64,000 nucleotides of DNA, taken from assembly GCA_020851075.1 (NCBI GenBank), contig JADZDL010000020.1, positions 10,171-74,170 on the forward strand. The letters run 5' to 3'. Positions 1 through 64,000 of this stretch are shown here, piece after piece (within the stretch, counting starts at the first letter, position 1; every line of letters begins with the position of its first letter). A program made the position numbers and the translations under genes. The stretch is from Planctomycetota bacterium. GTDB lineage: Bacteria; Planctomycetota; UBA1135; UBA2386. The notes beneath the pieces were generated by a model, which saw only the letters and a list, made by a program, of their open reading frames with translations, was not told the origin of the DNA and ran no database searches.

Positions 1-51
1 CACGTTGCGGGGGTTCTGGTAGTGGTCGAGGACCTTGTCGCTGTAGGCCAT
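1..51 (-). CDS. iscU: Fe-S cluster scaffold IscU/NifU, 5' end only (continues off the left edge)
   Basis: The reverse complement of 1..51 reads ATG GCC TAC AGC GAC AAG... = MAYSDKVLDHYQNPRNV, the canonical IscU N-terminus. It lies 40 nt downstream of the iscS stop on the same strand. Confidence 0.8.
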   Translation of the reverse strand, partial: MAYSDKVLDHYQNPRNV

Positions 52-90
52 GGTTGGTTCCGGTCAGTTGGTTCTTGGAATGCGGGTTGG

Positions 91-1305
91 TTAGTGGGTG
101 GTCCAGCGGACCTGACTCAGGTCGACGCCTTCTTGGACCATTTCCCACAAGGGGGACATCTCGCGCAGGCGCTTCACTTCGGCGATCACTCGATCGGCCG
201 CGAAGTCGACTTCGGCTTCGGTCGTGAAACGGCCCAGCGAGAAACGGATCGAGCTGTGGGCGAGTTCGTCGCCGAGCCCGAGGCTTTTGAGCACGTAGCT
301 GGGTTCGAGGCTCGCGGAGGTGCAGGCCGAACCCGAGGACACGGCCAGTTCCTTCACGCCCATGATCAACGACTCGCCCTCGACGTACGGGAACGAAACG
401 TTGGCGAGGTGCGGCAGGCGCGCGTCGATGTCGCCGTTGCGCACCGAATCGGGCAACGCCGCGAACAGGCGCGCTTCGAGGCGGTCGCGCAGCGCGCGCA
501 GCTTTGGCACTTCGGTGGCCATTTCCTCGCGGCAGATGCGCGCGGCTTCGCCCATGCCGACGATGCCGGTCACGTTGAGCGTGCCCGAACGCATGCCGCG
601 TTCGTGGCCGCCGCCGTCCATCTGCGAGGTAAGGCGAACGCGCGGGTTCTTGCGGCGCACGTAGAGGCAACCGACGCCCTTGGGGCCGTACATCTTGTGC
701 GCGGAGATCGACATCAGGTCGATGTGCTGCGCTTCGACGTCGAGCGGGATCTTGCCGGGCGCCTGCGTGGCGTCGGTGTGGAACAGCGTGCCCTTCTGCT
801 TGCAGAGCGCCCCGATCTTCTCGATCGGGTGCAGGGTGCCGACTTCGTTGTTGGCGGCCATCAGCGAGACCAGGATGGTCTTGTCGGTGATGGCGGCCGC
901 GAGCTGGTCGAGGTTGATGTGGCCCTTGCCATCGACGGGCAACCAGGTGACTTCGAAGCCCTGGGTCTCCAGGTACTTCATCGGGTCGAGCACGGCCTTG
1001 TGCTCGGTGACCGCGGTGATGAGGTGGTTGCCCTTCGAGCGGTACATCTGGGCCACACCCTTGATCGCCAGGTTGTTGGCCTCGGTCGAACCGCTCGTCC
1101 AGAGGATCTCCTTGCTGTGGGCACCAACCAGTTGGGCCACCTGATTGCGCGCTTCTTCGACGGCGGCTTCGGCGGTCCAACCATACGCGTGGCTGCGGCT
1201 CGCGGCATTGCCAAACGTCTCGGTGAAGAACGGCAGCATGCGCTGGACCACGCGCGGGTCGCACGGCGTCGTGGCGCTGTAGTCGAGATAGACAGGGGAC
1301 TTCAT
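91..1305 (-). CDS. iscS: cysteine desulfurase IscS/NifS (PLP-dependent)
   Basis: 404-aa ORF with the PLP-lysine motif [14 protein letters not shown] and the active-site Cys loop SSGSACTS. Its start overlaps the iscR stop (ATGA). Confidence 0.95.
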
Positions 1306-1889
1306 CGTTGGGAACCGATCGGAAGGGGGCTCGTGGCCCGGGTCAGCGGGACCGCTGCAGGCAGACTGCAGAGTTCGCCGAGGGTGATCTGTTGGAACAG
1401 GTGCGAGATGCGTTCGTGTACGATCCGCATCGGCGCTTTGCTGGGGCAGAAGCCGCTCAGGGAGCAGCCTGAGCCATGGGCCGGGTCGCTGTGCTGGCTC
1501 TTGGCGAGTGCCAGCGGACTTGGCGCTTTGGCCGCGGCGCCGTGAAGCGGGTGGTCATTGCCGTGGTGGTCACCGCCGTGCTCGGCGATGCAATCGACGA
1601 GCGTGAAGCGCCCCTCGACGACCTCGAGGATGGTGGCGAGCGAGATCTCGTGTGGCGCGCGGTTCAGCTTGTAGCCACCCTTGAGGCCCCGCACCGATTC
1701 GAGCAAGCCGTGCTTGGTAAACTCCTTCAGCAGGTTGGCAACAACCGACTTGTTGAGGCCGGCCTGGCGCGCGATCTCGTGGGCGCTCACTACGGAGCTC
1801 TCCGCTGGCCCGCCGGGATAGGCCCCTTGCCGGGCAATGGCGCCCAGCAGGAACACGGCATAGTCAGCTTTCTTGGAGATACGCAGCAT
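1302..1889 (-). CDS. iscR: Rrf2-family transcriptional regulator, IscR-like
   Basis: Rrf2 wHTH N-terminus [19 protein letters not shown] and a C-x5-C motif (GCSLSGFC). Start taken at ATG 1889 (cat at 1887-1889), not the ORF-track start at 1970. First gene of the isc operon. Confidence 0.8.
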
Positions 1890-2048
1890 CGTCAAAATCC
1901 TTGCCCATCCGGCCAGCGGAGGACCGTTGCATCGAACGGTGAAGCAAACTAGACCTGGATTAGGGCTCATTCAACGATCGGCTGGAAAAAGCCCCGAATG
2001 TAGGCACATTCTGCGACCGCCGACGTGAACCTGAAAGCCCGTGCCCGC

Positions 2049-2960
2049 ATGACCACCGACACCCCGCCCACGAACCCCCTGGCCGACCTCCTCGGCAACC
2101 TCCTTGCCAACGGCCCGTGCGCGCGCAAAGCCGCCCCGTTCCGGCTGCTCCTCGTTCTGGGGCCTCAGGCTGGCGAGTTCCTGCACCGGCTCTGCAGTCA
2201 GGACGTACTCGGGCTGCTCCCCGGGCAGTTGCTGCCGGCGGCGTTCCTGGATGCCAAGGGCAAGCTGCTCGTGACGGCGCTCGTCGGGCGGCTTGGGGAC
2301 GCGTTCTACCTCGAAGTCCAGGCGGAGCAGGAAGAACGCCTCGCGGCCCTGCTTGAGCGGTACCACTTCACCGAGAAGCTCACGATTGAGCGGCTGGGCG
2401 CTGTGCCGTGTACGGAGCATGTGGTGGCGGGCGAACAGAGTGGCATCACGGCGGGCCCGGTGGTTCGCATCGCGCGGCGCGGGGTGCAGTTTGAGCGCCG
2501 CTACGGCGAGGCTGCGCTGCCGGCGGATTCCGAACCGGCTGTCCCGCAGCCCGCCGGCACGAGTTCGAACGACACCGCCGAATGCCTGCGCATGTTCGCC
2601 GGCTTCGTGCGGGTGGGCATCGAGACCGAACCCACCACGTTGGCGCTCGAGGCGGACCTCGACGACCACTGTTCGCTCACGAAGGGCTGTTACACCGGCC
2701 AGGAGATCATCGCGCGCATCCACACCTACGGGCACACAAACCGCCGGTTGTGCCTGCTGCAACTCGACGCGGGCGATGCGATCACGGCACCCGCCCCGCT
2801 GCACGACGAGGACGAGATCGCGGTCGGGCGCGTCATGCACGCGGTGCCGATGCCGGACCGCGCCATGCGCTTGGGGCTCGGTTATCTGCCGAAGGACTTC
2901 CAGGCGCCGGGCACCGTGCTGCGGCTCGCGGGCGGCGCGCGGGCGACTGTGCTGCGTTAG
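2049..2960 (+). CDS. ygfZ: YgfZ/GcvT-like folate-binding protein (Fe-S cluster maintenance)
   Basis: Contains the YgfZ signature KGCYTGQEIIARI. Divergent from the isc operon. Start uncertain: ATG 2049 or GTG 2025. Confidence 0.7.
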   Translation: MTTDTPPTNPLADLLGNLLANGPCARKAAPFRLLLVLGPQAGEFLHRLCSQDVLGLLPGQLLPAAFLDAKGKLLVTALVGRLGDAFYLEVQAEQEERLAALLERYHFTEKLTIERLGAVPCTEHVVAGEQSGITAGPVVRIARRGVQFERRYGEAALPADSEPAVPQPAGTSSNDTAECLRMFAGFVRVGIETEPTTLALEADLDDHCSLTKGCYTGQEIIARIHTYGHTNRRLCLLQLDAGDAITAPAPLHDEDEIAVGRVMHAVPMPDRAMRLGLGYLPKDFQAPGTVLRLAGGARATVLR

Positions 2961-2979
2961 CGAGAGCGCGGGCTCCGCC

Positions 2980-3783
2980 TCAGTGCAGCGTCTTGCCCGC
3001 GTAGGCGAGCAGCACGTAGCTGCGGCCACCGACGGCTTCGATCGTAAGGTCCAGGCTGTCGGCGCAGAACGCGCGGTCGCCGCACGGGGCGTGCGTCGTG
3101 GTGCCGGCGTGGGTGATCCTGGACGAACCTTCGCTGCGCACGAACAGCAGTACTTCCACGGCGGGCGGCAGGCCCGGAATCTCCTGGACGCGCAGCGAAG
3201 TGCCGGCGGCGAGCACGACTTCGTCGAGACTCAACGTCGCCGCTTTATAGTCGGGCGCGAACACCCGTTCGATCGTGACCGCACCGACAGGCAGCCGCTG
3301 CATGCGCCGCGGCGGCAGCGACTCGGGCGCGGTCGGGAACGTCTCGGCGGGTCGCCATTCGCCCGAATTGGGGTCAAACGACTTGCCGCTGCCGGCCATC
3401 GGCAACAGCGGCTTCTGGCCGAACGCGGCGCGACCTTCTGCGGGTGCCGCAATCTGCGGTTGCCGGGCGCTCACCAGCAGGATCTCGCCGGTGCCGTTCT
3501 CGGCCCGGAAGGTCGTGCGCGGCGGCAGGAACACGGCCATCGGCCGCCCTTCCAACGGGGTCGTGCGCGCGCCGCGGGCTTGCCACACGGTCGGGCCGCC
3601 GTGCAGGTCGAACGTGCCCGACAGCAACACGACGCAGGTCTCGCCTTCCCCGGTGGTGATGGCGTCCTGGGCCGCAGGGCGCCACAGCTGGACTTCGGTG
3701 CACCACTTCGCCTCGCCCGCCGCCGCCACGCGCAGACGATCGTTGCCAGTCCCATCGCCACCAGTCCACGAGAGCGGGTTCAC
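2980..3783 (-). CDS. hypothetical protein, cupin-like beta-barrel (function unknown)
   Basis: 267 aa counted from GTG 3783, which overlaps the upstream stop (GTGA). Two cupin-like halves, but no metal-binding His motif that I can recognise. Confidence 0.5.
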   Translation of the reverse strand: MNPLSWTGGDGTGNDRLRVAAAGEAKWCTEVQLWRPAAQDAITTGEGETCVVLLSGTFDLHGGPTVWQARGARTTPLEGRPMAVFLPPRTTFRAENGTGEILLVSARQPQIAAPAEGRAAFGQKPLLPMAGSGKSFDPNSGEWRPAETFPTAPESLPPRRMQRLPVGAVTIERVFAPDYKAATLSLDEVVLAAGTSLRVQEIPGLPPAVEVLLFVRSEGSSRITHAGTTTHAPCGDRAFCADSLDLTIEAVGGRSYVLLAYAGKTLH

Positions 3784-5147
3784 TTCGGCTCCTTCTTGTC
3801 GCCGAGGACCTCGAGCTTCGCATCGGCGAGGATCTTCGCGGACAGTTCCTTCGAACGTAGTTCGCGCAGGCGTTCGAGCAGCTGTTCGTCGGCGAGCGGC
3901 GGTTCGATGTCGGTGCACTTCACGAGCAGGTAGCCATCCTTGTCGCGGACCGGCTGACTCACTTCGTCCGCAGCGAGCGCAAACGCGGCCGCGAGCACAC
4001 TCTCGGGAATGCTCGGCGACTTGCGCGTGTGCCAGCCGAGGTCGCCACCTTGCGCCTTGCTGGCGGGCTCCTGGCTCTCGATGCGCGCGATGACGTCGAA
4101 CGTGTCCTTCTCGAGTCGCTGCCGCACTTCGGCGATCTTCTTCTCGGCCGCCGGGAAGTCGAGCGGGATGAGCGCGTTCGGTTCGTCGAGCGCGCGCACG
4201 AAGATCAGGCTGATGCGACGCCGTGGCCCGACTTTCTCAAGGATCGCCTCCCGGTCGCGTTCGAGGTCGGCGCGCAGCACGGAGTCCGGGTAGACCTTCG
4301 CACTCAACTGCTCGAGCATGACCTTGGCCCGGAAGATGCGGCTCTGTTTGAGGCCGGTCACCGTCATGCCGGTCGTGGTCTTCAGGACCTGCTCGAAGGG
4401 CAGGCCGTGGAAGCGCGGATCGCGAGCGTTCTCCTTCTTGCGCTCTTCCACCGCGGCTTCGATGTCGGCAAGGGAAGGTTCGACGCCCTCGGTCTTGGCG
4501 AAAGCCTCGATCGACTGCAGGTAGACAAACTGCGTGATGAACTTGCGGCGCTCGTCTTCCTCACTCGTGCGCAGCAGCAGCGTGCCGAGTTCGACCATCG
4601 GGATCGTCTCGCCGTCGATCACGGCGGCACTGCCGATCGGCAGCACATCGGGGTCGATCTCGATCTTGGCCTGCTTGCGCGCTTCCTGCTGCCAGAGGCG
4701 CAACATGTCGCCGCTGACCGGATCCTTGGGGCCGAGTTCGAGCTCGGCGCGCACCAGGCGTTCCTGCGCCATCTGGATCGCGAGGTAGCGCAGCCATTCG
4801 GCTTCGCCGGTGTTGCGCACGGCCGCGAACTCTTCGGGCTTCTTGCCGGCCGCGCGCAGCTGGGCCTGCAGATCGGCCCAGAACCTACGCACCTCCTCGT
4901 CGGTGGGCATCAGGTTCTTCTTGGTAGCCGCGCGGCGCGTGAGCACGGCGTCGACGAGCACATCGCAGGCCTGCAGGCCGAGTTCCTGGCGGCGCAGGTG
5001 GAACGCCATCTCGACCGCGACGTCGGTGCGCGTCACCGCGGCCGGTTTGCCGCCGAGCTGGAACGTGGCGAGCACGTCGTTTGGCTCTTGGGGTGGGAGC
5101 GCGAACGCGGCAAGGCTGAGACTGAGCGTGGTGAGCAGGGGCATCAT
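3780..5147 (-). CDS. secreted peptidyl-prolyl isomerase, SurA/PrsA-like (parvulin domain)
   Basis: Signal peptide MMPLLTTLSLSLAAFALP. C-terminal parvulin-type segment GGDLGWHTR...DKDGYLLVK. Long helical chaperone-like N-terminal region. Confidence 0.7.
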   Translation of the reverse strand: MMPLLTTLSLSLAAFALPPQEPNDVLATFQLGGKPAAVTRTDVAVEMAFHLRRQELGLQACDVLVDAVLTRRAATKKNLMPTDEEVRRFWADLQAQLRAAGKKPEEFAAVRNTGEAEWLRYLAIQMAQERLVRAELELGPKDPVSGDMLRLWQQEARKQAKIEIDPDVLPIGSAAVIDGETIPMVELGTLLLRTSEEDERRKFITQFVYLQSIEAFAKTEGVEPSLADIEAAVEERKKENARDPRFHGLPFEQVLKTTTGMTVTGLKQSRIFRAKVMLEQLSAKVYPDSVLRADLERDREAILEKVGPRRRISLIFVRALDEPNALIPLDFPAAEKKIAEVRQRLEKDTFDVIARIESQEPASKAQGGDLGWHTRKSPSIPESVLAAAFALAADEVSQPVRDKDGYLLVKCTDIEPPLADEQLLERLRELRSKELSAKILADAKLEVLGDKKEPK

Positions 5148-5183
5148 CGGCGGGGCGGAGAGGATAGCAGACGGCGAACCCGG

Positions 5184-6446
5184 CTACCTCTTGCGCAGCA
5201 GGTTCCAGGTATCCGCGGCGACCGCGAACGTGAGCAGGCCGAAGGCACCGTGCGTAAGCAGCGGGCTGCCCAAACGCAGGGCGATTGGCATGGCGAGCAG
5301 GCCGAGCGTCCACAGCGCGGCCGTTTGCCACGCAAGGCCCGGCTTCGGCATGCGGTGGGCTTGACCTTCTCCCGCGTGCAGGCGCTGCGCGAGTGGCCAG
5401 AGTCGCTGGCCGATGCCGAGCACCAGGGAGCCAACCCCACCGAGCAGCAGGATCGCGCCGTAGGTCGACCACCAACTGGCAGCGAGCCCATGCAGGTGCA
5501 GCGCGGTGCCGAGCAGGAGTGCGACTGCAAACGAGAGCACGGCGCAGAGCAGGAGCAGGTGCGCCGGCATCCAAGGCGGCAGGTTTGCCGGGGCGGGTGG
5601 GCGCCGTTGCAGCAGCATCGCGACCACGGTGGCGAGCCAGGCGAACGCGCCGCCCGCGAGCAGCCACAGGCCGAGATCGAGCCAGCCTGGCAGCAACGCG
5701 CCGAGGCCCGCTACGAACCCGCCACCGCCAAGGCCGAGCACGGCGCACAGGGCGAGCCACGAGGGGGGCGGCAACGCCGGCAGGAACATCGGCAGCAGCC
5801 GCAGGCCGACGGCGGCAATGAGTGTTCCGGCAAAACCGCCGAGCGCCAGATGCGCGTGTGCAAACACCGCGTCGAGCGGATCCGTGGGCAGGATCGTACG
5901 GCTGTGTTGCAGCGCGAGCGCGCCGCCGAGGCAGACGGCGAGCAGCAGGTTGGTCCACGCGAGCAGGTTGCCGAGTTTGCTCGCGAACGGCACTTTGGCG
6001 CGCAGCACGGGCAGCACGAAGCGCGGCAGTTGCAGCAGCAGTGCCACGAGCAGGAGCAGCGCCGACCACTGCACGCCGCCGTAGGTGCCGAGTGCCATGT
6101 GCGACGCGACCCCGGTGGCCGTGAGCTGCACGGCGACGAGCAGGAACCAATCGCGCCAATCGGCGCGCAGTTTGCTGCCCATGGCGAGGTGGAGCACGAC
6201 CGGAAACACGCCGATGCAGGTCGTCGCGATGCAGCCCAACGTGATCAGGTGCACGCAGGCGAGCACTTCGGGATGCAGTACCGAGCCCAGCAGGCCCTGG
6301 GGCCGCAGCGCTGTCCAAGCAAGGGCCGCGAGCAGGCTCAGATGCGCGAGCACGAGGTGGGCGCGCAACAGCCGGAGCGACCAGACGACCGCCGGGGGAC
6401 GGGCCGATGGGACCGGTGGGGCTGGTGGTGGGGCGGGAGGCGGCAT
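5184..6446 (-). CDS. polytopic integral membrane protein, unknown function
   Basis: 420 aa, about 10-12 hydrophobic helices, Pro-rich N-terminus. Directly downstream of the pst operon on the same strand. Confidence 0.6.
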   Translation of the reverse strand: MPPPAPPPAPPVPSARPPAVVWSLRLLRAHLVLAHLSLLAALAWTALRPQGLLGSVLHPEVLACVHLITLGCIATTCIGVFPVVLHLAMGSKLRADWRDWFLLVAVQLTATGVASHMALGTYGGVQWSALLLLVALLLQLPRFVLPVLRAKVPFASKLGNLLAWTNLLLAVCLGGALALQHSRTILPTDPLDAVFAHAHLALGGFAGTLIAAVGLRLLPMFLPALPPPSWLALCAVLGLGGGGFVAGLGALLPGWLDLGLWLLAGGAFAWLATVVAMLLQRRPPAPANLPPWMPAHLLLLCAVLSFAVALLLGTALHLHGLAASWWSTYGAILLLGGVGSLVLGIGQRLWPLAQRLHAGEGQAHRMPKPGLAWQTAALWTLGLLAMPIALRLGSPLLTHGAFGLLTFAVAADTWNLLRKR

Positions 6447-6476
6447 CGCGGAAGAAGGCCCTCCACCATACTGCGA

Positions 6477-7281
<805 letters not shown>

Positions 7282-7289
<8 letters not shown>

Positions 7290-8049
7290 AACGACCCTCC
7301 AGGTAGTCCACGGTGCTCTGTTCGCGAGCGCCGCCCGAGAACAGGGCCTCGGTGGGCGCGATCTCGACGCAGAGGCCGCCGAGGAAGAACGACGTGCGGT
7401 CGGCGAGGCGGCGGGCCTGCTGCACGAGGTTGGTGACCAGCACGATGGTGAGTTCCTGCCGCAGTTCCTTGAGCACCTCTTCGATGCGCATCGTCGTCAC
7501 GGGATCGACGGCGATCGAGAACTCATCGAGCAACAGCAGCTCGGGGTCCTGCGACAACGCGCGCGCGATCGTGAGGCGCTGTTGCTGGCCACCGCTGAGC
7601 AGTGAGCCGAGGCCTTTCAGGCGGTCCTTCACTTCGTCCCACAAGGCCGCGCGACGCAGGCAACGTTCGACGATCTCATCGAGCTGCGCGTGCTTGGTGA
7701 TGCCCGACAAGCGCGGCGACAGCGCGACGTTGTCGTAGATGGACAGCGGCAGGCCGACCGGCAGCGGGAAGACCACGCCGATGCGTTTGCGCAGCGCGTA
7801 GAGGTTGCGCACGGTGCGGACATCGCGCCCGGCGAATGTGATGTCGCCGAGCACCTGCATGCCCGGCACGAACTCGTCCATGCGGTTCAACGCGCGCAGG
7901 AACGAGGTCTTGCCGGCGTTGGCCGGGCCGATGATGCCGAAGATCTCGTTGGTCTTGATGTCGAGATCGACGCCCTGCAGGGCCACCTTGTCGCCGTAGT
8001 GGATTGACAGGCCGCGCACCGATACGAGGGGAGGCGGTTCGGTTACCAC
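7282..8049 (-). CDS. PstB paralog with degenerate Q-loop and H-loop
   Basis: Walker A GPANAGKT, signature LSGGQQQR, Walker B LLLLDE and C-terminus DYLEGRFG are present. The Q-loop reads VVFPLP (no Gln) and the H-loop reads LVTNLVQQA (no His). GTG start at 8049 abuts the pstA TAA. Confidence 0.85.
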
Positions 8050-8930
8050 TTCTTCCTCCCGCGCAGGCGCATGCGGAACGCGATCGCGGTGCCGTTCAGC
8101 GCTAGCACCACGATGATGAGCACGAGGGCCACCGAGAACGGCAGGTGGTGCGGCACGTCGGTGAGCTGGGTCGAGACGTTGAACAGGTGCAGCGACAGCG
8201 CCATCGTCTTGTCGAACACACTCTGCGGCGCCATCGAGCGCAGGAAGACGGCGCCCGTGAACATGATCGGAGCGGTTTCTCCGACGGCGCGGCAGACGCA
8301 GAGGATGAGGCCCGTGAGGATGCCGCTGCCGGAGTTGGGTAGCACGACGCGCCAGATCGTCTGCCAGCGCGTGGCCCCCATGCTCCAGCACGCTTCGCGG
8401 AACGCCTTCGGCACGGCCTGCAGCGACTCGCGCGTGGCGACGATCACGACCGGCAGCGTCATCACGGCGAGCGTGCAGCTGGCGGCGAGGATCGACTTGC
8501 CGAAGTGCAGGAAGTGCACGAAGGCGCCGACGCCAAACAACGCGTGTACGATCGACGGCACGCCGGCGAGGTTCACGATTGCGACGTTGATCGTGCGCGT
8601 GAGCCAGTTGTCGCGCGCGTATTCACTGAGGTAGATCGCCGCGGCGACGCCGAGGGGCAGCGCGAGCAGCAGCGCGCCGGCCGTGAGCCAGAGCGTGCCG
8701 AGCAGCGGCAGGCCGATGCCGCCCGCGGCACCGTTGCTGCGCGGCGGGTCGACGAGGAAGCTCCAGGACAAGCCGGGGGCGCCTTCGACGACGAGCACGC
8801 CGAGAATCAGCAGGGCCGGCACGACGAGCAGCAGGGCCACCGCGAGCAGCAGCGTGCGGACGAGCTGCTGGATCGTGTGGTTGCGCTTCTCGAGCGGCGT
8901 TGCCACGAACATCGGGTCGATGGTGGTCAT
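8043..8930 (-). CDS. pstA: phosphate ABC transporter permease PstA
   Basis: 295 aa from ATG 8930 (ATGA overlap with the pstC stop). Six TM segments and the permease EAA-type loop ESLQAVPKAFREACWSMGATRWQ. Confidence 0.9.
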   Translation of the reverse strand: MTTIDPMFVATPLEKRNHTIQQLVRTLLLAVALLLVVPALLILGVLVVEGAPGLSWSFLVDPPRSNGAAGGIGLPLLGTLWLTAGALLLALPLGVAAAIYLSEYARDNWLTRTINVAIVNLAGVPSIVHALFGVGAFVHFLHFGKSILAASCTLAVMTLPVVIVATRESLQAVPKAFREACWSMGATRWQTIWRVVLPNSGSGILTGLILCVCRAVGETAPIMFTGAVFLRSMAPQSVFDKTMALSLHLFNVSTQLTDVPHHLPFSVALVLIIVVLALNGTAIAFRMRLRGRKKW

Positions 8931-9937
8931 GCGCGACTCCTTCGACCGCGCACGATCCAGTCGGCCGTGAGGTTGATGCCGAACGTGATGCCAAACAGCA
9001 GCAGGCCGAGCACGAACAGCACCTGGTAGTGTTCGCTGCCGTGCGCCGCTTCGCCGAGTTCGGCGGCGATCGTGGCCGTGATGGTGGCCGCCGAATCGAA
9101 CACGCTTTCGGGGATCATGAGCCGGTGGCCGCTGGCCATGAGCACGGCGATCGTCTCGCCGAACGCGCGGCCGATGCCGAGCAGCACGGCGGCGGAGAGG
9201 CCGGGGCGGGCATGCGGCAACACGACCTTCCAGATCACCTGCCACCGCGATGCGCCGAGCGCTTCGGCAGCCTCGCGATACGTCTCGGGCACGGCCTTCA
9301 AGGCATCTTCGGCGATCGTCGTGATGATCGGCGCGGCCATCAGGCCGAGGATGATGCCGGCGTTGAGCACGTTCAGGCCGACCTGCACGCCGAACACGTG
9401 CTGGATGATCGGCTTCATGACCTGCAGGCCGATCACGCCCCAGACGACGGACGGGATCGCGGCGAGCAGTTCGATGAGGATCTTCAGCCACTCGCGTTGT
9501 CTACCGCGCGCGAACTCGCCGATGTAGATCGCCGCGCCGAACGCCAGGGGCACCGCGATGATCATGGCGACGCCGGTGATCCAGCAGGTGCCCATGATGA
9601 GCGGCAAGGCGCCGTATTCTGGAGGCTCGACGGTCGGTTCCCAGCGTTTGCCGAACAGGAAGTCGAGCCAGTTGAGGTGGTGCAGCGCGAAGTCGATGCC
9701 CTGGGACGCGATGAAGACGAAGATTGCGCCGATGAACAGGATCGCCGACAAGCCACCACCGAGCACGGCGAGGCGGGCAATGCAGTCAAACCACCACGTA
9801 CGATCGCGGTGGTCGAGCGCAGTGGCCCATTCGTGATGGCCCGCATGCCGCAACGGCAGTGGGCCGGGGGACGCTGGCTGGGGGGACGCCGGCTTTGGCG
9901 GCGGGCCGGCGGAATCCTTGTTGGGGTCGGAAGTCAC
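8927..9937 (-). CDS. pstC: phosphate ABC transporter permease PstC
   Basis: 336 aa with the EAA loop EDALKAVPETYREAAEALGASRWQ. Pro-rich N-terminal extension. Confidence 0.9.
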   Translation of the reverse strand: MTSDPNKDSAGPPPKPASPQPASPGPLPLRHAGHHEWATALDHRDRTWWFDCIARLAVLGGGLSAILFIGAIFVFIASQGIDFALHHLNWLDFLFGKRWEPTVEPPEYGALPLIMGTCWITGVAMIIAVPLAFGAAIYIGEFARGRQREWLKILIELLAAIPSVVWGVIGLQVMKPIIQHVFGVQVGLNVLNAGIILGLMAAPIITTIAEDALKAVPETYREAAEALGASRWQVIWKVVLPHARPGLSAAVLLGIGRAFGETIAVLMASGHRLMIPESVFDSAATITATIAAELGEAAHGSEHYQVLFVLGLLLFGITFGINLTADWIVRGRRSRA

Positions 9938-9941
9938 GAAA

Positions 9942-11006
9942 TCAGCTCGCCTGGTCGCCGCGCAGTCGTTCCATGAGGTCCCGCACGCGCGGGGTCAGTT
10001 CGCGATACACCGCCTCGGGCGTAGCCGCGACGTCGATTTCCCACACGACTACCGTGGTGTGGAACGGCATCTTGCCGATCGATTCCCGAGCGCCCTTGCC
10101 GAGGCCGACGATGACCTGGAAGTCATCGAGCTGGTCCTTCAGGGTTGGCAACGACGTCGGCCACGCTTTGCCAAGGTCGATGCCGACGGTCTGGGCAAAA
10201 CGCTGGTAGGCGGGGTCGATCTCCTCGCTGCACTTCCAGCCAGCGCTGCGGTAGCGACCACTCTGTGGGAACGCCTTGCGCGTGAAATGTTCCGCGAGCT
10301 GGCTCGGCCCGCTGTTCTCGGCATCGACGAACAGGATCTGGAAGGTCTTCTCGGCCTTGATCTTGCCCGTGACCACGAACACCGTCTCTTCGCAGATGTT
10401 CTTCGCCTGGTGGATCACGCGTTCGAGGCGGTTGAACGTCGCCATGAGCGAGAACAGGTCGCTGACCGGCCGGCTGTGCGCTTCCCCCTCGGTGACGAGG
10501 TCGGTGAAGACCCGGTCGAAGTACTGCGCAAACTGGGCGGCGCTGGTCAACGTCGCCTGGGCGAGGCCCACATCGCGCGTCTGGAAGCTGCGCAGGCCGT
10601 CGTGCAGCATGCGGCGCGCGTGTTCGGCCATCATCTCGACGTCGCGGGCCACCACGGGCGGCGGCTGGGTCGACAACTGGGCCACGGTGCGCGAAATCGT
10701 CGCCGCGTAGTCGCCGATGCGCTCCAGCCCGATCGTAAGCCGCAGCACCGAGCTCACGTAGCGCAGGTGCCCGGCACTCGGCAGGTGCCTCGCCACGAAC
10801 GCGTGGCAAGCCCGGTCCAGCTCCCGCGTGCGCCGGTTGACCGTGTAGTCGCCGAGCACGGTGGCCGCGGCGAGGTCCTTGTCGAGCGTGAGCACGGCGC
10901 GCACGGCGTTCTCGATCCCCTCGTGGATGGCATTACCAACAATGCCGACGAGGTCCTGGATCCAAGCGAGGTCCTTCTGCAGGCGTTCTTCGTAGTGGGA
11001 GGGCAC
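9942..11006 (-). CDS. phoU: PhoU-domain protein fused to a degenerate LMW-PTP/ArsC-like domain
   Basis: The N-terminal ~215 aa are PhoU-type helical repeats. The C-terminal ~135 aa align to the LMW phosphatase fold (ILFVDAENSGPSQLAE, RSAG, GIDL), but the C-x5-R Cys and Arg are absent. Confidence 0.85.
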   Translation of the reverse strand: MPSHYEERLQKDLAWIQDLVGIVGNAIHEGIENAVRAVLTLDKDLAAATVLGDYTVNRRTRELDRACHAFVARHLPSAGHLRYVSSVLRLTIGLERIGDYAATISRTVAQLSTQPPPVVARDVEMMAEHARRMLHDGLRSFQTRDVGLAQATLTSAAQFAQYFDRVFTDLVTEGEAHSRPVSDLFSLMATFNRLERVIHQAKNICEETVFVVTGKIKAEKTFQILFVDAENSGPSQLAEHFTRKAFPQSGRYRSAGWKCSEEIDPAYQRFAQTVGIDLGKAWPTSLPTLKDQLDDFQVIVGLGKGARESIGKMPFHTTVVVWEIDVAATPEAVYRELTPRVRDLMERLRGDQAS

Positions 11007-11118
11007 GGCGGGTCGGGCGCGAGGAAACGATGGTGGGGAGGAGTCTGCCGAGCATCTGACCGTGCCATCGGGCGTTCGTCGAGAGGAACGCCTGGGAAGT
11101 TGTTGGCGCGGCCGCCGG

Positions 11119-11193
11119 CTGGTTCGGCCGACAGCTGGTTCGCCGACAGGTCAGTCGAGCTCGCGCAGCGGCTCAGTCGAGCTTGCGCAGAGG
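11119..11193. repeat. two adjacent tandem micro-duplications (16+15 nt and 22+22 nt) at and after the pstS stop
   Basis: ctggttcggccgacag / ctggttcgccgacag at 11119-11149, then gtcagtcgagctcgcgcagcgg / ctcagtcgagcttgcgcagagg at 11150-11193. The second pair duplicates the last pstS codons plus the TGA. Confidence 0.85.
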
Positions 11194-12030
11194 CGGGTAA
11201 CCCTTCGCCGCGAGCACGCGCTGGCCGGCATCACTCTTGATCCAGTCGAGGTAGTGCTTGACCGCACCCTCGGGCTCGCCGCTCGTGTACATGAACAGCG
11301 GGCGCGAGATCACGTAGGAGCCATCGAGCACGGTGTCATTCGTGGGCATCACAGGCTTGCCGGACTTGCCGATCACCGGCACCACGCGCACGTGTTCGGT
11401 GGCGTAGGCGATGCCGCTGTAGCCGATCGCACTCTTGGTCTTGGCGCAGAAGTCGACGACGTCCTTGCTGCCGTTCAGGTTGTTGCACTCCGGCTTGAAG
11501 CGCCCCTTGTCGCCGAGCACCGACTCCCGGAAGTACTCATAGGTGCCGCTGTTGTTCTGGCGGCTGGCGAGCACGATCTTGTCGGCGTTGGGGCCGAGGT
11601 CGATGCCGAGGTCGGCCCACTTGGTGGCCTTGCCGCCGTCGCCGAACAGGTCCTTCAGTTGGTCTTGCGTGATCGACTGGATCGGGTTGTCCTTGTGCAC
11701 GTAGATCGCAATGCCGTCGAAACCGACCTTGTGCTGCACCGGCGTATGGCCGTGGGCCGTGGCGTCGGCAATCTCCTTCTCCTTCATTGCGCGGCTGCAG
11801 TTGGCAATGTCGACATCGCCGTCGATGAGGTTCTTGATCCCGGTGCCCGACCCGCCGCCCGAAACCGAGATCGCAACCTCGTCCGGGTGGGCCTTCATGT
11901 AAGCCTCGGCCCAGGCGCCCGCGACTTCGAGCATGGTGTCGGAACCGACGTTCTGGAGCTCGCGCTTGGAGGGGCCGCAGGCGGTGAAGGTGACGCAGGC
12001 GGCGAGGGTGAGGACGAGGGGGAGTTTCAC
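11173..12030 (-). CDS. pstS: phosphate-binding protein PstS (lipoprotein-type)
   Basis: 285 aa from GTG 12030, preceded by AAGGAA. Signal/lipobox-like VKLPLVLTLAACVTFTACG and PBP motifs SGGGSGTG and SRQNNSGT. Confidence 0.9.
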   Translation of the reverse strand: MKLPLVLTLAACVTFTACGPSKRELQNVGSDTMLEVAGAWAEAYMKAHPDEVAISVSGGGSGTGIKNLIDGDVDIANCSRAMKEKEIADATAHGHTPVQHKVGFDGIAIYVHKDNPIQSITQDQLKDLFGDGGKATKWADLGIDLGPNADKIVLASRQNNSGTYEYFRESVLGDKGRFKPECNNLNGSKDVVDFCAKTKSAIGYSGIAYATEHVRVVPVIGKSGKPVMPTNDTVLDGSYVISRPLFMYTSGEPEGAVKHYLDWIKSDAGQRVLAAKGYPPLRKLD

Positions 12031-12068
12031 GGGGTCTTGTTCCTTGCTTCTCGGACGGGGGTTCGAAT

Positions 12069-12130
12069 GCGAAGAATCGTGCACCGTTATGTGAAGACGA
12101 GTCGGTGCGAATATGAAGATTCCGTGAATG
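12069..12130 (-). promoter_or_regulatory. candidate Pho box: four 7-nt direct repeats in 11-nt phase upstream of pstS
   Basis: On the coding strand: CATTCAC (12130-12124), TCTTCAT (12119-12113), TCTTCAC (12097-12091), TCTTCGC (12075-12069). Offsets are 11, 22 and 22 nt. The site sits in an AT-richer intergenic patch about 39 nt before the pstS start. Confidence 0.4.
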
Positions 12131-12185
12131 CGGCCTGTGCCCCCTCGGACCGCAGGGTGTTCGCGGCCCCGCTCAAGAGAGGCTC

Positions 12186-14342
12186 TCAGCCCCCGATCCG
12201 GGCGCGGGCGGTGTCCGATACCACGGCGCCCAAGGGATTGGCGGTGGGATCCGGCACGAACGCCTGATGCAAGAACTCGATGCCCACGAGCTGTGGCGAG
12301 TAGGGGATCGGCAGGCGGAACAAGGCGCTGTGGTCGGTGCCGCTGACCAGGGCCACGGCGTCGACCGCGCTCTGGGCGGAACACCCAGGCATGCCCAGCG
12401 AGGCGAGGTTGATCGGGGATACAGCCGACCAACCGAACGTCAGGAAGGCCTGGTTCGCCGGCAGGTCGAGCAGGTGGACTTCCAGCGTGCGACCGATGCG
12501 CGGGGTATCGAACGGCACGAGTCGGGTGGCCGGGCGGGTTCCTGCGCAGCCACTGGCGATGGTCACGTAGGTGCTGGCGGGGCCGTACAGGGCGCCGCTC
12601 TGATCCGCCGTGCTGGCGTCGATGTCGAGGCACGAGTAGCCGGCGGGCATGGGCGGGATGAGGTTCTGGTACCACTGAGTCCATCCCCAATGCACGACGC
12701 CGCCGTCGGAGGTGCGGGCAATGATGTGCGCGTAGCCACTGACCACGTCGACGAACACGACTCCCGGTGGAAGGGCGGGTGGACCGTTGCCCAGCGGACT
12801 GCCTGTCATCACGACGCTACCGTCCGTGAGCAGGCCGCAGCCATGAAACTGGCCACCGACGGCCTTGCGGAACTTCAATCCACTGGGCGGTGCTGGGAAG
12901 TTGAAGCGGTTGTTGATGTTGTTGCCGTAGCCCACAACAAAGCCGTCGCTGCGCACGAGCAGGGTTCCGACGCTCATGGCGTGCACTGCCGTGTAACGTG
13001 TGCCGGTGGGTGGTGGCGGCAGGGTCACGGCGGATGCCGGAGTGCCGAACGCCACGGCGATGCCGTCGGAACGCAGTGCTACGGAATGGCTGTAGCCCGC
13101 GTCCATGGCGATGTACTGCGTCGAAGCCGGGAGCGGGGGCACGTTACTTTGCCCGACCGAGTTGTCGCCATAGGCGATCAAGGCACCGTCGGAGCGCAGC
13201 AGCAGTTGGTGGGCGTAGCCTGCGCTGCACGTGAGGTACCGCATGCCCGGTGGAGGAACATGAGATGTCTGCAGGAAGGCTGCCCCCCAGGTGTGTGCGG
13301 TACCGTCTTCTCTCAAGGCCATGCAGTTGCCTTCGCTGATCGCAAGATCCGGGATCCCTAAAGACCCGTCGAGAGCTGAAGGTGCCACCATCTGGGTTGC
13401 GCTGTAGCCCCATGCGACAACCCGCCCGTCTGAGCGCAACGCAACGGTGGTGTTCTGCCCGCCGTCCACCGCCGCGAAAGCAAGCCCTGCTGGTGGGGAG
13501 GGGATGTTGCACTGCCCATCCGCGTTGAGGCCCCAGGCGATCCAGGTTCCGTCAGATCGTTTGGCGAGGCTGTGGGAGTCCCCTGTCGCAATGGACACGT
13601 AGGTGAGACCCGGCGGCAGGGGCGGCACGGCCGTCTGCCCATCGGTATTGAGCCCAACCGCTTCGATCATGCCGTCGGAGCGCAGCAGCAGGGCGTGAGC
13701 ATACCCCGCGCAAACGTCTGTGAAGTGCACCCCGGTGGGCAGCGTTGGGATTGTCGGCGGGTTGACACCTCACGCGACAACCCTGCCATCGAGTGTGAGG
13801 GCGAGCATGAGGGCTGCACTGGCTGCGACTCTTGCGAACGACGTTCCCGCCGGAGGTGTCGGCGGACTGAAATACGAGGTGGAGTTCTGGCCCCAGACAA
13901 CGAGGGTGCCATCAGACCGCAGGGCGAGTGCGTCGCTTCTGCTGGCCGCCACCTGCACGTACGTCGTGCCGGGGGCGAGAGCAGGAACCGGGATCTTGTT
14001 GGCCGAGTAGAACGGAGGCAGCTTGCCCCACTGGGCAATCTGCCCATCCGACCTCAAGGCGTAGCAGTTCGCATTGTCGCCAACATCACAATCAACGAAT
14101 GTGATTCCCGCAGGTAGTGGAGGCGGCGGCTCTGCTTGACCGCCGCTCACAAAGACGGCCCCGTCGTTTCGACGCTGCATAGCGACCATGCCGTGGGCAC
14201 GCACTTGCACGAAGCCTGCGCTTGCGCTGCGTGTGTCGAATCCGAAGGGACCCCATCCGACGACGTAGTTCTGGGCGGTCAAACTGCACGCGAGGAAGGC
14301 CCAGAGCATGGCCTTGCCCAAAATCTCACGGAGGATCGGCAT
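12186..14342 (-). pseudogene. secreted RCC1-repeat beta-propeller protein with shared C-terminal module, interrupted by one in-frame TGA (13770-13772)
   Basis: ORFs 13770..14594 and 12186..13730 are in the same frame (864 nt apart). Read-through gives ...LDGRVVA*GVNPPTIPTLPTGVHFTDVCAGYAH..., which continues the RCC1 repeat. Signal peptide MPILREILGKAMLWAFLACSLTAQ starts at ATG 14342. Confidence 0.7.
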
Positions 14343-14614
14343 TTGGCCCTGGCTCAGTAGGTGATGACGAGGGCGGGAGAAGCAGCCGCGTTGAGCGACC
14401 CGTGCAATCGTGAGTACAGAATGGCGACAGCGCATGCAGAGCAGCAACTGGTCACGCTGGCAACGGCGTTTGTGCTGGCCCGGCCATCGTAGTGCATTCC
14501 AACATGGTATCACGCCGCCTGGGGGCTTGACGTCGCACGAGAACCTGGGGCATGGTGGCGAACTCCGGGCGGTCCGGAATGCTGCTGGAGCCATGTCCTA
14601 CCCACCTTGTGCCC

Positions 14615-15160
14615 ATGAAGGAGTCTGCCACCTTTGCCTTGAGGGCCCTGGCCATGATCGCCGCATGCACCGCGGCCGCGGCGCAGTGTGCAAACCAGTA
14701 TGTGCCCAACATGCAGTTGGCCGGCGTCGACGGCATCGTGCGCGCCGTCACCGTGTGGGATCGCGACGGCACCGGCCCGCTACCGCCGCTGGCGGTGCTG
14801 GGCGGTTCGTTTGCGCAGGCGGGCACTACGAGTGTCGCGTCCATCGTCGCCTTCGATCCGGCGACCGGCGTGTGGTCGTCGCTTGGTCTCGGCGTCAGCG
14901 CCTTCGGCAGCCCGGGGGAAGTGCTCGCGCTCGCCACGGCAGCCAATGGCGACCTGCTCGTCGGCGGCTCGTTCACGATGGCGGGTGGGGTGAACGGCAT
15001 CTTGAACATCGCGCGCTGGGGCGGCGTCAACTGGTCGGCGTTGGGCGGTGGAACGAGTGCACCCATGCGGGCGATCGAGGCCATGGCAGAACACGACTCC
15101 CGGTGGAAGGGCGGGTGGGCCGTTGCCACTTCAATCCACTGGGCGGTGCTGGGAAGTTGA
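14615..15160 (+). pseudogene. 5' fragment of a secreted beta-propeller repeat protein, truncated at a rearrangement junction
   Basis: Signal peptide MKESATFALRALAMIAACTAAAAQ, then ~55-aa repeats (LLVGGSFTMAGGVNGILNIARWGGVNWSALGGG). From ~15089 the reading frame runs into antisense sequence copied from the RCC1 gene and stops at 15160. Confidence 0.5.
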
Positions 15161-15212
15161 AACGGTTGTTGATGTTGTTGCCGTAGCCCAGAACTAAGCC
15201 GTCGCGGCGCAC
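15089..15212. repeat. decayed partial copy of RCC1-gene segment 12753..12956 carrying an 80-nt internal deletion
   Basis: 15089-15127 matches 12753-12791 (38/39). 15128-15212 matches 12872-12956 (81/85). 12792-12871 is absent from the copy. Confidence 0.85.
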
Positions 15213-15271
15213 TAGGGGGAAGCAATGCGTCGAGGCCGGGACAAGCCGGGTGAGGGCGAAGTTGCAGCCCC

Positions 15272-16789
15272 TTACCGTTTCGAAGGACTGACAGCATCCA
15301 TGCTCCCACTTGGTGCCACGAACTGCAGAGGCGCAGGCGGCGATACCACCACTGGAAGCAGGTCCGCAGCAACAACTTGAGGGCCATCGCCTGGTTCAAC
15401 CCGGAAATAAACCTCCGCCTGCAATGCCAAGCCAGCTTCGCTTTCCGTGGCCATCATGATCCTCACTCCGTAATTCCCGACCGGCAACCACCATTGTGCG
15501 TTATCGCCCTCATTATGGCCAACAGCGGTTGCGCGCGTCCCCGCATCGACGCTTACCAATTCTGTAAGAAACGCCTTTGGTGAGTAGTCCTGCGGCAGGC
15601 GCATGTCAATGGATACCCTTCGTAGGACCCGGGCCAAGGTGATTTCCCGGTCCTCGTAGGAACCTGCTGATACATGGATGGGGCCTCCACGCTGCAGATC
15701 TTTCGCCAGGAAGGGGTGTTCGCTACACCCAAGTTCATATTGTCCGCTCGGGAGAGTTGCAGGCTCTCCCAACCGCAGTTCGATAGAAAGCCCCGGATGT
15801 GACAAGAATGAGCGGCCCCACGGTTCAGCCCCGATGCGGCGCACCTCAACCTTAAAGCCGGACAAGCCACTTAGTACGACGGTGCCGAATTCTGACGATG
15901 GAAGCGAGTCCCCAAAGCCGATGGTGGCTGGAGCCTGGAACGCGGTGAGGGCAATCGGTTCGACTTTGACCTTCGTGGGGGTCCGCCCTGCCCAGCACAC
16001 GTTGACATGCCAGTCGCCTAGGGCTCCTTCGCGACCATCATGCAGAAAGGCCATGACCTTTGCTCCAGGCCAGTTCAAACGAATCCCATCCTCAATTTCC
16101 CGGAGAGCGCCTGACGTTAGAGGGCTCCAATCCCGGTGGAGTACCTCGTAGCCCGTTCCTTGCTCAGCTTGCACAGCAACGGTTCCCTCGTTTGCGAAGT
16201 CGTAGGCCAATACATAAACATCGAACATGCGCAGAGTAGTCTCTGCGTGCTCCTCCAATTGCAGGATCGCTCGGTCCCCATTGCCATAGCGTGTATTCCG
16301 GGACCCTACGTATTTCGGATGGGCAACGTGCACATAGTACTTCCCCGGGCTCGCTCGGATGACGGCAACCCCGCCTGAGTCGGTCTTGGCGTGGGGGAAT
16401 CGATTCGATCTTCGCAGGTCTCTTGGCGCATACCATGCGTCTGCCAACCACACATCTGCTCCCACCAAGGGAATCTCCTGGGGGGCAACTACCCTCACGA
16501 TGGCCTCGCCCAGGCGATCTCGGGATGACGAATGCGCGGGAGTGGAACTGTCGGAGGCGCTGGCCGTTGCGCTGCCCGCCGGTTTTGTGACAATCTCCTC
16601 GTGCGGCACTCCAACTTCTGCCACCGCCGTCCCGGCTTGCAGGTCAGGACGCGAAAGGGCTCGCTCCGACGGCGAGTTCCAAGGAGTCCATGTGTCCCGC
16701 AGCAGGATCCCACCTAACAAGAGAAGCAAGGCCGCGACCCACGCTGATCGCCAAGTCCTATTCCGCGGTCGACTCTGTGATGCGGTCAT
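15272..16789 (-). CDS. N-terminally anchored extracytoplasmic protein, unknown function (CarboxypepD_reg-like segment)
   Basis: 505 aa from ATG 16789. Short basic tail plus one TM (WRSAWVAALLLLLGGILL). Segment IVRVVAPQEIPLVGADVWL...TDSGGVAVIRASPGKYYV. Lies in the lower-GC region. Confidence 0.6.
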   Translation of the reverse strand: MTASQSRPRNRTWRSAWVAALLLLLGGILLRDTWTPWNSPSERALSRPDLQAGTAVAEVGVPHEEIVTKPAGSATASASDSSTPAHSSSRDRLGEAIVRVVAPQEIPLVGADVWLADAWYAPRDLRRSNRFPHAKTDSGGVAVIRASPGKYYVHVAHPKYVGSRNTRYGNGDRAILQLEEHAETTLRMFDVYVLAYDFANEGTVAVQAEQGTGYEVLHRDWSPLTSGALREIEDGIRLNWPGAKVMAFLHDGREGALGDWHVNVCWAGRTPTKVKVEPIALTAFQAPATIGFGDSLPSSEFGTVVLSGLSGFKVEVRRIGAEPWGRSFLSHPGLSIELRLGEPATLPSGQYELGCSEHPFLAKDLQRGGPIHVSAGSYEDREITLARVLRRVSIDMRLPQDYSPKAFLTELVSVDAGTRATAVGHNEGDNAQWWLPVGNYGVRIMMATESEAGLALQAEVYFRVEPGDGPQVVAADLLPVVVSPPAPLQFVAPSGSMDAVSPSKR

Positions 16790-16796
16790 GGTGACC

Positions 16797-17192
16797 TCAG
16801 TTGCAGCGACATACTTCGGTCCACACGCCCCAAAACGCCCACCAATGGGAGTAATCGCAGGCATACCCGAGACCACCGTCGGCACACGGGTTGCGCTCAA
16901 CGCAGACTACCGGGGGTATGGCGACTTGACTGGCCATGCCCGTGCAGAAGCACGCAGTGGGCCACCCCTCCGGATTCGGTGAGAGACTGCACTTGCAGTA
17001 GAATCGGCCACTGAACATTTCCTCTCGACAAAAGCCCTCCGCATAGAGGCACTCATTTGGCGCGCATTGCTTCTCCCACTCGCCATTATTGAGTCGGATC
17101 AGCAGCGTGCACCAACAGCTCGGCTCCTGGGCCGATGCAGGGGCAATCAACAAGGCCAGCGCCAACAGGAGAAAGTGCAACATCTGGAGCAT
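16797..17192 (-). CDS. small secreted cysteine-rich protein (14 Cys in ~107 mature residues)
   Basis: 131 aa from ATG 17192. Signal peptide MLQMLHFLLLALALLIAPASA. Four CxC pairs (CWC, CKC, CFC, CRC) plus six single Cys. Starts 5 nt after the sigma stop and ends 8 nt before the next gene. Confidence 0.6.
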   Translation of the reverse strand: MLQMLHFLLLALALLIAPASAQEPSCWCTLLIRLNNGEWEKQCAPNECLYAEGFCREEMFSGRFYCKCSLSPNPEGWPTACFCTGMASQVAIPPVVCVERNPCADGGLGYACDYSHWWAFWGVWTEVCRCN

Positions 17193-17196
17193 TTTT

Positions 17197-17778
17197 CTAA
17201 AAGGCAAGAGGGCGAGGGCGACAACCTCGTCCCCCACGATTAAAGTCGTCGGAGACCGAACCAGAATTTCTCCGTTGACGTAAGGCAAGCGCCAACGCAC
17301 GCAGGCGCTGCCGCGCTCGCTCGACAGCCCTAACGCTTACCCCGAGGGCACGTGCCATATCCGCGTTTCTCGACATGCCCGACTCAAGGAGGCGCAACAC
17401 TGAGCTGGAGGCCCCCCGAGCGGTTTCCCGCAGTGCAACGACGAGATCTGCAGAGGAACGATTCCCGGCGCCGTTGACTTTGCTTACCCATGCGTCGAGG
17501 TTCGCATGAATCTCCACTGTATGTCGTTTCGATCCTCTCCGGCTATCAGCGATGCGGTGCACAGCCGTGCTGCGCATCCACGCCCAGACGACCTTGGGAG
17601 CGAGAACAGGACAATACGGGCAGTTGTGCATCGCGATTAGCATTGCCTCGGACGCCACGTTTCCCGCGTCTACAGATGGCCCAAAACGTCGCCCAATCCA
17701 CCTTTCCAGGTCGGATCGCAAGACCAACCAGGCGGATGCCCCCTGGACTTTCCGTTCCCGCCCCTCAAGCGAATGCAC
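17197..17778 (-). CDS. divergent ECF-type sigma-70 family factor
   Basis: Region-2-like DAGNVASEAMLIAMHN...VWAWMRSTAVHRIADSRR and region-4 HTH MSRNADMARALGVSVRAVERARQRL. GTG start at 17778. Lower-GC region. Confidence 0.6.
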   Translation of the reverse strand: MHSLEGRERKVQGASAWLVLRSDLERWIGRRFGPSVDAGNVASEAMLIAMHNCPYCPVLAPKVVWAWMRSTAVHRIADSRRGSKRHTVEIHANLDAWVSKVNGAGNRSSADLVVALRETARGASSSVLRLLESGMSRNADMARALGVSVRAVERARQRLRALALALRQRRNSGSVSDDFNRGGRGCRPRPLAF

Positions 17779-18026
17779 AGGTGGCTCCTGATCGCGATCT
17801 CCCCTCTAGCCAGGCTCGGGTGACCCAATTCGCTTGGCAGGTGACAGGTGACAGGCTTTGGGCCTCATTTTCCTCCCAGATCTTCCGGGACCGCACCCTA
17901 GCGATCCAATGGACAGAGAGTAGCTGCGCGGCAGACTACCGTCAATGCGGCAGGGAGATCTCTACAAGAAGCGTACGATGCTGTTACCAGAATTGCCAGC
18001 TGGTGGACCGAGCGCACTCCTGTTGA

Positions 18027-19076
18027 CTACTCAGCCCAACTATCGGCCAAGGGCGGCAGGCCGTCGGGGCCAGCGACCTCCCCGGGTGGCCGATGACGGA
18101 ACCGCCGGCTCTGCCAGAACCACTGCTCAGGCGCCTCGGCGATGGCCTTCGATAGCCCCGCGTTGATCCGGGTCGTGATCGCGACCAGGTCGGCGTCGCG
18201 GTCCTCACTCGGGGTGTGGCGGATCACGTCGTAGACCCGGACCTTGTAGCGGGACCGCCCCGTGCGCAGCACCGCGACGACCGCGATCGGCGCCCCGGTG
18301 GCCAGATGCAGCAGGGCCGGGGTTGCCACGGTTCGGGCCGGGGTGCCGAGGAACGGTGCCACGACCGAACTGTGCTTGCCGCCGCCGTCACAGAGGAGCC
18401 CGATCGCCTCCTTCTCGGCGAGCACCTTCTTCAACGTCCACATCACGTTCTTGCGCGCCACGACGGTCTGGCCGGTCGTCGTGCGCGAGTTGGCGATGAG
18501 GCGGTTCAGGGCCGGCAGGGGGCTTGGCCGGAAGACCGAGGTCAGTTGGATGCCGAGCAGGCCGGCGGCGTGCCCGGCGACGTCCCAGACCCCGACGTGG
18601 CCCGTGGCGCAGATGAGACCCTTGCCCTCGGCGTAGACGGCGCGCAGCGGTTCATACTCCGTGCAGTCGCAGTGGGCGCGCACGTTCGCCACGGTGATGC
18701 GGTGCATGCGGCAGAAGTCGATCGCCAGCCAGGCGATGTGGCGCGACCAGCGCCAGAGGTGGCGCGGTGGCCGAACGGGCCCGAGTGGTGCACCTGCCCG
18801 GAACGCGATGCGCACGTTGCGCCAGTAACCTTTGCTGCGGCGGCCCGTGGCGTCGCTGATGCGCCAGAAGAGGTACCACGGTATCGCGACCAGGTCCGCG
18901 AGCGCGTAGCCGAGGGTGGCGGGCAGGGCACCGATCAGCCAGAGAACGAACGCGAGCAGGCCCACGGCGAGGCGCTGCCAGAGCGGTTCTCGGGCGGGGC
19001 GAGGCTCGCGGGCCGCACCGGAGGTTTGGGCGCCGGGCGGCGGATCGGGCAGCGGATCGTTCGGCGCGTCGGTCAT
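18027..19076 (-). CDS. lipid A biosynthesis / lysophospholipid acyltransferase (LpxL/HtrB family)
   Basis: 349 aa from ATG 19076 (ATGA overlap with the upstream stop). N-terminal TM and the HX4D motif ATGHVGVWD. Confidence 0.8.
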   Translation of the reverse strand: MTDAPNDPLPDPPPGAQTSGAAREPRPAREPLWQRLAVGLLAFVLWLIGALPATLGYALADLVAIPWYLFWRISDATGRRSKGYWRNVRIAFRAGAPLGPVRPPRHLWRWSRHIAWLAIDFCRMHRITVANVRAHCDCTEYEPLRAVYAEGKGLICATGHVGVWDVAGHAAGLLGIQLTSVFRPSPLPALNRLIANSRTTTGQTVVARKNVMWTLKKVLAEKEAIGLLCDGGGKHSSVVAPFLGTPARTVATPALLHLATGAPIAVVAVLRTGRSRYKVRVYDVIRHTPSEDRDADLVAITTRINAGLSKAIAEAPEQWFWQSRRFRHRPPGEVAGPDGLPPLADSWAE

Positions 19077-20368
19077 GCAGAGGCGGGGCGGGTCTTCGGC
19101 AGGCGTACCAAAGCAAGAAAGAGCACCCCGAGCAAGAGTTGCACGCTCTGCGCGAGCATGGCCGTCTTCACATCGCTGCGCGTGGCGAGGAACCCATAGA
19201 TCGAACTGCCGAACACGGAGAGTTTCGTGGTGATGCCGTAGAGGCCAAAGAACTCGCCGACGCGGTCCTTGGGCGCGAGCATGATCACGACCTTGCGCCC
19301 CGCGGTCTGGATCGCCGAAAGGCCGAACGCGCCCATCGTGACGAGCGTCAGCAGGTAGCCCAGCGCGCTGTTGCCGCCAAACCAGGCGCCGCCGAACAGC
19401 GCGAGGAAGAAGCCCGCGGCGCCGAGGCGCATCACCCGCAATGGCGCGCGGTCGGTGAGGCGGCCGAGGCCGATGCCGAAGACGAGGGCCAACGCGTTGA
19501 GCGTGAGGCCGACGACGAGCAGGAAACTGGACATCGCGCCGTCGCCCGTGAACTTCATGCCGAGCAGGGCGAGTTCGCCGCGGTTGGCCATCCCACCAAA
19601 ACAATCCGTGGTGAAGTCGGCGAAGAACAGCACCGCCGTATTGAGCACGTCCATGAGGCAGAAGTTGCCGAGCAGGAAGAAGAACAACGGGCGGTGGCGA
19701 GGCAGTTCGCGCAAGGTGCTGCGCAGGCTCTTCAGGGCGGCGGCGATGGCATCTCGTGCCTTGCCTTGTTGCGGTGGGCGTGGATCGCGCACCAGCAACA
19801 AGCATGGCAGCGCGGTGACGAAGAAGAGGGCGCCGGCAACCGCGAAGGTGCCGCTCACCGGCAGGCCGAGTGGCATGATCACGCCGAGCACGGCGATGGT
19901 GCCGCCATACCCGACGCCGACCCCGAGTCCGCTGACACGTCCGACGTGCGCTTCGTCCGCCACGTACGGCAGCAGCGAGTTGTAGAACAGCAGGCTCGTG
20001 TTGAAGGCGAGGTTGGCCACGAAGAAGCAGCCGATGATCCACGCAAAGCCGAAGTCGAACGCCCAGCCGATCATCGCGGCGATGCAGAGGAGCGTCGCGA
20101 TCACGAGGTAACGCCGCGTGCGCGCGGTGTGGTCGCTGAGCGCGCCGAGGATCGGCACGAGCAGGCCCGCGAGTACCATCGACACGGTCTGCGTGTAGCC
20201 CACGGCTTCGCGGCCTTGCAGGGTGCCGGCGACGTACGGCGTGAACACGAACGTGAGCACAGCCGCATAGACGGTGTTCGCGAGGTCGTAGAGGATCCAC
20301 GCGCCCGTGCGCAGCCCCGAGATGGGCGGCGGGGGAGGGACGGTGGGCTGCTCGCGCGGGTCGTGCAC
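19073..20368 (-). CDS. MFS transporter, UMF1/Atg22-like
   Basis: 431 aa, about 12 TM, N-terminal motif WILYDLANTVYAAV typical of the UMF1 family. Confidence 0.75.
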   Translation of the reverse strand: MHDPREQPTVPPPPPISGLRTGAWILYDLANTVYAAVLTFVFTPYVAGTLQGREAVGYTQTVSMVLAGLLVPILGALSDHTARTRRYLVIATLLCIAAMIGWAFDFGFAWIIGCFFVANLAFNTSLLFYNSLLPYVADEAHVGRVSGLGVGVGYGGTIAVLGVIMPLGLPVSGTFAVAGALFFVTALPCLLLVRDPRPPQQGKARDAIAAALKSLRSTLRELPRHRPLFFFLLGNFCLMDVLNTAVLFFADFTTDCFGGMANRGELALLGMKFTGDGAMSSFLLVVGLTLNALALVFGIGLGRLTDRAPLRVMRLGAAGFFLALFGGAWFGGNSALGYLLTLVTMGAFGLSAIQTAGRKVVIMLAPKDRVGEFFGLYGITTKLSVFGSSIYGFLATRSDVKTAMLAQSVQLLLGVLFLALVRLPKTRPASA

Positions 20369-20396
20369 CAGGGCAGTGTGCCGAGTGACCAGGGGT

Positions 20397-21809
20397 CTAC
20401 GCCAGCAGCTTTCGCAGCACGCGGCCCGACACGTCCGTCAGGCGATAGTCGCGGCCTTGGAAGCGGAACAGCAGCCGTTCGTGGTCGATGCCGAGTTGGT
20501 GCAGGATCGTCGCGTGCACGTCGTGCAGGTGCATGGCGTCTTCGATCGGGGTGTAACCGAGGTCATCCGTAGCACCGATCGTCTGGCCGGGACGGATGCC
20601 GCCGCCGGCAAACCACATCGTGAACGCGCGCGGGTTGTGGTCGCGGCCCAGGTGGCTCGCATTGCGCACTTCCTGCATCGGCGTGCGGCCAAACTCGCCG
20701 CCCCATACGACCAACGTGTCGTCGAGCATGCCGCGCTGGGCCAGATCGAGCACGAGGGCTGAGCAGGCGCGGTCGGTCTGCTGGCACATGGTGGGCAGGC
20801 CGTGCAGCAGGTCGTCGCTGTTGTCGGTGCCGTGGTGGTCCCAGCCGCGGTGCACGACCTGCACGCAGCGCACGCCGCGTTCGATGAGGCGCCGCGCCAT
20901 CAGGCAGTTGTTGGCGAACGAACTCTTGCCGGGGTCGCTGCCGTAGAGTTGGTGTACGTAGTCGGGTTCGCTCGCGAAGTCGGCGAGTTCGGGCACACTG
21001 CGCTGCATACGGTGGGCGAGTTCGTAGGCGGCGGTGCGGGCAGCGATCTCGGGATCGCGCAGCGCCTCGCTGCGCAGCGCGTTGAGGTCGCCGAGGAGTT
21101 GGATATTGCGAGCGCGCGCGGCGGCATCGAACGTCGCGGGATCGGCGATGCAGGGCACCATCTCGCCGCGCGTGCGCAGTTCGACCCCTTGCACCGTGGT
21201 CGGCAGAAAACCGCTCGACCAGCAGGCGGTGCCAGCCCCCGGATCGATCTTGCCGGAGACGAGCACGACGAAGCCGGGCAGGTCGGTCGCCGTGCAACCA
21301 AGCCCATGCAGAAGCCAGCTGCCGAGGCTCGGGCGGCCGACCAGCATGTGCCCCGTGTTGGCGAAGATCTGGGCCGGGCCGTGGTTGAAGGGCTCCGTGT
21401 GCACCGATTTGACGAACGTGAGGTGGTCGGCGATCGCGGCGGTGTGCGGCAGCAGTTCGGAGATCTCGGCGCCGCTGTCGCCGTGGCGCGCAAAGCGGAA
21501 CGGCGAGCCGAGCAGGTTCGGGTGGCCCTTCAAGAACGCGAAGCGCGCGCCGCGCAGCAGTTCGTCGGGCATCGGCTGGCCGTCGTGGCGGCGCAGCAGC
21601 GGCTTGTTGTCAAACAGGTCGAGCGACGACGGGGCGCCCGCCATGAACAGTTGGATGATCGCTTTGGCGCGCGGCGGGTGGTGCGGCGCGCGCGTCGGTG
21701 GATCGGTGGCTCTGGCTGCGGCTGCCGCGGGCAACAGGCGGGCTCCCAGCGCAGCACCAGCGGCGGCGAGCAGATCACGGCGGTTCAGGTCGGTGGGGAA
21801 CATGCTCAT
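20397..21809 (-). CDS. DUF1501 (sulfatase-like) protein with Tat signal
   Basis: 470 aa from ATG 21809 (ATGA overlap). Tat-type MSMFPTDLNRRDLLAAAGAALG and DUF1501-type segments HTEPFNHGPAQ, WGGEFGRTP, GRDHNP. Confidence 0.9.
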   Translation of the reverse strand: MSMFPTDLNRRDLLAAAGAALGARLLPAAAAARATDPPTRAPHHPPRAKAIIQLFMAGAPSSLDLFDNKPLLRRHDGQPMPDELLRGARFAFLKGHPNLLGSPFRFARHGDSGAEISELLPHTAAIADHLTFVKSVHTEPFNHGPAQIFANTGHMLVGRPSLGSWLLHGLGCTATDLPGFVVLVSGKIDPGAGTACWSSGFLPTTVQGVELRTRGEMVPCIADPATFDAAARARNIQLLGDLNALRSEALRDPEIAARTAAYELAHRMQRSVPELADFASEPDYVHQLYGSDPGKSSFANNCLMARRLIERGVRCVQVVHRGWDHHGTDNSDDLLHGLPTMCQQTDRACSALVLDLAQRGMLDDTLVVWGGEFGRTPMQEVRNASHLGRDHNPRAFTMWFAGGGIRPGQTIGATDDLGYTPIEDAMHLHDVHATILHQLGIDHERLLFRFQGRDYRLTDVSGRVLRKLLA

Positions 21810-23635
21810 CCGCGGCAGAGGGTTTCGTCCAGGTTGAGCAGCGCGCAGGCCAGTCGCACCCACGCCACGTCCGGCGGTTCGCGGTGCAGCGCGGCCAGCA
21901 GCAAATCCAGTTCGCGCGCATCGGGTTTCCGCGCGGTGCACAGGCGGAAGCCAAACGCGAGTTGTTGCCCGGGGGTGCCCTTCTCGGCCAGCATGCGATC
22001 GGCGAGCGCCTTCGCCGCGGCTTGCGAGGTCGGGTCGTTGAGGCCGACGAGCGCCTGCAGCGGGGTGTTGGTGCGCTGACGGCGCACCTGGCATTGTTCG
22101 CGCGAGGGCGCATCAAACACGCTGAACGCGACGAACGGCGCCGTGCGCCGCCAGTAGGTGTAGACACCGCGCCGCCAGCGGTCGTCGCCGGCACTCGTCG
22201 GCCACTTCATGCTGACCTTGTTGGTCGGCACGACGCCACTGGTGTCGGCCTGCAGCGGATAGACGCTCGGGCCGCCGACCTTCGGCGACAGCAGGCCCGC
22301 GGGGGCGAGCCAGGTGTCGCGCAGGCGTTCGGCATCGAGGCGAAACCGTGCCCCGCGCGCGAGCAGGCGGTTGTGGGGGTCGATGCGCAGGTGTTCGTGG
22401 CTGGCGGCGGCGGAGCGACGGTAGGCGTCGGAGAGCACGATCGTGCGCAGCAGGGCTTTCTGGTGCCAACCGACCCGCACGAACTCCAACGCCAGCCAGT
22501 CGAGCAGGTCCTGGTGCAGGGGCGGCGGCGCTTGTTGGCCGAAGTCCTCGGGCGTGTCGACGAGCGGCTGGCCGAACAGTTCGTCCCAGAGCCGATTGCA
22601 ATGCACACGCGCCACGAGCGGGTTGTCTTCGGCGCAGAGCCAACGGGCGAGGCCGAGGCGATCGAGCGGGGCATCCTTGGGCCAGGCGTGCAGGGCGGCG
22701 GGGGTGTGGGCAACGACGAGCGGGCCCTTGCTGTCGGACGCACCGCGCAGGCGCAGGTGGGTCTCTGGGCGTGCTCCCGCGCGTTCCTGCAGCACGAGCG
22801 TCTTCTGCGTATCGGCGCGCTGCAGCTGCGTTTCGTCCTGTGTTTCGAAGAACGCCACGAGCCCGTAGAAGTCCGCCTGCGAGATCGGATCAAACTTGTG
22901 GTCGTGGCAGCGTGCGCAGTGGAACGTGCTGCCGAGCCAGACCGTGGCCGTCGTGCTGGCGCGGTCGAGCAGGCGCTCCCAGCGCGCTTCGTCGGCATCG
23001 ACGCCACCTTCGTCATTCAGCATCGTATTACGCTGAAAGCCCGTCGCGATGCGCGTCGCTTCGGTGGCGTCCGGCAGCAGGTCGCCGGCGAGCTGCTCCT
23101 GCGTGAAACGATCGAAGGGCAGGTCGAGATTGAGCGCGTCGATGACCCAGTCGCGGTAGAGCCACATCGAACGCGGCTTGTCGAAGTTGAAGCCGTCGCT
23201 GTCGCCGTACCGCGCCAGATCAAGCCACGGCACCGCCCAGCGTTCGCCGTAGTGGGGCGAAGCGAGCAGGCGATCGACGAGCCGTTCATAGGCCTGCGGT
23301 TGCTCGTCGGCGAGGAACGCATCGAGTTCGGCGAGCGTCGGCGGCAGCCCGATGAGGTCCTGGGTCACGCGCCGCAACAACGTCGCCCGATCGGCGGGGG
23401 GAGCTGGGGCGAGCCCGGCCTGTTGCTGCGGGCCGGCGAGCCAGGCGTCGATGGGCGACGCGTAACCATCGGGAACGGGCTTGCGAACGGGTGGCAGGTA
23501 GGCCCAGTGCTTTGTCGGTGGCTGCTGGGGGGCCGATTCCGGCGAGTTGGGGGGGCTGCCCGGTTGGGGCCCCTGGGCAACTGGCTGCGCGCTCACCTGG
23601 AGCAAGAGCAGGGTGAGCAGGGGGCGGAGCAGCAT
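21806..23635 (-). CDS. DUF1549/DUF1553 (PSD1) domain protein
   Basis: 609 aa from ATG 23635. Signal peptide MLLRPLLTLLLLQVSAQ. Motifs LLRRVTQDLIGLPPT, SPHYGERWA, CARCHDHKFDPI. Confidence 0.9.
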   Translation of the reverse strand: MLLRPLLTLLLLQVSAQPVAQGPQPGSPPNSPESAPQQPPTKHWAYLPPVRKPVPDGYASPIDAWLAGPQQQAGLAPAPPADRATLLRRVTQDLIGLPPTLAELDAFLADEQPQAYERLVDRLLASPHYGERWAVPWLDLARYGDSDGFNFDKPRSMWLYRDWVIDALNLDLPFDRFTQEQLAGDLLPDATEATRIATGFQRNTMLNDEGGVDADEARWERLLDRASTTATVWLGSTFHCARCHDHKFDPISQADFYGLVAFFETQDETQLQRADTQKTLVLQERAGARPETHLRLRGASDSKGPLVVAHTPAALHAWPKDAPLDRLGLARWLCAEDNPLVARVHCNRLWDELFGQPLVDTPEDFGQQAPPPLHQDLLDWLALEFVRVGWHQKALLRTIVLSDAYRRSAAASHEHLRIDPHNRLLARGARFRLDAERLRDTWLAPAGLLSPKVGGPSVYPLQADTSGVVPTNKVSMKWPTSAGDDRWRRGVYTYWRRTAPFVAFSVFDAPSREQCQVRRQRTNTPLQALVGLNDPTSQAAAKALADRMLAEKGTPGQQLAFGFRLCTARKPDARELDLLLAALHREPPDVAWVRLACALLNLDETLCRG

Positions 23636-23801
23636 GGCCCCGATGATCCCAACAATCGGCGCGTTTGCGCAAGGTCCACCGACGGTTCCTCGCAAAACGA
23701 ACCAACCCGGAGGCTAATGCTAGCCCCCGGGTTGGTCGTGTGAATGGCCCACCCGCGGGTCGCGGTGGGCACTCGGCGGTCGGTCGGCGATCACTCGGCG
23801 A

Positions 23802-25682
23802 TCAGTTGCCGATCACGTTCACCATGCCGCGGCTGAGCCCGATCGGCGTGCCAAACGGCATCGCCAGGTCGAAGTCGATGAGCTGCGTCACGAGCGGCAC
23901 GCCGAGGAAACCCGTGTTCGCCGGCAGCGGGAACGCGAAGTTGACTTCGCCTTGGCCGTTTGCGAACCCGATGCTCGAGGCGACCACCGGCAGGATGTAG
24001 CCGAAGGCCGTGGCGGGCGCACCGCCGATCGGGAAGCCAGGCGCGAACGGCGAGAAGCCGATCGCGAGGCCGCAGAACGCGCTGTTCGGCTGGCCCGAGG
24101 GCACCATGCCGAGACCGCGAATCGCAAAGCCCGTGCTGCCGACGATGGCCAGGCCGTTGCTGCTGATGTCGGGCGAGCCGACCGTGGTCGGCGACGCCGA
24201 GCCGATGAAGAACTGCGAGGTGCTCGGCGCGTGTACGTCGAACAGATCGAAGAGCGGCGGGTGGCAGCCGGCGAGGCCGTTGGTGTTGTAGAGCAGTGCT
24301 TCACGGTAGGACACGTAGACCTGGCCGAAGCTGCTGGTGGCGGTGTTGGCGACGATGCGCTGGCCGTCGTCGCTGCCGAACGTGCCGCCGAAGTTGGCGA
24401 CCACGGTGCTGCCCTGCACGTGCAGGCGGATGCGCTGCCAGCCATCGTTGACACCCGACAGGATGTCGATCGGGCCCGCGAGGACCGTCCAGTTGTTGGG
24501 CGTGGTGAAGCTCGAGCCATCGGCGAAGTCGACGAGGAACAGCTTGCTCGAGAACGTCGTGCGCTGGTGCACCCAGGCGAGACCGGTCATGTAGTGGTGG
24601 CGAATGCCAACGCCGGGCGCGATCTCGGTGTAGTAGCTGCCCGTGACGTCGGCGGGGTTGCCGTTTGGCCCGCAGGAGCCGCGCACACCAAGCGCCCAGC
24701 TCTCGCCGTCGCCGAGGTTGTAGTTATCGAGCATGACCGGCGGCACGGTCGGGGTGTAGGGCGCCGGATTGACGGGACTCATGACCGGGTTCAGCCAGAC
24801 ATAGGTCTCGACGACGATGTCCTGGGTCGGGGCCATGTCGAGGTAGACGGCGTTGCCGCCACCCGAAGCATCCCACATCGACATCGCGAGGCCACCGACT
24901 GGCGAAGCGGGCTTGGCGTTGGTGTTCTGCGCATCGACCTGCGTCGGATCGACGTACTTGGGCGGCACGAAGCCGGCGACCCAACCAGGTATCGGAATGC
25001 CGAGCGTGCCGGTGTCGAAGGTGTCAATGTACGGGATGCCCGCCGGCCGCGCGTTGGTGGCACCGGGCGTCGGGAACGTGCCGACGAGGTAGTCGGTCGT
25101 GTTGTTGTCGTCGTCCCAGCCGTCGAGGAAGCGGCTCACCGAGCACGCGGGCAACGTCGCACCGTCACCGCAGGCGAGGTCGCCAAAGAAGCCGTGGCCT
25201 TCGAGCGGGTGCGGGCCGAACGTGCCGGGCGCGTAGCCCATTTCGAAGACGAGCGAATCGATGATCACGCTGTTCGGATCCTGCAGTTCGATCGACTCGA
25301 AGTCGTAGGCCGTGTAGGTACCGCCGTTCTCGATGGCGTTGACCGGGATCTGCATGCTGACGCCCGGCACGGCCGTCGGCACGAGGGCCGCGTTGCCGAG
25401 CAGGAAGAACGCGCCGGGCGCGAGGATCGTGCCAGACGGGATCGTGTGTGTGGGAACGGCACCCGCACCGCTGCCGCCGTAGCCGGGGCTGCCCGAGTCA
25501 TTGACGACGATCTTCCAACCGCTGATGTCGACCGGCGTGGCCGAACGGTTGAAGAGCTCGACGAACTCGTAGTTGTCGGTGCCGCCGTCGTCGTAGCAGA
25601 ACTCGTTGATGCAGACGGGGGCGAGGGACGTGCCTGGCCCCTGGGGGAGGAAGGCCGCGGTGGCGAGAAGCAGGTTCAGCAT
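23802..25682 (-). CDS. secreted lamin-tail-domain (LTD) protein with LamG-like middle region and shared C-terminal module
   Basis: LTD signature INEFCYDDGGTDNYEFVELFNRSATPVDISGWKIV. The C-terminus ...GQGEVNFAFPLPANTGFLGVPLVTQ...VNVIGN matches its neighbours. Confidence 0.8.
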   Translation of the reverse strand: MLNLLLATAAFLPQGPGTSLAPVCINEFCYDDGGTDNYEFVELFNRSATPVDISGWKIVVNDSGSPGYGGSGAGAVPTHTIPSGTILAPGAFFLLGNAALVPTAVPGVSMQIPVNAIENGGTYTAYDFESIELQDPNSVIIDSLVFEMGYAPGTFGPHPLEGHGFFGDLACGDGATLPACSVSRFLDGWDDDNNTTDYLVGTFPTPGATNARPAGIPYIDTFDTGTLGIPIPGWVAGFVPPKYVDPTQVDAQNTNAKPASPVGGLAMSMWDASGGGNAVYLDMAPTQDIVVETYVWLNPVMSPVNPAPYTPTVPPVMLDNYNLGDGESWALGVRGSCGPNGNPADVTGSYYTEIAPGVGIRHHYMTGLAWVHQRTTFSSKLFLVDFADGSSFTTPNNWTVLAGPIDILSGVNDGWQRIRLHVQGSTVVANFGGTFGSDDGQRIVANTATSSFGQVYVSYREALLYNTNGLAGCHPPLFDLFDVHAPSTSQFFIGSASPTTVGSPDISSNGLAIVGSTGFAIRGLGMVPSGQPNSAFCGLAIGFSPFAPGFPIGGAPATAFGYILPVVASSIGFANGQGEVNFAFPLPANTGFLGVPLVTQLIDFDLAMPFGTPIGLSRGMVNVIGN

Positions 25683-25912
25683 GGGTTTGGTTGTTCTTGG
25701 CGAGAAATCGGCGAATGCCGAGCCGCGCCTGCGGTCCGCAGGTGCGACACGAAACGAGATGGGAGAGTAGGGAGAATTGCCGGTTTGGTGCGATCCCGCA
25801 AGCGGGTCGCCTCACTCCGGCTGTCGGGTGCGTGCGCGCCGAGGACGGCGCGGAGTGCCTGGTACCACTGCGCACGGCGCCAGGCTGCCAGAGGTCCGGC
25901 AGCCGGGCGGGC

Positions 25913-27655
25913 TTAGTTGCCGATGGTCGCGACGAGGCCTTGCGAGCAGCCGATCGGCACCGCGTAAGGCAGCGCAAAGTCCATGTCGACCGACTGCGCG
26001 GTGAGCGGCAGGCCGGCCAGCGCGTTGTTGTTCGGCAGGGGCAGCGAGTAGCTCGCGTTGCCGGAGACATTGGCGAACAGCAGCACCGTGCTGATCGGGC
26101 TCACGTAGATATTGACCGTGCCTGGGGCGCCAACGACCGGCGTGCCAGCACCGAGCGAGCCGATGCCGATCAACAGCGCGCCGACGTTGCTCGGCACGTG
26201 GCCGCTGACGTCAAACTGGAAGGCGCTGTTGCCGAGCACGGGGTCGCCGCCGCTCGTGCCGAGGTTCGGCGTGCCGACCGTGGTCGGCGAGCCGACACCG
26301 CCGGTCGTGACACCGAACGGAACGATGCCGTAGACCTCGAGCTGGTCGATGGCCATCGGCGTCATGTTGGTGTTCACGGCGACGCACTCACGGTACTGCA
26401 GGTAGACCGTGCCGCCGTAGTTGGTGAAGCCGCTCGCGGTGAAGCGCTGGCCGTCGTCGGCACCAAACGTGCCGCCGAAGTTGGCGACGAGGTTGCCGTT
26501 GTCGATGCGGATGCGCAGGCGCTGCCAGCCGTCATTGACGCCCGGCGTGGCGACGATCGGGCCCGCCAGCACGGTGGCGCCAGCGCCACCGTTGTTGAGG
26601 TCGACCAGGTAGATGTTGGCCTGGGTCTGCTGCACGAAGCACATCCACGCGAGGCCCGTGCCACCTGGACGCAAGCCGGTGCACTGGATCTGCGACCAGT
26701 AGCCACCGACGTCGGCCGGGTTGGCGCCGCCGTCCGTGGTGCCCGTGACGCCGATCGCCCAGGCTTCCCCTTCGCCGGCGACGCCAGGTGCAGCAAACAC
26801 CGGGTTGCCGCCCAACACGTACGCGTAGGTTTCGACCAGGAACTGCTGGCTCGCACCAATGCGCAGGTAGACCGAGTTACCGCCGCCGGTCGTGTCGTGC
26901 AGGATGCCGACGTTGCCACCTTGGGGCGACGGCGGCAGGGCGATCGTATTCGTGCCGCTGTTGACGATCGCGGCTGGATCCGCCGTGCGCGCCGACACGA
27001 ACGAGTAGTTGAAGTCGCCCGTCAGCAGGGTGCCGGCAACGGCATCGAAGCTGTTGGTGTAACCGGGCGTCAGGTTCTGCGCGCTGCCGTTCGCCGCACC
27101 GGGCGTCCAGGCCATGATGCTGAAGTCGATGCCGTTGTCGTCGCTGTCGAAGCCATCGACGCGGCGCTGGTAGGTCTGCGGGAACGCATCGAGCGTCGCC
27201 ATGTCACCCCAGAGGCCGGTGCCCTCTCGCGGGTGTGGACCCCACGAGCCGCGGCCGGTCTCCCAGGCGACCGAGTCGATGACGGTCGCCGTCAGGTCGA
27301 GCAGGTCGAGAGCCTCGTTGTCGTTCTCCCAGAGGGAGTTCTGTGCCAGCGTGGTGATCTGGTTGGCGGTCGTCACCGTCGTCGACGTCGAGCCTGCAAT
27401 CACCCAGTAGCCACCTGGAGCCAGAATCGTGCTGGCCGGGATCACGACCCCAGGGCCATTGGCTCCGCTCGGGTCGGAACCGACAATGCTCCATCCGCTG
27501 ATGTCGATCGGCGCGTTGGTCCGGTTGTAGAGTTCGAGGAACTCCTTGTCGTCCGTGCCGGTGTCGTCGTAGCAGAACTCGTTGATGACGACGGGGGCGG
27601 TCGAAGGACCTGGGCCTTGGGGGGCAAACGCGGAGGCGAGAAGCAGTGCGAGCAT
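25913..27655 (-). CDS. secreted lamin-tail-domain (LTD) protein, tandem paralog
   Basis: INEFCYDDTGTDDKEFLELYNRTNAPIDISGWSIV. Same architecture and C-terminus as the neighbour (...SGNASYSLPLPNNNALAGLPLTAQ...VATIGN). Confidence 0.8.
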   Translation of the reverse strand: MLALLLASAFAPQGPGPSTAPVVINEFCYDDTGTDDKEFLELYNRTNAPIDISGWSIVGSDPSGANGPGVVIPASTILAPGGYWVIAGSTSTTVTTANQITTLAQNSLWENDNEALDLLDLTATVIDSVAWETGRGSWGPHPREGTGLWGDMATLDAFPQTYQRRVDGFDSDDNGIDFSIMAWTPGAANGSAQNLTPGYTNSFDAVAGTLLTGDFNYSFVSARTADPAAIVNSGTNTIALPPSPQGGNVGILHDTTGGGNSVYLRIGASQQFLVETYAYVLGGNPVFAAPGVAGEGEAWAIGVTGTTDGGANPADVGGYWSQIQCTGLRPGGTGLAWMCFVQQTQANIYLVDLNNGGAGATVLAGPIVATPGVNDGWQRLRIRIDNGNLVANFGGTFGADDGQRFTASGFTNYGGTVYLQYRECVAVNTNMTPMAIDQLEVYGIVPFGVTTGGVGSPTTVGTPNLGTSGGDPVLGNSAFQFDVSGHVPSNVGALLIGIGSLGAGTPVVGAPGTVNIYVSPISTVLLFANVSGNASYSLPLPNNNALAGLPLTAQSVDMDFALPYAVPIGCSQGLVATIGN

Positions 27656-27863
27656 GGAATCGTCCTTGGGTGCTGGCCCGCTGTGAGTTCAGCGGGTGGT
27701 GCGCGGCACAGCCGCGGGGCCGAGAAGGATTGCCGGGTTTGCCCGCTGGCACAAGCCCATAGCGCAGCACAATCGTACGGATTCGCTTTCTGCGCTGCGT
27801 ATGCGCGGGCGAGGTCATGCCACCGCGCCGGTGCGCGGACTCAGGCCCGCGCGTGCTCCCCGA

Positions 27864-29237
27864 TCACGTACCGAGCTGGGCGCGACCACCAAGGCTCATG
27901 CCGCCAAAGCCATTGCCAGCGGCACTATCCGGGGCGAATGCCTGCATGTAGTAGACGAAGCTCATGAGCGACGGATCGTTCGGGACTGCAAACGACAGCG
28001 TGGCGCCACCGGCTGCGGCGCCGAGGCCAAACAGGGTGTCGGCGGCGACTTCGAGGGAGCACCCGGTGATGCCGAAGGTCGCGAGATCGTAGGGCAGCGG
28101 GTTGCCGTTCCAGGTGGTGGACGAGAACCCTTGGGCGATCAGCAGGAAGCCGGTGGATGCCGGCAGGTTGCCGAACGCGACCTCGAAGTTGCCACCGAGC
28201 TGCGGCAACGTGATCGCTTCGATGGTCGGCGTGCCAACCGACGTCGGGCAGCCTTGCCCCAGCGTGGTGAATCGCGCCGTGGGTGCACCGGCGTATTCCC
28301 AGGTCTCGTTGCTGAACGAGCTGCCGACGCCGCCGAAGGTCACGAACACGTTCCGCGTCGTGTCGAACGCGGCGTAAGTTTCGGTCGACAGCGTGGTGCC
28401 CGGACCGACGCTGACCTGCGTCCAGGTGCCCCCGGCGTAGTATTCCCAGGTCTCCGTGAGCAGGCTGGAGCCGTCGAAACCGCCGTAGATCACGAGGCGC
28501 TGCCGCGTCGCGTCATAGCCAGCTGCGCAGCGGTGGCGCGCGGTGGGGCTGGTGGCAGGTTGCGCTGCCGTCCAGTCGACGCCGTCAAACTCCCACGTGT
28601 CACCGAGGGGTTGGTTGCTCACCGGGTCTCGGCCACCAAACAGCACGGAGCGGCCGCGCTGCGCGTCGTATTCCAGGACCATCTCCTCGCGGGAGGGGGG
28701 CGAGTTGGTCGGCAAGGCGCGCGCCCAGTTGAGGCCGTCAAACTCCCACGTGTCGTTCGGGCTCGCGTTGCTGGTGCTGCCGCCAAAGAGCACGACGCGG
28801 TCGCGCGCCTGGTCGTAGCACATGCCGTACAGGTAGCGGGACGCGGGGAAGTTCGTCGTGGGGATCGCCGTCCAGCCGTTGCCGCTCCACGCATAGGTGT
28901 CGCGGGCGAGGCCGACGATGGTGGGCGAGCGGCCGCCGAACGTGATCAAGCGGTTGCGCGTGGTGTCGCGCACGAGGCGATGGCCCCAGCGGCCTGGGCT
29001 CGTGGTCGTCGGCGTCAGCAACAACCATTGGTTGCCGTTGTAGCTCCACGTCTCATCGAGCAGCTGGCTTGGGCTCGCGTAGAGGCCGCCGTGCAGGATC
29101 ATGCGGGTGCCGTCGTAGGCCATCGCACCCGCGCGGCGCGGGGTCGGGGCATTGGGATAGGGACGGAGCGTCCAGGATTGCCCGAGTGCGCACGGACCGG
29201 TGACCGCTGCGCAGAGCAGAACGAGGGAGATCTTCAT
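27864..29237 (-). CDS. secreted Kelch-repeat beta-propeller protein with shared C-terminal module
   Basis: Signal peptide MKISLVLLCAAVTGPCALG. About six Kelch blades (DTWEFDG.NW, VLFGG). C-terminal module GCPTS...FGITGCSL...FAVPNDPSLMSF..MQAF. Confidence 0.8.
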   Translation of the reverse strand: MKISLVLLCAAVTGPCALGQSWTLRPYPNAPTPRRAGAMAYDGTRMILHGGLYASPSQLLDETWSYNGNQWLLLTPTTTSPGRWGHRLVRDTTRNRLITFGGRSPTIVGLARDTYAWSGNGWTAIPTTNFPASRYLYGMCYDQARDRVVLFGGSTSNASPNDTWEFDGLNWARALPTNSPPSREEMVLEYDAQRGRSVLFGGRDPVSNQPLGDTWEFDGVDWTAAQPATSPTARHRCAAGYDATRQRLVIYGGFDGSSLLTETWEYYAGGTWTQVSVGPGTTLSTETYAAFDTTRNVFVTFGGVGSSFSNETWEYAGAPTARFTTLGQGCPTSVGTPTIEAITLPQLGGNFEVAFGNLPASTGFLLIAQGFSSTTWNGNPLPYDLATFGITGCSLEVAADTLFGLGAAAGGATLSFAVPNDPSLMSFVYYMQAFAPDSAAGNGFGGMSLGGRAQLGT

Positions 29238-29346
29238 GGTGCAGGGAGGCGCGGCGGGGGGTGATCCCTGGGGCAGAGGGATCGCCGCGCCCAGTCATAT
29301 GGCCACATCCTGGCGAAATTGCCAGGGGGGTGTGCAGAATGCTGCC

Positions 29347-30051
29347 ATGAGCGAACCTGTCCTGCGCGTCTCCGTGCGTTGCTTCGCCTCGGTGCGCGAG
29401 GTCCTTGGCGCCGAGGTCCTGGCCGTCGAGGTCGCCGCCGGCACGACCGTTGAAGGGCTGCGCCAGCTGCTTGGCAAGCGGGAGCCGAGGTTGCTGCGCC
29501 TGCCGCTGGCATTCGCGGTGAACCGCGACTACGCGCGGGCCGAGACCGTGCTGGCGGAGGGGGATGAGATCGCCTTCATCCCGCCGATCAGCGGTGGGTC
29601 GGGCAGCGCGGAGTTGTACCGCTTTGAACTCTGCCAGGGGCCGATCGACCCGCGGCGGCTCGAAGCCGAATGCCGGACCGATGCCGATGGCGCCGTGGTG
29701 ACCTTTTCCGGCACGACGCGCAACCACAACGACGGCGCGGCGGTTGTCTCGCTCGCGTACGAGGCCTACCCGGAGATGGCCCAGAAGGTCATGTGCACGC
29801 TGTTCGAAGCGGCCCTCAAACGCTTCCCGATCACGCGCGCGCGGGTGGTGCATCGGCTCGGCGAAGTGCCGGTCGGCGAAGCCTGCGTGGTCGTCACCGT
29901 GGCGTCCCCGCATCGTGGCCCGGCCTTCGATGCCTGCCGCTTCCTCATGGATCGCATCAAGAACGAGGTGCCGATCTGGAAGCGCGAACAGCTGCGCGAC
30001 GGCGAGCAGGTGCGCTGGGTTGGCGACCTGCCGCGGCCGTCCACCGATTGA
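29347..30051 (+). CDS. MoaD-MoaE fusion (molybdopterin synthase sulfur-carrier + catalytic subunit)
   Basis: The N-terminal ~83 aa are a ThiS/MoaD fold ending IPPISGG. This continues through SGSAE into MoaE (VVTFSGTTRNH, LAYEAYPEMA, HRGPAFDACRFLMDRIKNEVPIWKRE). Confidence 0.85.
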   Translation: MSEPVLRVSVRCFASVREVLGAEVLAVEVAAGTTVEGLRQLLGKREPRLLRLPLAFAVNRDYARAETVLAEGDEIAFIPPISGGSGSAELYRFELCQGPIDPRRLEAECRTDADGAVVTFSGTTRNHNDGAAVVSLAYEAYPEMAQKVMCTLFEAALKRFPITRARVVHRLGEVPVGEACVVVTVASPHRGPAFDACRFLMDRIKNEVPIWKREQLRDGEQVRWVGDLPRPSTD

Positions 30052-30105
30052 ACGGCCGGATGTGCGGTGGTGTCGATCGTGGTGTAACGCTACAACCGCG
30101 GTTCG

Positions 30106-31602
30106 ATGATGATCCGCCATGTACCGGTCGCGGCCGCGAGCCGCGGTGATCTCGTGTTTGTTCTCGCCACCGAGGAGCAGTCGCTCGAGTGTGCACCGGC
30201 GCTGGCCGCCGCGGTCGAAGCGGCGCACGCGACGGGGGACCAGAAGCTCACGTTCCGCAGCGCGAGTGTGTTCCACCAGCCTGCGAAACAGGCCTGCAAG
30301 CGGCTGGGGTTCGTCGGGCTCGGTCCAGTGGCGAAGGTCGACACCGAACGGCTGCGGCGCGCGGCGGCCGTGGCGCAGGCCAAAGCCGCCGAAGTCGGCG
30401 TGGCAGCGTTTGCGCTGCAGATCGGCGCCGCGAGCCTTGGCGAAGTGACGCCGGAAGCGGCCGGCATGGCGATCGCCGAAGGCCTCGCGCTCGGCGCCTA
30501 TCGTTACCAGCCACCGAGCAAGGAGCGCAGCAAGGAGGGCAAGGCCACGGCGTGTCAGGTGGCGTTGCACGGAGGCAACAAAGCCGCCGAAGCGGCGTTT
30601 GCGAACGGACTCCACCTGGGCCAGATCGCCGCTGCAGCGACGGTGTTTGCGCGCGATCTCGAGAACCAACCGTCCAACCTCTGCACGCCGACCGCCCTCG
30701 CCAAGGCCGCGCAACGGCTCGCTGGGGGCCGCATTCGCTGCAAGGTGCTGGATAGCGCCGCCATGCAGAAACTCGGCATGGGCGCGTTGCTCGGGGTTGC
30801 GGCCGGCAGTTCGCAGCCGCCAAAGTTCATCGTGCTCGAATACCGCGTGCCGAAGGCGAAGACCAACGTCTGCGTGGTCGGCAAGGGGCTCACGTTTGAC
30901 ACCGGCGGCATCAGCATCAAACCAGCCGCCAAGATGGACGAGATGCGCTACGACATGTGTGGCGCTGGCGCCGTGCTCGGCTTCTTCCATGCGCTGAAGC
31001 ACGGGGGCCTCGGCAAGCATGCGCCCAAACACAATCTCATCGGCCTCATCGCGGCGACCGAGAACGCGATCGGCCCGAGCGCGCAGAAGCCCGGCGACGT
31101 GGTCACCGCGATGGACGGCCACACGATCGAAGTGCTCAACACCGACGCCGAAGGCCGCCTCGTGCTCGCCGACGCGATCTGCTACGGCAAGAAGTTCTAC
31201 GCGCCAAAGCAGATCGTCGATCTCGCGACGCTGACCGGCGCCGTCGTCACAGCTCTCGGCCACGAAATGGCGGGCATCATGGGCAACGACCAGAAGGTCC
31301 TCGACGCGCTGATCGCCGCCGGCAAGCAGGCCGACGAGCCGCTCTGGCAACTGCCGCTGTGGGATTGCCACAAGGAGCAGATGAAGAGCAAGTTTGCCGA
31401 CCTCGGCAATATCAACGGCGGCCAGTACGGCAACGGCTCGACTGCGGGTGGTGCGTTCCTGTCCTACTTCGTCGGCGATACGCCGTGGGCGCACCTCGAT
31501 ATCGCAGGCGCTGCCTACGGTGGCATCGCCAAGGACTACTACAAGGGTGGTGCGGCCGGCACGGCGGTGCGCACGCTGCTGCACTGGGCGCGTTCGCTCT
31601 GA
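30106..31602 (+). CDS. pepA: leucyl aminopeptidase (M17)
   Basis: 498 aa with [24 protein letters not shown] and HLDIAG motifs. Confidence 0.9.
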
Positions 31603-31649
31603 GCGCCCGCCGATTCGCCACGTCCTCCAAGCTCCTCCCGACTCCGACC

Positions 31650-33593
<1,944 letters not shown>

Positions 33594-33598
33594 GGCCG

Positions 33599-34153
33599 AT
33601 GGCCGCTCCGGCAGCCAAGGCACCCGTCGCAGGACACATCGAACTGCGCCTGCGCGAGCTCAACCAGCTGTTTGATTCGTTCGATCCAGCACCGTTCCAC
33701 GAGAAGGACCTCGACCGCGATGCCGAGGAGTACATCGTGAGCTGGGCGCGCGAGTTTGCGCCGGCGATGCCGCTCGTGTTCCGGCTGCATCTGCCCGAAG
33801 ACCAGCGGCGTCTGGAACCGGAACGCACCGTGAAGCAAGCGATCGCGAACTACTTCAAGTATCGCGCAGATCTCGCGCGGCTCGAAGTGCGGCGGACGCT
33901 GCAGGAAGGCCGCCGCAGCCTGCTCGTCGGCGTGGTGTTCCTCGCGGTCTGCATGTTTGCCCGGGAGATGTTGCGGCTCTACGAGCCGATGGAGTGGATG
34001 CGCTTTCCGGAAGAGGGTCTGCTGATCCTCGGCTGGGTCGCGATGTGGCGGCCGATCGAGTTGCTGCTCTATGACTGGTGGGGCCCACTGCGCAAACGCC
34101 GCACGTACGAGAACCTCAGCCGCATGCGCGTCGAAGTTGTCTATTCGGCATGA
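33599..34153 (+). CDS. hypothetical membrane protein (2 TM)
   Basis: 184 aa from ATG 33599, 5 nt after the acs stop. Soluble N-terminal half, then two hydrophobic helices. Confidence 0.55.
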   Translation: MAAPAAKAPVAGHIELRLRELNQLFDSFDPAPFHEKDLDRDAEEYIVSWAREFAPAMPLVFRLHLPEDQRRLEPERTVKQAIANYFKYRADLARLEVRRTLQEGRRSLLVGVVFLAVCMFAREMLRLYEPMEWMRFPEEGLLILGWVAMWRPIELLLYDWWGPLRKRRTYENLSRMRVEVVYSA

Positions 34154-34316
34154 GGTCGGCGCCCTGCGCCCGCCAGGCGGCAGGTGCGGGAGCGGTATCG
34201 GTTTTGTATCCCTGATTGCAGGGGCTCCGCAGCCTTGGGTTCCTGGCTACCGTTGCCGGCCGGTTGCCCAGCTAACCGTTGCCCAGCCAATCGTTGCGCT
34301 GCCAAGGAGATTGCCC

Positions 34317-35543
34317 ATGAACATCATTCCCCGCGCCTTCGTTCCCGTGTTGCTCGCCCAGGCACTCGTCTGCCAGGCCGGCTGGTCGGTTCCCGCCGCT
34401 GAGCCAAACCTCAACAGCACCGCCGCGGACAGTGGCGTGAATCTGTCGTACGACGGACTCACGCTCTACTTCTCGTCGTTCCGTTCCGGCAATTGGGAGA
34501 TCTGGTCGAGCACACGCTCGGGGCCCGGCGGAGCGTGGTCCTCGCCGGTGCAGGAGACGGGGCTTGGTGGGCCAGACACCGAAGACCAACCGTGCATCGA
34601 CGTCACGGGTTTGGAGATGCTCTTCAGCAGCACGCGCGCGGGCGGCGCGGGCAGCAGCGACCTCTGGCGCAGCACGCGCGCAACGCCGAGCAGCCCCTGG
34701 AACACGCCTGTGCCGGTCAGTGAACTCAACAGCAGCGTCGCTGACAGCGCGCCGAGCCTGACGGCCGATGGCCTCGAGGTCTTTTTCTACAGCACCGGTT
34801 GGGGCAATCCGTCGGGCAACAACAACTCGCTGTTCACGGCCACACGCGCGAGCACGGCCCTGCCGTTTGGTACGCCACAGCTCGTCGTGGAGTTCTCCAA
34901 CTCCAACACACATCGGGACTGTGATATCGCCGCCGACGGGCTGTCGATCGTGTTCACGGAGTTCGTATCACCGCGCTTGAAGGTCCTCTACTCCGAACGG
35001 CTGAGCCGCACTTCGCCGTGGGCACCGCCCGTGGTCTGGACCGAGTTTGACACGGTGGGCGCGAGCCTCGGCGTGTATTCGTTCACGCGCTCGGCGGCCG
35101 GCAACGAGGCGCTGCTCGCGGCGGGGTTCCCGACCTCGGCGGGTGGTCAGGAGATCCTCAGCACGGCGTTTACGGGGCTCACGCACGCCGGCGCGGCGGG
35201 TTTCGGGTCGGTGATGACGATCTACTACCGCGATCCGCTGAATGCGGGGCAGCCTTTCGCGCTGGGCGCGGCGCTGGGCAATACGGGTTTTGCGCTCGGC
35301 GCGCGCATCGTGCCGCTCGATCCCGATTGGCTGTTGCTCGGCACGTTTGGCACGTCGGTGCCTGGGTACACGAGCGGGTGGGGTGGCGTGCTCGGTGCGG
35401 GCGGCGAAGCGACGGCATCCTTGACCAACCTCTCGCCAGCCTTCGTCGGCTTGTCGTTCTGGGTGGGTGGGCTCACGTGGGACAACAGCCAGCCGTTTGG
35501 CGTTGGCACGATCGCCAATGCGTTCCAGGTGCAGTTCCAGTGA
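34317..35543 (+). CDS. secreted TolB-like (PD40/WD40-like) repeat protein with divergent shared C-terminal module
   Basis: 408 aa from ATG 34317, preceded by AAGGAG. Signal peptide MNIIPRAFVPVLLAQALVCQA. Repeats of the type DGLTLYFSSFRSGNWEIWSSTR and GLEMLFSSTRAGGAGSSDLWRSTR. Confidence 0.7.
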   Translation: MNIIPRAFVPVLLAQALVCQAGWSVPAAEPNLNSTAADSGVNLSYDGLTLYFSSFRSGNWEIWSSTRSGPGGAWSSPVQETGLGGPDTEDQPCIDVTGLEMLFSSTRAGGAGSSDLWRSTRATPSSPWNTPVPVSELNSSVADSAPSLTADGLEVFFYSTGWGNPSGNNNSLFTATRASTALPFGTPQLVVEFSNSNTHRDCDIAADGLSIVFTEFVSPRLKVLYSERLSRTSPWAPPVVWTEFDTVGASLGVYSFTRSAAGNEALLAAGFPTSAGGQEILSTAFTGLTHAGAAGFGSVMTIYYRDPLNAGQPFALGAALGNTGFALGARIVPLDPDWLLLGTFGTSVPGYTSGWGGVLGAGGEATASLTNLSPAFVGLSFWVGGLTWDNSQPFGVGTIANAFQVQFQ

Positions 35544-35575
35544 GTCGATGATGGGCAGGCCTTCGAAGTCGAGCG

Positions 35576-38089
35576 TCACTTCCTGGTGAGCTTCTCTCGC
35601 CACTGCGCCGCCTCTTCGTCGCGGCCCCAGGCCAGAAAGAGGTCCGCCGTCATCTGCCAGTTCGAACGGGTGCGCTGGTCGGTGGGGCCGAGCGTCGTCT
35701 CGAGCACGGCCCGGGCGGCAGCCAAGGCCTGCGCGGCTTCGTCGTAGCGGCCTAGTTTTCGCAACACGAGGCCACGATGTTGGCGGAACACCGCGAGGCG
35801 CCAATGGTCGGCGGGCAGGACCTGCTCGGCATCGGCGATCGTCGCAGTGAGCACTTGGAGCGCCTGTTCGATGCGTTCTTGCACGTCCTGCAAGTGCAGC
35901 GCTACGGCGAGATTGAAGCGCGTGATGAGGTCGGTCAGCTCCTTGCCGCCGCCGGCTCCCTGGCGCGCTTGCAGGATGCGCTCGTAGATCGCGACGGCTT
36001 CCGTGTATCGGTGCTGCCGTTCGTGGCAGAGCGCGAGATTGCTGTAGACGCGCAACGTGGCTGGGTGGGCGGGGCCCGACACGCGCGCTCGCACGACGGC
36101 GAGTTTCGCGAAGCGTTCGCGCGCCGCGTCGAACTCGCCGGTCTCGAACAGGAACACGGCGAACGTGTTCTCGCAGGACAACGTGGTCGGATCTTCGGCG
36201 CCGAGGTGTTCGGCGGCGAGGCCAGAGACCTCCGTGTAGAGCGCCGACGCTTCGGCGTCGCGCTGCAGCTTGTGCAGAACCGTCGCATGGCCCGTCATCG
36301 CGGTGATCGTCGTGTAGTGCTGCTTGCCGGGGGTGAGCGTCAGCACCGGCAGCGCCAGGCGGTAGAGCTCCTCAGCGCCCTGGTAGTCACCGCGGGCCGA
36401 CAACACGCTGGCGAGGTTGCCGCGCGCCGTCGCCGTGTCGCGATGGTCGGGCCCAGACCGCGCGAGGTGATCCCGCAGCACCTCGCGCAACATCGGCTCG
36501 GCTTCCTGCAGCTTGCCGATGCCCGCCAGCAGGTTCGCGTGTTGCGATTGTACGAGCAGGGCCGTGCGCGAACTGGCCGCAGCCCCGCTGGCCACGTGCT
36601 TCTTCGCGAGGAGAAACTGCTCGATCGCGGCCTCGGTGAGGCCGAGGCTGTCGAACGAAACGCCGAGGGCGGCATGCAGTTCGGCCGCGACCTGGTCCGC
36701 CAAGGTAAGGCCCGCGATGCGCTGGCGCGCCCGTTCGACGACGTCGGCGAGTTTTGCATTCCGATCGCCGCGCGCGCTGCCGAGAATCTCGGACTGCAAT
36801 TGCGTGACCTGCCACAGGTCCTCGGCGAGCTGTTCGGCCTGCCGACGTCGCCCTTCGGCCAGCGTTTCCGCCGCCCGCGCGTGTTGCCAGCCGATCGTGG
36901 TGCCGACGGTGCCCAGCAGGAGTGCCACCAGTGCCGAGCCTGCCGCGCCGACCGCGAGTCGATTGCGGCGCACGAACTTGCGCAGGCGGTAGGTGGCACT
37001 TGGTGGTCCCGCCAACACCGGCTCGCCGCGCTGCAAGCGCTGCAGGTCCTCGAGCAGGGCCTGCGCCGACGCGTAGCGGCGTTCAGGATCCTTGGCCATT
37101 GCCTTCTGCACGATCCAGTCGAGGTCGGCGGGCAATGCCCGCCCCTGGCTGCATTGCGACAGCCGCGGTGGCTCGCGGTGGCGAATCGCATCGGTGGCGG
37201 CCCCAAGCGGCAAGTCGCCGAGTTCGAGCGGCAGGCGGCCGGCAAGCAGCTGGAACAGCATCACCCCGAGCGCGTAGACATCGACGCGCGTATCGTTGGC
37301 GGCGCCCCCGGCATCGAGTTGCTCCGGGCTCATGTAGGCGAGCGTGCCGAGCACACTGCCCGACTCGTTGGTCATCGTGTTCTGCCACGAGGCCCCCTCG
37401 GCGCGGGCGATGCCGAAGTCGATGAGTTTGGGCTGGCCTTCGCCATCGACGAGTACGTTGGCGGGTTTGAGATCGCGGTGCACGACGCCGCGCTGGTGGC
37501 CGTGGTGCACGGCCTCGCAGACCTTGCCGAACAGTTCGAGCACGGCGCCCGGTTCGTCGCCGCGTTCGCGCGAGAAGGCGTCCAGCGGGCGCGCGCCGGG
37601 GATCAGTTCCATCGCAAAGTAGGGCTGCTGCGCGCCGCCGTCGGCAAACACTCCCGCTTCGTAGACCTGCGCAATGCCCGGGTGTTGCAGGCGCGCGAGG
37701 ATCTCAGCTTCGTATTCGAAACGCGCCCGTGCGCGTGGGCCGCCAAAACCATGACGCATCACCTTCAACGCCACGCGTCGCTGCGGGCGGGCCTGCTCCG
37801 CTTCATAGACCGTGCCCATGCCGCCGCTGCCGAGCACGCGCAGGATGCGCAGCGAACCGATGCTCTGGCCAAGCAGCCGTTCGCCGAGCGACGCTAGCGC
37901 CGGCAGCGCACCAGGCCCACGATCGAGCACGGGCGCCGCGGCGGCGTCGAGTTCGAGCAGGCGTTGTACCTCGGCGAGCAGTTCGGCATCCGCGCCACAT
38001 TCGGCAACGAGCCAGGCGGACCGTTGCGCCGCGGGCAGGTCGAGGGCCGCTTCGAACAACCGGCGAACGATCTGGAAGGAGTGCGGCAC
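35576..38089 (-). CDS. Ser/Thr protein kinase with TM segment and C-terminal TPR array
   Basis: Kinase motifs LGSGGMGTVYEA, HRDLKPANVLV, DFGIA, YMSPEQ. One TM (AVGAAGSALVALLLGTVGTTIGW). About 400 aa of TPR repeats. Confidence 0.9.
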   Translation of the reverse strand: MPHSFQIVRRLFEAALDLPAAQRSAWLVAECGADAELLAEVQRLLELDAAAAPVLDRGPGALPALASLGERLLGQSIGSLRILRVLGSGGMGTVYEAEQARPQRRVALKVMRHGFGGPRARARFEYEAEILARLQHPGIAQVYEAGVFADGGAQQPYFAMELIPGARPLDAFSRERGDEPGAVLELFGKVCEAVHHGHQRGVVHRDLKPANVLVDGEGQPKLIDFGIARAEGASWQNTMTNESGSVLGTLAYMSPEQLDAGGAANDTRVDVYALGVMLFQLLAGRLPLELGDLPLGAATDAIRHREPPRLSQCSQGRALPADLDWIVQKAMAKDPERRYASAQALLEDLQRLQRGEPVLAGPPSATYRLRKFVRRNRLAVGAAGSALVALLLGTVGTTIGWQHARAAETLAEGRRRQAEQLAEDLWQVTQLQSEILGSARGDRNAKLADVVERARQRIAGLTLADQVAAELHAALGVSFDSLGLTEAAIEQFLLAKKHVASGAAASSRTALLVQSQHANLLAGIGKLQEAEPMLREVLRDHLARSGPDHRDTATARGNLASVLSARGDYQGAEELYRLALPVLTLTPGKQHYTTITAMTGHATVLHKLQRDAEASALYTEVSGLAAEHLGAEDPTTLSCENTFAVFLFETGEFDAARERFAKLAVVRARVSGPAHPATLRVYSNLALCHERQHRYTEAVAIYERILQARQGAGGGKELTDLITRFNLAVALHLQDVQERIEQALQVLTATIADAEQVLPADHWRLAVFRQHRGLVLRKLGRYDEAAQALAAARAVLETTLGPTDQRTRSNWQMTADLFLAWGRDEEAAQWREKLTRK

Positions 38090-38142
38090 GCGGATTCAGG
38101 GCCGGTTTGGCGCTTGCAGAGACAGAAGGGGAAACGCGGACA

Positions 38143-38730
38143 TCATGCGCCGGGCGGCACTTCGCGCCGTTCCATCGCGCGTGCGAGGAAGGCGCGCGCG
38201 GTGCGCCAGCCGCGTTCGACGGAGCGCAGCGACAGGTCGAGGGTCTGCGCGATCTCGCGGTTGTCGAGTCCGCCGAAGAAGCGCAGTTCGACGAGCTGGG
38301 CCAGTTGCGCATCGGCGGCCGCGAGCTGGGCCAGCGTTTCGTCGACGAGGAGCAGGCCCTGGCTGTCGTCGGGTGCGGCGAAGGCCTGCGTGTCGAGGTC
38401 GACGCGCACGCCACCATCCCGCTTTTGCGAAGCCCGGGCGCGCGCGTGGTCGACGAGCACGTTCCGCATCGCTCGGGCGGCGGTGCGCAGGAAGTGCGCA
38501 CGATCGGCGTAGCTGGCGCCAGGTTCGACGAGGCGCACATAGGCTTCGTTGAGCAGGGCCGTCGCTTGCAGGGTATGGCCCGCACGTTCGCGATGCATGA
38601 GGCGGGCCGCGATGCGGTGCAACTCTTCGTAGACGAGCGGCATCAGTTGCGCGGCTGCCACGGCGTCCCCTGCCGAGAGCGCGCGCAGCAGGTGCGTCGT
38701 CTTCGTGCGGTCCGACTCCGGGGCGCTCAT
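38143..38730 (-). CDS. ECF sigma factor, ECF43/TIGR02999-like (kinase-associated type)
   Basis: 195 aa from ATG 38730. Motifs LMPLVYEELHRIAARLM..ERAGHTLQATALLNEAYVRL and LVELRFFGGLDNREIAQTLDLSLRSVERGW. Ends 53 nt upstream of the kinase. Confidence 0.85.
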   Translation of the reverse strand: MSAPESDRTKTTHLLRALSAGDAVAAAQLMPLVYEELHRIAARLMHRERAGHTLQATALLNEAYVRLVEPGASYADRAHFLRTAARAMRNVLVDHARARASQKRDGGVRVDLDTQAFAAPDDSQGLLLVDETLAQLAAADAQLAQLVELRFFGGLDNREIAQTLDLSLRSVERGWRTARAFLARAMERREVPPGA

Positions 38731-38822
38731 AGGCGGGATTGTGCCCCGCAATCGGCCCGCGTCACGGCCCTCCCCCCAGAACGGTTGGTGGGGGTGTCGC
38801 GACCGTGTTGGGCCAAAGCGCA

Positions 38823-39986
38823 TCATTGCCAGCTGTGCAGGCCCTCGGCGACCGCAGGCGTCGGGTCGCCGGACCAGGTGTGAGGAGGGTTGAGGCCGTA
38901 GTCACCCTGGTGCGCAAACGAGGTGGCGCGGAACGGCGGGTTGCTGACCGCGAACTCGCTCTGCGGCACGAGCAGCAGCAGGGTGTCGCCGCGCAGGATG
39001 GCGCGAGCACCGCTGGCGACGGTGGTGACCGCATTGCCGGCCCCAACTTGCTTGCAGGCCAGTTGCCAGCCGGTGGCCGGGGCGTAGGTGAGGTCGTACC
39101 AACGATCGGTGCCAGCGAAGAAGTCGTTCGGGAAACTCGCCGCCGGCACGTAGTTGTTGGCCGGATTGGTGTCGCTGTCCATCACGAATGCGTACTGGAA
39201 GCGTTGGGCCGGGTCCGCCGTTGGGATCGGCGCCTGCACGGACATCCAGAACGCGATGTAGTTGCCATCCTGCAGCGGCGACAACGGTGACGCGGGCACC
39301 GTGAAACCGTAGGGGCCAGCACCATCGGGGAAACTCACGCTGTCGTTGGCGTTCTGGAACATGCCCTGCAGTTCGAGCAGCGAGAAGTAGGCCACCATGG
39401 CGCCGAGCATGCGGATCTCGCTCAGCAGGGCGGGCAGGCGCGGTGGCACTGCGGCGGAACTGTGCAAGGCGAGCAACCCCACCGGGGACATCCAGGCGCT
39501 CAGGTACCAGAGCACGGCGAGCTGCGCGGAGCCGAGGTGCTGGCAGAGTTCGAGGCCGTTGCTCGCGGCGGCTTCATTGGTCCATGCCAGCGGGAACTCG
39601 CGCTCGGCGGTGCCAAGTTCGTAGCGAGCAAACACCGACAAGGACAGCACGGACGCCACTGCCAGCGTCGTGTACACCGCTACGCTGAGCTGCTGGCCAG
39701 GCGCGAGCACGGTTTCGCCGACGTCGGGCTCGTAGCCCGCCCCACTGCGCACGAAGAACCGGATGTCGCCGTTGGCCGTGCCGGCGGCAAGCGTATTGCG
39801 CAGCAGGATCGTGCCCAGCATGAGGCGGGTGGTGGCGTTGGGATCGAGCAGGACCCGGCCGCCGCCCGTCACCAGAGCGGCGACGATCGCCGGGATCTGG
39901 GCATCGGCAGTGCCGCCGCGGCTGCGATGGCAGCCAGGCAGGGTGAAGAAGGCGAGCAGGAGTAGGAGGGCGCGCGGGAGGTGCAT
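38823..39986 (-). CDS. putative lipoprotein, unknown function
   Basis: 387 aa with signal + lipobox MHLPRALLLLLAFFTLPGC. No recognisable domain. Confidence 0.6.
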   Translation of the reverse strand: MHLPRALLLLLAFFTLPGCHRSRGGTADAQIPAIVAALVTGGGRVLLDPNATTRLMLGTILLRNTLAAGTANGDIRFFVRSGAGYEPDVGETVLAPGQQLSVAVYTTLAVASVLSLSVFARYELGTAEREFPLAWTNEAAASNGLELCQHLGSAQLAVLWYLSAWMSPVGLLALHSSAAVPPRLPALLSEIRMLGAMVAYFSLLELQGMFQNANDSVSFPDGAGPYGFTVPASPLSPLQDGNYIAFWMSVQAPIPTADPAQRFQYAFVMDSDTNPANNYVPAASFPNDFFAGTDRWYDLTYAPATGWQLACKQVGAGNAVTTVASGARAILRGDTLLLLVPQSEFAVSNPPFRATSFAHQGDYGLNPPHTWSGDPTPAVAEGLHSWQ

Positions 39987-40080
39987 GCCCAGGAGGGCGA
40001 GAACTCGGCACCAGGACCGCCAGGAATCTCGGGGAATTGCCGAGGGGCCTGCGGACGGCGCCCGAATCGCCCGAATTGCC

Positions 40081-41766
40081 CTATTCGCGCCGCCAGTCGA
40101 TCGGCACCGGCTCGAGCCGATAGTCGTTGCCCACCGACTTCAGCACGCGGAAGAACGCGTGGGAGCCGGGTTCTTCCTGTTCGAAGAACAGGTGCAGCAC
40201 CGTGTCAAAGCCGACCAGGTAGGGCGACGGATCAAAATCGGTGCGGCCGCGGCTCGCGCCGGGCGGCACCATGTCGACCACGAAGGGGGTCACCCCTTCG
40301 TAGCGCAGCATGTCGATCATCGCCGCGATGAGGAACCGCTGCTCGGTGATGAGCGGGAAACGATCCTGCAGGCGGAAGATGTTGTCGAACGCCATGCGCG
40401 CGACGGGCTGTGGTTCGCCATCGGCGTGACCACCCTGGCACAGTCGGATCAGGTCCCACGTGAACTTGCCTGGCGCGATGAACTCGGGGTGCAGGTAGAC
40501 GACGCGGAAGTTGGGCGCGAACTTGCCGTCGGGCAGGAGGCACACCGAACGCAGCACGGGTTCGCGTTGGCAGATGCGACGGATCGCGTCGCGGTCTTCG
40601 CGCGTCGACACGAACAGCACCCGTTCGCCGCGGCGCAGGCCGGCGGCAAGGAAACGCAGGGACAGGAAGGTCGCGCGCGTGCCCGGTTCGGCGAGCAGCA
40701 TCGTCGAACTGCGCAGGGCCGGGCCAGTGTCGTTCAAGAACGCGGCGTTGAGATCCGGATGACCGAGATCGATCGCCGTGTCGCCGCGCGCGGGCACCGT
40801 GAACTGCGCTTCGTCGCGCGCCATCGACAACTGGGCCGCGACCGACGGGTAGATGTGGATGCCGGGACCACGTTCGTTGCGCGCGCCCAGATAGACGTCG
40901 CGCGTGATGCCGCGGCCGGCGATCGAGAAGTGGTGTACGCCGCGGTAGTAGTACTGATGCCGCGCTTTGCTGATCTCGATGGCGCGCGCCTTGAAGTCGG
41001 TCGCTTCTTCGCGGAACGACAGGTGCAGCATGAGGTCGGTCGAGAACTCTTCGGCCGAGGGCAGGCGCAGGTCGCGCGGGTGCGCCTCTTCCATGACGAA
41101 GATGCCGTGAATGCCCGATTCGAGCAGGCGCCGGCGTGTTTCCAGGAGTGCGGCGCGCTTCTCGAAGTACTCGAGGTCGGTGAGCAGCAGGCCCACGTTG
41201 TCGATGACGACCATGCGCACGGGCGCGGCGAGCAGGTGGTTTTCGATCTCGGCGAGGATCCACTCGATATCGACCGTGGTGCCGCGTGCGCTCTTCTGCT
41301 GCAGCGCGGCGGGGCGTGCCTGCGTGAGAATGAGCCGGCTGCGGCCGTGCTTGCCGGCGGCTTCGAGCACGAGTTTGCCGGGCACTTCGCGTGGCTGCGG
41401 CTCGACCTTGGCCCCGAGTCGGAACCAGTCGAAGTCCGCTTCGAGCTTCTTGTGGATGCTCTCGGGGCTGTGTTCGACCGAGTAGTAGAGGAACGTCGAA
41501 CCGTCGTCGGCACTGAGCCAGGCGCGCACGACCATCTCGAGCGCGAGCAGCGTCTTGCCGGTGCCGGGACCGCCGGCGAGGCAGAGGAACACGGCGGCGT
41601 CATCGGGATAGCGGATGCCGCCGGCGAGAATGCCATCGAGGCCGTCGATGCCGGTCTTCAGGGTTGCGAAGGTCACCGCGGGAACGTACCGACCAAACCG
41701 GAAGCTCGCCACGATGGAACTCGCTGCCCGGCTGCGACAAGATGCGTAGGTGCTTCCTGAACCCAC
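40081..41766 (-). CDS. KaiC-like double RecA-fold ATPase (second P-loop degenerate)
   Basis: N-terminal TGIDGLDGILAGGI, Walker A GGPGTGKT, Walker B MVVIDNV. The second domain has AEPGTRAT in place of Walker A. Start uncertain: ATG 41766 overlaps the divergent gene, and GTG 41676 is an alternative. Confidence 0.8.
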   Translation of the reverse strand: MGSGSTYASCRSRAASSIVASFRFGRYVPAVTFATLKTGIDGLDGILAGGIRYPDDAAVFLCLAGGPGTGKTLLALEMVVRAWLSADDGSTFLYYSVEHSPESIHKKLEADFDWFRLGAKVEPQPREVPGKLVLEAAGKHGRSRLILTQARPAALQQKSARGTTVDIEWILAEIENHLLAAPVRMVVIDNVGLLLTDLEYFEKRAALLETRRRLLESGIHGIFVMEEAHPRDLRLPSAEEFSTDLMLHLSFREEATDFKARAIEISKARHQYYYRGVHHFSIAGRGITRDVYLGARNERGPGIHIYPSVAAQLSMARDEAQFTVPARGDTAIDLGHPDLNAAFLNDTGPALRSSTMLLAEPGTRATFLSLRFLAAGLRRGERVLFVSTREDRDAIRRICQREPVLRSVCLLPDGKFAPNFRVVYLHPEFIAPGKFTWDLIRLCQGGHADGEPQPVARMAFDNIFRLQDRFPLITEQRFLIAAMIDMLRYEGVTPFVVDMVPPGASRGRTDFDPSPYLVGFDTVLHLFFEQEEPGSHAFFRVLKSVGNDYRLEPVPIDWRRE

Positions 41767-42379
41767 TGACTTCTGCCGCCTGTGGCTGTTCCGTCATCCA
41801 GAACTCGAGGCCGGTCAGGCCGACCGGGCGATCGGTGCCGGGCCCGCGGACCTGAGCCGGCGTGGCCGGGCCCAGGTGCTGCGCTGGCTCGAACTCATGA
41901 AACCCGTTTCGCTCGGCGCCGTGCATTGCAGCCCGCAGCCGCAGTGCCACGGCCCGGCGCGGGCGCTGGCCGAATCGCAGCAGCAGGAGGCGATCGCCGA
42001 CCCGCGGTTGCGCGACCAGGAAATGGGCCGCTGGCAAGGCCGCACCTGGGTCGACATCATGCGCGACGAAGATGGGCCCGTGCGCACGTTCTTCTCGGAG
42101 TTTGGCGAGTCGAAGGCGCCGGGCGGCGAGAGCCTCGGCGACGCCGTCGAGCGCATGCTGCACTGGTGGGCCGAACTGCGCCCCGTCGTGCTCGGCAAGT
42201 CCGTGGCCGTCGTGTTGTCCGGATCGCTGCTGACGGGGTTTGGGGCGGCGATGCTCGGCATGCGGCTATCGCGCTGCGTGTCGTTGCAGCTGCCGCACGG
42301 CGGCATGGGGGCGCTCGATGTCTACCAGAACGCGGTGCGCATCGGCTGCTGGAATCCGGGCGGCGTCGATCCGGACTAG
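41750..42379 (+). CDS. histidine phosphatase superfamily protein (PGM/CobC-like)
   Basis: Motifs LWLFRHPE (RHG-type), RLRDQEMGRWQGRTW, APGGESLGDAVERM. The expected second His motif reads VVLSGSLL. Confidence 0.65.
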   Translation: MLPEPTDFCRLWLFRHPELEAGQADRAIGAGPADLSRRGRAQVLRWLELMKPVSLGAVHCSPQPQCHGPARALAESQQQEAIADPRLRDQEMGRWQGRTWVDIMRDEDGPVRTFFSEFGESKAPGGESLGDAVERMLHWWAELRPVVLGKSVAVVLSGSLLTGFGAAMLGMRLSRCVSLQLPHGGMGALDVYQNAVRIGCWNPGGVDPD

Positions 42380-42420
42380 CCCTGGGGGGGGAACTGGCCC
42401 GCAGGTCGGGCGCCGTTGGG

Positions 42421-42990
42421 CTAGCGACCCGATTGCAGGGCGAGGGCGAGGTCGCGCACGAAGCGCGCCGTGAGCCCCCAGAGCAGTTCGCCGTCGAAGT
42501 CGAAGTGTGGACTGCTGCGCGGTTGGCGGCCGGTCGCCGTCGATGGTGGTTGCCGTTCCTGCCAACGGGATGCATCGAGCAGGTCCCGCAGCGGAATCTG
42601 CAGCACGCGGGCCACTTCGCGCGGGTCGGTCTGCAGGGGCAAGGCCGGAATGCGCCCGACGAGGCAGTGCACGAGGATGCCCGACGAACTCTCGCGCGGC
42701 GGCAGGCTGCCGAACACCTGCACCGTGCTCGCCGGGATGCCGATTTCCTCTTCGCATTCGCGCAGCGCGCAGTCGATCGGGCTTTCGTCGCCTTCGCGCA
42801 TGCCTCCCGGGAAGCCGATCTGGCCCTGGTGTTGGCGCAGGCTGGTGGAGCGCACGACGAAGACGAGGTGGTCCTCTGCGGCGAGAACCTGCAGGGGGCA
42901 CAAGACGGCGGCGTGGCGCAGCGCGGTTGGTTGCCACGGCCCTTCGGGGGCCTGCAGCTGCTGGCGAAGGACTACTTCGAGCGGGTCCAC
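42421..42990 (-). CDS. NUDIX hydrolase, CoA pyrophosphatase-like
   Basis: 189 aa from GTG 42990. NUDIX box GFPGGMREGDESPIDCALRECEEEIG preceded by LRQHQGQIGFPGG. Confidence 0.8.
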   Translation of the reverse strand: MDPLEVVLRQQLQAPEGPWQPTALRHAAVLCPLQVLAAEDHLVFVVRSTSLRQHQGQIGFPGGMREGDESPIDCALRECEEEIGIPASTVQVFGSLPPRESSSGILVHCLVGRIPALPLQTDPREVARVLQIPLRDLLDASRWQERQPPSTATGRQPRSSPHFDFDGELLWGLTARFVRDLALALQSGR

Positions 42991-43006
42991 AAGCAGAGCA
43001 GGTGCC

Positions 43007-44181
43007 TCAGCGCACCTGCAGGACGGCGACCTTGAGATACCGCGTCTCGGGGCACTCGATCGCGACAGGATGGTCGGCGCCGGCGCCGCGCACGTAGAGC
43101 ACGCGCGCATCGCGCCGGGCTGCGGCGGCGGCGTCGCGCAGCATGCGCAGGAAGCTGTCCTCGGACACACTGCCCGAGCACGAACAGGTGACGACGAGGC
43201 CACCGCGATCGACCTTCTGGAAGGCGAGGCGGTTGAGGTCGGCGTACCGCTGCAGGCCCTCTTCGAGCTCCTCTTTGTGGTGCACCCACTTTGGCGGATC
43301 GAGCACGATGAGGTCGTGCGCACCTGGTTCGGCATCGCGCAGCAGATCAAACGCGTCACCGTGGATCGCCTGCAGGCGCAGTTTGTTGGCCGACGCGTTG
43401 TGCTGCGTCTGCGCGACCATCGCTTCGTCGAGGTCCGCGGCGGTGACCTTGGCGGCCCCGCCGAGCACGGCGTTCATCGCAAAACCGCCGCTGTTGCAGC
43501 AGAGGTCGAGCACCGAGCGGCCCTTGCTGAGCTGGCGCACGAGCCAGCGATTGTCGCGCTGGTCGGCGAAGAACCCCGTCTTGTGGCCGGTGCCTGCTTC
43601 GACGGCATAGGTTAGGCCGTGTTCGCGCACCGTCGTGCGCACTGCCGGTGGGCGCGGCAGTTTCTCCATGCCCTCGCGTTCGGCCCAGTCCTTGTCCTGC
43701 AGCAGCACGAGCTTGCTGCCGGGATACTTCTGCAGCAGCCATTCGCCGAGTGGTTCGAGCTGGTTCAGCATGCCGAGCGAAGCCACCTGGGCCACGAACG
43801 CGGTGCCGAGTTTGTCGAGCACGAGGCCCGGGAAACCATCGGCTTCGGCGTGCACGATGCGGTACGCGTCGGTGACCTTGGGCAGCGCGAGCAGGTCTTC
43901 GCGCAGCGCGACGGCCGTGCGCAGTGCTTCGAGGAAGTGGCTCGGTACGTCGGTGATGGCACCGTCGTGGAACATGCGCAGCGCGAGTTCGGCGCGCGGA
44001 TTGTAGAAGCCCGTGCCGACGAGGTTGCCCTCGCGGTCGCGCACCTTGGCCGGCGTGCCGGCTGGCAGCGGCTTCTCGGGCTTCTGGATCATCTTGCGAT
44101 AGAACCAGGGATGGCGACCGTGGACGCGGATCTTGAGCCGCAGTTCGGGCAACTTGCTGGCAGGCTGGTTGGTGGGGCGGC

Positions 44182-44185
<4 letters not shown>
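43007..44185 (-). CDS. rlmI: SAM-dependent rRNA (cytosine-C5) methyltransferase, RlmI-like (PUA + MTase)
   Basis: 392 aa with KTGFFADQRDNR, VLDLCCNSGGF, LIVLDPP and VTCSCS. ATGA overlap with the tricorn stop. Confidence 0.8.
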
Positions 44186-47460
<3,275 letters not shown>

Positions 47461-47702
47461 TGGGCGAGCACTCAACGGCGTTTGCCACTCCAGCGCAAGC
47501 CTGCTGTGCGACCCATTGCGCAGCACGGAAACGGGAACCCGCCATGCCATGAGGGAACTTCGCAGTGGCCAAAGAACGTCTACCCAACGTGGATCGTTGC
47601 GCTAGGCTTTCTGTGCCCCGTGCCGCGATTCGAGGGGGCGACGTAGCCTCGCTGCGCCGCCGCCCCTCTGGTTGCACTCGCCTGCCCCTGTCCTCTAGGA
47701 AC

Positions 47703-49937
47703 ATGAAACGACTCTCCCTGCTCATGCTGGTGCCTGCGGTTGCAGGCAGCTTGCTCGCTCAGTCCAACACGGTCCCCGGCCTCGACGGCCGCCTCGAGAT
47801 CCTCGACAACATCACCTACTGGGGCCGTCGCGGCACCGCCTATCCCGGCGGTGAAGTCGGTCTGTCGATGCGCAACACGATGTGCAACCCGGGCTCGGTG
47901 AGCATTCCGTGGTTTGCACAGATGCAGGAGAACCACCCGAAGTTCGGCTTCATGATCACGCGGTTGTTGAACGGCCGCATGGAGCAGATCAGCGATCGCT
48001 CCTACTGCAAGCACGCGTTCACGTCGGCGAGCACGAGCGGCGCCTGCGGCCCTTGCAACGGCATCGGCGGCAACATGATGGGGGTGACCTGCTCGGACAC
48101 CTACAGCGCCGGCAACAACGCGAGCCGCGGCAACCTCGGCCCGGCCGATGAAATCGATCCGTGGCTTGGCACCTGGAACCACATTGGTTCGTACTTCGAC
48201 CAGGGGGATCCCAACGTCGGTGCGCCTGGCAACCTCGATGGCAACCAGAGCCCGATCAACGTCGGCAGCGACGATGTCAAGAACCGCGTCACCGTGAAGG
48301 AATCGGACCTGCAGGTCCCCGGTGCCACGTACTACTACGGCATCCACCTCATCCACGAAGGCGAAGCCGTGGCCAACCGCGCGGACAATCTGAAGTCGCG
48401 CGGCATGACGGCGACCTGGACCGGCAGCAGCTGGAACGTCAGCAACAGCGGCGTTGGCGAAGTGTTCGGCTCGATCCTGCAGCACTGGACGGGTTCGTCG
48501 CTGAACTCGGGCAGCAATGGCACGGCCGACGGTCGCTTCTTCGTCGCCGTGAAGACGACGCCCCTGGGCGGCGGCCAGTACCACTACGAGTACGCGGTCC
48601 ACAACGTCGACAACAACCGCGGTGGCGCCACCCTCCGGGTGCCCGTCGACCCGGCCGCCGTCGTCACGAACTACTCGTTCCGCGACATCGACAACAACGC
48701 GCTCAATAACTGGGTCGGCGCTCGCCAGGGCAATGAAGTCGTGTTCACGGCGCAGGCCGGCAACGCGCTGAACTGGAACACGATCTACAACTTCGGCTTC
48801 GACTGCAATATCGCCCCGGGTGCCGGCGCGGTGTTCCTCGACGAAGCGCGCATCGGCCCGGGCGCCCTGCAGGTGACGGTCGTGAGCGAAGTGCCAGGCG
48901 GTGTGCCGGTGGCTTCGGTCACCAGCATCGGCACCGGCTGCGGTGGCGTGGTCTGCAACGACAACTCGTTCTACGAAGTGTTCGCCACGGCGGGTGCCTT
49001 CGACCTCGCCAACAGCGGCCTCTCGATGGTGCTCAACGGCAACACCTACCAGGTCGGCAACGGCACGGGTACCTACGTGGCGCCGACGGGCAGCAGCACG
49101 AACCTCAACCTCGGCGACGACAGCTCGACGTCGATCACCCTGCCGTTCGCGATGCCGATCCTCGGCGGCACGACGACCACGCTGCACGTCTGCTCGAACG
49201 GCTTCATCTCGCCCGCTGGCAATGGTTCGTCCTACCAGCCGAGTTCCGCCGCGATGCTGTCGGGTTCGTACTGCTGGTACGGCGCCTGGATGGACCTCAA
49301 CCCCGCCGCCAGCGGCAGCGGTGACGTGGTGGTCGATAGCTCGCCCACGATGGTGCGCGTGACGTGGGATGGTGTCTACCGGTATGGCACCTCCAACCCG
49401 GTGACGTTCCAGATGCAGTTCTTCCCGAACGGCAACGTGAACGTGATCTGGCAGGCCGTGAGCGCCCAGAACAACACGCTGGTTGGCTGGACGATCGGCG
49501 GTGGCGCCACGAACCCGGGCAACCGCGACATCTCGGCCACGCGCGGCGCTGGCTGGACCGTCTGTGGTGGTGGCGTGCCGAATCTCGAGCTCAGCAGCGC
49601 GACCCGGCCCGTGCTCGGCACGACCGTGAACCTGCAGACCACCAACATCCCCGCCGGCACGGCCTTTGGCGCCGTGTTGCTGTCGCTGCAGCAGTCGATC
49701 CCGCCGCAGGACCTGACGAGCTTCGGCATGCCGGGCTGCTTTGGGTACGTCGTGAACGGCCTCACGCACCTGTTCGTAGCACCGGGCACGTCGAGCACGC
49801 AGCCGTTCTCGATCCCGAACGATCCGGGCCTATCGGGCCTGCAGATCATCGGCCAGTCGTTCAGCTACAGCCCGCCGCTGACGCCCGTCGGCGCGATCTC
49901 GTCGAACGGCCTGATCCTGCTGATCGGGCAGGTCTGA
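47703..49937 (+). CDS. secreted protein: unknown Cys-containing N-domain + NIDO-like domain + shared C-terminal module (paralog A)
   Basis: 744 aa from ATG 47703. Signal peptide MKRLSLLMLVPAVAGSLLAQS. NIDO-like stretch ITLPFAMPILGGTTTTLHVCSNGFISP...VRVTWDGVYRYGTSNPVTFQMQFFPNGNVNVIW. C-terminus ...FGMPGC...SIPNDPGLSGL..GQSF...LLIGQV. Confidence 0.75.
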   Translation: MKRLSLLMLVPAVAGSLLAQSNTVPGLDGRLEILDNITYWGRRGTAYPGGEVGLSMRNTMCNPGSVSIPWFAQMQENHPKFGFMITRLLNGRMEQISDRSYCKHAFTSASTSGACGPCNGIGGNMMGVTCSDTYSAGNNASRGNLGPADEIDPWLGTWNHIGSYFDQGDPNVGAPGNLDGNQSPINVGSDDVKNRVTVKESDLQVPGATYYYGIHLIHEGEAVANRADNLKSRGMTATWTGSSWNVSNSGVGEVFGSILQHWTGSSLNSGSNGTADGRFFVAVKTTPLGGGQYHYEYAVHNVDNNRGGATLRVPVDPAAVVTNYSFRDIDNNALNNWVGARQGNEVVFTAQAGNALNWNTIYNFGFDCNIAPGAGAVFLDEARIGPGALQVTVVSEVPGGVPVASVTSIGTGCGGVVCNDNSFYEVFATAGAFDLANSGLSMVLNGNTYQVGNGTGTYVAPTGSSTNLNLGDDSSTSITLPFAMPILGGTTTTLHVCSNGFISPAGNGSSYQPSSAAMLSGSYCWYGAWMDLNPAASGSGDVVVDSSPTMVRVTWDGVYRYGTSNPVTFQMQFFPNGNVNVIWQAVSAQNNTLVGWTIGGGATNPGNRDISATRGAGWTVCGGGVPNLELSSATRPVLGTTVNLQTTNIPAGTAFGAVLLSLQQSIPPQDLTSFGMPGCFGYVVNGLTHLFVAPGTSSTQPFSIPNDPGLSGLQIIGQSFSYSPPLTPVGAISSNGLILLIGQV

Positions 49938-49992
49938 TCTGTCCGGTCCAATCGGGCCGACCTGATCGGGGCGTTCGCACGCCGCGATCCCA

Positions 49993-50033
49993 CCGCGACC
50001 CGGGTCCCTGCCAAACATGGGCCCGGGTCGCGG
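49993..50033 (+). terminator. GC-rich hairpin downstream of paralog A (candidate intrinsic terminator, no U-tract)
   Basis: ccgcgacccggg (49993-50004) pairs with cccgggtcgcgg (50022-50033). Three further C:G pairs follow after a 1-nt bulge, leaving a 10-nt loop. The hairpin starts 56 nt after the stop. Confidence 0.4.
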
Positions 50034-50135
50034 CATGTACCGTGACGAGGGCCCTTTCGTTTTGGAGCGACCTTGTTAGGCTCGCCCTACCGCCCTGTTC
50101 CCGCACAGCCTCGTGTCGGATGGGTGGCCTCACCT

Positions 50136-52352
50136 ATGAAGAACGCTTCGCTGCTCGCCATCGTACCGCTGCTCGCCGGATCCCTGCTTGCCCAAGCCAA
50201 CACGGTGCCCGGCCTCGACGGCCGGCTCGACCTCGTCGACAACCTCGACTACTACGGTCGCCGCGGCGCCGCCTACCCAAACGGGGAAGCCGGCATGGCC
50301 ATGCTCAATGAGATGTGCAACCCGGGGACCGTCGTGATCCCCTGGCAGGCTGCCATGCAGCCCAATCACCCGAAGTTCGGGTTCCTCATCGTGCGCGAGT
50401 CCAACGGGCGCATGGAGCAGATCAGCGATCGCAGCTACTGCAAGCACGCGTTCACCTCGACGAACTACTCGGGTCCTTGCGGCACCTGCCAGAACCCTGG
50501 CACCGGTTCCGTGATGGGCATTCACTGCGCCGATACCTACGGTTCGGGCAACAACGCCGACCGCAACTGGCTTGGACCGGCCGACGAGATCGACCCGTGG
50601 CTCGGCACCTGGAATCCCATCGGCAGCTACTTCGATCAGGGGGACCCCAATGTCGGCGCCCCCAACAACAGCGACGGCGTGCGCAGCCCGTCCTACAACG
50701 GCCCGGACGACGTGAAGAACCGCGTCACCGTGAAGGAGACGGACCTCATCACGCCCGGCGCCAACTACTTCTACGGCATCCACCTGTTGCACCAGGGGGA
50801 AGCGCTCGCCAACCGCGGCTACAACCTCGCTTCGCGCGGCTTCAGCCCAAGCTGGAACGGCTCGTCGTGGTCGTTCGGCAACAACAGCGTCGGCATGGTC
50901 TGGGGTTCGATCCTGCAGCACTGGCAGGGCGCGACGCTGGATTCCGGCAGCAACGGCAACGATGACGGGCGCTTCTTCGTCGCCTGCAAGGTGACGCCGC
51001 TCGGTGGTGGCCAGTTCCACTACGAGTACGCGGTCCACAACGTCGACAACAGCCGCGGTGGCGCCACCTTCCGGGTGCCCGTCGATCCGGCTGCCGTGGT
51101 CGCGAACTACTCGTTCCGCGATATCGACAACAACGCGCTGAACAACTGGATCGGCGCGCGCCAGGGCAACGAGGTCGTCTTCACGGCGCCGGTCAGCAAC
51201 CCGCTCAACTGGAACACGATCTACAATTTCGGCTTCGACTGCAATATCGCCCCAGGTGGCGGCGGCGTGGTGCTCGACGAAGCGCGCCTTGGTGCAGGTG
51301 CCCTCAGTGTCACCGTGTTGAGCCAGATTCCCGGCGGTGTGCCGGTGGCGCAGGTGACTTCGGTTGGTACGCCGTGCGCATCCTGCGCGAGTTCGTTCTA
51401 CGAGTCGTGGAATGGCGGTTTCGACCTGGCCAACAGCTCGATGACGCTGTCGTTCGCTGGTGGCGCCTACACGGCCGGTCCCGGCACGAGTGCGTTCGTG
51501 GCGCCGACGGGCACCTCGCTCGCACTCTCTGACGACTCGGAAGCCACGGTGAACCTGCCGTTCTCGCTGGCCTACCCGGGTGGCACGACGACGCAGCTGC
51601 ACGTTTGCTCGAATGGGTTCCTCTCGCCGGCCGCCAGCAATGGCACGACGTTTGACCCGTCGATCGCGGGCCTGCTCGGTGGCGCGCCGCGTTGGGCCGC
51701 ATTGTGGCACGACCTGAACCCGGGTGCCGGTGGCGCGGTGCGGTTCGATTCGACGCCGACGATGGTGCGCATCACGTGGGTCGCGGTGCCCAACTACGGT
51801 GGTTCGCTGCCAAACACGTTCCAGGTGCAGTTCGAAGCCAACGGCTCGGTGCACATGATCTGGCAGGCGCTCGATGTTGGTGGCAACGGCCACCTGGTCG
51901 GCTGGAGCCGCGGCGGCAACGCTTCGGATCCGGGCAACCGCGACATCTCCGCAACGTTGCCGCAAGGCTGGTCACTCTGCGCGAACGACTTCCAGGGCAT
52001 CTCGCTCAGCGCCTCGGCGCGGCCCGTCGTCGGCACGACGCTGAGTCTCGACACGACCAACCTGCCTGCCGGCAGCTTGTTTGCGGCCCTGCTGCTGTCG
52101 CCGGTGCAGTTCACGCCCGCGATCGATTTGACGAGCCAGGGCATGCCCGGTTGCTTCCAGCACGGCGGCGCTGATGCCGTGCACCTCATGCTCGCGCCGG
52201 GGGCGGTGTTCTCGCAGCCGTTGTCGATCCCGAACAGCGTGGCGTTCAGCGGGGTCACGATCGTCGGTCAGTCCTACAGCTACAGCCCGCCGCTCACGCC
52301 CGCTGGTGTGATTGCTTCGAACGCGCTGCTGCTGCTGATCGGCCAGATCTAG
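50136..52352 (+). CDS. secreted protein, tandem paralog B of 47703..49937
   Basis: 738 aa from ATG 50136. Long runs identical to paralog A (NTVPGLDGRL, GRMEQISDRSYCKHAFTS, GPADEIDPWLGTWN, YEYAVHNVDN, LNWNTIYNFGFDCNIAPG) and the same C-terminus (...LLIGQI). Confidence 0.75.
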   Translation: MKNASLLAIVPLLAGSLLAQANTVPGLDGRLDLVDNLDYYGRRGAAYPNGEAGMAMLNEMCNPGTVVIPWQAAMQPNHPKFGFLIVRESNGRMEQISDRSYCKHAFTSTNYSGPCGTCQNPGTGSVMGIHCADTYGSGNNADRNWLGPADEIDPWLGTWNPIGSYFDQGDPNVGAPNNSDGVRSPSYNGPDDVKNRVTVKETDLITPGANYFYGIHLLHQGEALANRGYNLASRGFSPSWNGSSWSFGNNSVGMVWGSILQHWQGATLDSGSNGNDDGRFFVACKVTPLGGGQFHYEYAVHNVDNSRGGATFRVPVDPAAVVANYSFRDIDNNALNNWIGARQGNEVVFTAPVSNPLNWNTIYNFGFDCNIAPGGGGVVLDEARLGAGALSVTVLSQIPGGVPVAQVTSVGTPCASCASSFYESWNGGFDLANSSMTLSFAGGAYTAGPGTSAFVAPTGTSLALSDDSEATVNLPFSLAYPGGTTTQLHVCSNGFLSPAASNGTTFDPSIAGLLGGAPRWAALWHDLNPGAGGAVRFDSTPTMVRITWVAVPNYGGSLPNTFQVQFEANGSVHMIWQALDVGGNGHLVGWSRGGNASDPGNRDISATLPQGWSLCANDFQGISLSASARPVVGTTLSLDTTNLPAGSLFAALLLSPVQFTPAIDLTSQGMPGCFQHGGADAVHLMLAPGAVFSQPLSIPNSVAFSGVTIVGQSYSYSPPLTPAGVIASNALLLLIGQI

Positions 52353-52358
52353 CTGGCC

Positions 52359-52382
52359 TGCTCGCGACTTACTGCGCGAGCA
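52359..52382. terminator. short hairpin between convergent genes (weak bidirectional terminator candidate)
   Basis: tgctcgcg (52359-66) pairs with cgcgagca (52375-82), 8-nt loop. It overlaps the rsmE stop codon. Confidence 0.25.
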
Positions 52383-53055
52383 ACAGCGCGGCGCCGACGA
52401 GCGCCGCGGTCTCGGTCCGCAGCGTATGCGGGCCGAGGCCGCGCGGTAGAAACCCCGCCGCGAGCGCGGCGTCGTGTTCGCCCGCCGAGAATCCACCTTC
52501 GGGGCCGACGAGCAGCAGGTAATCCTGCACCCCGGCCAGCGGCTGCAGCGGTGGCCCGCCAGCCGCGGCCAGGAAGCGGTGGGCCGGCAGGTCCTTCTGG
52601 GCCAGGAAATCCGCCAGCTCCTGCGCCGGTTCGATGCGGGGTAGCCACGCGCGATCGCACTGGCCGAGCGCCGCCGCGACGATCTTCTGCCAACGTTCGG
52701 GCCGTTCACCCTGCGGACGCGTGCGCGTGGTCCACAGCGGGTGGAAGACGGCGATGCCGACCTCGGTGCCGTGCTCAAACAGCCATTCGGCGCGGTTGAG
52801 TCTCGGCGGCGCAAACGCCACATGCACGCAGCGCGCGGGTGGCGGAGCCTGTTCCGAGGCCAGCACTTCGAGCTGCACCTGGTCCTTGCGGGCGCTGCGG
52901 ATCACGGCCTCGACGGTGCGGCCCCGCCCATCGCCGAGGCGGACGTGTTCGCCGACCTTGGCCCGCAGCACCGTCGCCAGATGGTGGGCGGTGTCCCCGC
53001 GCAGTTCGAACGAACCGTGGGTGGGCAGGCTATCGAGGAAATATCGTTGGGCCAT
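52369..53055 (-). CDS. rsmE: 16S rRNA (uracil1498-N3)-methyltransferase RsmE
   Basis: 228 aa from ATG 53055. N-terminus MAQRYFL.., motifs HHLATVLR and LLLVGPEGGFSAGE. Confidence 0.85.
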   Translation of the reverse strand: MAQRYFLDSLPTHGSFELRGDTAHHLATVLRAKVGEHVRLGDGRGRTVEAVIRSARKDQVQLEVLASEQAPPPARCVHVAFAPPRLNRAEWLFEHGTEVGIAVFHPLWTTRTRPQGERPERWQKIVAAALGQCDRAWLPRIEPAQELADFLAQKDLPAHRFLAAAGGPPLQPLAGVQDYLLLVGPEGGFSAGEHDAALAAGFLPRGLGPHTLRTETAALVGAALLLAQ

Positions 53056-53314
53056 GGTCCGGAACGGGCTTTGCGCAGGCGGTCGTTCTCCTTGTAGCGG
53101 CTCGTCAATCCCAGTGGGAGTGTGCGAAGTCGCAACCTGGCGCTTGCCAGATACCGCAATGCCGGTAGCTTGTACAGGTCGTCGCACCAGCCTCGCGTCC
53201 CCTGGCCTGTTGCGGCGGCGAGCCAGCCCCACTCGTTCCCACTCGCCGTGCCCGCGGCGGGTTGCCAGTCGTGCGAAGGCGCACCCCTGGTGCAAGACCC
53301 CTCACACTAGACTC

Positions 53315-55297
53315 ATGGCCAACTACGTCCTCGAGATCCTCGATGGGGATCGCGCTGGCGACGTTCTGTCTCTGTCGAGCCAACCCCTGCGGATCGGCCG
53401 CAAGCCTGGCAACGACCTGGTGCTCGCTGACGAGAAGACTTCTGGCGTTCACGCCGAAGTGGTTCTCGAAGGCGATCGCCATGTCCTGCGCGACTTGGGC
53501 TCGACCAATGGAACGTTCCTCGACGGCAAGCGCGTCACCGAACTCGTTCTCACTCCCGGCGACGTGGTGACCGTAGGTCGCCTGCGCGTCAAGTTCCGCC
53601 TCGAAGGCGAGGAAGCCGCCGGCGACGCCTCGGACCTGTCCGTGCACCGCCTCGATGCTGGACGCCTCGATGCTGGGCGGTCGGGCAAGCGCGGCGGCTC
53701 CGTCGGGTTGCTCGCGGGCCTCGTCGTGCTCGGCCTCGGGGCCGGCGGTTACCTCTGGTGGCAGGGCCGCGAGGCCGGCGACCCGGTGGAAGGCGGTGGC
53801 CGCAAGCGCGAAGCGGCGCTCGTGTTGGCCGGCAACAAGTTGCCGCAGGCCCTGGCCCAGTGTGACGTGGAAGACGGCTGGAACCTGCGCTTCCAGGGCG
53901 CTGGTTTCCAGGCCGCCACCCGCGCCCACACCGGTACGGGCGCGTTCGAGGCCTTGCGCGCCGATGGCGCCGAGGCGCCGGACTTCGCGATCGCCACGCT
54001 GGCCGAACCCATGGCGGTGCTCGGTGGCCGCACGCTCACGCTGAAGGCCTGGGCGAAGACCGACCCGAATGCCCAGGTGGCAGTGCGCGCGGTGTTCTAC
54101 GCGTCCAACGACACCAACCCGTTCCGCTTCCGCGCGGGCACGCCGTTCCAATCGAACGCGGCCTGGACGGAACAGTCGGTCGTGCTCACGGTGCCACAAG
54201 GTTGCGACCGCATGCAGGTCGAGCTCTGTGCGGCCCTCGGCGCCGCCGGCGCTTCGGCCAGCGTCGACGATGTGGCCGTCGTGGAAGCCGGCGAGGCCGC
54301 CGGCGTCGATCTCGAACTCGCGGAATCGCGGCAACGTGTGCTTGGCACGGGGTCGGCCTTCGTGGTGCGTTCGACGGACCCCGACAATCCCGCGACCTTG
54401 CTCGGCATCCTGCCCGACATCCTGCCCGACGCGCAGCCCGCCCAGCCGCCCGCCATGCTGCAGGCGCTGCACAAGGCCGGGTTTGGCTGCGTGACGGACC
54501 TCGGTGCCACGCTGAAGTGCACGGCCACCGAGCGCAGCTTCGAGTTTGCCGCGGACGGCCTCGTAGCGCTGCAGTTTGTGTTCCCGGCCGAATCGGCGGG
54601 CAGCCTGCTCGTGCGCCAGACGGCGGACGGCGCGTTTGACTCGATGGCGGCCGAATCCCAGTTCACGGCCACGACGTTGTTGCTCGGCGACCGGGACACG
54701 CGCGCGAGGCTGCAATTTGCGGCGCCCGTCGTGTGCAGCGGCAAGCTCGGCCTTGGCCTCTACCGGCTCAGTGTCGCCAGCGCTTCGGTCGAACTCGTGC
54801 TCGGCTTCCGCGCCGAAGCGAACCAGGCCGGCGAACTGCTGCGCAACGCCCGCAAGGCGCTCGAGGAAGGCAAGCCGGGGGCGGCGCTCGATCTCGTGCG
54901 GCAGATCACCTTGACCCTCCCGCACGACAGCGGCACGTTGGCCCAGGCCAGGCAACTGCGCGCGCAGATCCTCGCCGCGCAAGGGGATGTCCAGAAGACG
55001 CTGCAGAAGGACCTCGCCGAGGCGTCGTTCTTCAACACGCGGGGTGGTTTTGAACGTGTGGTGCAAGGCGCCGACCAACTGGTGGCCCTCTACGGCCAGC
55101 AGAACCTGGAGGACGCCGCGGCGGTGGAGACGTTGCGCAAGGATGCGCAGCAGCGGCTCACGGCCATGGATGCTGCCCAGCATGACACCGAACGGGCGCG
55201 GCTCGAAGCGCTCGGCAAGGCGCTCGAAGGGGCACAGCAGACCGGGCTTGCCGGTGTGGTGAAGGACTACGCGAAACGCCACCTCGGCGGGAACTAG
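53315..55297 (+). CDS. FHA-domain protein with one TM and a large extracytoplasmic region
   Basis: 660 aa. FHA core LRIGRKPGNDLVLADEKTSGVHAEVVLEGDRHVLRDLGSTNGTFLDGKRV. TM SVGLLAGLVVLGLGAGGYLWW. First gene of the pilus/T2SS-like operon. Confidence 0.85.
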   Translation: MANYVLEILDGDRAGDVLSLSSQPLRIGRKPGNDLVLADEKTSGVHAEVVLEGDRHVLRDLGSTNGTFLDGKRVTELVLTPGDVVTVGRLRVKFRLEGEEAAGDASDLSVHRLDAGRLDAGRSGKRGGSVGLLAGLVVLGLGAGGYLWWQGREAGDPVEGGGRKREAALVLAGNKLPQALAQCDVEDGWNLRFQGAGFQAATRAHTGTGAFEALRADGAEAPDFAIATLAEPMAVLGGRTLTLKAWAKTDPNAQVAVRAVFYASNDTNPFRFRAGTPFQSNAAWTEQSVVLTVPQGCDRMQVELCAALGAAGASASVDDVAVVEAGEAAGVDLELAESRQRVLGTGSAFVVRSTDPDNPATLLGILPDILPDAQPAQPPAMLQALHKAGFGCVTDLGATLKCTATERSFEFAADGLVALQFVFPAESAGSLLVRQTADGAFDSMAAESQFTATTLLLGDRDTRARLQFAAPVVCSGKLGLGLYRLSVASASVELVLGFRAEANQAGELLRNARKALEEGKPGAALDLVRQITLTLPHDSGTLAQARQLRAQILAAQGDVQKTLQKDLAEASFFNTRGGFERVVQGADQLVALYGQQNLEDAAAVETLRKDAQQRLTAMDAAQHDTERARLEALGKALEGAQQTGLAGVVKDYAKRHLGGN

Positions 55298-55308
55298 GAG
55301 ACTCTCTC

Positions 55309-56925
55309 ATGGCCAACAAAGCCACTGCTGTCGACCTTGGCAGCCACAGTGCCAAGGTGCTCATCGCCGAAGCCGGCAAGCACGGAGTGAAGGTTGTTCG
55401 TTTCGCGGGTTTGCCGCGCGGCGAAGGCGAAGCGGCCGTTTCGCTGCGGCAGGCGGGCATTCCGCTGGCCGCGAGCCTGTGCGGCCTCAGCGGCCGCGAC
55501 ATGACCCTGCGCTACAGCCAGGTGCCGCCAACGCCAGACTGGCAGTTGCGCAACCTCATGGATCTCGAGATCCAGGACCTTGCGCAGCAGTCCGGCGGCA
55601 CGTTGTCCGCGGACTACAACCTGTTGCCCGCGCAGGATCCGGAAGCCGGCGTCGAGACCGTGCTGCTCGCGCTCGCGAAGGACGAAGCGCTCGAACGCCT
55701 GCAGGGTGAGATCACGTCGGGCGGCGGCTCGGTAGCGGCGTTCGTGCCCAACTGCACGGCGCTCTACAACGCCTACCTGAAGTGTGGGCCCGTCGAAGCC
55801 GACGCGGTGGTGTGCCTCGCCAACATCGGCCACGAGACGATCGATATCGCGCTCGTGAAGGGCACCGACCTGCTGATTGCGCGCAATCTGAGCGGCGGCA
55901 CCAAGGTGCTCGATGACGCGATTGGCGCCTCGTTCAACGTCAGCGGTCGCAAGGCCGAGGCGTTGAAGAAGGACCTGCTCGACCTCGATCCGCAGAGCCG
56001 CGGCCGCTACGCGAGCGGTCAGGCCGAGAAGGTCACGATGGCGGCCGGCGGGGCCGCACAGTCGATCAGCGCCGCGATCCAGAGTTCGTTGTCGTTCTGC
56101 AAGATGCAGACGAAGATCGCCGACCTGCGCCTCGACAAGGTGCTCCTCAGCGGCGGTGGTGCCCGTCTGCGCGGCCTGCGCGGCATGCTGCGCGAAGCGT
56201 TGCGCTGCCCGATCGAGCTGTTCGACCCGTTCGCCAACCTCGACCTGTCGGCCCTGCCGGCGGCGGACGCCGAACAGTTGCAGGCGATGCGGCACGAGGC
56301 CGTGGTCGCCCTTGGCCTTGCCGTCGGCCGCCTCGACGACACGCTGTATTCGCTCGAGATCCTGCCCGAAGCCGTGAAGAAGCGCCTGCGCTTCCAGCAG
56401 CGCACGGTTTGGAACATCCTCGCGGGCGCCATCGCCGTGGGGGTGTTGGCACTCGTGGCGGTCGACGCGAAGAAGAGTGTGGAGACCGCCCAGATGCGCA
56501 CGTCGGCGCTGCGGCGCGAGTCGAGTTCGATCACCCAGACGCACCAGACCGCTACCGAGGCGATCGAAGCCAACAAGGTCGAACGCGCCATCGTCGACCA
56601 CCTCGCGACCCAGGCCCTGCCCGGCAACGGCTTGTTGCGCACGATGCGCGCGGTCGGCAAGTACCTGCCGCCGGAGCTGTGGATCACGAAGATCGACGTT
56701 GGCGGCGTCGGTCAGGGGTCGCAGAAGAAGCGGCCCGTCGTCAAGATCGAAGGTGGCGGCAAGGAAGTGAATGGGGTGAACGCCAGTCGTGTCTTCCAGG
56801 AGGACTTCTACTCGCCGTTGCGCCGGGAGCTCGAGCAGTCCGGCGCCAAGGTGACGGTGGAGCCGACTCCCAAGGCGGATAGCATCCAGTTCAAGATCAC
56901 GGTCGAGTTTGGAGAGGGCAAGTAA
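55309..56925 (+). CDS. PilM-PilN fusion (GspL-like architecture): actin-like ATPase domain + TM + PilN-type periplasmic domain
   Basis: N-terminus AVDLGSHSAKVLIAE, LSGGGARLRGL, TM WNILAGAIAVGVLALVAV, then a coiled coil and a PilN-like LPPELWITKIDV...IKIEGGG segment. Confidence 0.8.
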   Translation: MANKATAVDLGSHSAKVLIAEAGKHGVKVVRFAGLPRGEGEAAVSLRQAGIPLAASLCGLSGRDMTLRYSQVPPTPDWQLRNLMDLEIQDLAQQSGGTLSADYNLLPAQDPEAGVETVLLALAKDEALERLQGEITSGGGSVAAFVPNCTALYNAYLKCGPVEADAVVCLANIGHETIDIALVKGTDLLIARNLSGGTKVLDDAIGASFNVSGRKAEALKKDLLDLDPQSRGRYASGQAEKVTMAAGGAAQSISAAIQSSLSFCKMQTKIADLRLDKVLLSGGGARLRGLRGMLREALRCPIELFDPFANLDLSALPAADAEQLQAMRHEAVVALGLAVGRLDDTLYSLEILPEAVKKRLRFQQRTVWNILAGAIAVGVLALVAVDAKKSVETAQMRTSALRRESSSITQTHQTATEAIEANKVERAIVDHLATQALPGNGLLRTMRAVGKYLPPELWITKIDVGGVGQGSQKKRPVVKIEGGGKEVNGVNASRVFQEDFYSPLRRELEQSGAKVTVEPTPKADSIQFKITVEFGEGK

Positions 56926-57734
56926 TGGACGTCGGCTCCTTCGTTCAGGAAAACAAGCGTTGGTTGATCGGCTGCGCCATCGGTGGCCTCGCCTTCCTCA
57001 TCGCCAACATCGTCATCGGCTCGATCTACAACGCGGGTGCCGAGCAGAGCACCGCGGCCGGCCTCATGCGGGCCGCCAGCAAGAACGATGTCTACCCCAA
57101 AGCCGCCGTGGAGGCCGCGCGCGAAGAGGCGGAGTTGCTCCAGAAGGAGCGCGAGCGCCTGCAGGCGGAACTCGCGTTTGTGCCTTCGGCGACCTACCAG
57201 CTCGCGGGCAAGGGCGCCGCGGACGAATACATGTTCCAGGTCGGTCGCACGCTGAAGACCAAGGTGCTCAACCTTGCGGGCGAACGGGATGTTCAGCTCG
57301 CCGAGAAGGACGTATCGTGGCCGCCGGTCACGGGGCTCGATGAAATCCGCGGCGTGCTGTTCGGCCTCGAACTGCTCGACGAAGCGTCGCAGCGGCTGTT
57401 TGCCGCCCACGATGCGGTGCGCAGCGCGAACCCCGATGCGATGGGGTTGCGCGCCATCCTGCAGCTGAAGACCGACGATCGGCGAGCCCAGCGCGGCCAA
57501 GGTCGCGGTGGCCGGCCCGGCGAAGTGTCGCTCGGCGACTACGTTGTGCAGGAGCGACTGCTGTTCCAGTTCCAATCCGATGCGGCCACGCTGGCGGCGT
57601 TCCTCGAAGCCTGCCGCAAGCCGGGGCGCACACTCACGATCGAAACCGTGACGGTCACACAACCACAGCGTTTGGGGGATCCGGTGCAGGTGAAGGGCAG
57701 CTTGCAAGGCATCGCCTTCAAGGAGGCGAAGTAG
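56925..57734 (+). CDS. PilO/GspM-like bitopic assembly protein
   Basis: 269 aa. One TM (WLIGCAIGGLAFLIANIVIGSI), then a coiled coil and an alpha/beta C-domain. Start overlaps the upstream stop (TAATG). Confidence 0.5.
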   Translation: MDVGSFVQENKRWLIGCAIGGLAFLIANIVIGSIYNAGAEQSTAAGLMRAASKNDVYPKAAVEAAREEAELLQKERERLQAELAFVPSATYQLAGKGAADEYMFQVGRTLKTKVLNLAGERDVQLAEKDVSWPPVTGLDEIRGVLFGLELLDEASQRLFAAHDAVRSANPDAMGLRAILQLKTDDRRAQRGQGRGGRPGEVSLGDYVVQERLLFQFQSDAATLAAFLEACRKPGRTLTIETVTVTQPQRLGDPVQVKGSLQGIAFKEAK

Positions 57735-57736
57735 TC

Positions 57737-60433
57737 ATGGCCATTCGCAAGGAACAAGTCCTCGCCCTGCTGGTGCTCGGCATCAGCGGCTGGATCTACA
57801 GCGGTCTTGGTGCCGAGGTCGCCGGGGGCAACAAGTTGTCACCCAAGCGGCTCGAGTACACGGCGACGCCCGTGGTCTCGGCACCCCTCGCGGGGGCCGC
57901 AGAAGGCAAGTTTGCGCGGCTCGAGCTGTTTGCCGAGCCTCGCGAGACACGCGCGCTGCCACCGCGCGAGCTGGCCTTTCCCGCACACGCGCCGTTGTCC
58001 GTGACGGCTCTGCCACTCGAGCCCGGCCCCGACTACGCGCATGCGCTGTTGCTGCGCGAAGACGGGTCGATGGTGGCGGACGTCGTGGTGAAGTCCTCGA
58101 CCGAGGTGGCCGCCGCCGCGGCCGAACCGGAAGCCGAAGCGACGCCGGCGGTAGGCGCGGGGCAGAACCGCGAGCAGTTGGCGAAGACCTACGACCAGTT
58201 GTTCTTCGAAGGTCTCACGGCGCCGAACTACGGCATCGTCGACGAAGTGGTGGGGGTCAATCGGTACGACGCCGAGAAGATGACGGACTTCAGCTCCGTC
58301 GTCGTGCGCTTCCGCCAGTACTCGACGACGACGGGCAAGACCGGCGCGTCCGTGAACTACGACCAGAACCGCGTCCAGAAGGTGCGCGCCATCAAACTGG
58401 CCGACACCCTTCGCAACGAAGTCGCACGGCATGTTCGCGAAGTGCCGGCGGATGCTGCGCACAACAACGAGCGCGGCCAGCTCATCACGTGGTTGCTCGG
58501 CAAGGCCCGCGACGCGGCCTGGGTCTACGACGAAGCTCTGCAGCAGGCCGAGATCTACACGCAGTCCAATCCTGGCACGCTCGATGGTCTGCGGTGGCAG
58601 TTGCGCGTGCTGCAGGCCAAGGGTGACCTCGCCGGCGAGTTTGCCTTGCTCGAGGGCATTGCCGGCGACCAACGCGAATCCGCGTTCCGCTACGAAGGCC
58701 TCGGGCTCGTGAAGGCGAAGCTCGGTCTGTGGAGTGATGCGGAGCAGGACCTGCGCCGCGCCGTCGAACTCGGCCGCAACGACGCGCGTGCCCACGCGTC
58801 GCTGGCTTCGTTCCTCGTTGCGCGCGGCCGCAGTCGCGAGGCGATGGCCCCGGCGTTGCGCGCCGAGCAGTCCCTCGGCACCCTGGCGGAGGCCAACGAC
58901 AAGGTGCGCGCCGTGCGCGCGATCGTCAGTTGCCACCTGGCACTCGGCGAGATCGAGGCGGCCCGCACGGCGATGGCGCTGTTGCCTGGCGACCGAGCCC
59001 AGCCCTACCTCGCCGGCTGCATTGCCTATGCCGAGGGCGACCTGGCTAAGGCCCTCGGCGCCTTCCGGCAGGCCAGCGTCGGCGAACACGGCAGCGCCGC
59101 CTTGCTCGGCCAGGCGGCCGTGCTGCTGCGGCAGCAACAGTGGCAGGATGCGCACGATGGTTTCCTCGCCGTGGCCGACCAGGCGCCGTTGCTGCGCCAC
59201 CGGGCGTGGGCGGGGCTCGCGTTGCTCTACCAGCGCATTGGCCAATACGACCAGTCGATGCAGTGGATCGATCGTGCACTCGAGGCCGATCCGCAGGATC
59301 CGTACTGCCACTACCTGCGCGGTCGCACCCTGCGCCTGCAAGGACAACTGGCTGGCGCTCAGGAATCGTTGACGTCCGCGCTGGCCTTGCGCGATGACTT
59401 CGTGCCCGCCGTGGCGGAGATGGCGGCCGTGCAGAGTGCGCGCGCCGAAGGTGCGCGCGGCGAAGAGCAGGCGACGGCCGTGTTGTGGGCCATGCGTTAT
59501 GGCGGTCGTGCCGTCGATCTCGCGTTCCGGCCCGAGGTCGAGCTGTTCGAGCAGCAGGGCAGGTACCAGTTTGCCGCGGGCAGCGTGGTGGACGCGAAGG
59601 CTTCCTTCGAGAAGGCGCGCGACACGGCCCCCGACGACGCGGCCAAGCTGTTTGCCAAGGGCGCGCTCGCCGTGGTCGACTACAGCCGCGGGCAGGTCGA
59701 CGACGCCGTGGCGGCGCTGCAGCGCTTCAGTGAGCTGCCGAAGGACGCGCCGATGCGCAAGTGGGCCGAGGAGACCGTGCAGGCGATCGACGACCACGCC
59801 CAGAAGGAGATGCTCGAAGACCGCTTCGAACGCGACGATCTGGGTGGTATCTGGCCGGTCGAGGTGGACGGTGGCCTGAAGGCGCAGACCAAGGACAACC
59901 GCCTTCTCTTCAAGGGGCAGTTCACGAAGGCCGGGGAGGTCTCGACCGAACGTTCCGGTGCCGTGCAGCGCTCCCGCAACTTCCTCGCCGTCGGTATCAC
60001 GATGCAGTTTGGCAAGGATCAGCCACGCAGCGCTGGTTTTGCCGGTCTGCGCATCGAGACGCAGAAGGGCAGCACCGGGCAGCCGGATACCCAGGTCATG
60101 GTCGGCATCCGCGACGGCAAACCACACGTGCGCATCGTCGACAGCCGCGAGGAACCCAAGGTCAAGGACCTGGACCTGCCAGGTTTTGACCTCGCGGCAC
60201 CGCAAGAACTCGAACTGCGTCTCGTGCCGCGCGGCGAACAGACGCTGCGCGCGTTTGCGATCCAGGTCCGCTGGAACGGGATCCTGCAGTGGGAACAGGA
60301 ACTGAAGGGCCTCGGTGGCAGCAGTGGCAACGAGCTGCGCACGATCCTGTTCGTGCAGGGCAGCAAGGGCAGCGCCGTGGATGTCGCCTTCGATGACTAC
60401 CGGCTCGAACGCCGCAAGGAGATCACCCGATGA
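57737..60433 (+). CDS. N-terminally anchored TPR-repeat protein with C-terminal beta-sandwich (LamG-like) region
   Basis: 898 aa. TM VLALLVLGISGWIY. Multiple TPR units in the middle. The C-terminal ~200 aa are beta-rich (LFKGQFTKAGE...VAFDDYRLE). Confidence 0.7.
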   Translation: MAIRKEQVLALLVLGISGWIYSGLGAEVAGGNKLSPKRLEYTATPVVSAPLAGAAEGKFARLELFAEPRETRALPPRELAFPAHAPLSVTALPLEPGPDYAHALLLREDGSMVADVVVKSSTEVAAAAAEPEAEATPAVGAGQNREQLAKTYDQLFFEGLTAPNYGIVDEVVGVNRYDAEKMTDFSSVVVRFRQYSTTTGKTGASVNYDQNRVQKVRAIKLADTLRNEVARHVREVPADAAHNNERGQLITWLLGKARDAAWVYDEALQQAEIYTQSNPGTLDGLRWQLRVLQAKGDLAGEFALLEGIAGDQRESAFRYEGLGLVKAKLGLWSDAEQDLRRAVELGRNDARAHASLASFLVARGRSREAMAPALRAEQSLGTLAEANDKVRAVRAIVSCHLALGEIEAARTAMALLPGDRAQPYLAGCIAYAEGDLAKALGAFRQASVGEHGSAALLGQAAVLLRQQQWQDAHDGFLAVADQAPLLRHRAWAGLALLYQRIGQYDQSMQWIDRALEADPQDPYCHYLRGRTLRLQGQLAGAQESLTSALALRDDFVPAVAEMAAVQSARAEGARGEEQATAVLWAMRYGGRAVDLAFRPEVELFEQQGRYQFAAGSVVDAKASFEKARDTAPDDAAKLFAKGALAVVDYSRGQVDDAVAALQRFSELPKDAPMRKWAEETVQAIDDHAQKEMLEDRFERDDLGGIWPVEVDGGLKAQTKDNRLLFKGQFTKAGEVSTERSGAVQRSRNFLAVGITMQFGKDQPRSAGFAGLRIETQKGSTGQPDTQVMVGIRDGKPHVRIVDSREEPKVKDLDLPGFDLAAPQELELRLVPRGEQTLRAFAIQVRWNGILQWEQELKGLGGSSGNELRTILFVQGSKGSAVDVAFDDYRLERRKEITR

Positions 60434-61095
60434 AAACACGCAAGGACTTGGGTTCCACGGTCGGCACGGCGCGCACACCGGGGAACGTCGGTTTCACCCT
60501 GATCGAACTGCTGATCGTGATCTCCATCCTCGGGCTGCTCGCGGCCGTGCTGCTGCCGAACATTCTCGGTGTCACGCAAGCTGCGAAGGACACCGAGACC
60601 GAGGCGACGATGCTGCGGCTCAGCACGGGTTGCGGCACCTTTGAGCGCAAGCACAACTACTTCCCGCCCGACGACCTCAAGTGGCCCGACGCGGAGAAGA
60701 AGACCCCGTGGAAGCCCGACAACGGCCAGAACACGGGCATCGAGTCGCTGGTCTGCTTCCTGAGCCAATCGCGCGCCGACGGCGAAGACCTCGCGGACCT
60801 CAGCAAGCGCTTCACGAACACCGACAACGACGACCACGGTGTCGACATGCCGACCTTGCAGCGCAAGGACCGCCTGGAGCTCGCGGACGCCTGGGGCACG
60901 CCGCTCGTCTACTTCGGCAAGTTCGGCATGGCCAAACAAGCGACGGTCGCGATCGCCGAAGGGGAGACCCAGTTCGCCAAGGCGAAGAAGCGCGACGATG
61001 GCCGGCCCTACGGGGACGGCAAGTTCCAGATCCTGAGTGCCGGCCGGGACATGATCTTTGGCACCGACGATGACCTCGTCTGGCCGAAGAACTAG
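60430..61095 (+). CDS. type II secretion major pseudopilin, GspG-like
   Basis: Prepilin leader and cleavage site G/FTLIELLIVISILGLLAAVLLP. C-terminus ILSAGRDMIFGTDDDLVWP is GspG-like. ATGA overlap with the upstream gene. Confidence 0.8.
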   Translation: MKTRKDLGSTVGTARTPGNVGFTLIELLIVISILGLLAAVLLPNILGVTQAAKDTETEATMLRLSTGCGTFERKHNYFPPDDLKWPDAEKKTPWKPDNGQNTGIESLVCFLSQSRADGEDLADLSKRFTNTDNDDHGVDMPTLQRKDRLELADAWGTPLVYFGKFGMAKQATVAIAEGETQFAKAKKRDDGRPYGDGKFQILSAGRDMIFGTDDDLVWPKN

Positions 61096-61143
61096 TAACT
61101 GCGCCGGTCCCAACCGCATTGCCTGCCCAAGGGACGTAGCCTG

Positions 61144-62118
61144 ATGTTCTTCCAGAATGGCATGAATGCAGCCGAAGTGGCGCGCCGAAAGGCCGCCGCG
61201 GGCGGGTTTACGCTCATCGAGCTGCTCGTCGTCAGCGCCGTGCTCGCGACCCTGTTTGGGCTCGCGGTTGGGTTCCTCGGCCGCACCGACCCGAAGAACG
61301 TCGCCGATTCGGTGCTCGCGGGCGAGATCCGCTCGGCGCAACTCACGGCGCGCGCCGAAGGGTTGCCGACCGAGGTCTTCGTGCGGCCCGGCCAGGACGG
61401 CGCTTCGGCGTCGGTGCAGTCGCGCCTGCTGCAGCCCGTCGTCACGTTCCATCTGGAGCCCGGCGAAGGGGTGCTCGACGAGTCGTTGCGTCCCACGGTC
61501 GGCGGCGAAGACGTCGCCAATGGGCGCTTCGGGCATGCGCGGCGCAACCGCGAAGGGGACAAGGCGCCGATCCTGCGGTGGCCGGTGCGCCCCAACGTCA
61601 TCGACCTGCGCGAGGGCCTCGCAATCCGGCTCGATCTCTGGCTCGAAAACCGCACGGCGTGCACGGTGTGGCGTCTCGGTGGGCTCGGGGAGCTGCAGCT
61701 CGATGATGACCTGAAGCCCAAAGCCCGCCTGCGCCTCACGGGCGGCGCCGCCGGCAACACGCCGACGGTCGCTCTCGCCGGCAAGCTCGCGTTGCCGCTG
61801 CGCCGCTGGTGCACGATCGATGTCGCCTGTGATGGGCGCGCCGCGTGGATCACCGTCGATGGCCGCGAACTCGATCGCGCCCCCGCCGAAGGCCAACCGC
61901 TGCACGGCGAGGACGACGTTTTCGATGTGTCGCCGGGGGATGCACCCGTGCCGGGCCTCGTCGACGAAGTGCGCATGATGGCCTACGTGTTTGGCACGGC
62001 CCAGACCTTGCCAAACCTGCTGCAGCCCGACCGCGTCTACCGGCTCGCTTTCGATTCGCGCGGCCAGCCCATCGGTTCCACCGCCGTGAAACTCCTGATG
62101 CCGGAGGAACGTCCATGA
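61144..62118 (+). CDS. pseudopilin with C-terminal LamG/concanavalin-like domain
   Basis: Prepilin motif GG/FTLIELLVVSAVLATLFGL, followed by a ~250-aa beta-rich domain ending in VDEVRM (the LamG-type 'DEVRI' motif). Confidence 0.7.
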   Translation: MFFQNGMNAAEVARRKAAAGGFTLIELLVVSAVLATLFGLAVGFLGRTDPKNVADSVLAGEIRSAQLTARAEGLPTEVFVRPGQDGASASVQSRLLQPVVTFHLEPGEGVLDESLRPTVGGEDVANGRFGHARRNREGDKAPILRWPVRPNVIDLREGLAIRLDLWLENRTACTVWRLGGLGELQLDDDLKPKARLRLTGGAAGNTPTVALAGKLALPLRRWCTIDVACDGRAAWITVDGRELDRAPAEGQPLHGEDDVFDVSPGDAPVPGLVDEVRMMAYVFGTAQTLPNLLQPDRVYRLAFDSRGQPIGSTAVKLLMPEERP

Positions 62119-64000
62119 AGCAGCTCACCCGGACCGAAGGCGGTCATGATCGTCTGCACCCGAAGACCCAGCACGGTGTGGCGTTGCTCGCCGTGCTGTT
62201 TGCCCTGACGTTGCTCGCCGTGCTCGCGCTGCCGTTTGCCGTTTCGATGGGCGTGGGCGCGGACGCGGCCCAGCGCGACGTCGAACGGGTGGCGGTGCAC
62301 CAGGCCGTCGAGAGTGTGCGCGATCTGCTGCTCGCCGACGCGGCGCTTTCGCACGCAGCGTTCGATCCGACCCCGACCTACGACTCGCTGTCGGAGTACC
62401 CGGACCATCCGGACCTGCCCGAGAAGTTCCAGCTGCTGCGCGACGAAGGGCGCGTCCTGCTCGGCGGCAGCGTCGCCGACTTGCAGCGCAAGATCTCGCT
62501 CGATTCGGTTTCGCCGCTCGTGCTCACGAACCTGCTCGGCAGTACGACGCACCTGAGCCAGGAGCTGTTGCCCGATGCCACGTTGATGGCGCTCGACGAC
62601 GTGACCGCGTTGCCCGAACAGGGTTTCGTCTGGGTCGCCAACGAAGTCGTGCGCTACAGCGGCAAGCAGGGCAACAACCTCATCGATCTGCAGCGCGGCA
62701 TGTTCCAGGAACTGGGATTTGCCAAGCCCGAAGAAGCCGTCGCCGAGACGGCGCTTGTGCTCGACTACCGCTGCGTGATCGCGGCGGCGTGGCCGTTCCT
62801 CGGCCGCGGTGAAGAACGTCGCACGCGGCGCCCGTTCGCCGCGGTCAGCGAACTCGTCGAGATTGCGACGGCGGGCATCGGTGCCTTCAGCCAGAACGAA
62901 CTCGACACCCTCGAAGCGTCGTTGTCGCCGTACACGATGGCGGCCACGGCGGCGTCGTGGGGCCGGCCCGAACGGGTCTTCAACGCGCTGCAGCCCGGCG
63001 AACGCCAGCTGCGCGTGAAGTCCGCCCTGCACGTAGGGGCCGGCAGCACCGTGCGCTTGCGCGACACCAAGACGGGTGTCGTCGAGTACGGCCTCGTGAT
63101 GGCCGCGTCGAACGAACAAGCCGTGCGCGACCTGCTGCTGCCGTCGGTGTTCCGGCTCGAACTGCTGATGCCGGTCACCCAGGCCTTCAGCGCGATCGAC
63201 ACGCTCGTGGAGCCGCTCGTGCCCGCGCCCGTGAACGTGAATACGGCGTCGGGCGCGGTGCTGCTGGCGATGTTCGCCGAAGTGCGCCGCGCGCCGAACG
63301 TGCGTGTGCATGAGAGCGACGGGCGGCAGCGGCAGACGCCGATGCGTGGCATTTCGCGCAGCGACGCCAAGGCGCTGGCCGACGAGATCGAGACGGTGCG
63401 CCAGGGGGACGAGAACGTGCCCGGCCAGGGACCGTTCCGCGGTTGGCAGGACTTCGCCGAACGCCTTTGGAAGCCGCGCTTCGAAGCGGCGGGCAAGGAC
63501 CAGGCGAAGATGCCGTGGCTCTACCTCTACCGCAACCTGCAGACGGGTCGCGACAACGCGATGGAGATGGGCACGGCACCCGTGACGTTCGTGTCGGGGC
63601 CGCTCGTCGAGATCCGCGCCGGCGCCAGCCGTTCGCGCAGCGTAGTGGCGCCCGGGGTTGCCGCGCGCGAAGAGATCCTCTGCATCGCCGCCGCCGTGCC
63701 GGGTTTCACGCTCGAACACAGTTGGGAGACGCAGGAACAGCTCGAAGAGGCGTTCCAGCTCGATCGCCGCGCGCCATTCTGGGTGACGACGCCGATCAAC
63801 CTCGGTGCTCTCCAGGTTGACGCGCGTGGTGGGGGCGACCAGGGCAACGATCCCGCGGCGCGCTACTTCCCGCACGTGGTGCCGATGGCGTTTTCGGGCA
63901 TGGGGTTTGGCGGGCCGCGGTTCCCGGCCCAGGATCCCGCGGACTCGGGCATCACGGCGGCGACGGCCGTGGCGGTGCCGCGGCCGTGGCGCGGCGAGAC
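62115..64000 (+). CDS. GspK-like minor pseudopilin, unusually long, 3' end off window
   Basis: Not in the ORF track because it has no stop in the window. I translated 62115 onward: MKQLTRTEGGHDRLHPKTQHGVALLAVLFALTLLAVLALPF... and the frame stays open to 64000. It contains the GspK-type HhH motif PVNVNTASGAVLLAMF. ATGA overlap with the upstream stop. Confidence 0.7.
   Translation, partial: MKQLTRTEGGHDRLHPKTQHGVALLAVLFALTLLAVLALPFAVSMGVGADAAQRDVERVAVHQAVESVRDLLLADAALSHAAFDPTPTYDSLSEYPDHPDLPEKFQLLRDEGRVLLGGSVADLQRKISLDSVSPLVLTNLLGSTTHLSQELLPDATLMALDDVTALPEQGFVWVANEVVRYSGKQGNNLIDLQRGMFQELGFAKPEEAVAETALVLDYRCVIAAAWPFLGRGEERRTRRPFAAVSELVEIATAGIGAFSQNELDTLEASLSPYTMAATAASWGRPERVFNALQPGERQLRVKSALHVGAGSTVRLRDTKTGVVEYGLVMAASNEQAVRDLLLPSVFRLELLMPVTQAFSAIDTLVEPLVPAPVNVNTASGAVLLAMFAEVRRAPNVRVHESDGRQRQTPMRGISRSDAKALADEIETVRQGDENVPGQGPFRGWQDFAERLWKPRFEAAGKDQAKMPWLYLYRNLQTGRDNAMEMGTAPVTFVSGPLVEIRAGASRSRSVVAPGVAAREEILCIAAAVPGFTLEHSWETQEQLEEAFQLDRRAPFWVTTPINLGALQVDARGGGDQGNDPAARYFPHVVPMAFSGMGFGGPRFPAQDPADSGITAATAVAVPRPWRGE

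Follow-up and report, generated by a model that had tools for sequence, protein, structure and literature searches.

Seven proteins encoded in the window, the whole 64,000-nucleotide stretch of planctomycete DNA analysed here, end alike behind dissimilar N-terminal parts. The locus raises two questions: whether the common ending is one domain, and what it does for the proteins that carry it. Protein movement across or onto the planctomycete outer membrane is poorly understood, and the clade with the module is almost entirely uncultured.

Copies of the module in the window

All seven open reading frames that an earlier note had placed in this DNA were found in position, and the peptide strings it quoted had been correctly read. 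The length of the common C-terminal module, given there as about 100 aa, is corrected to about 125-130 aa. The first copy (12189..12575, reverse strand) belongs to an RCC1-repeat protein, covers model positions 1-130 (HMM E=7e-52) and ends at the last residue. Its passenger matches Pfam RCC1_2 (E=4e-37). The open reading frame after an internal stop spans 12186-13769. The full gene is probably 12186-14342, and the stop is an in-frame TGA (13770-13772) that stands where the Trp of 'VVAWG' is expected. Because this TGA interrupts the gene, the module-bearing frame has no signal peptide; the peptide MPILREILGKAMLWAFLACSLTAQ is located in the upstream in-frame ORF. Secretion of the carriers, as claimed before, agrees with clear signal peptides in window carriers, the module-bearing RCC1 frame being the exception.

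Two LTD carriers follow on the reverse strand. The module of carrier 1 (23805..24203; gene 23802-25682; independent HMM E=2.6e-3) is a variant that lacks both Cys and the GMPGC motif, and the N-terminus of the protein matches Pfam LTD (E=5e-14). Carrier 2 (25916..26308; gene 25913-27655) is matched over model positions 5-130, to the last residue (independent HMM E=1.9e-9). It likewise lacks both Cys, and its passenger matches Pfam LTD with E=1.4e-19. A Kelch beta-propeller protein, also on the reverse strand (gene 27864-29237), has Pfam Kelch matches, the signal peptide MKISLVLLCAAVTGPCALGQ and a module at 27867..28274 (HMM E=9e-30).

The other three copies are on the forward strand. A PD40/TolB-like protein of 408 aa (gene 34317-35543, JGI call) ends in a probable diverged derivative of the module at 35166..35540. 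NIDO-like paralog A is an unannotated secreted protein of about 745 aa with a likely start at 47703, a stop at 49937 and the signal peptide MKRLSLLMLVPAVAGSLLAQ. Its module lies at 49548..49934 (HMM E=1.9e-34), and no Pfam match was obtained on its passenger. Paralog B (likely start 50136, stop 52352; signal peptide MKNASLLAIVPLLAGSLLAQ) carries its module at 51954..52349 (HMM E=6e-32), with 56% identity to that of paralog A. The label 'NIDO-like' is without Pfam support at E<=1 and serves as a name here. Six-frame translation of the whole window yielded no further copies.

Homology of the copies

Pairwise composition-corrected BLASTP on the last 140 aa of the carriers connected RCC1 with Kelch (57 bits, E 2e-15), NIDO-A (50 bits) and NIDO-B (44 bits), and Kelch with NIDO-A (37 bits). 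The NIDO-like paralogs aligned with 154 bits, and the two LTD proteins with 82 bits (E=7e-25) across the module. A family HMM was built from 52 database modules and the four clear window members, leaving out LTD1 and LTD2. RCC1, Kelch, NIDO-A and NIDO-B, all part of the build, scored E 1e-30 to 1e-46. The E-values of LTD2 and LTD1 quoted above were obtained against this model, built without them.

A shared module, as first noticed by eye, is thereby established for six homologous carriers; the seventh is probably a diverged derivative, connected through its orthologs. With composition-corrected scores of 37-57 bits between unrelated carriers, HMM E-values down to 1e-52, motifs in register in thousands of database relatives and a confident AlphaFold fold, a resemblance by composition or chance has next to no probability, even for 67% GC sequences rich in G, A and P. 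It was rejected for six copies. The TolB-like copy alone is not significant.

This PD40/TolB-like C-terminus matched the family HMM with E 0.13 or not at all, and hhalign against the family gave 11-18%. Its orthologs of the same length form two groups. In one (n=34), residues ~290-412 form a canonical module (E 1e-12 to 1e-22); in the other (n=53, including the window protein), the C-terminus is divergent. The C-termini of both groups align in register over the last ~52 columns only (hhalign 96.6%, E=5.6e-10). AlphaFold predicts the divergent form with pLDDT 87.5 and with strands and short helices in the order seen in the canonical module. Judged from these alignments, the C-terminus is probably a diverged module derivative, linked only through orthologs with the canonical form.

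Definition of the module family

The module is an uncharacterised beta-sandwich domain family missing from Pfam and NCBIfam: on none of the seven proteins was it matched by a model of either collection at E<=1. The motif series begins with G-x-G-C-x-G near the start, followed by P-x-L-G. D-L-x-x-L-G-M-P-G-C occupies the middle, and I-P-N, a conserved Q and S-N come late. The ending is a final [IVL]-G with 0-2 further residues. The family comprises 15,769 representative clusters (50% identity) at E<=1e-3 and 8,471 at E<=1e-10. The AlphaFold model of a canonical module is an 11-strand beta-sandwich (pLDDT 97.7). Together with HMM matches to the last residue, it bears out the early impression of a beta-rich module running to the protein end. 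Foldseek matched the model to generic Ig-like or ML-like sandwiches only. Among the 50 best matches, PDB entries reached E>=4e-3 and TM<=0.52 at best, and no sequence homolog was found in the PDB.

With more than 8,000 clusters, the family marks many putative surface proteins that are invisible to Pfam and NCBIfam. It would help to delimit the surface proteome of the carrier organisms and to search for the putative recognising machinery. A family model would improve the annotation of thousands of 'hypothetical' proteins.

Position, passengers and distribution

The terminal position is strict. Of 192 database proteins, 191 have the module extending to the C-terminus. Among 135 copies from genomes, 122 are complete and terminal, with the stop codon following. 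In 271 of 304 proteins, 0-2 residues come after the last conserved Gly. The module is nearly always present as a single copy, with one matched stretch per protein in 148 of the 150 best matches. Fusion partners are promiscuous. Passengers in 71 further carriers include Kelch, DUF5122, RCC1, FG-GAP, Sortilin/BNR, PPC, GSDH, PKD, Cleaved_Adhesin and WD40 domains, which are typical of cell-surface or extracellular proteins; many of the 71 have no Pfam domain on the passenger. An N-terminal hydrophobic, signal-like region was detected by a crude test in 63-72% of carriers and in 6-18% of internal control windows.

At least 129 modules were counted in 50 species-level assemblies, and at least 10 in one MAG. 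These are lower bounds, as the genome search pattern catches about 21% of the family. All true genome matches in the sample examined came from high-GC MAGs, either labelled Planctomycetota or unclassified, and the module was absent from all 13 loci of other phyla. The clade bearing it is possibly a group of Saltatorellus-related, high-GC Planctomycetota.

Two departures from the terminal rule were observed. In the protein P0214 the module directly follows the signal peptide and precedes another domain. In a small subfamily (L017, L074), the chain continues past the module for 37 aa, and this extension is conserved. Therefore, a free C-terminus is not absolutely required.

Comparison with known C-terminal signals

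Identity with PEP-CTERM, LPXTG, GlyGly-CTERM, MYXO-CTERM or the T9SS CTD was excluded by the lack of any Pfam or NCBIfam match at E<=1. The search proposed along with the module thus returned no described sorting domain, TIGR04183 included. The signals processed by exosortase (PEP-CTERM), sortase (LPXTG) and rhombosortase (GlyGly-CTERM), as well as MYXO-CTERM, resemble the module in being terminal, lineage-restricted and multi-copy on diverse surface proteins. These tripartite signals combine a motif with a hydrophobic helix and a basic tail in ~25-35 aa, whereas the module is a folded domain of 125-130 aa. Beta-strand sequence makes up its last 30 residues, closing with [IVL]G and 0-2 more, and the module contains no C-terminal hydrophobic helix. 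The assertion that it equals no described sorting signal is upheld on both counts.

The closest parallel is the T9SS CTD of Bacteroidota (type A, TIGR04183/PF18962; type B, TIGR04131). Both are beta-sandwiches forming the very end of Sec-exported proteins, and module carriers have the same layout of a terminal domain and an N-terminal Sec signal peptide. Both occur on unrelated passengers and within one lineage, with several up to many carriers in a genome, and in both the cargo genes are unlinked to machinery genes. This common logic would also suit a very diverged T9SS CTD in a lineage with a cryptic T9SS. Such an origin is highly improbable. TIGR04183, TIGR04131, PF18962 and PF13585 left the seven window proteins unmatched at E<=1, T9SS CTD families were absent from the 71 further carriers, and the 50 best Foldseek matches contained no T9SS CTD structure. 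The T9SS CTD has ~70-100 aa and 7 strands; the module is longer, with 11 strands, and differs in its motifs (GxGC, GMPGC, IPN, terminal [IVL]G). No SprA, PorV, PorU or GldKLMN is encoded within the window, and we know of no T9SS in Planctomycetota.

Cargo domains of the Slam-dependent T11SS (TbpB, hemophilin family) are likewise beta-rich, C-terminal and of similar size. Their C-terminal beta-barrel targets surface proteins that are otherwise diverse, a role to which that of the module may be likened. The T11SS domain is an 8-strand barrel, while an Ig-like/ML-like sandwich is predicted for the module, and most T11SS cargo are lipoproteins, whereas the window carriers have ordinary signal peptides. 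No Pfam T11SS cargo match (TbpB_B_D-like) was obtained on the module of the window proteins or the 71 carriers. The Foldseek matches were sandwiches, with no TbpB or hemophilin barrels, and 100 carrier loci of 8 kb showed no Slam/DUF560 gene. PPC (PF04151) is another small C-terminal beta-sandwich of secreted proteins, often removed after export. PF04151 did not match the terminal module or any of the window proteins; in 3 of the 71 carriers PPC is a separate passenger domain upstream of the module.

Gene neighbourhood

A T2SS/T4P-like cluster with FHA, PilM, PilN-like, TPR and pseudopilin genes is located at 53315-63800, just downstream of both NIDO-like carriers. Planctomycetota encode many pseudopilin-like proteins. 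The module could accordingly be the recognition determinant for this neighbouring system, a link implied by the earlier note. The gene order does not sustain it: a divergently transcribed rRNA methyltransferase gene (rsmE-like) separates NIDO-B from the cluster, and the other five window carriers are 17-40 kb away. A survey of 100 other loci with the module found neither PilM nor pseudopilin homologs nearby, and the FHA protein only once. To our knowledge, known T2SS substrates share no conserved terminal domain. Recognition by the T2SS/T4P-like system is very unlikely on these grounds. In these 100 loci, each of 8 kb, genes for secretion or processing did not recur beside carriers. The sole recurrent neighbours were Ser/Thr kinases, in 9 of the 100 loci.

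Sorting, anchoring or binding

Across about 300 relatives, the module appears from its sequence to behave as a sorting or anchoring domain would, being nearly always terminal and single, carried by diverse passengers, multi-copy in genomes and restricted to a lineage. We lean towards a lineage-specific C-terminal sorting or surface-anchoring domain, similar to the T9SS CTD in its working and not homologous to it. Carriers would be taken through Sec across the inner membrane by their N-terminal signal peptides and would fold in the periplasm. Recognition of the C-terminal domain would then fall to a putative machinery in the outer membrane or at the cell surface, or to a surface polymer, and the passenger would be translocated or held on the cell surface. 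The dedicated sorting or retention domain suggested earlier is thus matched in its terminal, promiscuous, multi-copy and lineage-restricted behaviour, from which we infer the sorting function itself, with export, recognition by a machinery and cleavage or covalent attachment.

A wider proposal is offered tentatively, as a doubtful extension. The module may be the cargo tag of an unrecognised sorting or outer-membrane translocation system, specific to early-branching, high-GC, shape-shifting Saltatorellus-like Planctomycetota. In each genome, the surface cargo of such a system would run to dozens of beta-propeller and adhesin-like proteins, and the system would be a counterpart of the T9SS made from unrelated parts. 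If the module drives export, it would add one more to the few known secretion routes that depend on a C-terminal domain.

A sandwich of this size could just as well serve in binding. In that case, a lectin/CBM-like or self-associating domain would hold its passenger non-covalently on an envelope polymer, a substrate or prey surface or other carriers, and no secretion machinery would recognise it. The generic Ig-like/ML-like fold is that of many binding modules. The conserved polar residues (N of IPN, Q, D, SN) are candidates for lining a binding site, and the absence of a linked machinery gene, the N-terminal module of P0214 and the subfamily with the extension would all suit this function. 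Binding modules are, however, usually variable in position and often in tandem, while this module is terminal in ~97-99% of proteins and very rarely present more than once. Past the last strand the chain has 0-2 residues left, and no Pfam CBM or Ig family matched the module. Binding or adhesion is a possible function, to which we give a minor share of the probability. The preferred sorting or anchoring function carries a demand of its own. The LTD and PD40 variants lack both Cys and GMPGC and are nevertheless conserved, so a single universal receptor would need to tolerate much variation.

Homology of the C-terminal module

Seven putatively exported proteins of the window end in a beta-sandwich module; the seven open reading frames and the peptides quoted in the earlier note are present as described there. 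Their passengers comprise RCC1 repeats, two lamin-tail-domain (LTD) proteins, a Kelch propeller, a PD40 protein and two Pfam-less paralogs. The last 140 residues of the RCC1 and Kelch carriers and of both paralogs match one another with 37-57 bits (composition-corrected). In a word-indexed search, the four-copy alignment matched 79 short metagenomic proteins with E-values down to 1e-30, among which no Pfam domain was found. A family HMM was built from 52 database modules and the four window copies (RCC1, Kelch and the two paralogs). It detects LTD2 over the full model (E=1.9e-9) and LTD1 with E=2.6e-3, and neither alignment stops short of the last residue. Compared with each other, LTD1 and LTD2 give E=7e-25. 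A search of ORFs of all frames yielded no further copy in the window.

The RCC1 carrier gene (12186-14342, minus strand) contains an in-frame TGA at 13770-13772, where the 'VVAWG' repeat consensus needs Trp (TGG). The signal peptide sits in the in-frame ORF upstream of this codon. Either the gene is a pseudogene, or the TGA is a sequencing error or is read through. The passengers of the tandem paralogs A and B (47703-49547 and 50136-51953, plus strand) are about 615 aa long. They had been labelled 'NIDO-like', which was not confirmed, neither paralog having any Pfam match. About half of the best family matches come close to the paralogs in length (about 690-760 aa), which suggests a major protein family of the carrier clade, possibly sharing one passenger.

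The seventh copy, at the C-terminus of the PD40/TolB-like protein, was not matched directly by the HMM, by hhalign or by a word-indexed homolog search with the last 140 aa. It is linked to the family only via full-length orthologs, of which about 90 with the same length were recovered. The canonical module is present at residues ~290-412 in 34 of them (E 1e-12 to 1e-22). In the remaining 53, among them the window protein, that position holds a C-terminus which is conserved yet distinct from the canonical module. Profile-profile comparison aligned the last 52 columns of the two forms in register with the C-terminus (96.6% probability, E=5.6e-10). The AlphaFold model of the divergent form (pLDDT 87.5) has the strand and short-helix order of the canonical module. 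The PD40/TolB-like copy is treated as a diverged derivative from which the GMPGC motif and the two cysteines have been lost.

Anatomy and fold

The module comprises ~125-130 aa. Near-invariant motifs are, in order, G-x-G-C near the start, P-x-L-G, L-G-M-P-G-C, I-P-N, a conserved Q, S-N and a final G. A disulfide is predicted between Cys6 and Cys66; in a strict Cys-Cys covariation test, 174 sequences had both cysteines, 20 the second only (several of these truncated or misaligned) and three neither. AlphaFold predicted an 11-stranded all-beta structure (pLDDT 97.7, pTM 0.88). Foldseek matches of this canonical model in the PDB had E-values of at least 4e-3 and TM-scores of at most 0.52; across two models, only generic Ig-like/ML-like sandwiches were obtained (E>=1.5e-3, TM<=0.52). 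As the matches were GM2 activator, NPC2, FN3, SoxZ and complement MG domains, the fold is considered a generic Ig-like or ML-like sandwich. A PDB profile search revealed no solved homolog, the best match (E 0.095) being to unrelated enzymes.

Family size, terminal position and distribution

When 1.84 billion representatives were searched exhaustively with HMMER, 15,769 clusters passed E<=1e-3; of these, 8,471 also passed E<=1e-10, and 586 passed E<=1e-30. The count at E<=1e-10 is the safer one, because the query profile takes in some flanking columns. Of 192 proteins whose domain is complete, 191 have the module extending to the C-terminus, and the chain ends 0-2 residues past the last conserved Gly in 271 of 304 non-identical carriers. 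One exception is a small subfamily, encoded at two loci outside the window (L017, 7448-7999, minus strand; L074, 5861-7132, plus strand), in which the module is followed by 37 further conserved residues (…GPTRNMGMSFR…GTNGVFMAVV.LEGVFP in both proteins). In another exception, the database protein P0214, a signal peptide is directly followed by the module and then by a 117-aa domain.

GTDB species representatives were scanned with a DNA pattern for DLxxLGMPGC, which catches only ~21% of the family. At least 113 loci were found, with true modules (by HMM) in at least 100. Among the matches listed, all of these belong to Planctomycetota-labelled or unclassified MAGs, and the 13 loci from other phyla all lacked the module in the HMM check. 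Altogether, at least 129 modules occur in at least 50 assemblies, with at least 10 in one MAG and often 2-4 within 8 kb. GC contents of the module loci are 62-75% (median 70%, among the matches listed). The Saltatorellus clade, which includes GTDB UBA1135 and UBA8108, has GC contents of 67-70.5% (10.1101/817700; PMC11032199). On GC content and kinase richness, the carriers may belong to this clade or to a relative of it. A 315-aa protein ending in the module (E=4.9e-10) is encoded at locus L007 (1019-1963, minus strand) on contig IMGVR_UViG_3300031740_000004, classed as viral in IMG/VR. This contig is probably a cellular fragment or prophage region of the same lineage.

Passengers and role of the module

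Pfam passengers of 71 complete carriers were Kelch (14), DUF5122 (5), RCC1 (4), FG-GAP (3), Sortilin/BNR (3), PPC (3), GSDH (2), PKD (2) and, more rarely, Cleaved_Adhesin, WD40 and others. Many of these carriers have no Pfam match at all, and in none does a Pfam family cover the module. Most carriers have a signal-peptide-like N-terminus. In Pfam and NCBIfam scans, no described sorting domain matched the module at E<=1. A literature search found no published description of the domain. Among the criteria tested, the family shares only terminal position and Sec dependence with known sorting domains; at most it works like them, and it is not one of them.

The module may well be a lineage-specific sorting or surface-anchoring domain. 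This role is favoured by the terminal position, the single copy per protein, the promiscuous extracellular-type passengers, the many copies per genome and the restriction to one lineage. This combination of five properties is what marks C-terminal sorting domains such as the T9SS CTD. A diverged T9SS CTD is an unlikely origin, and no such domain appeared among the Foldseek matches. The main rival reading, in which the module binds or anchors non-covalently, is possible though less probable, the same five properties being unusual in combination for ordinary binding modules. Chance similarity is an unlikely source of the resemblance, set against the mutual and profile matches of the copies.

Dependence of the carriers on a T2SS is likewise unlikely. 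The earlier note had linked the module to a T2SS-like operon near the paralogs. This T4P/T2SS-like cluster (53315-63800, plus strand) encodes FHA/YscD-like, PilM_2 and PilN-like proteins, a TPR protein that gene calling had divided, and two prepilin-type proteins (60430-61095, GFTLIELLIV; 61147-62121, GFTLIELLVV; both plus strand). No secretin or ATPase of the cluster is visible in the window. The link was rejected, as the cluster was not found beside carriers at 100 other loci. Clustering of all non-carrier ORFs gave no recurrent partner gene as candidate machinery save Ser/Thr kinases (9 of 100 loci).

Genomic setting

The window, with a GC content of 64-69%, falls in the 68.7-kb contig Ga0558120_03801 of JGI metagenome 3300056831. 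Some gene associations in it are typical of Planctomycetota. The row of LTD and Kelch carriers is followed, immediately downstream, by the classic pair of a PSCyt2/PSD1 and a DUF1501 protein (20397-23695, minus strand). An ECF sigma factor (38143-38826, minus strand) stands beside a TPR-containing Ser/Thr kinase (35576-38089, minus strand), both adjoining the PD40 carrier (region 35576-38826). The remaining genes have housekeeping functions: a pst phosphate transporter operon, cysteine desulfurase, rotamase, KaiC-like ATPase, methyltransferases and tricorn protease. Between 14400 and 17800 the GC content is lower (0.64) and ORFs are without Pfam match; a small HTH_28/HTH_29 protein (17197-17778, minus strand) is encoded inside this stretch, which may be a mobile-element remnant.
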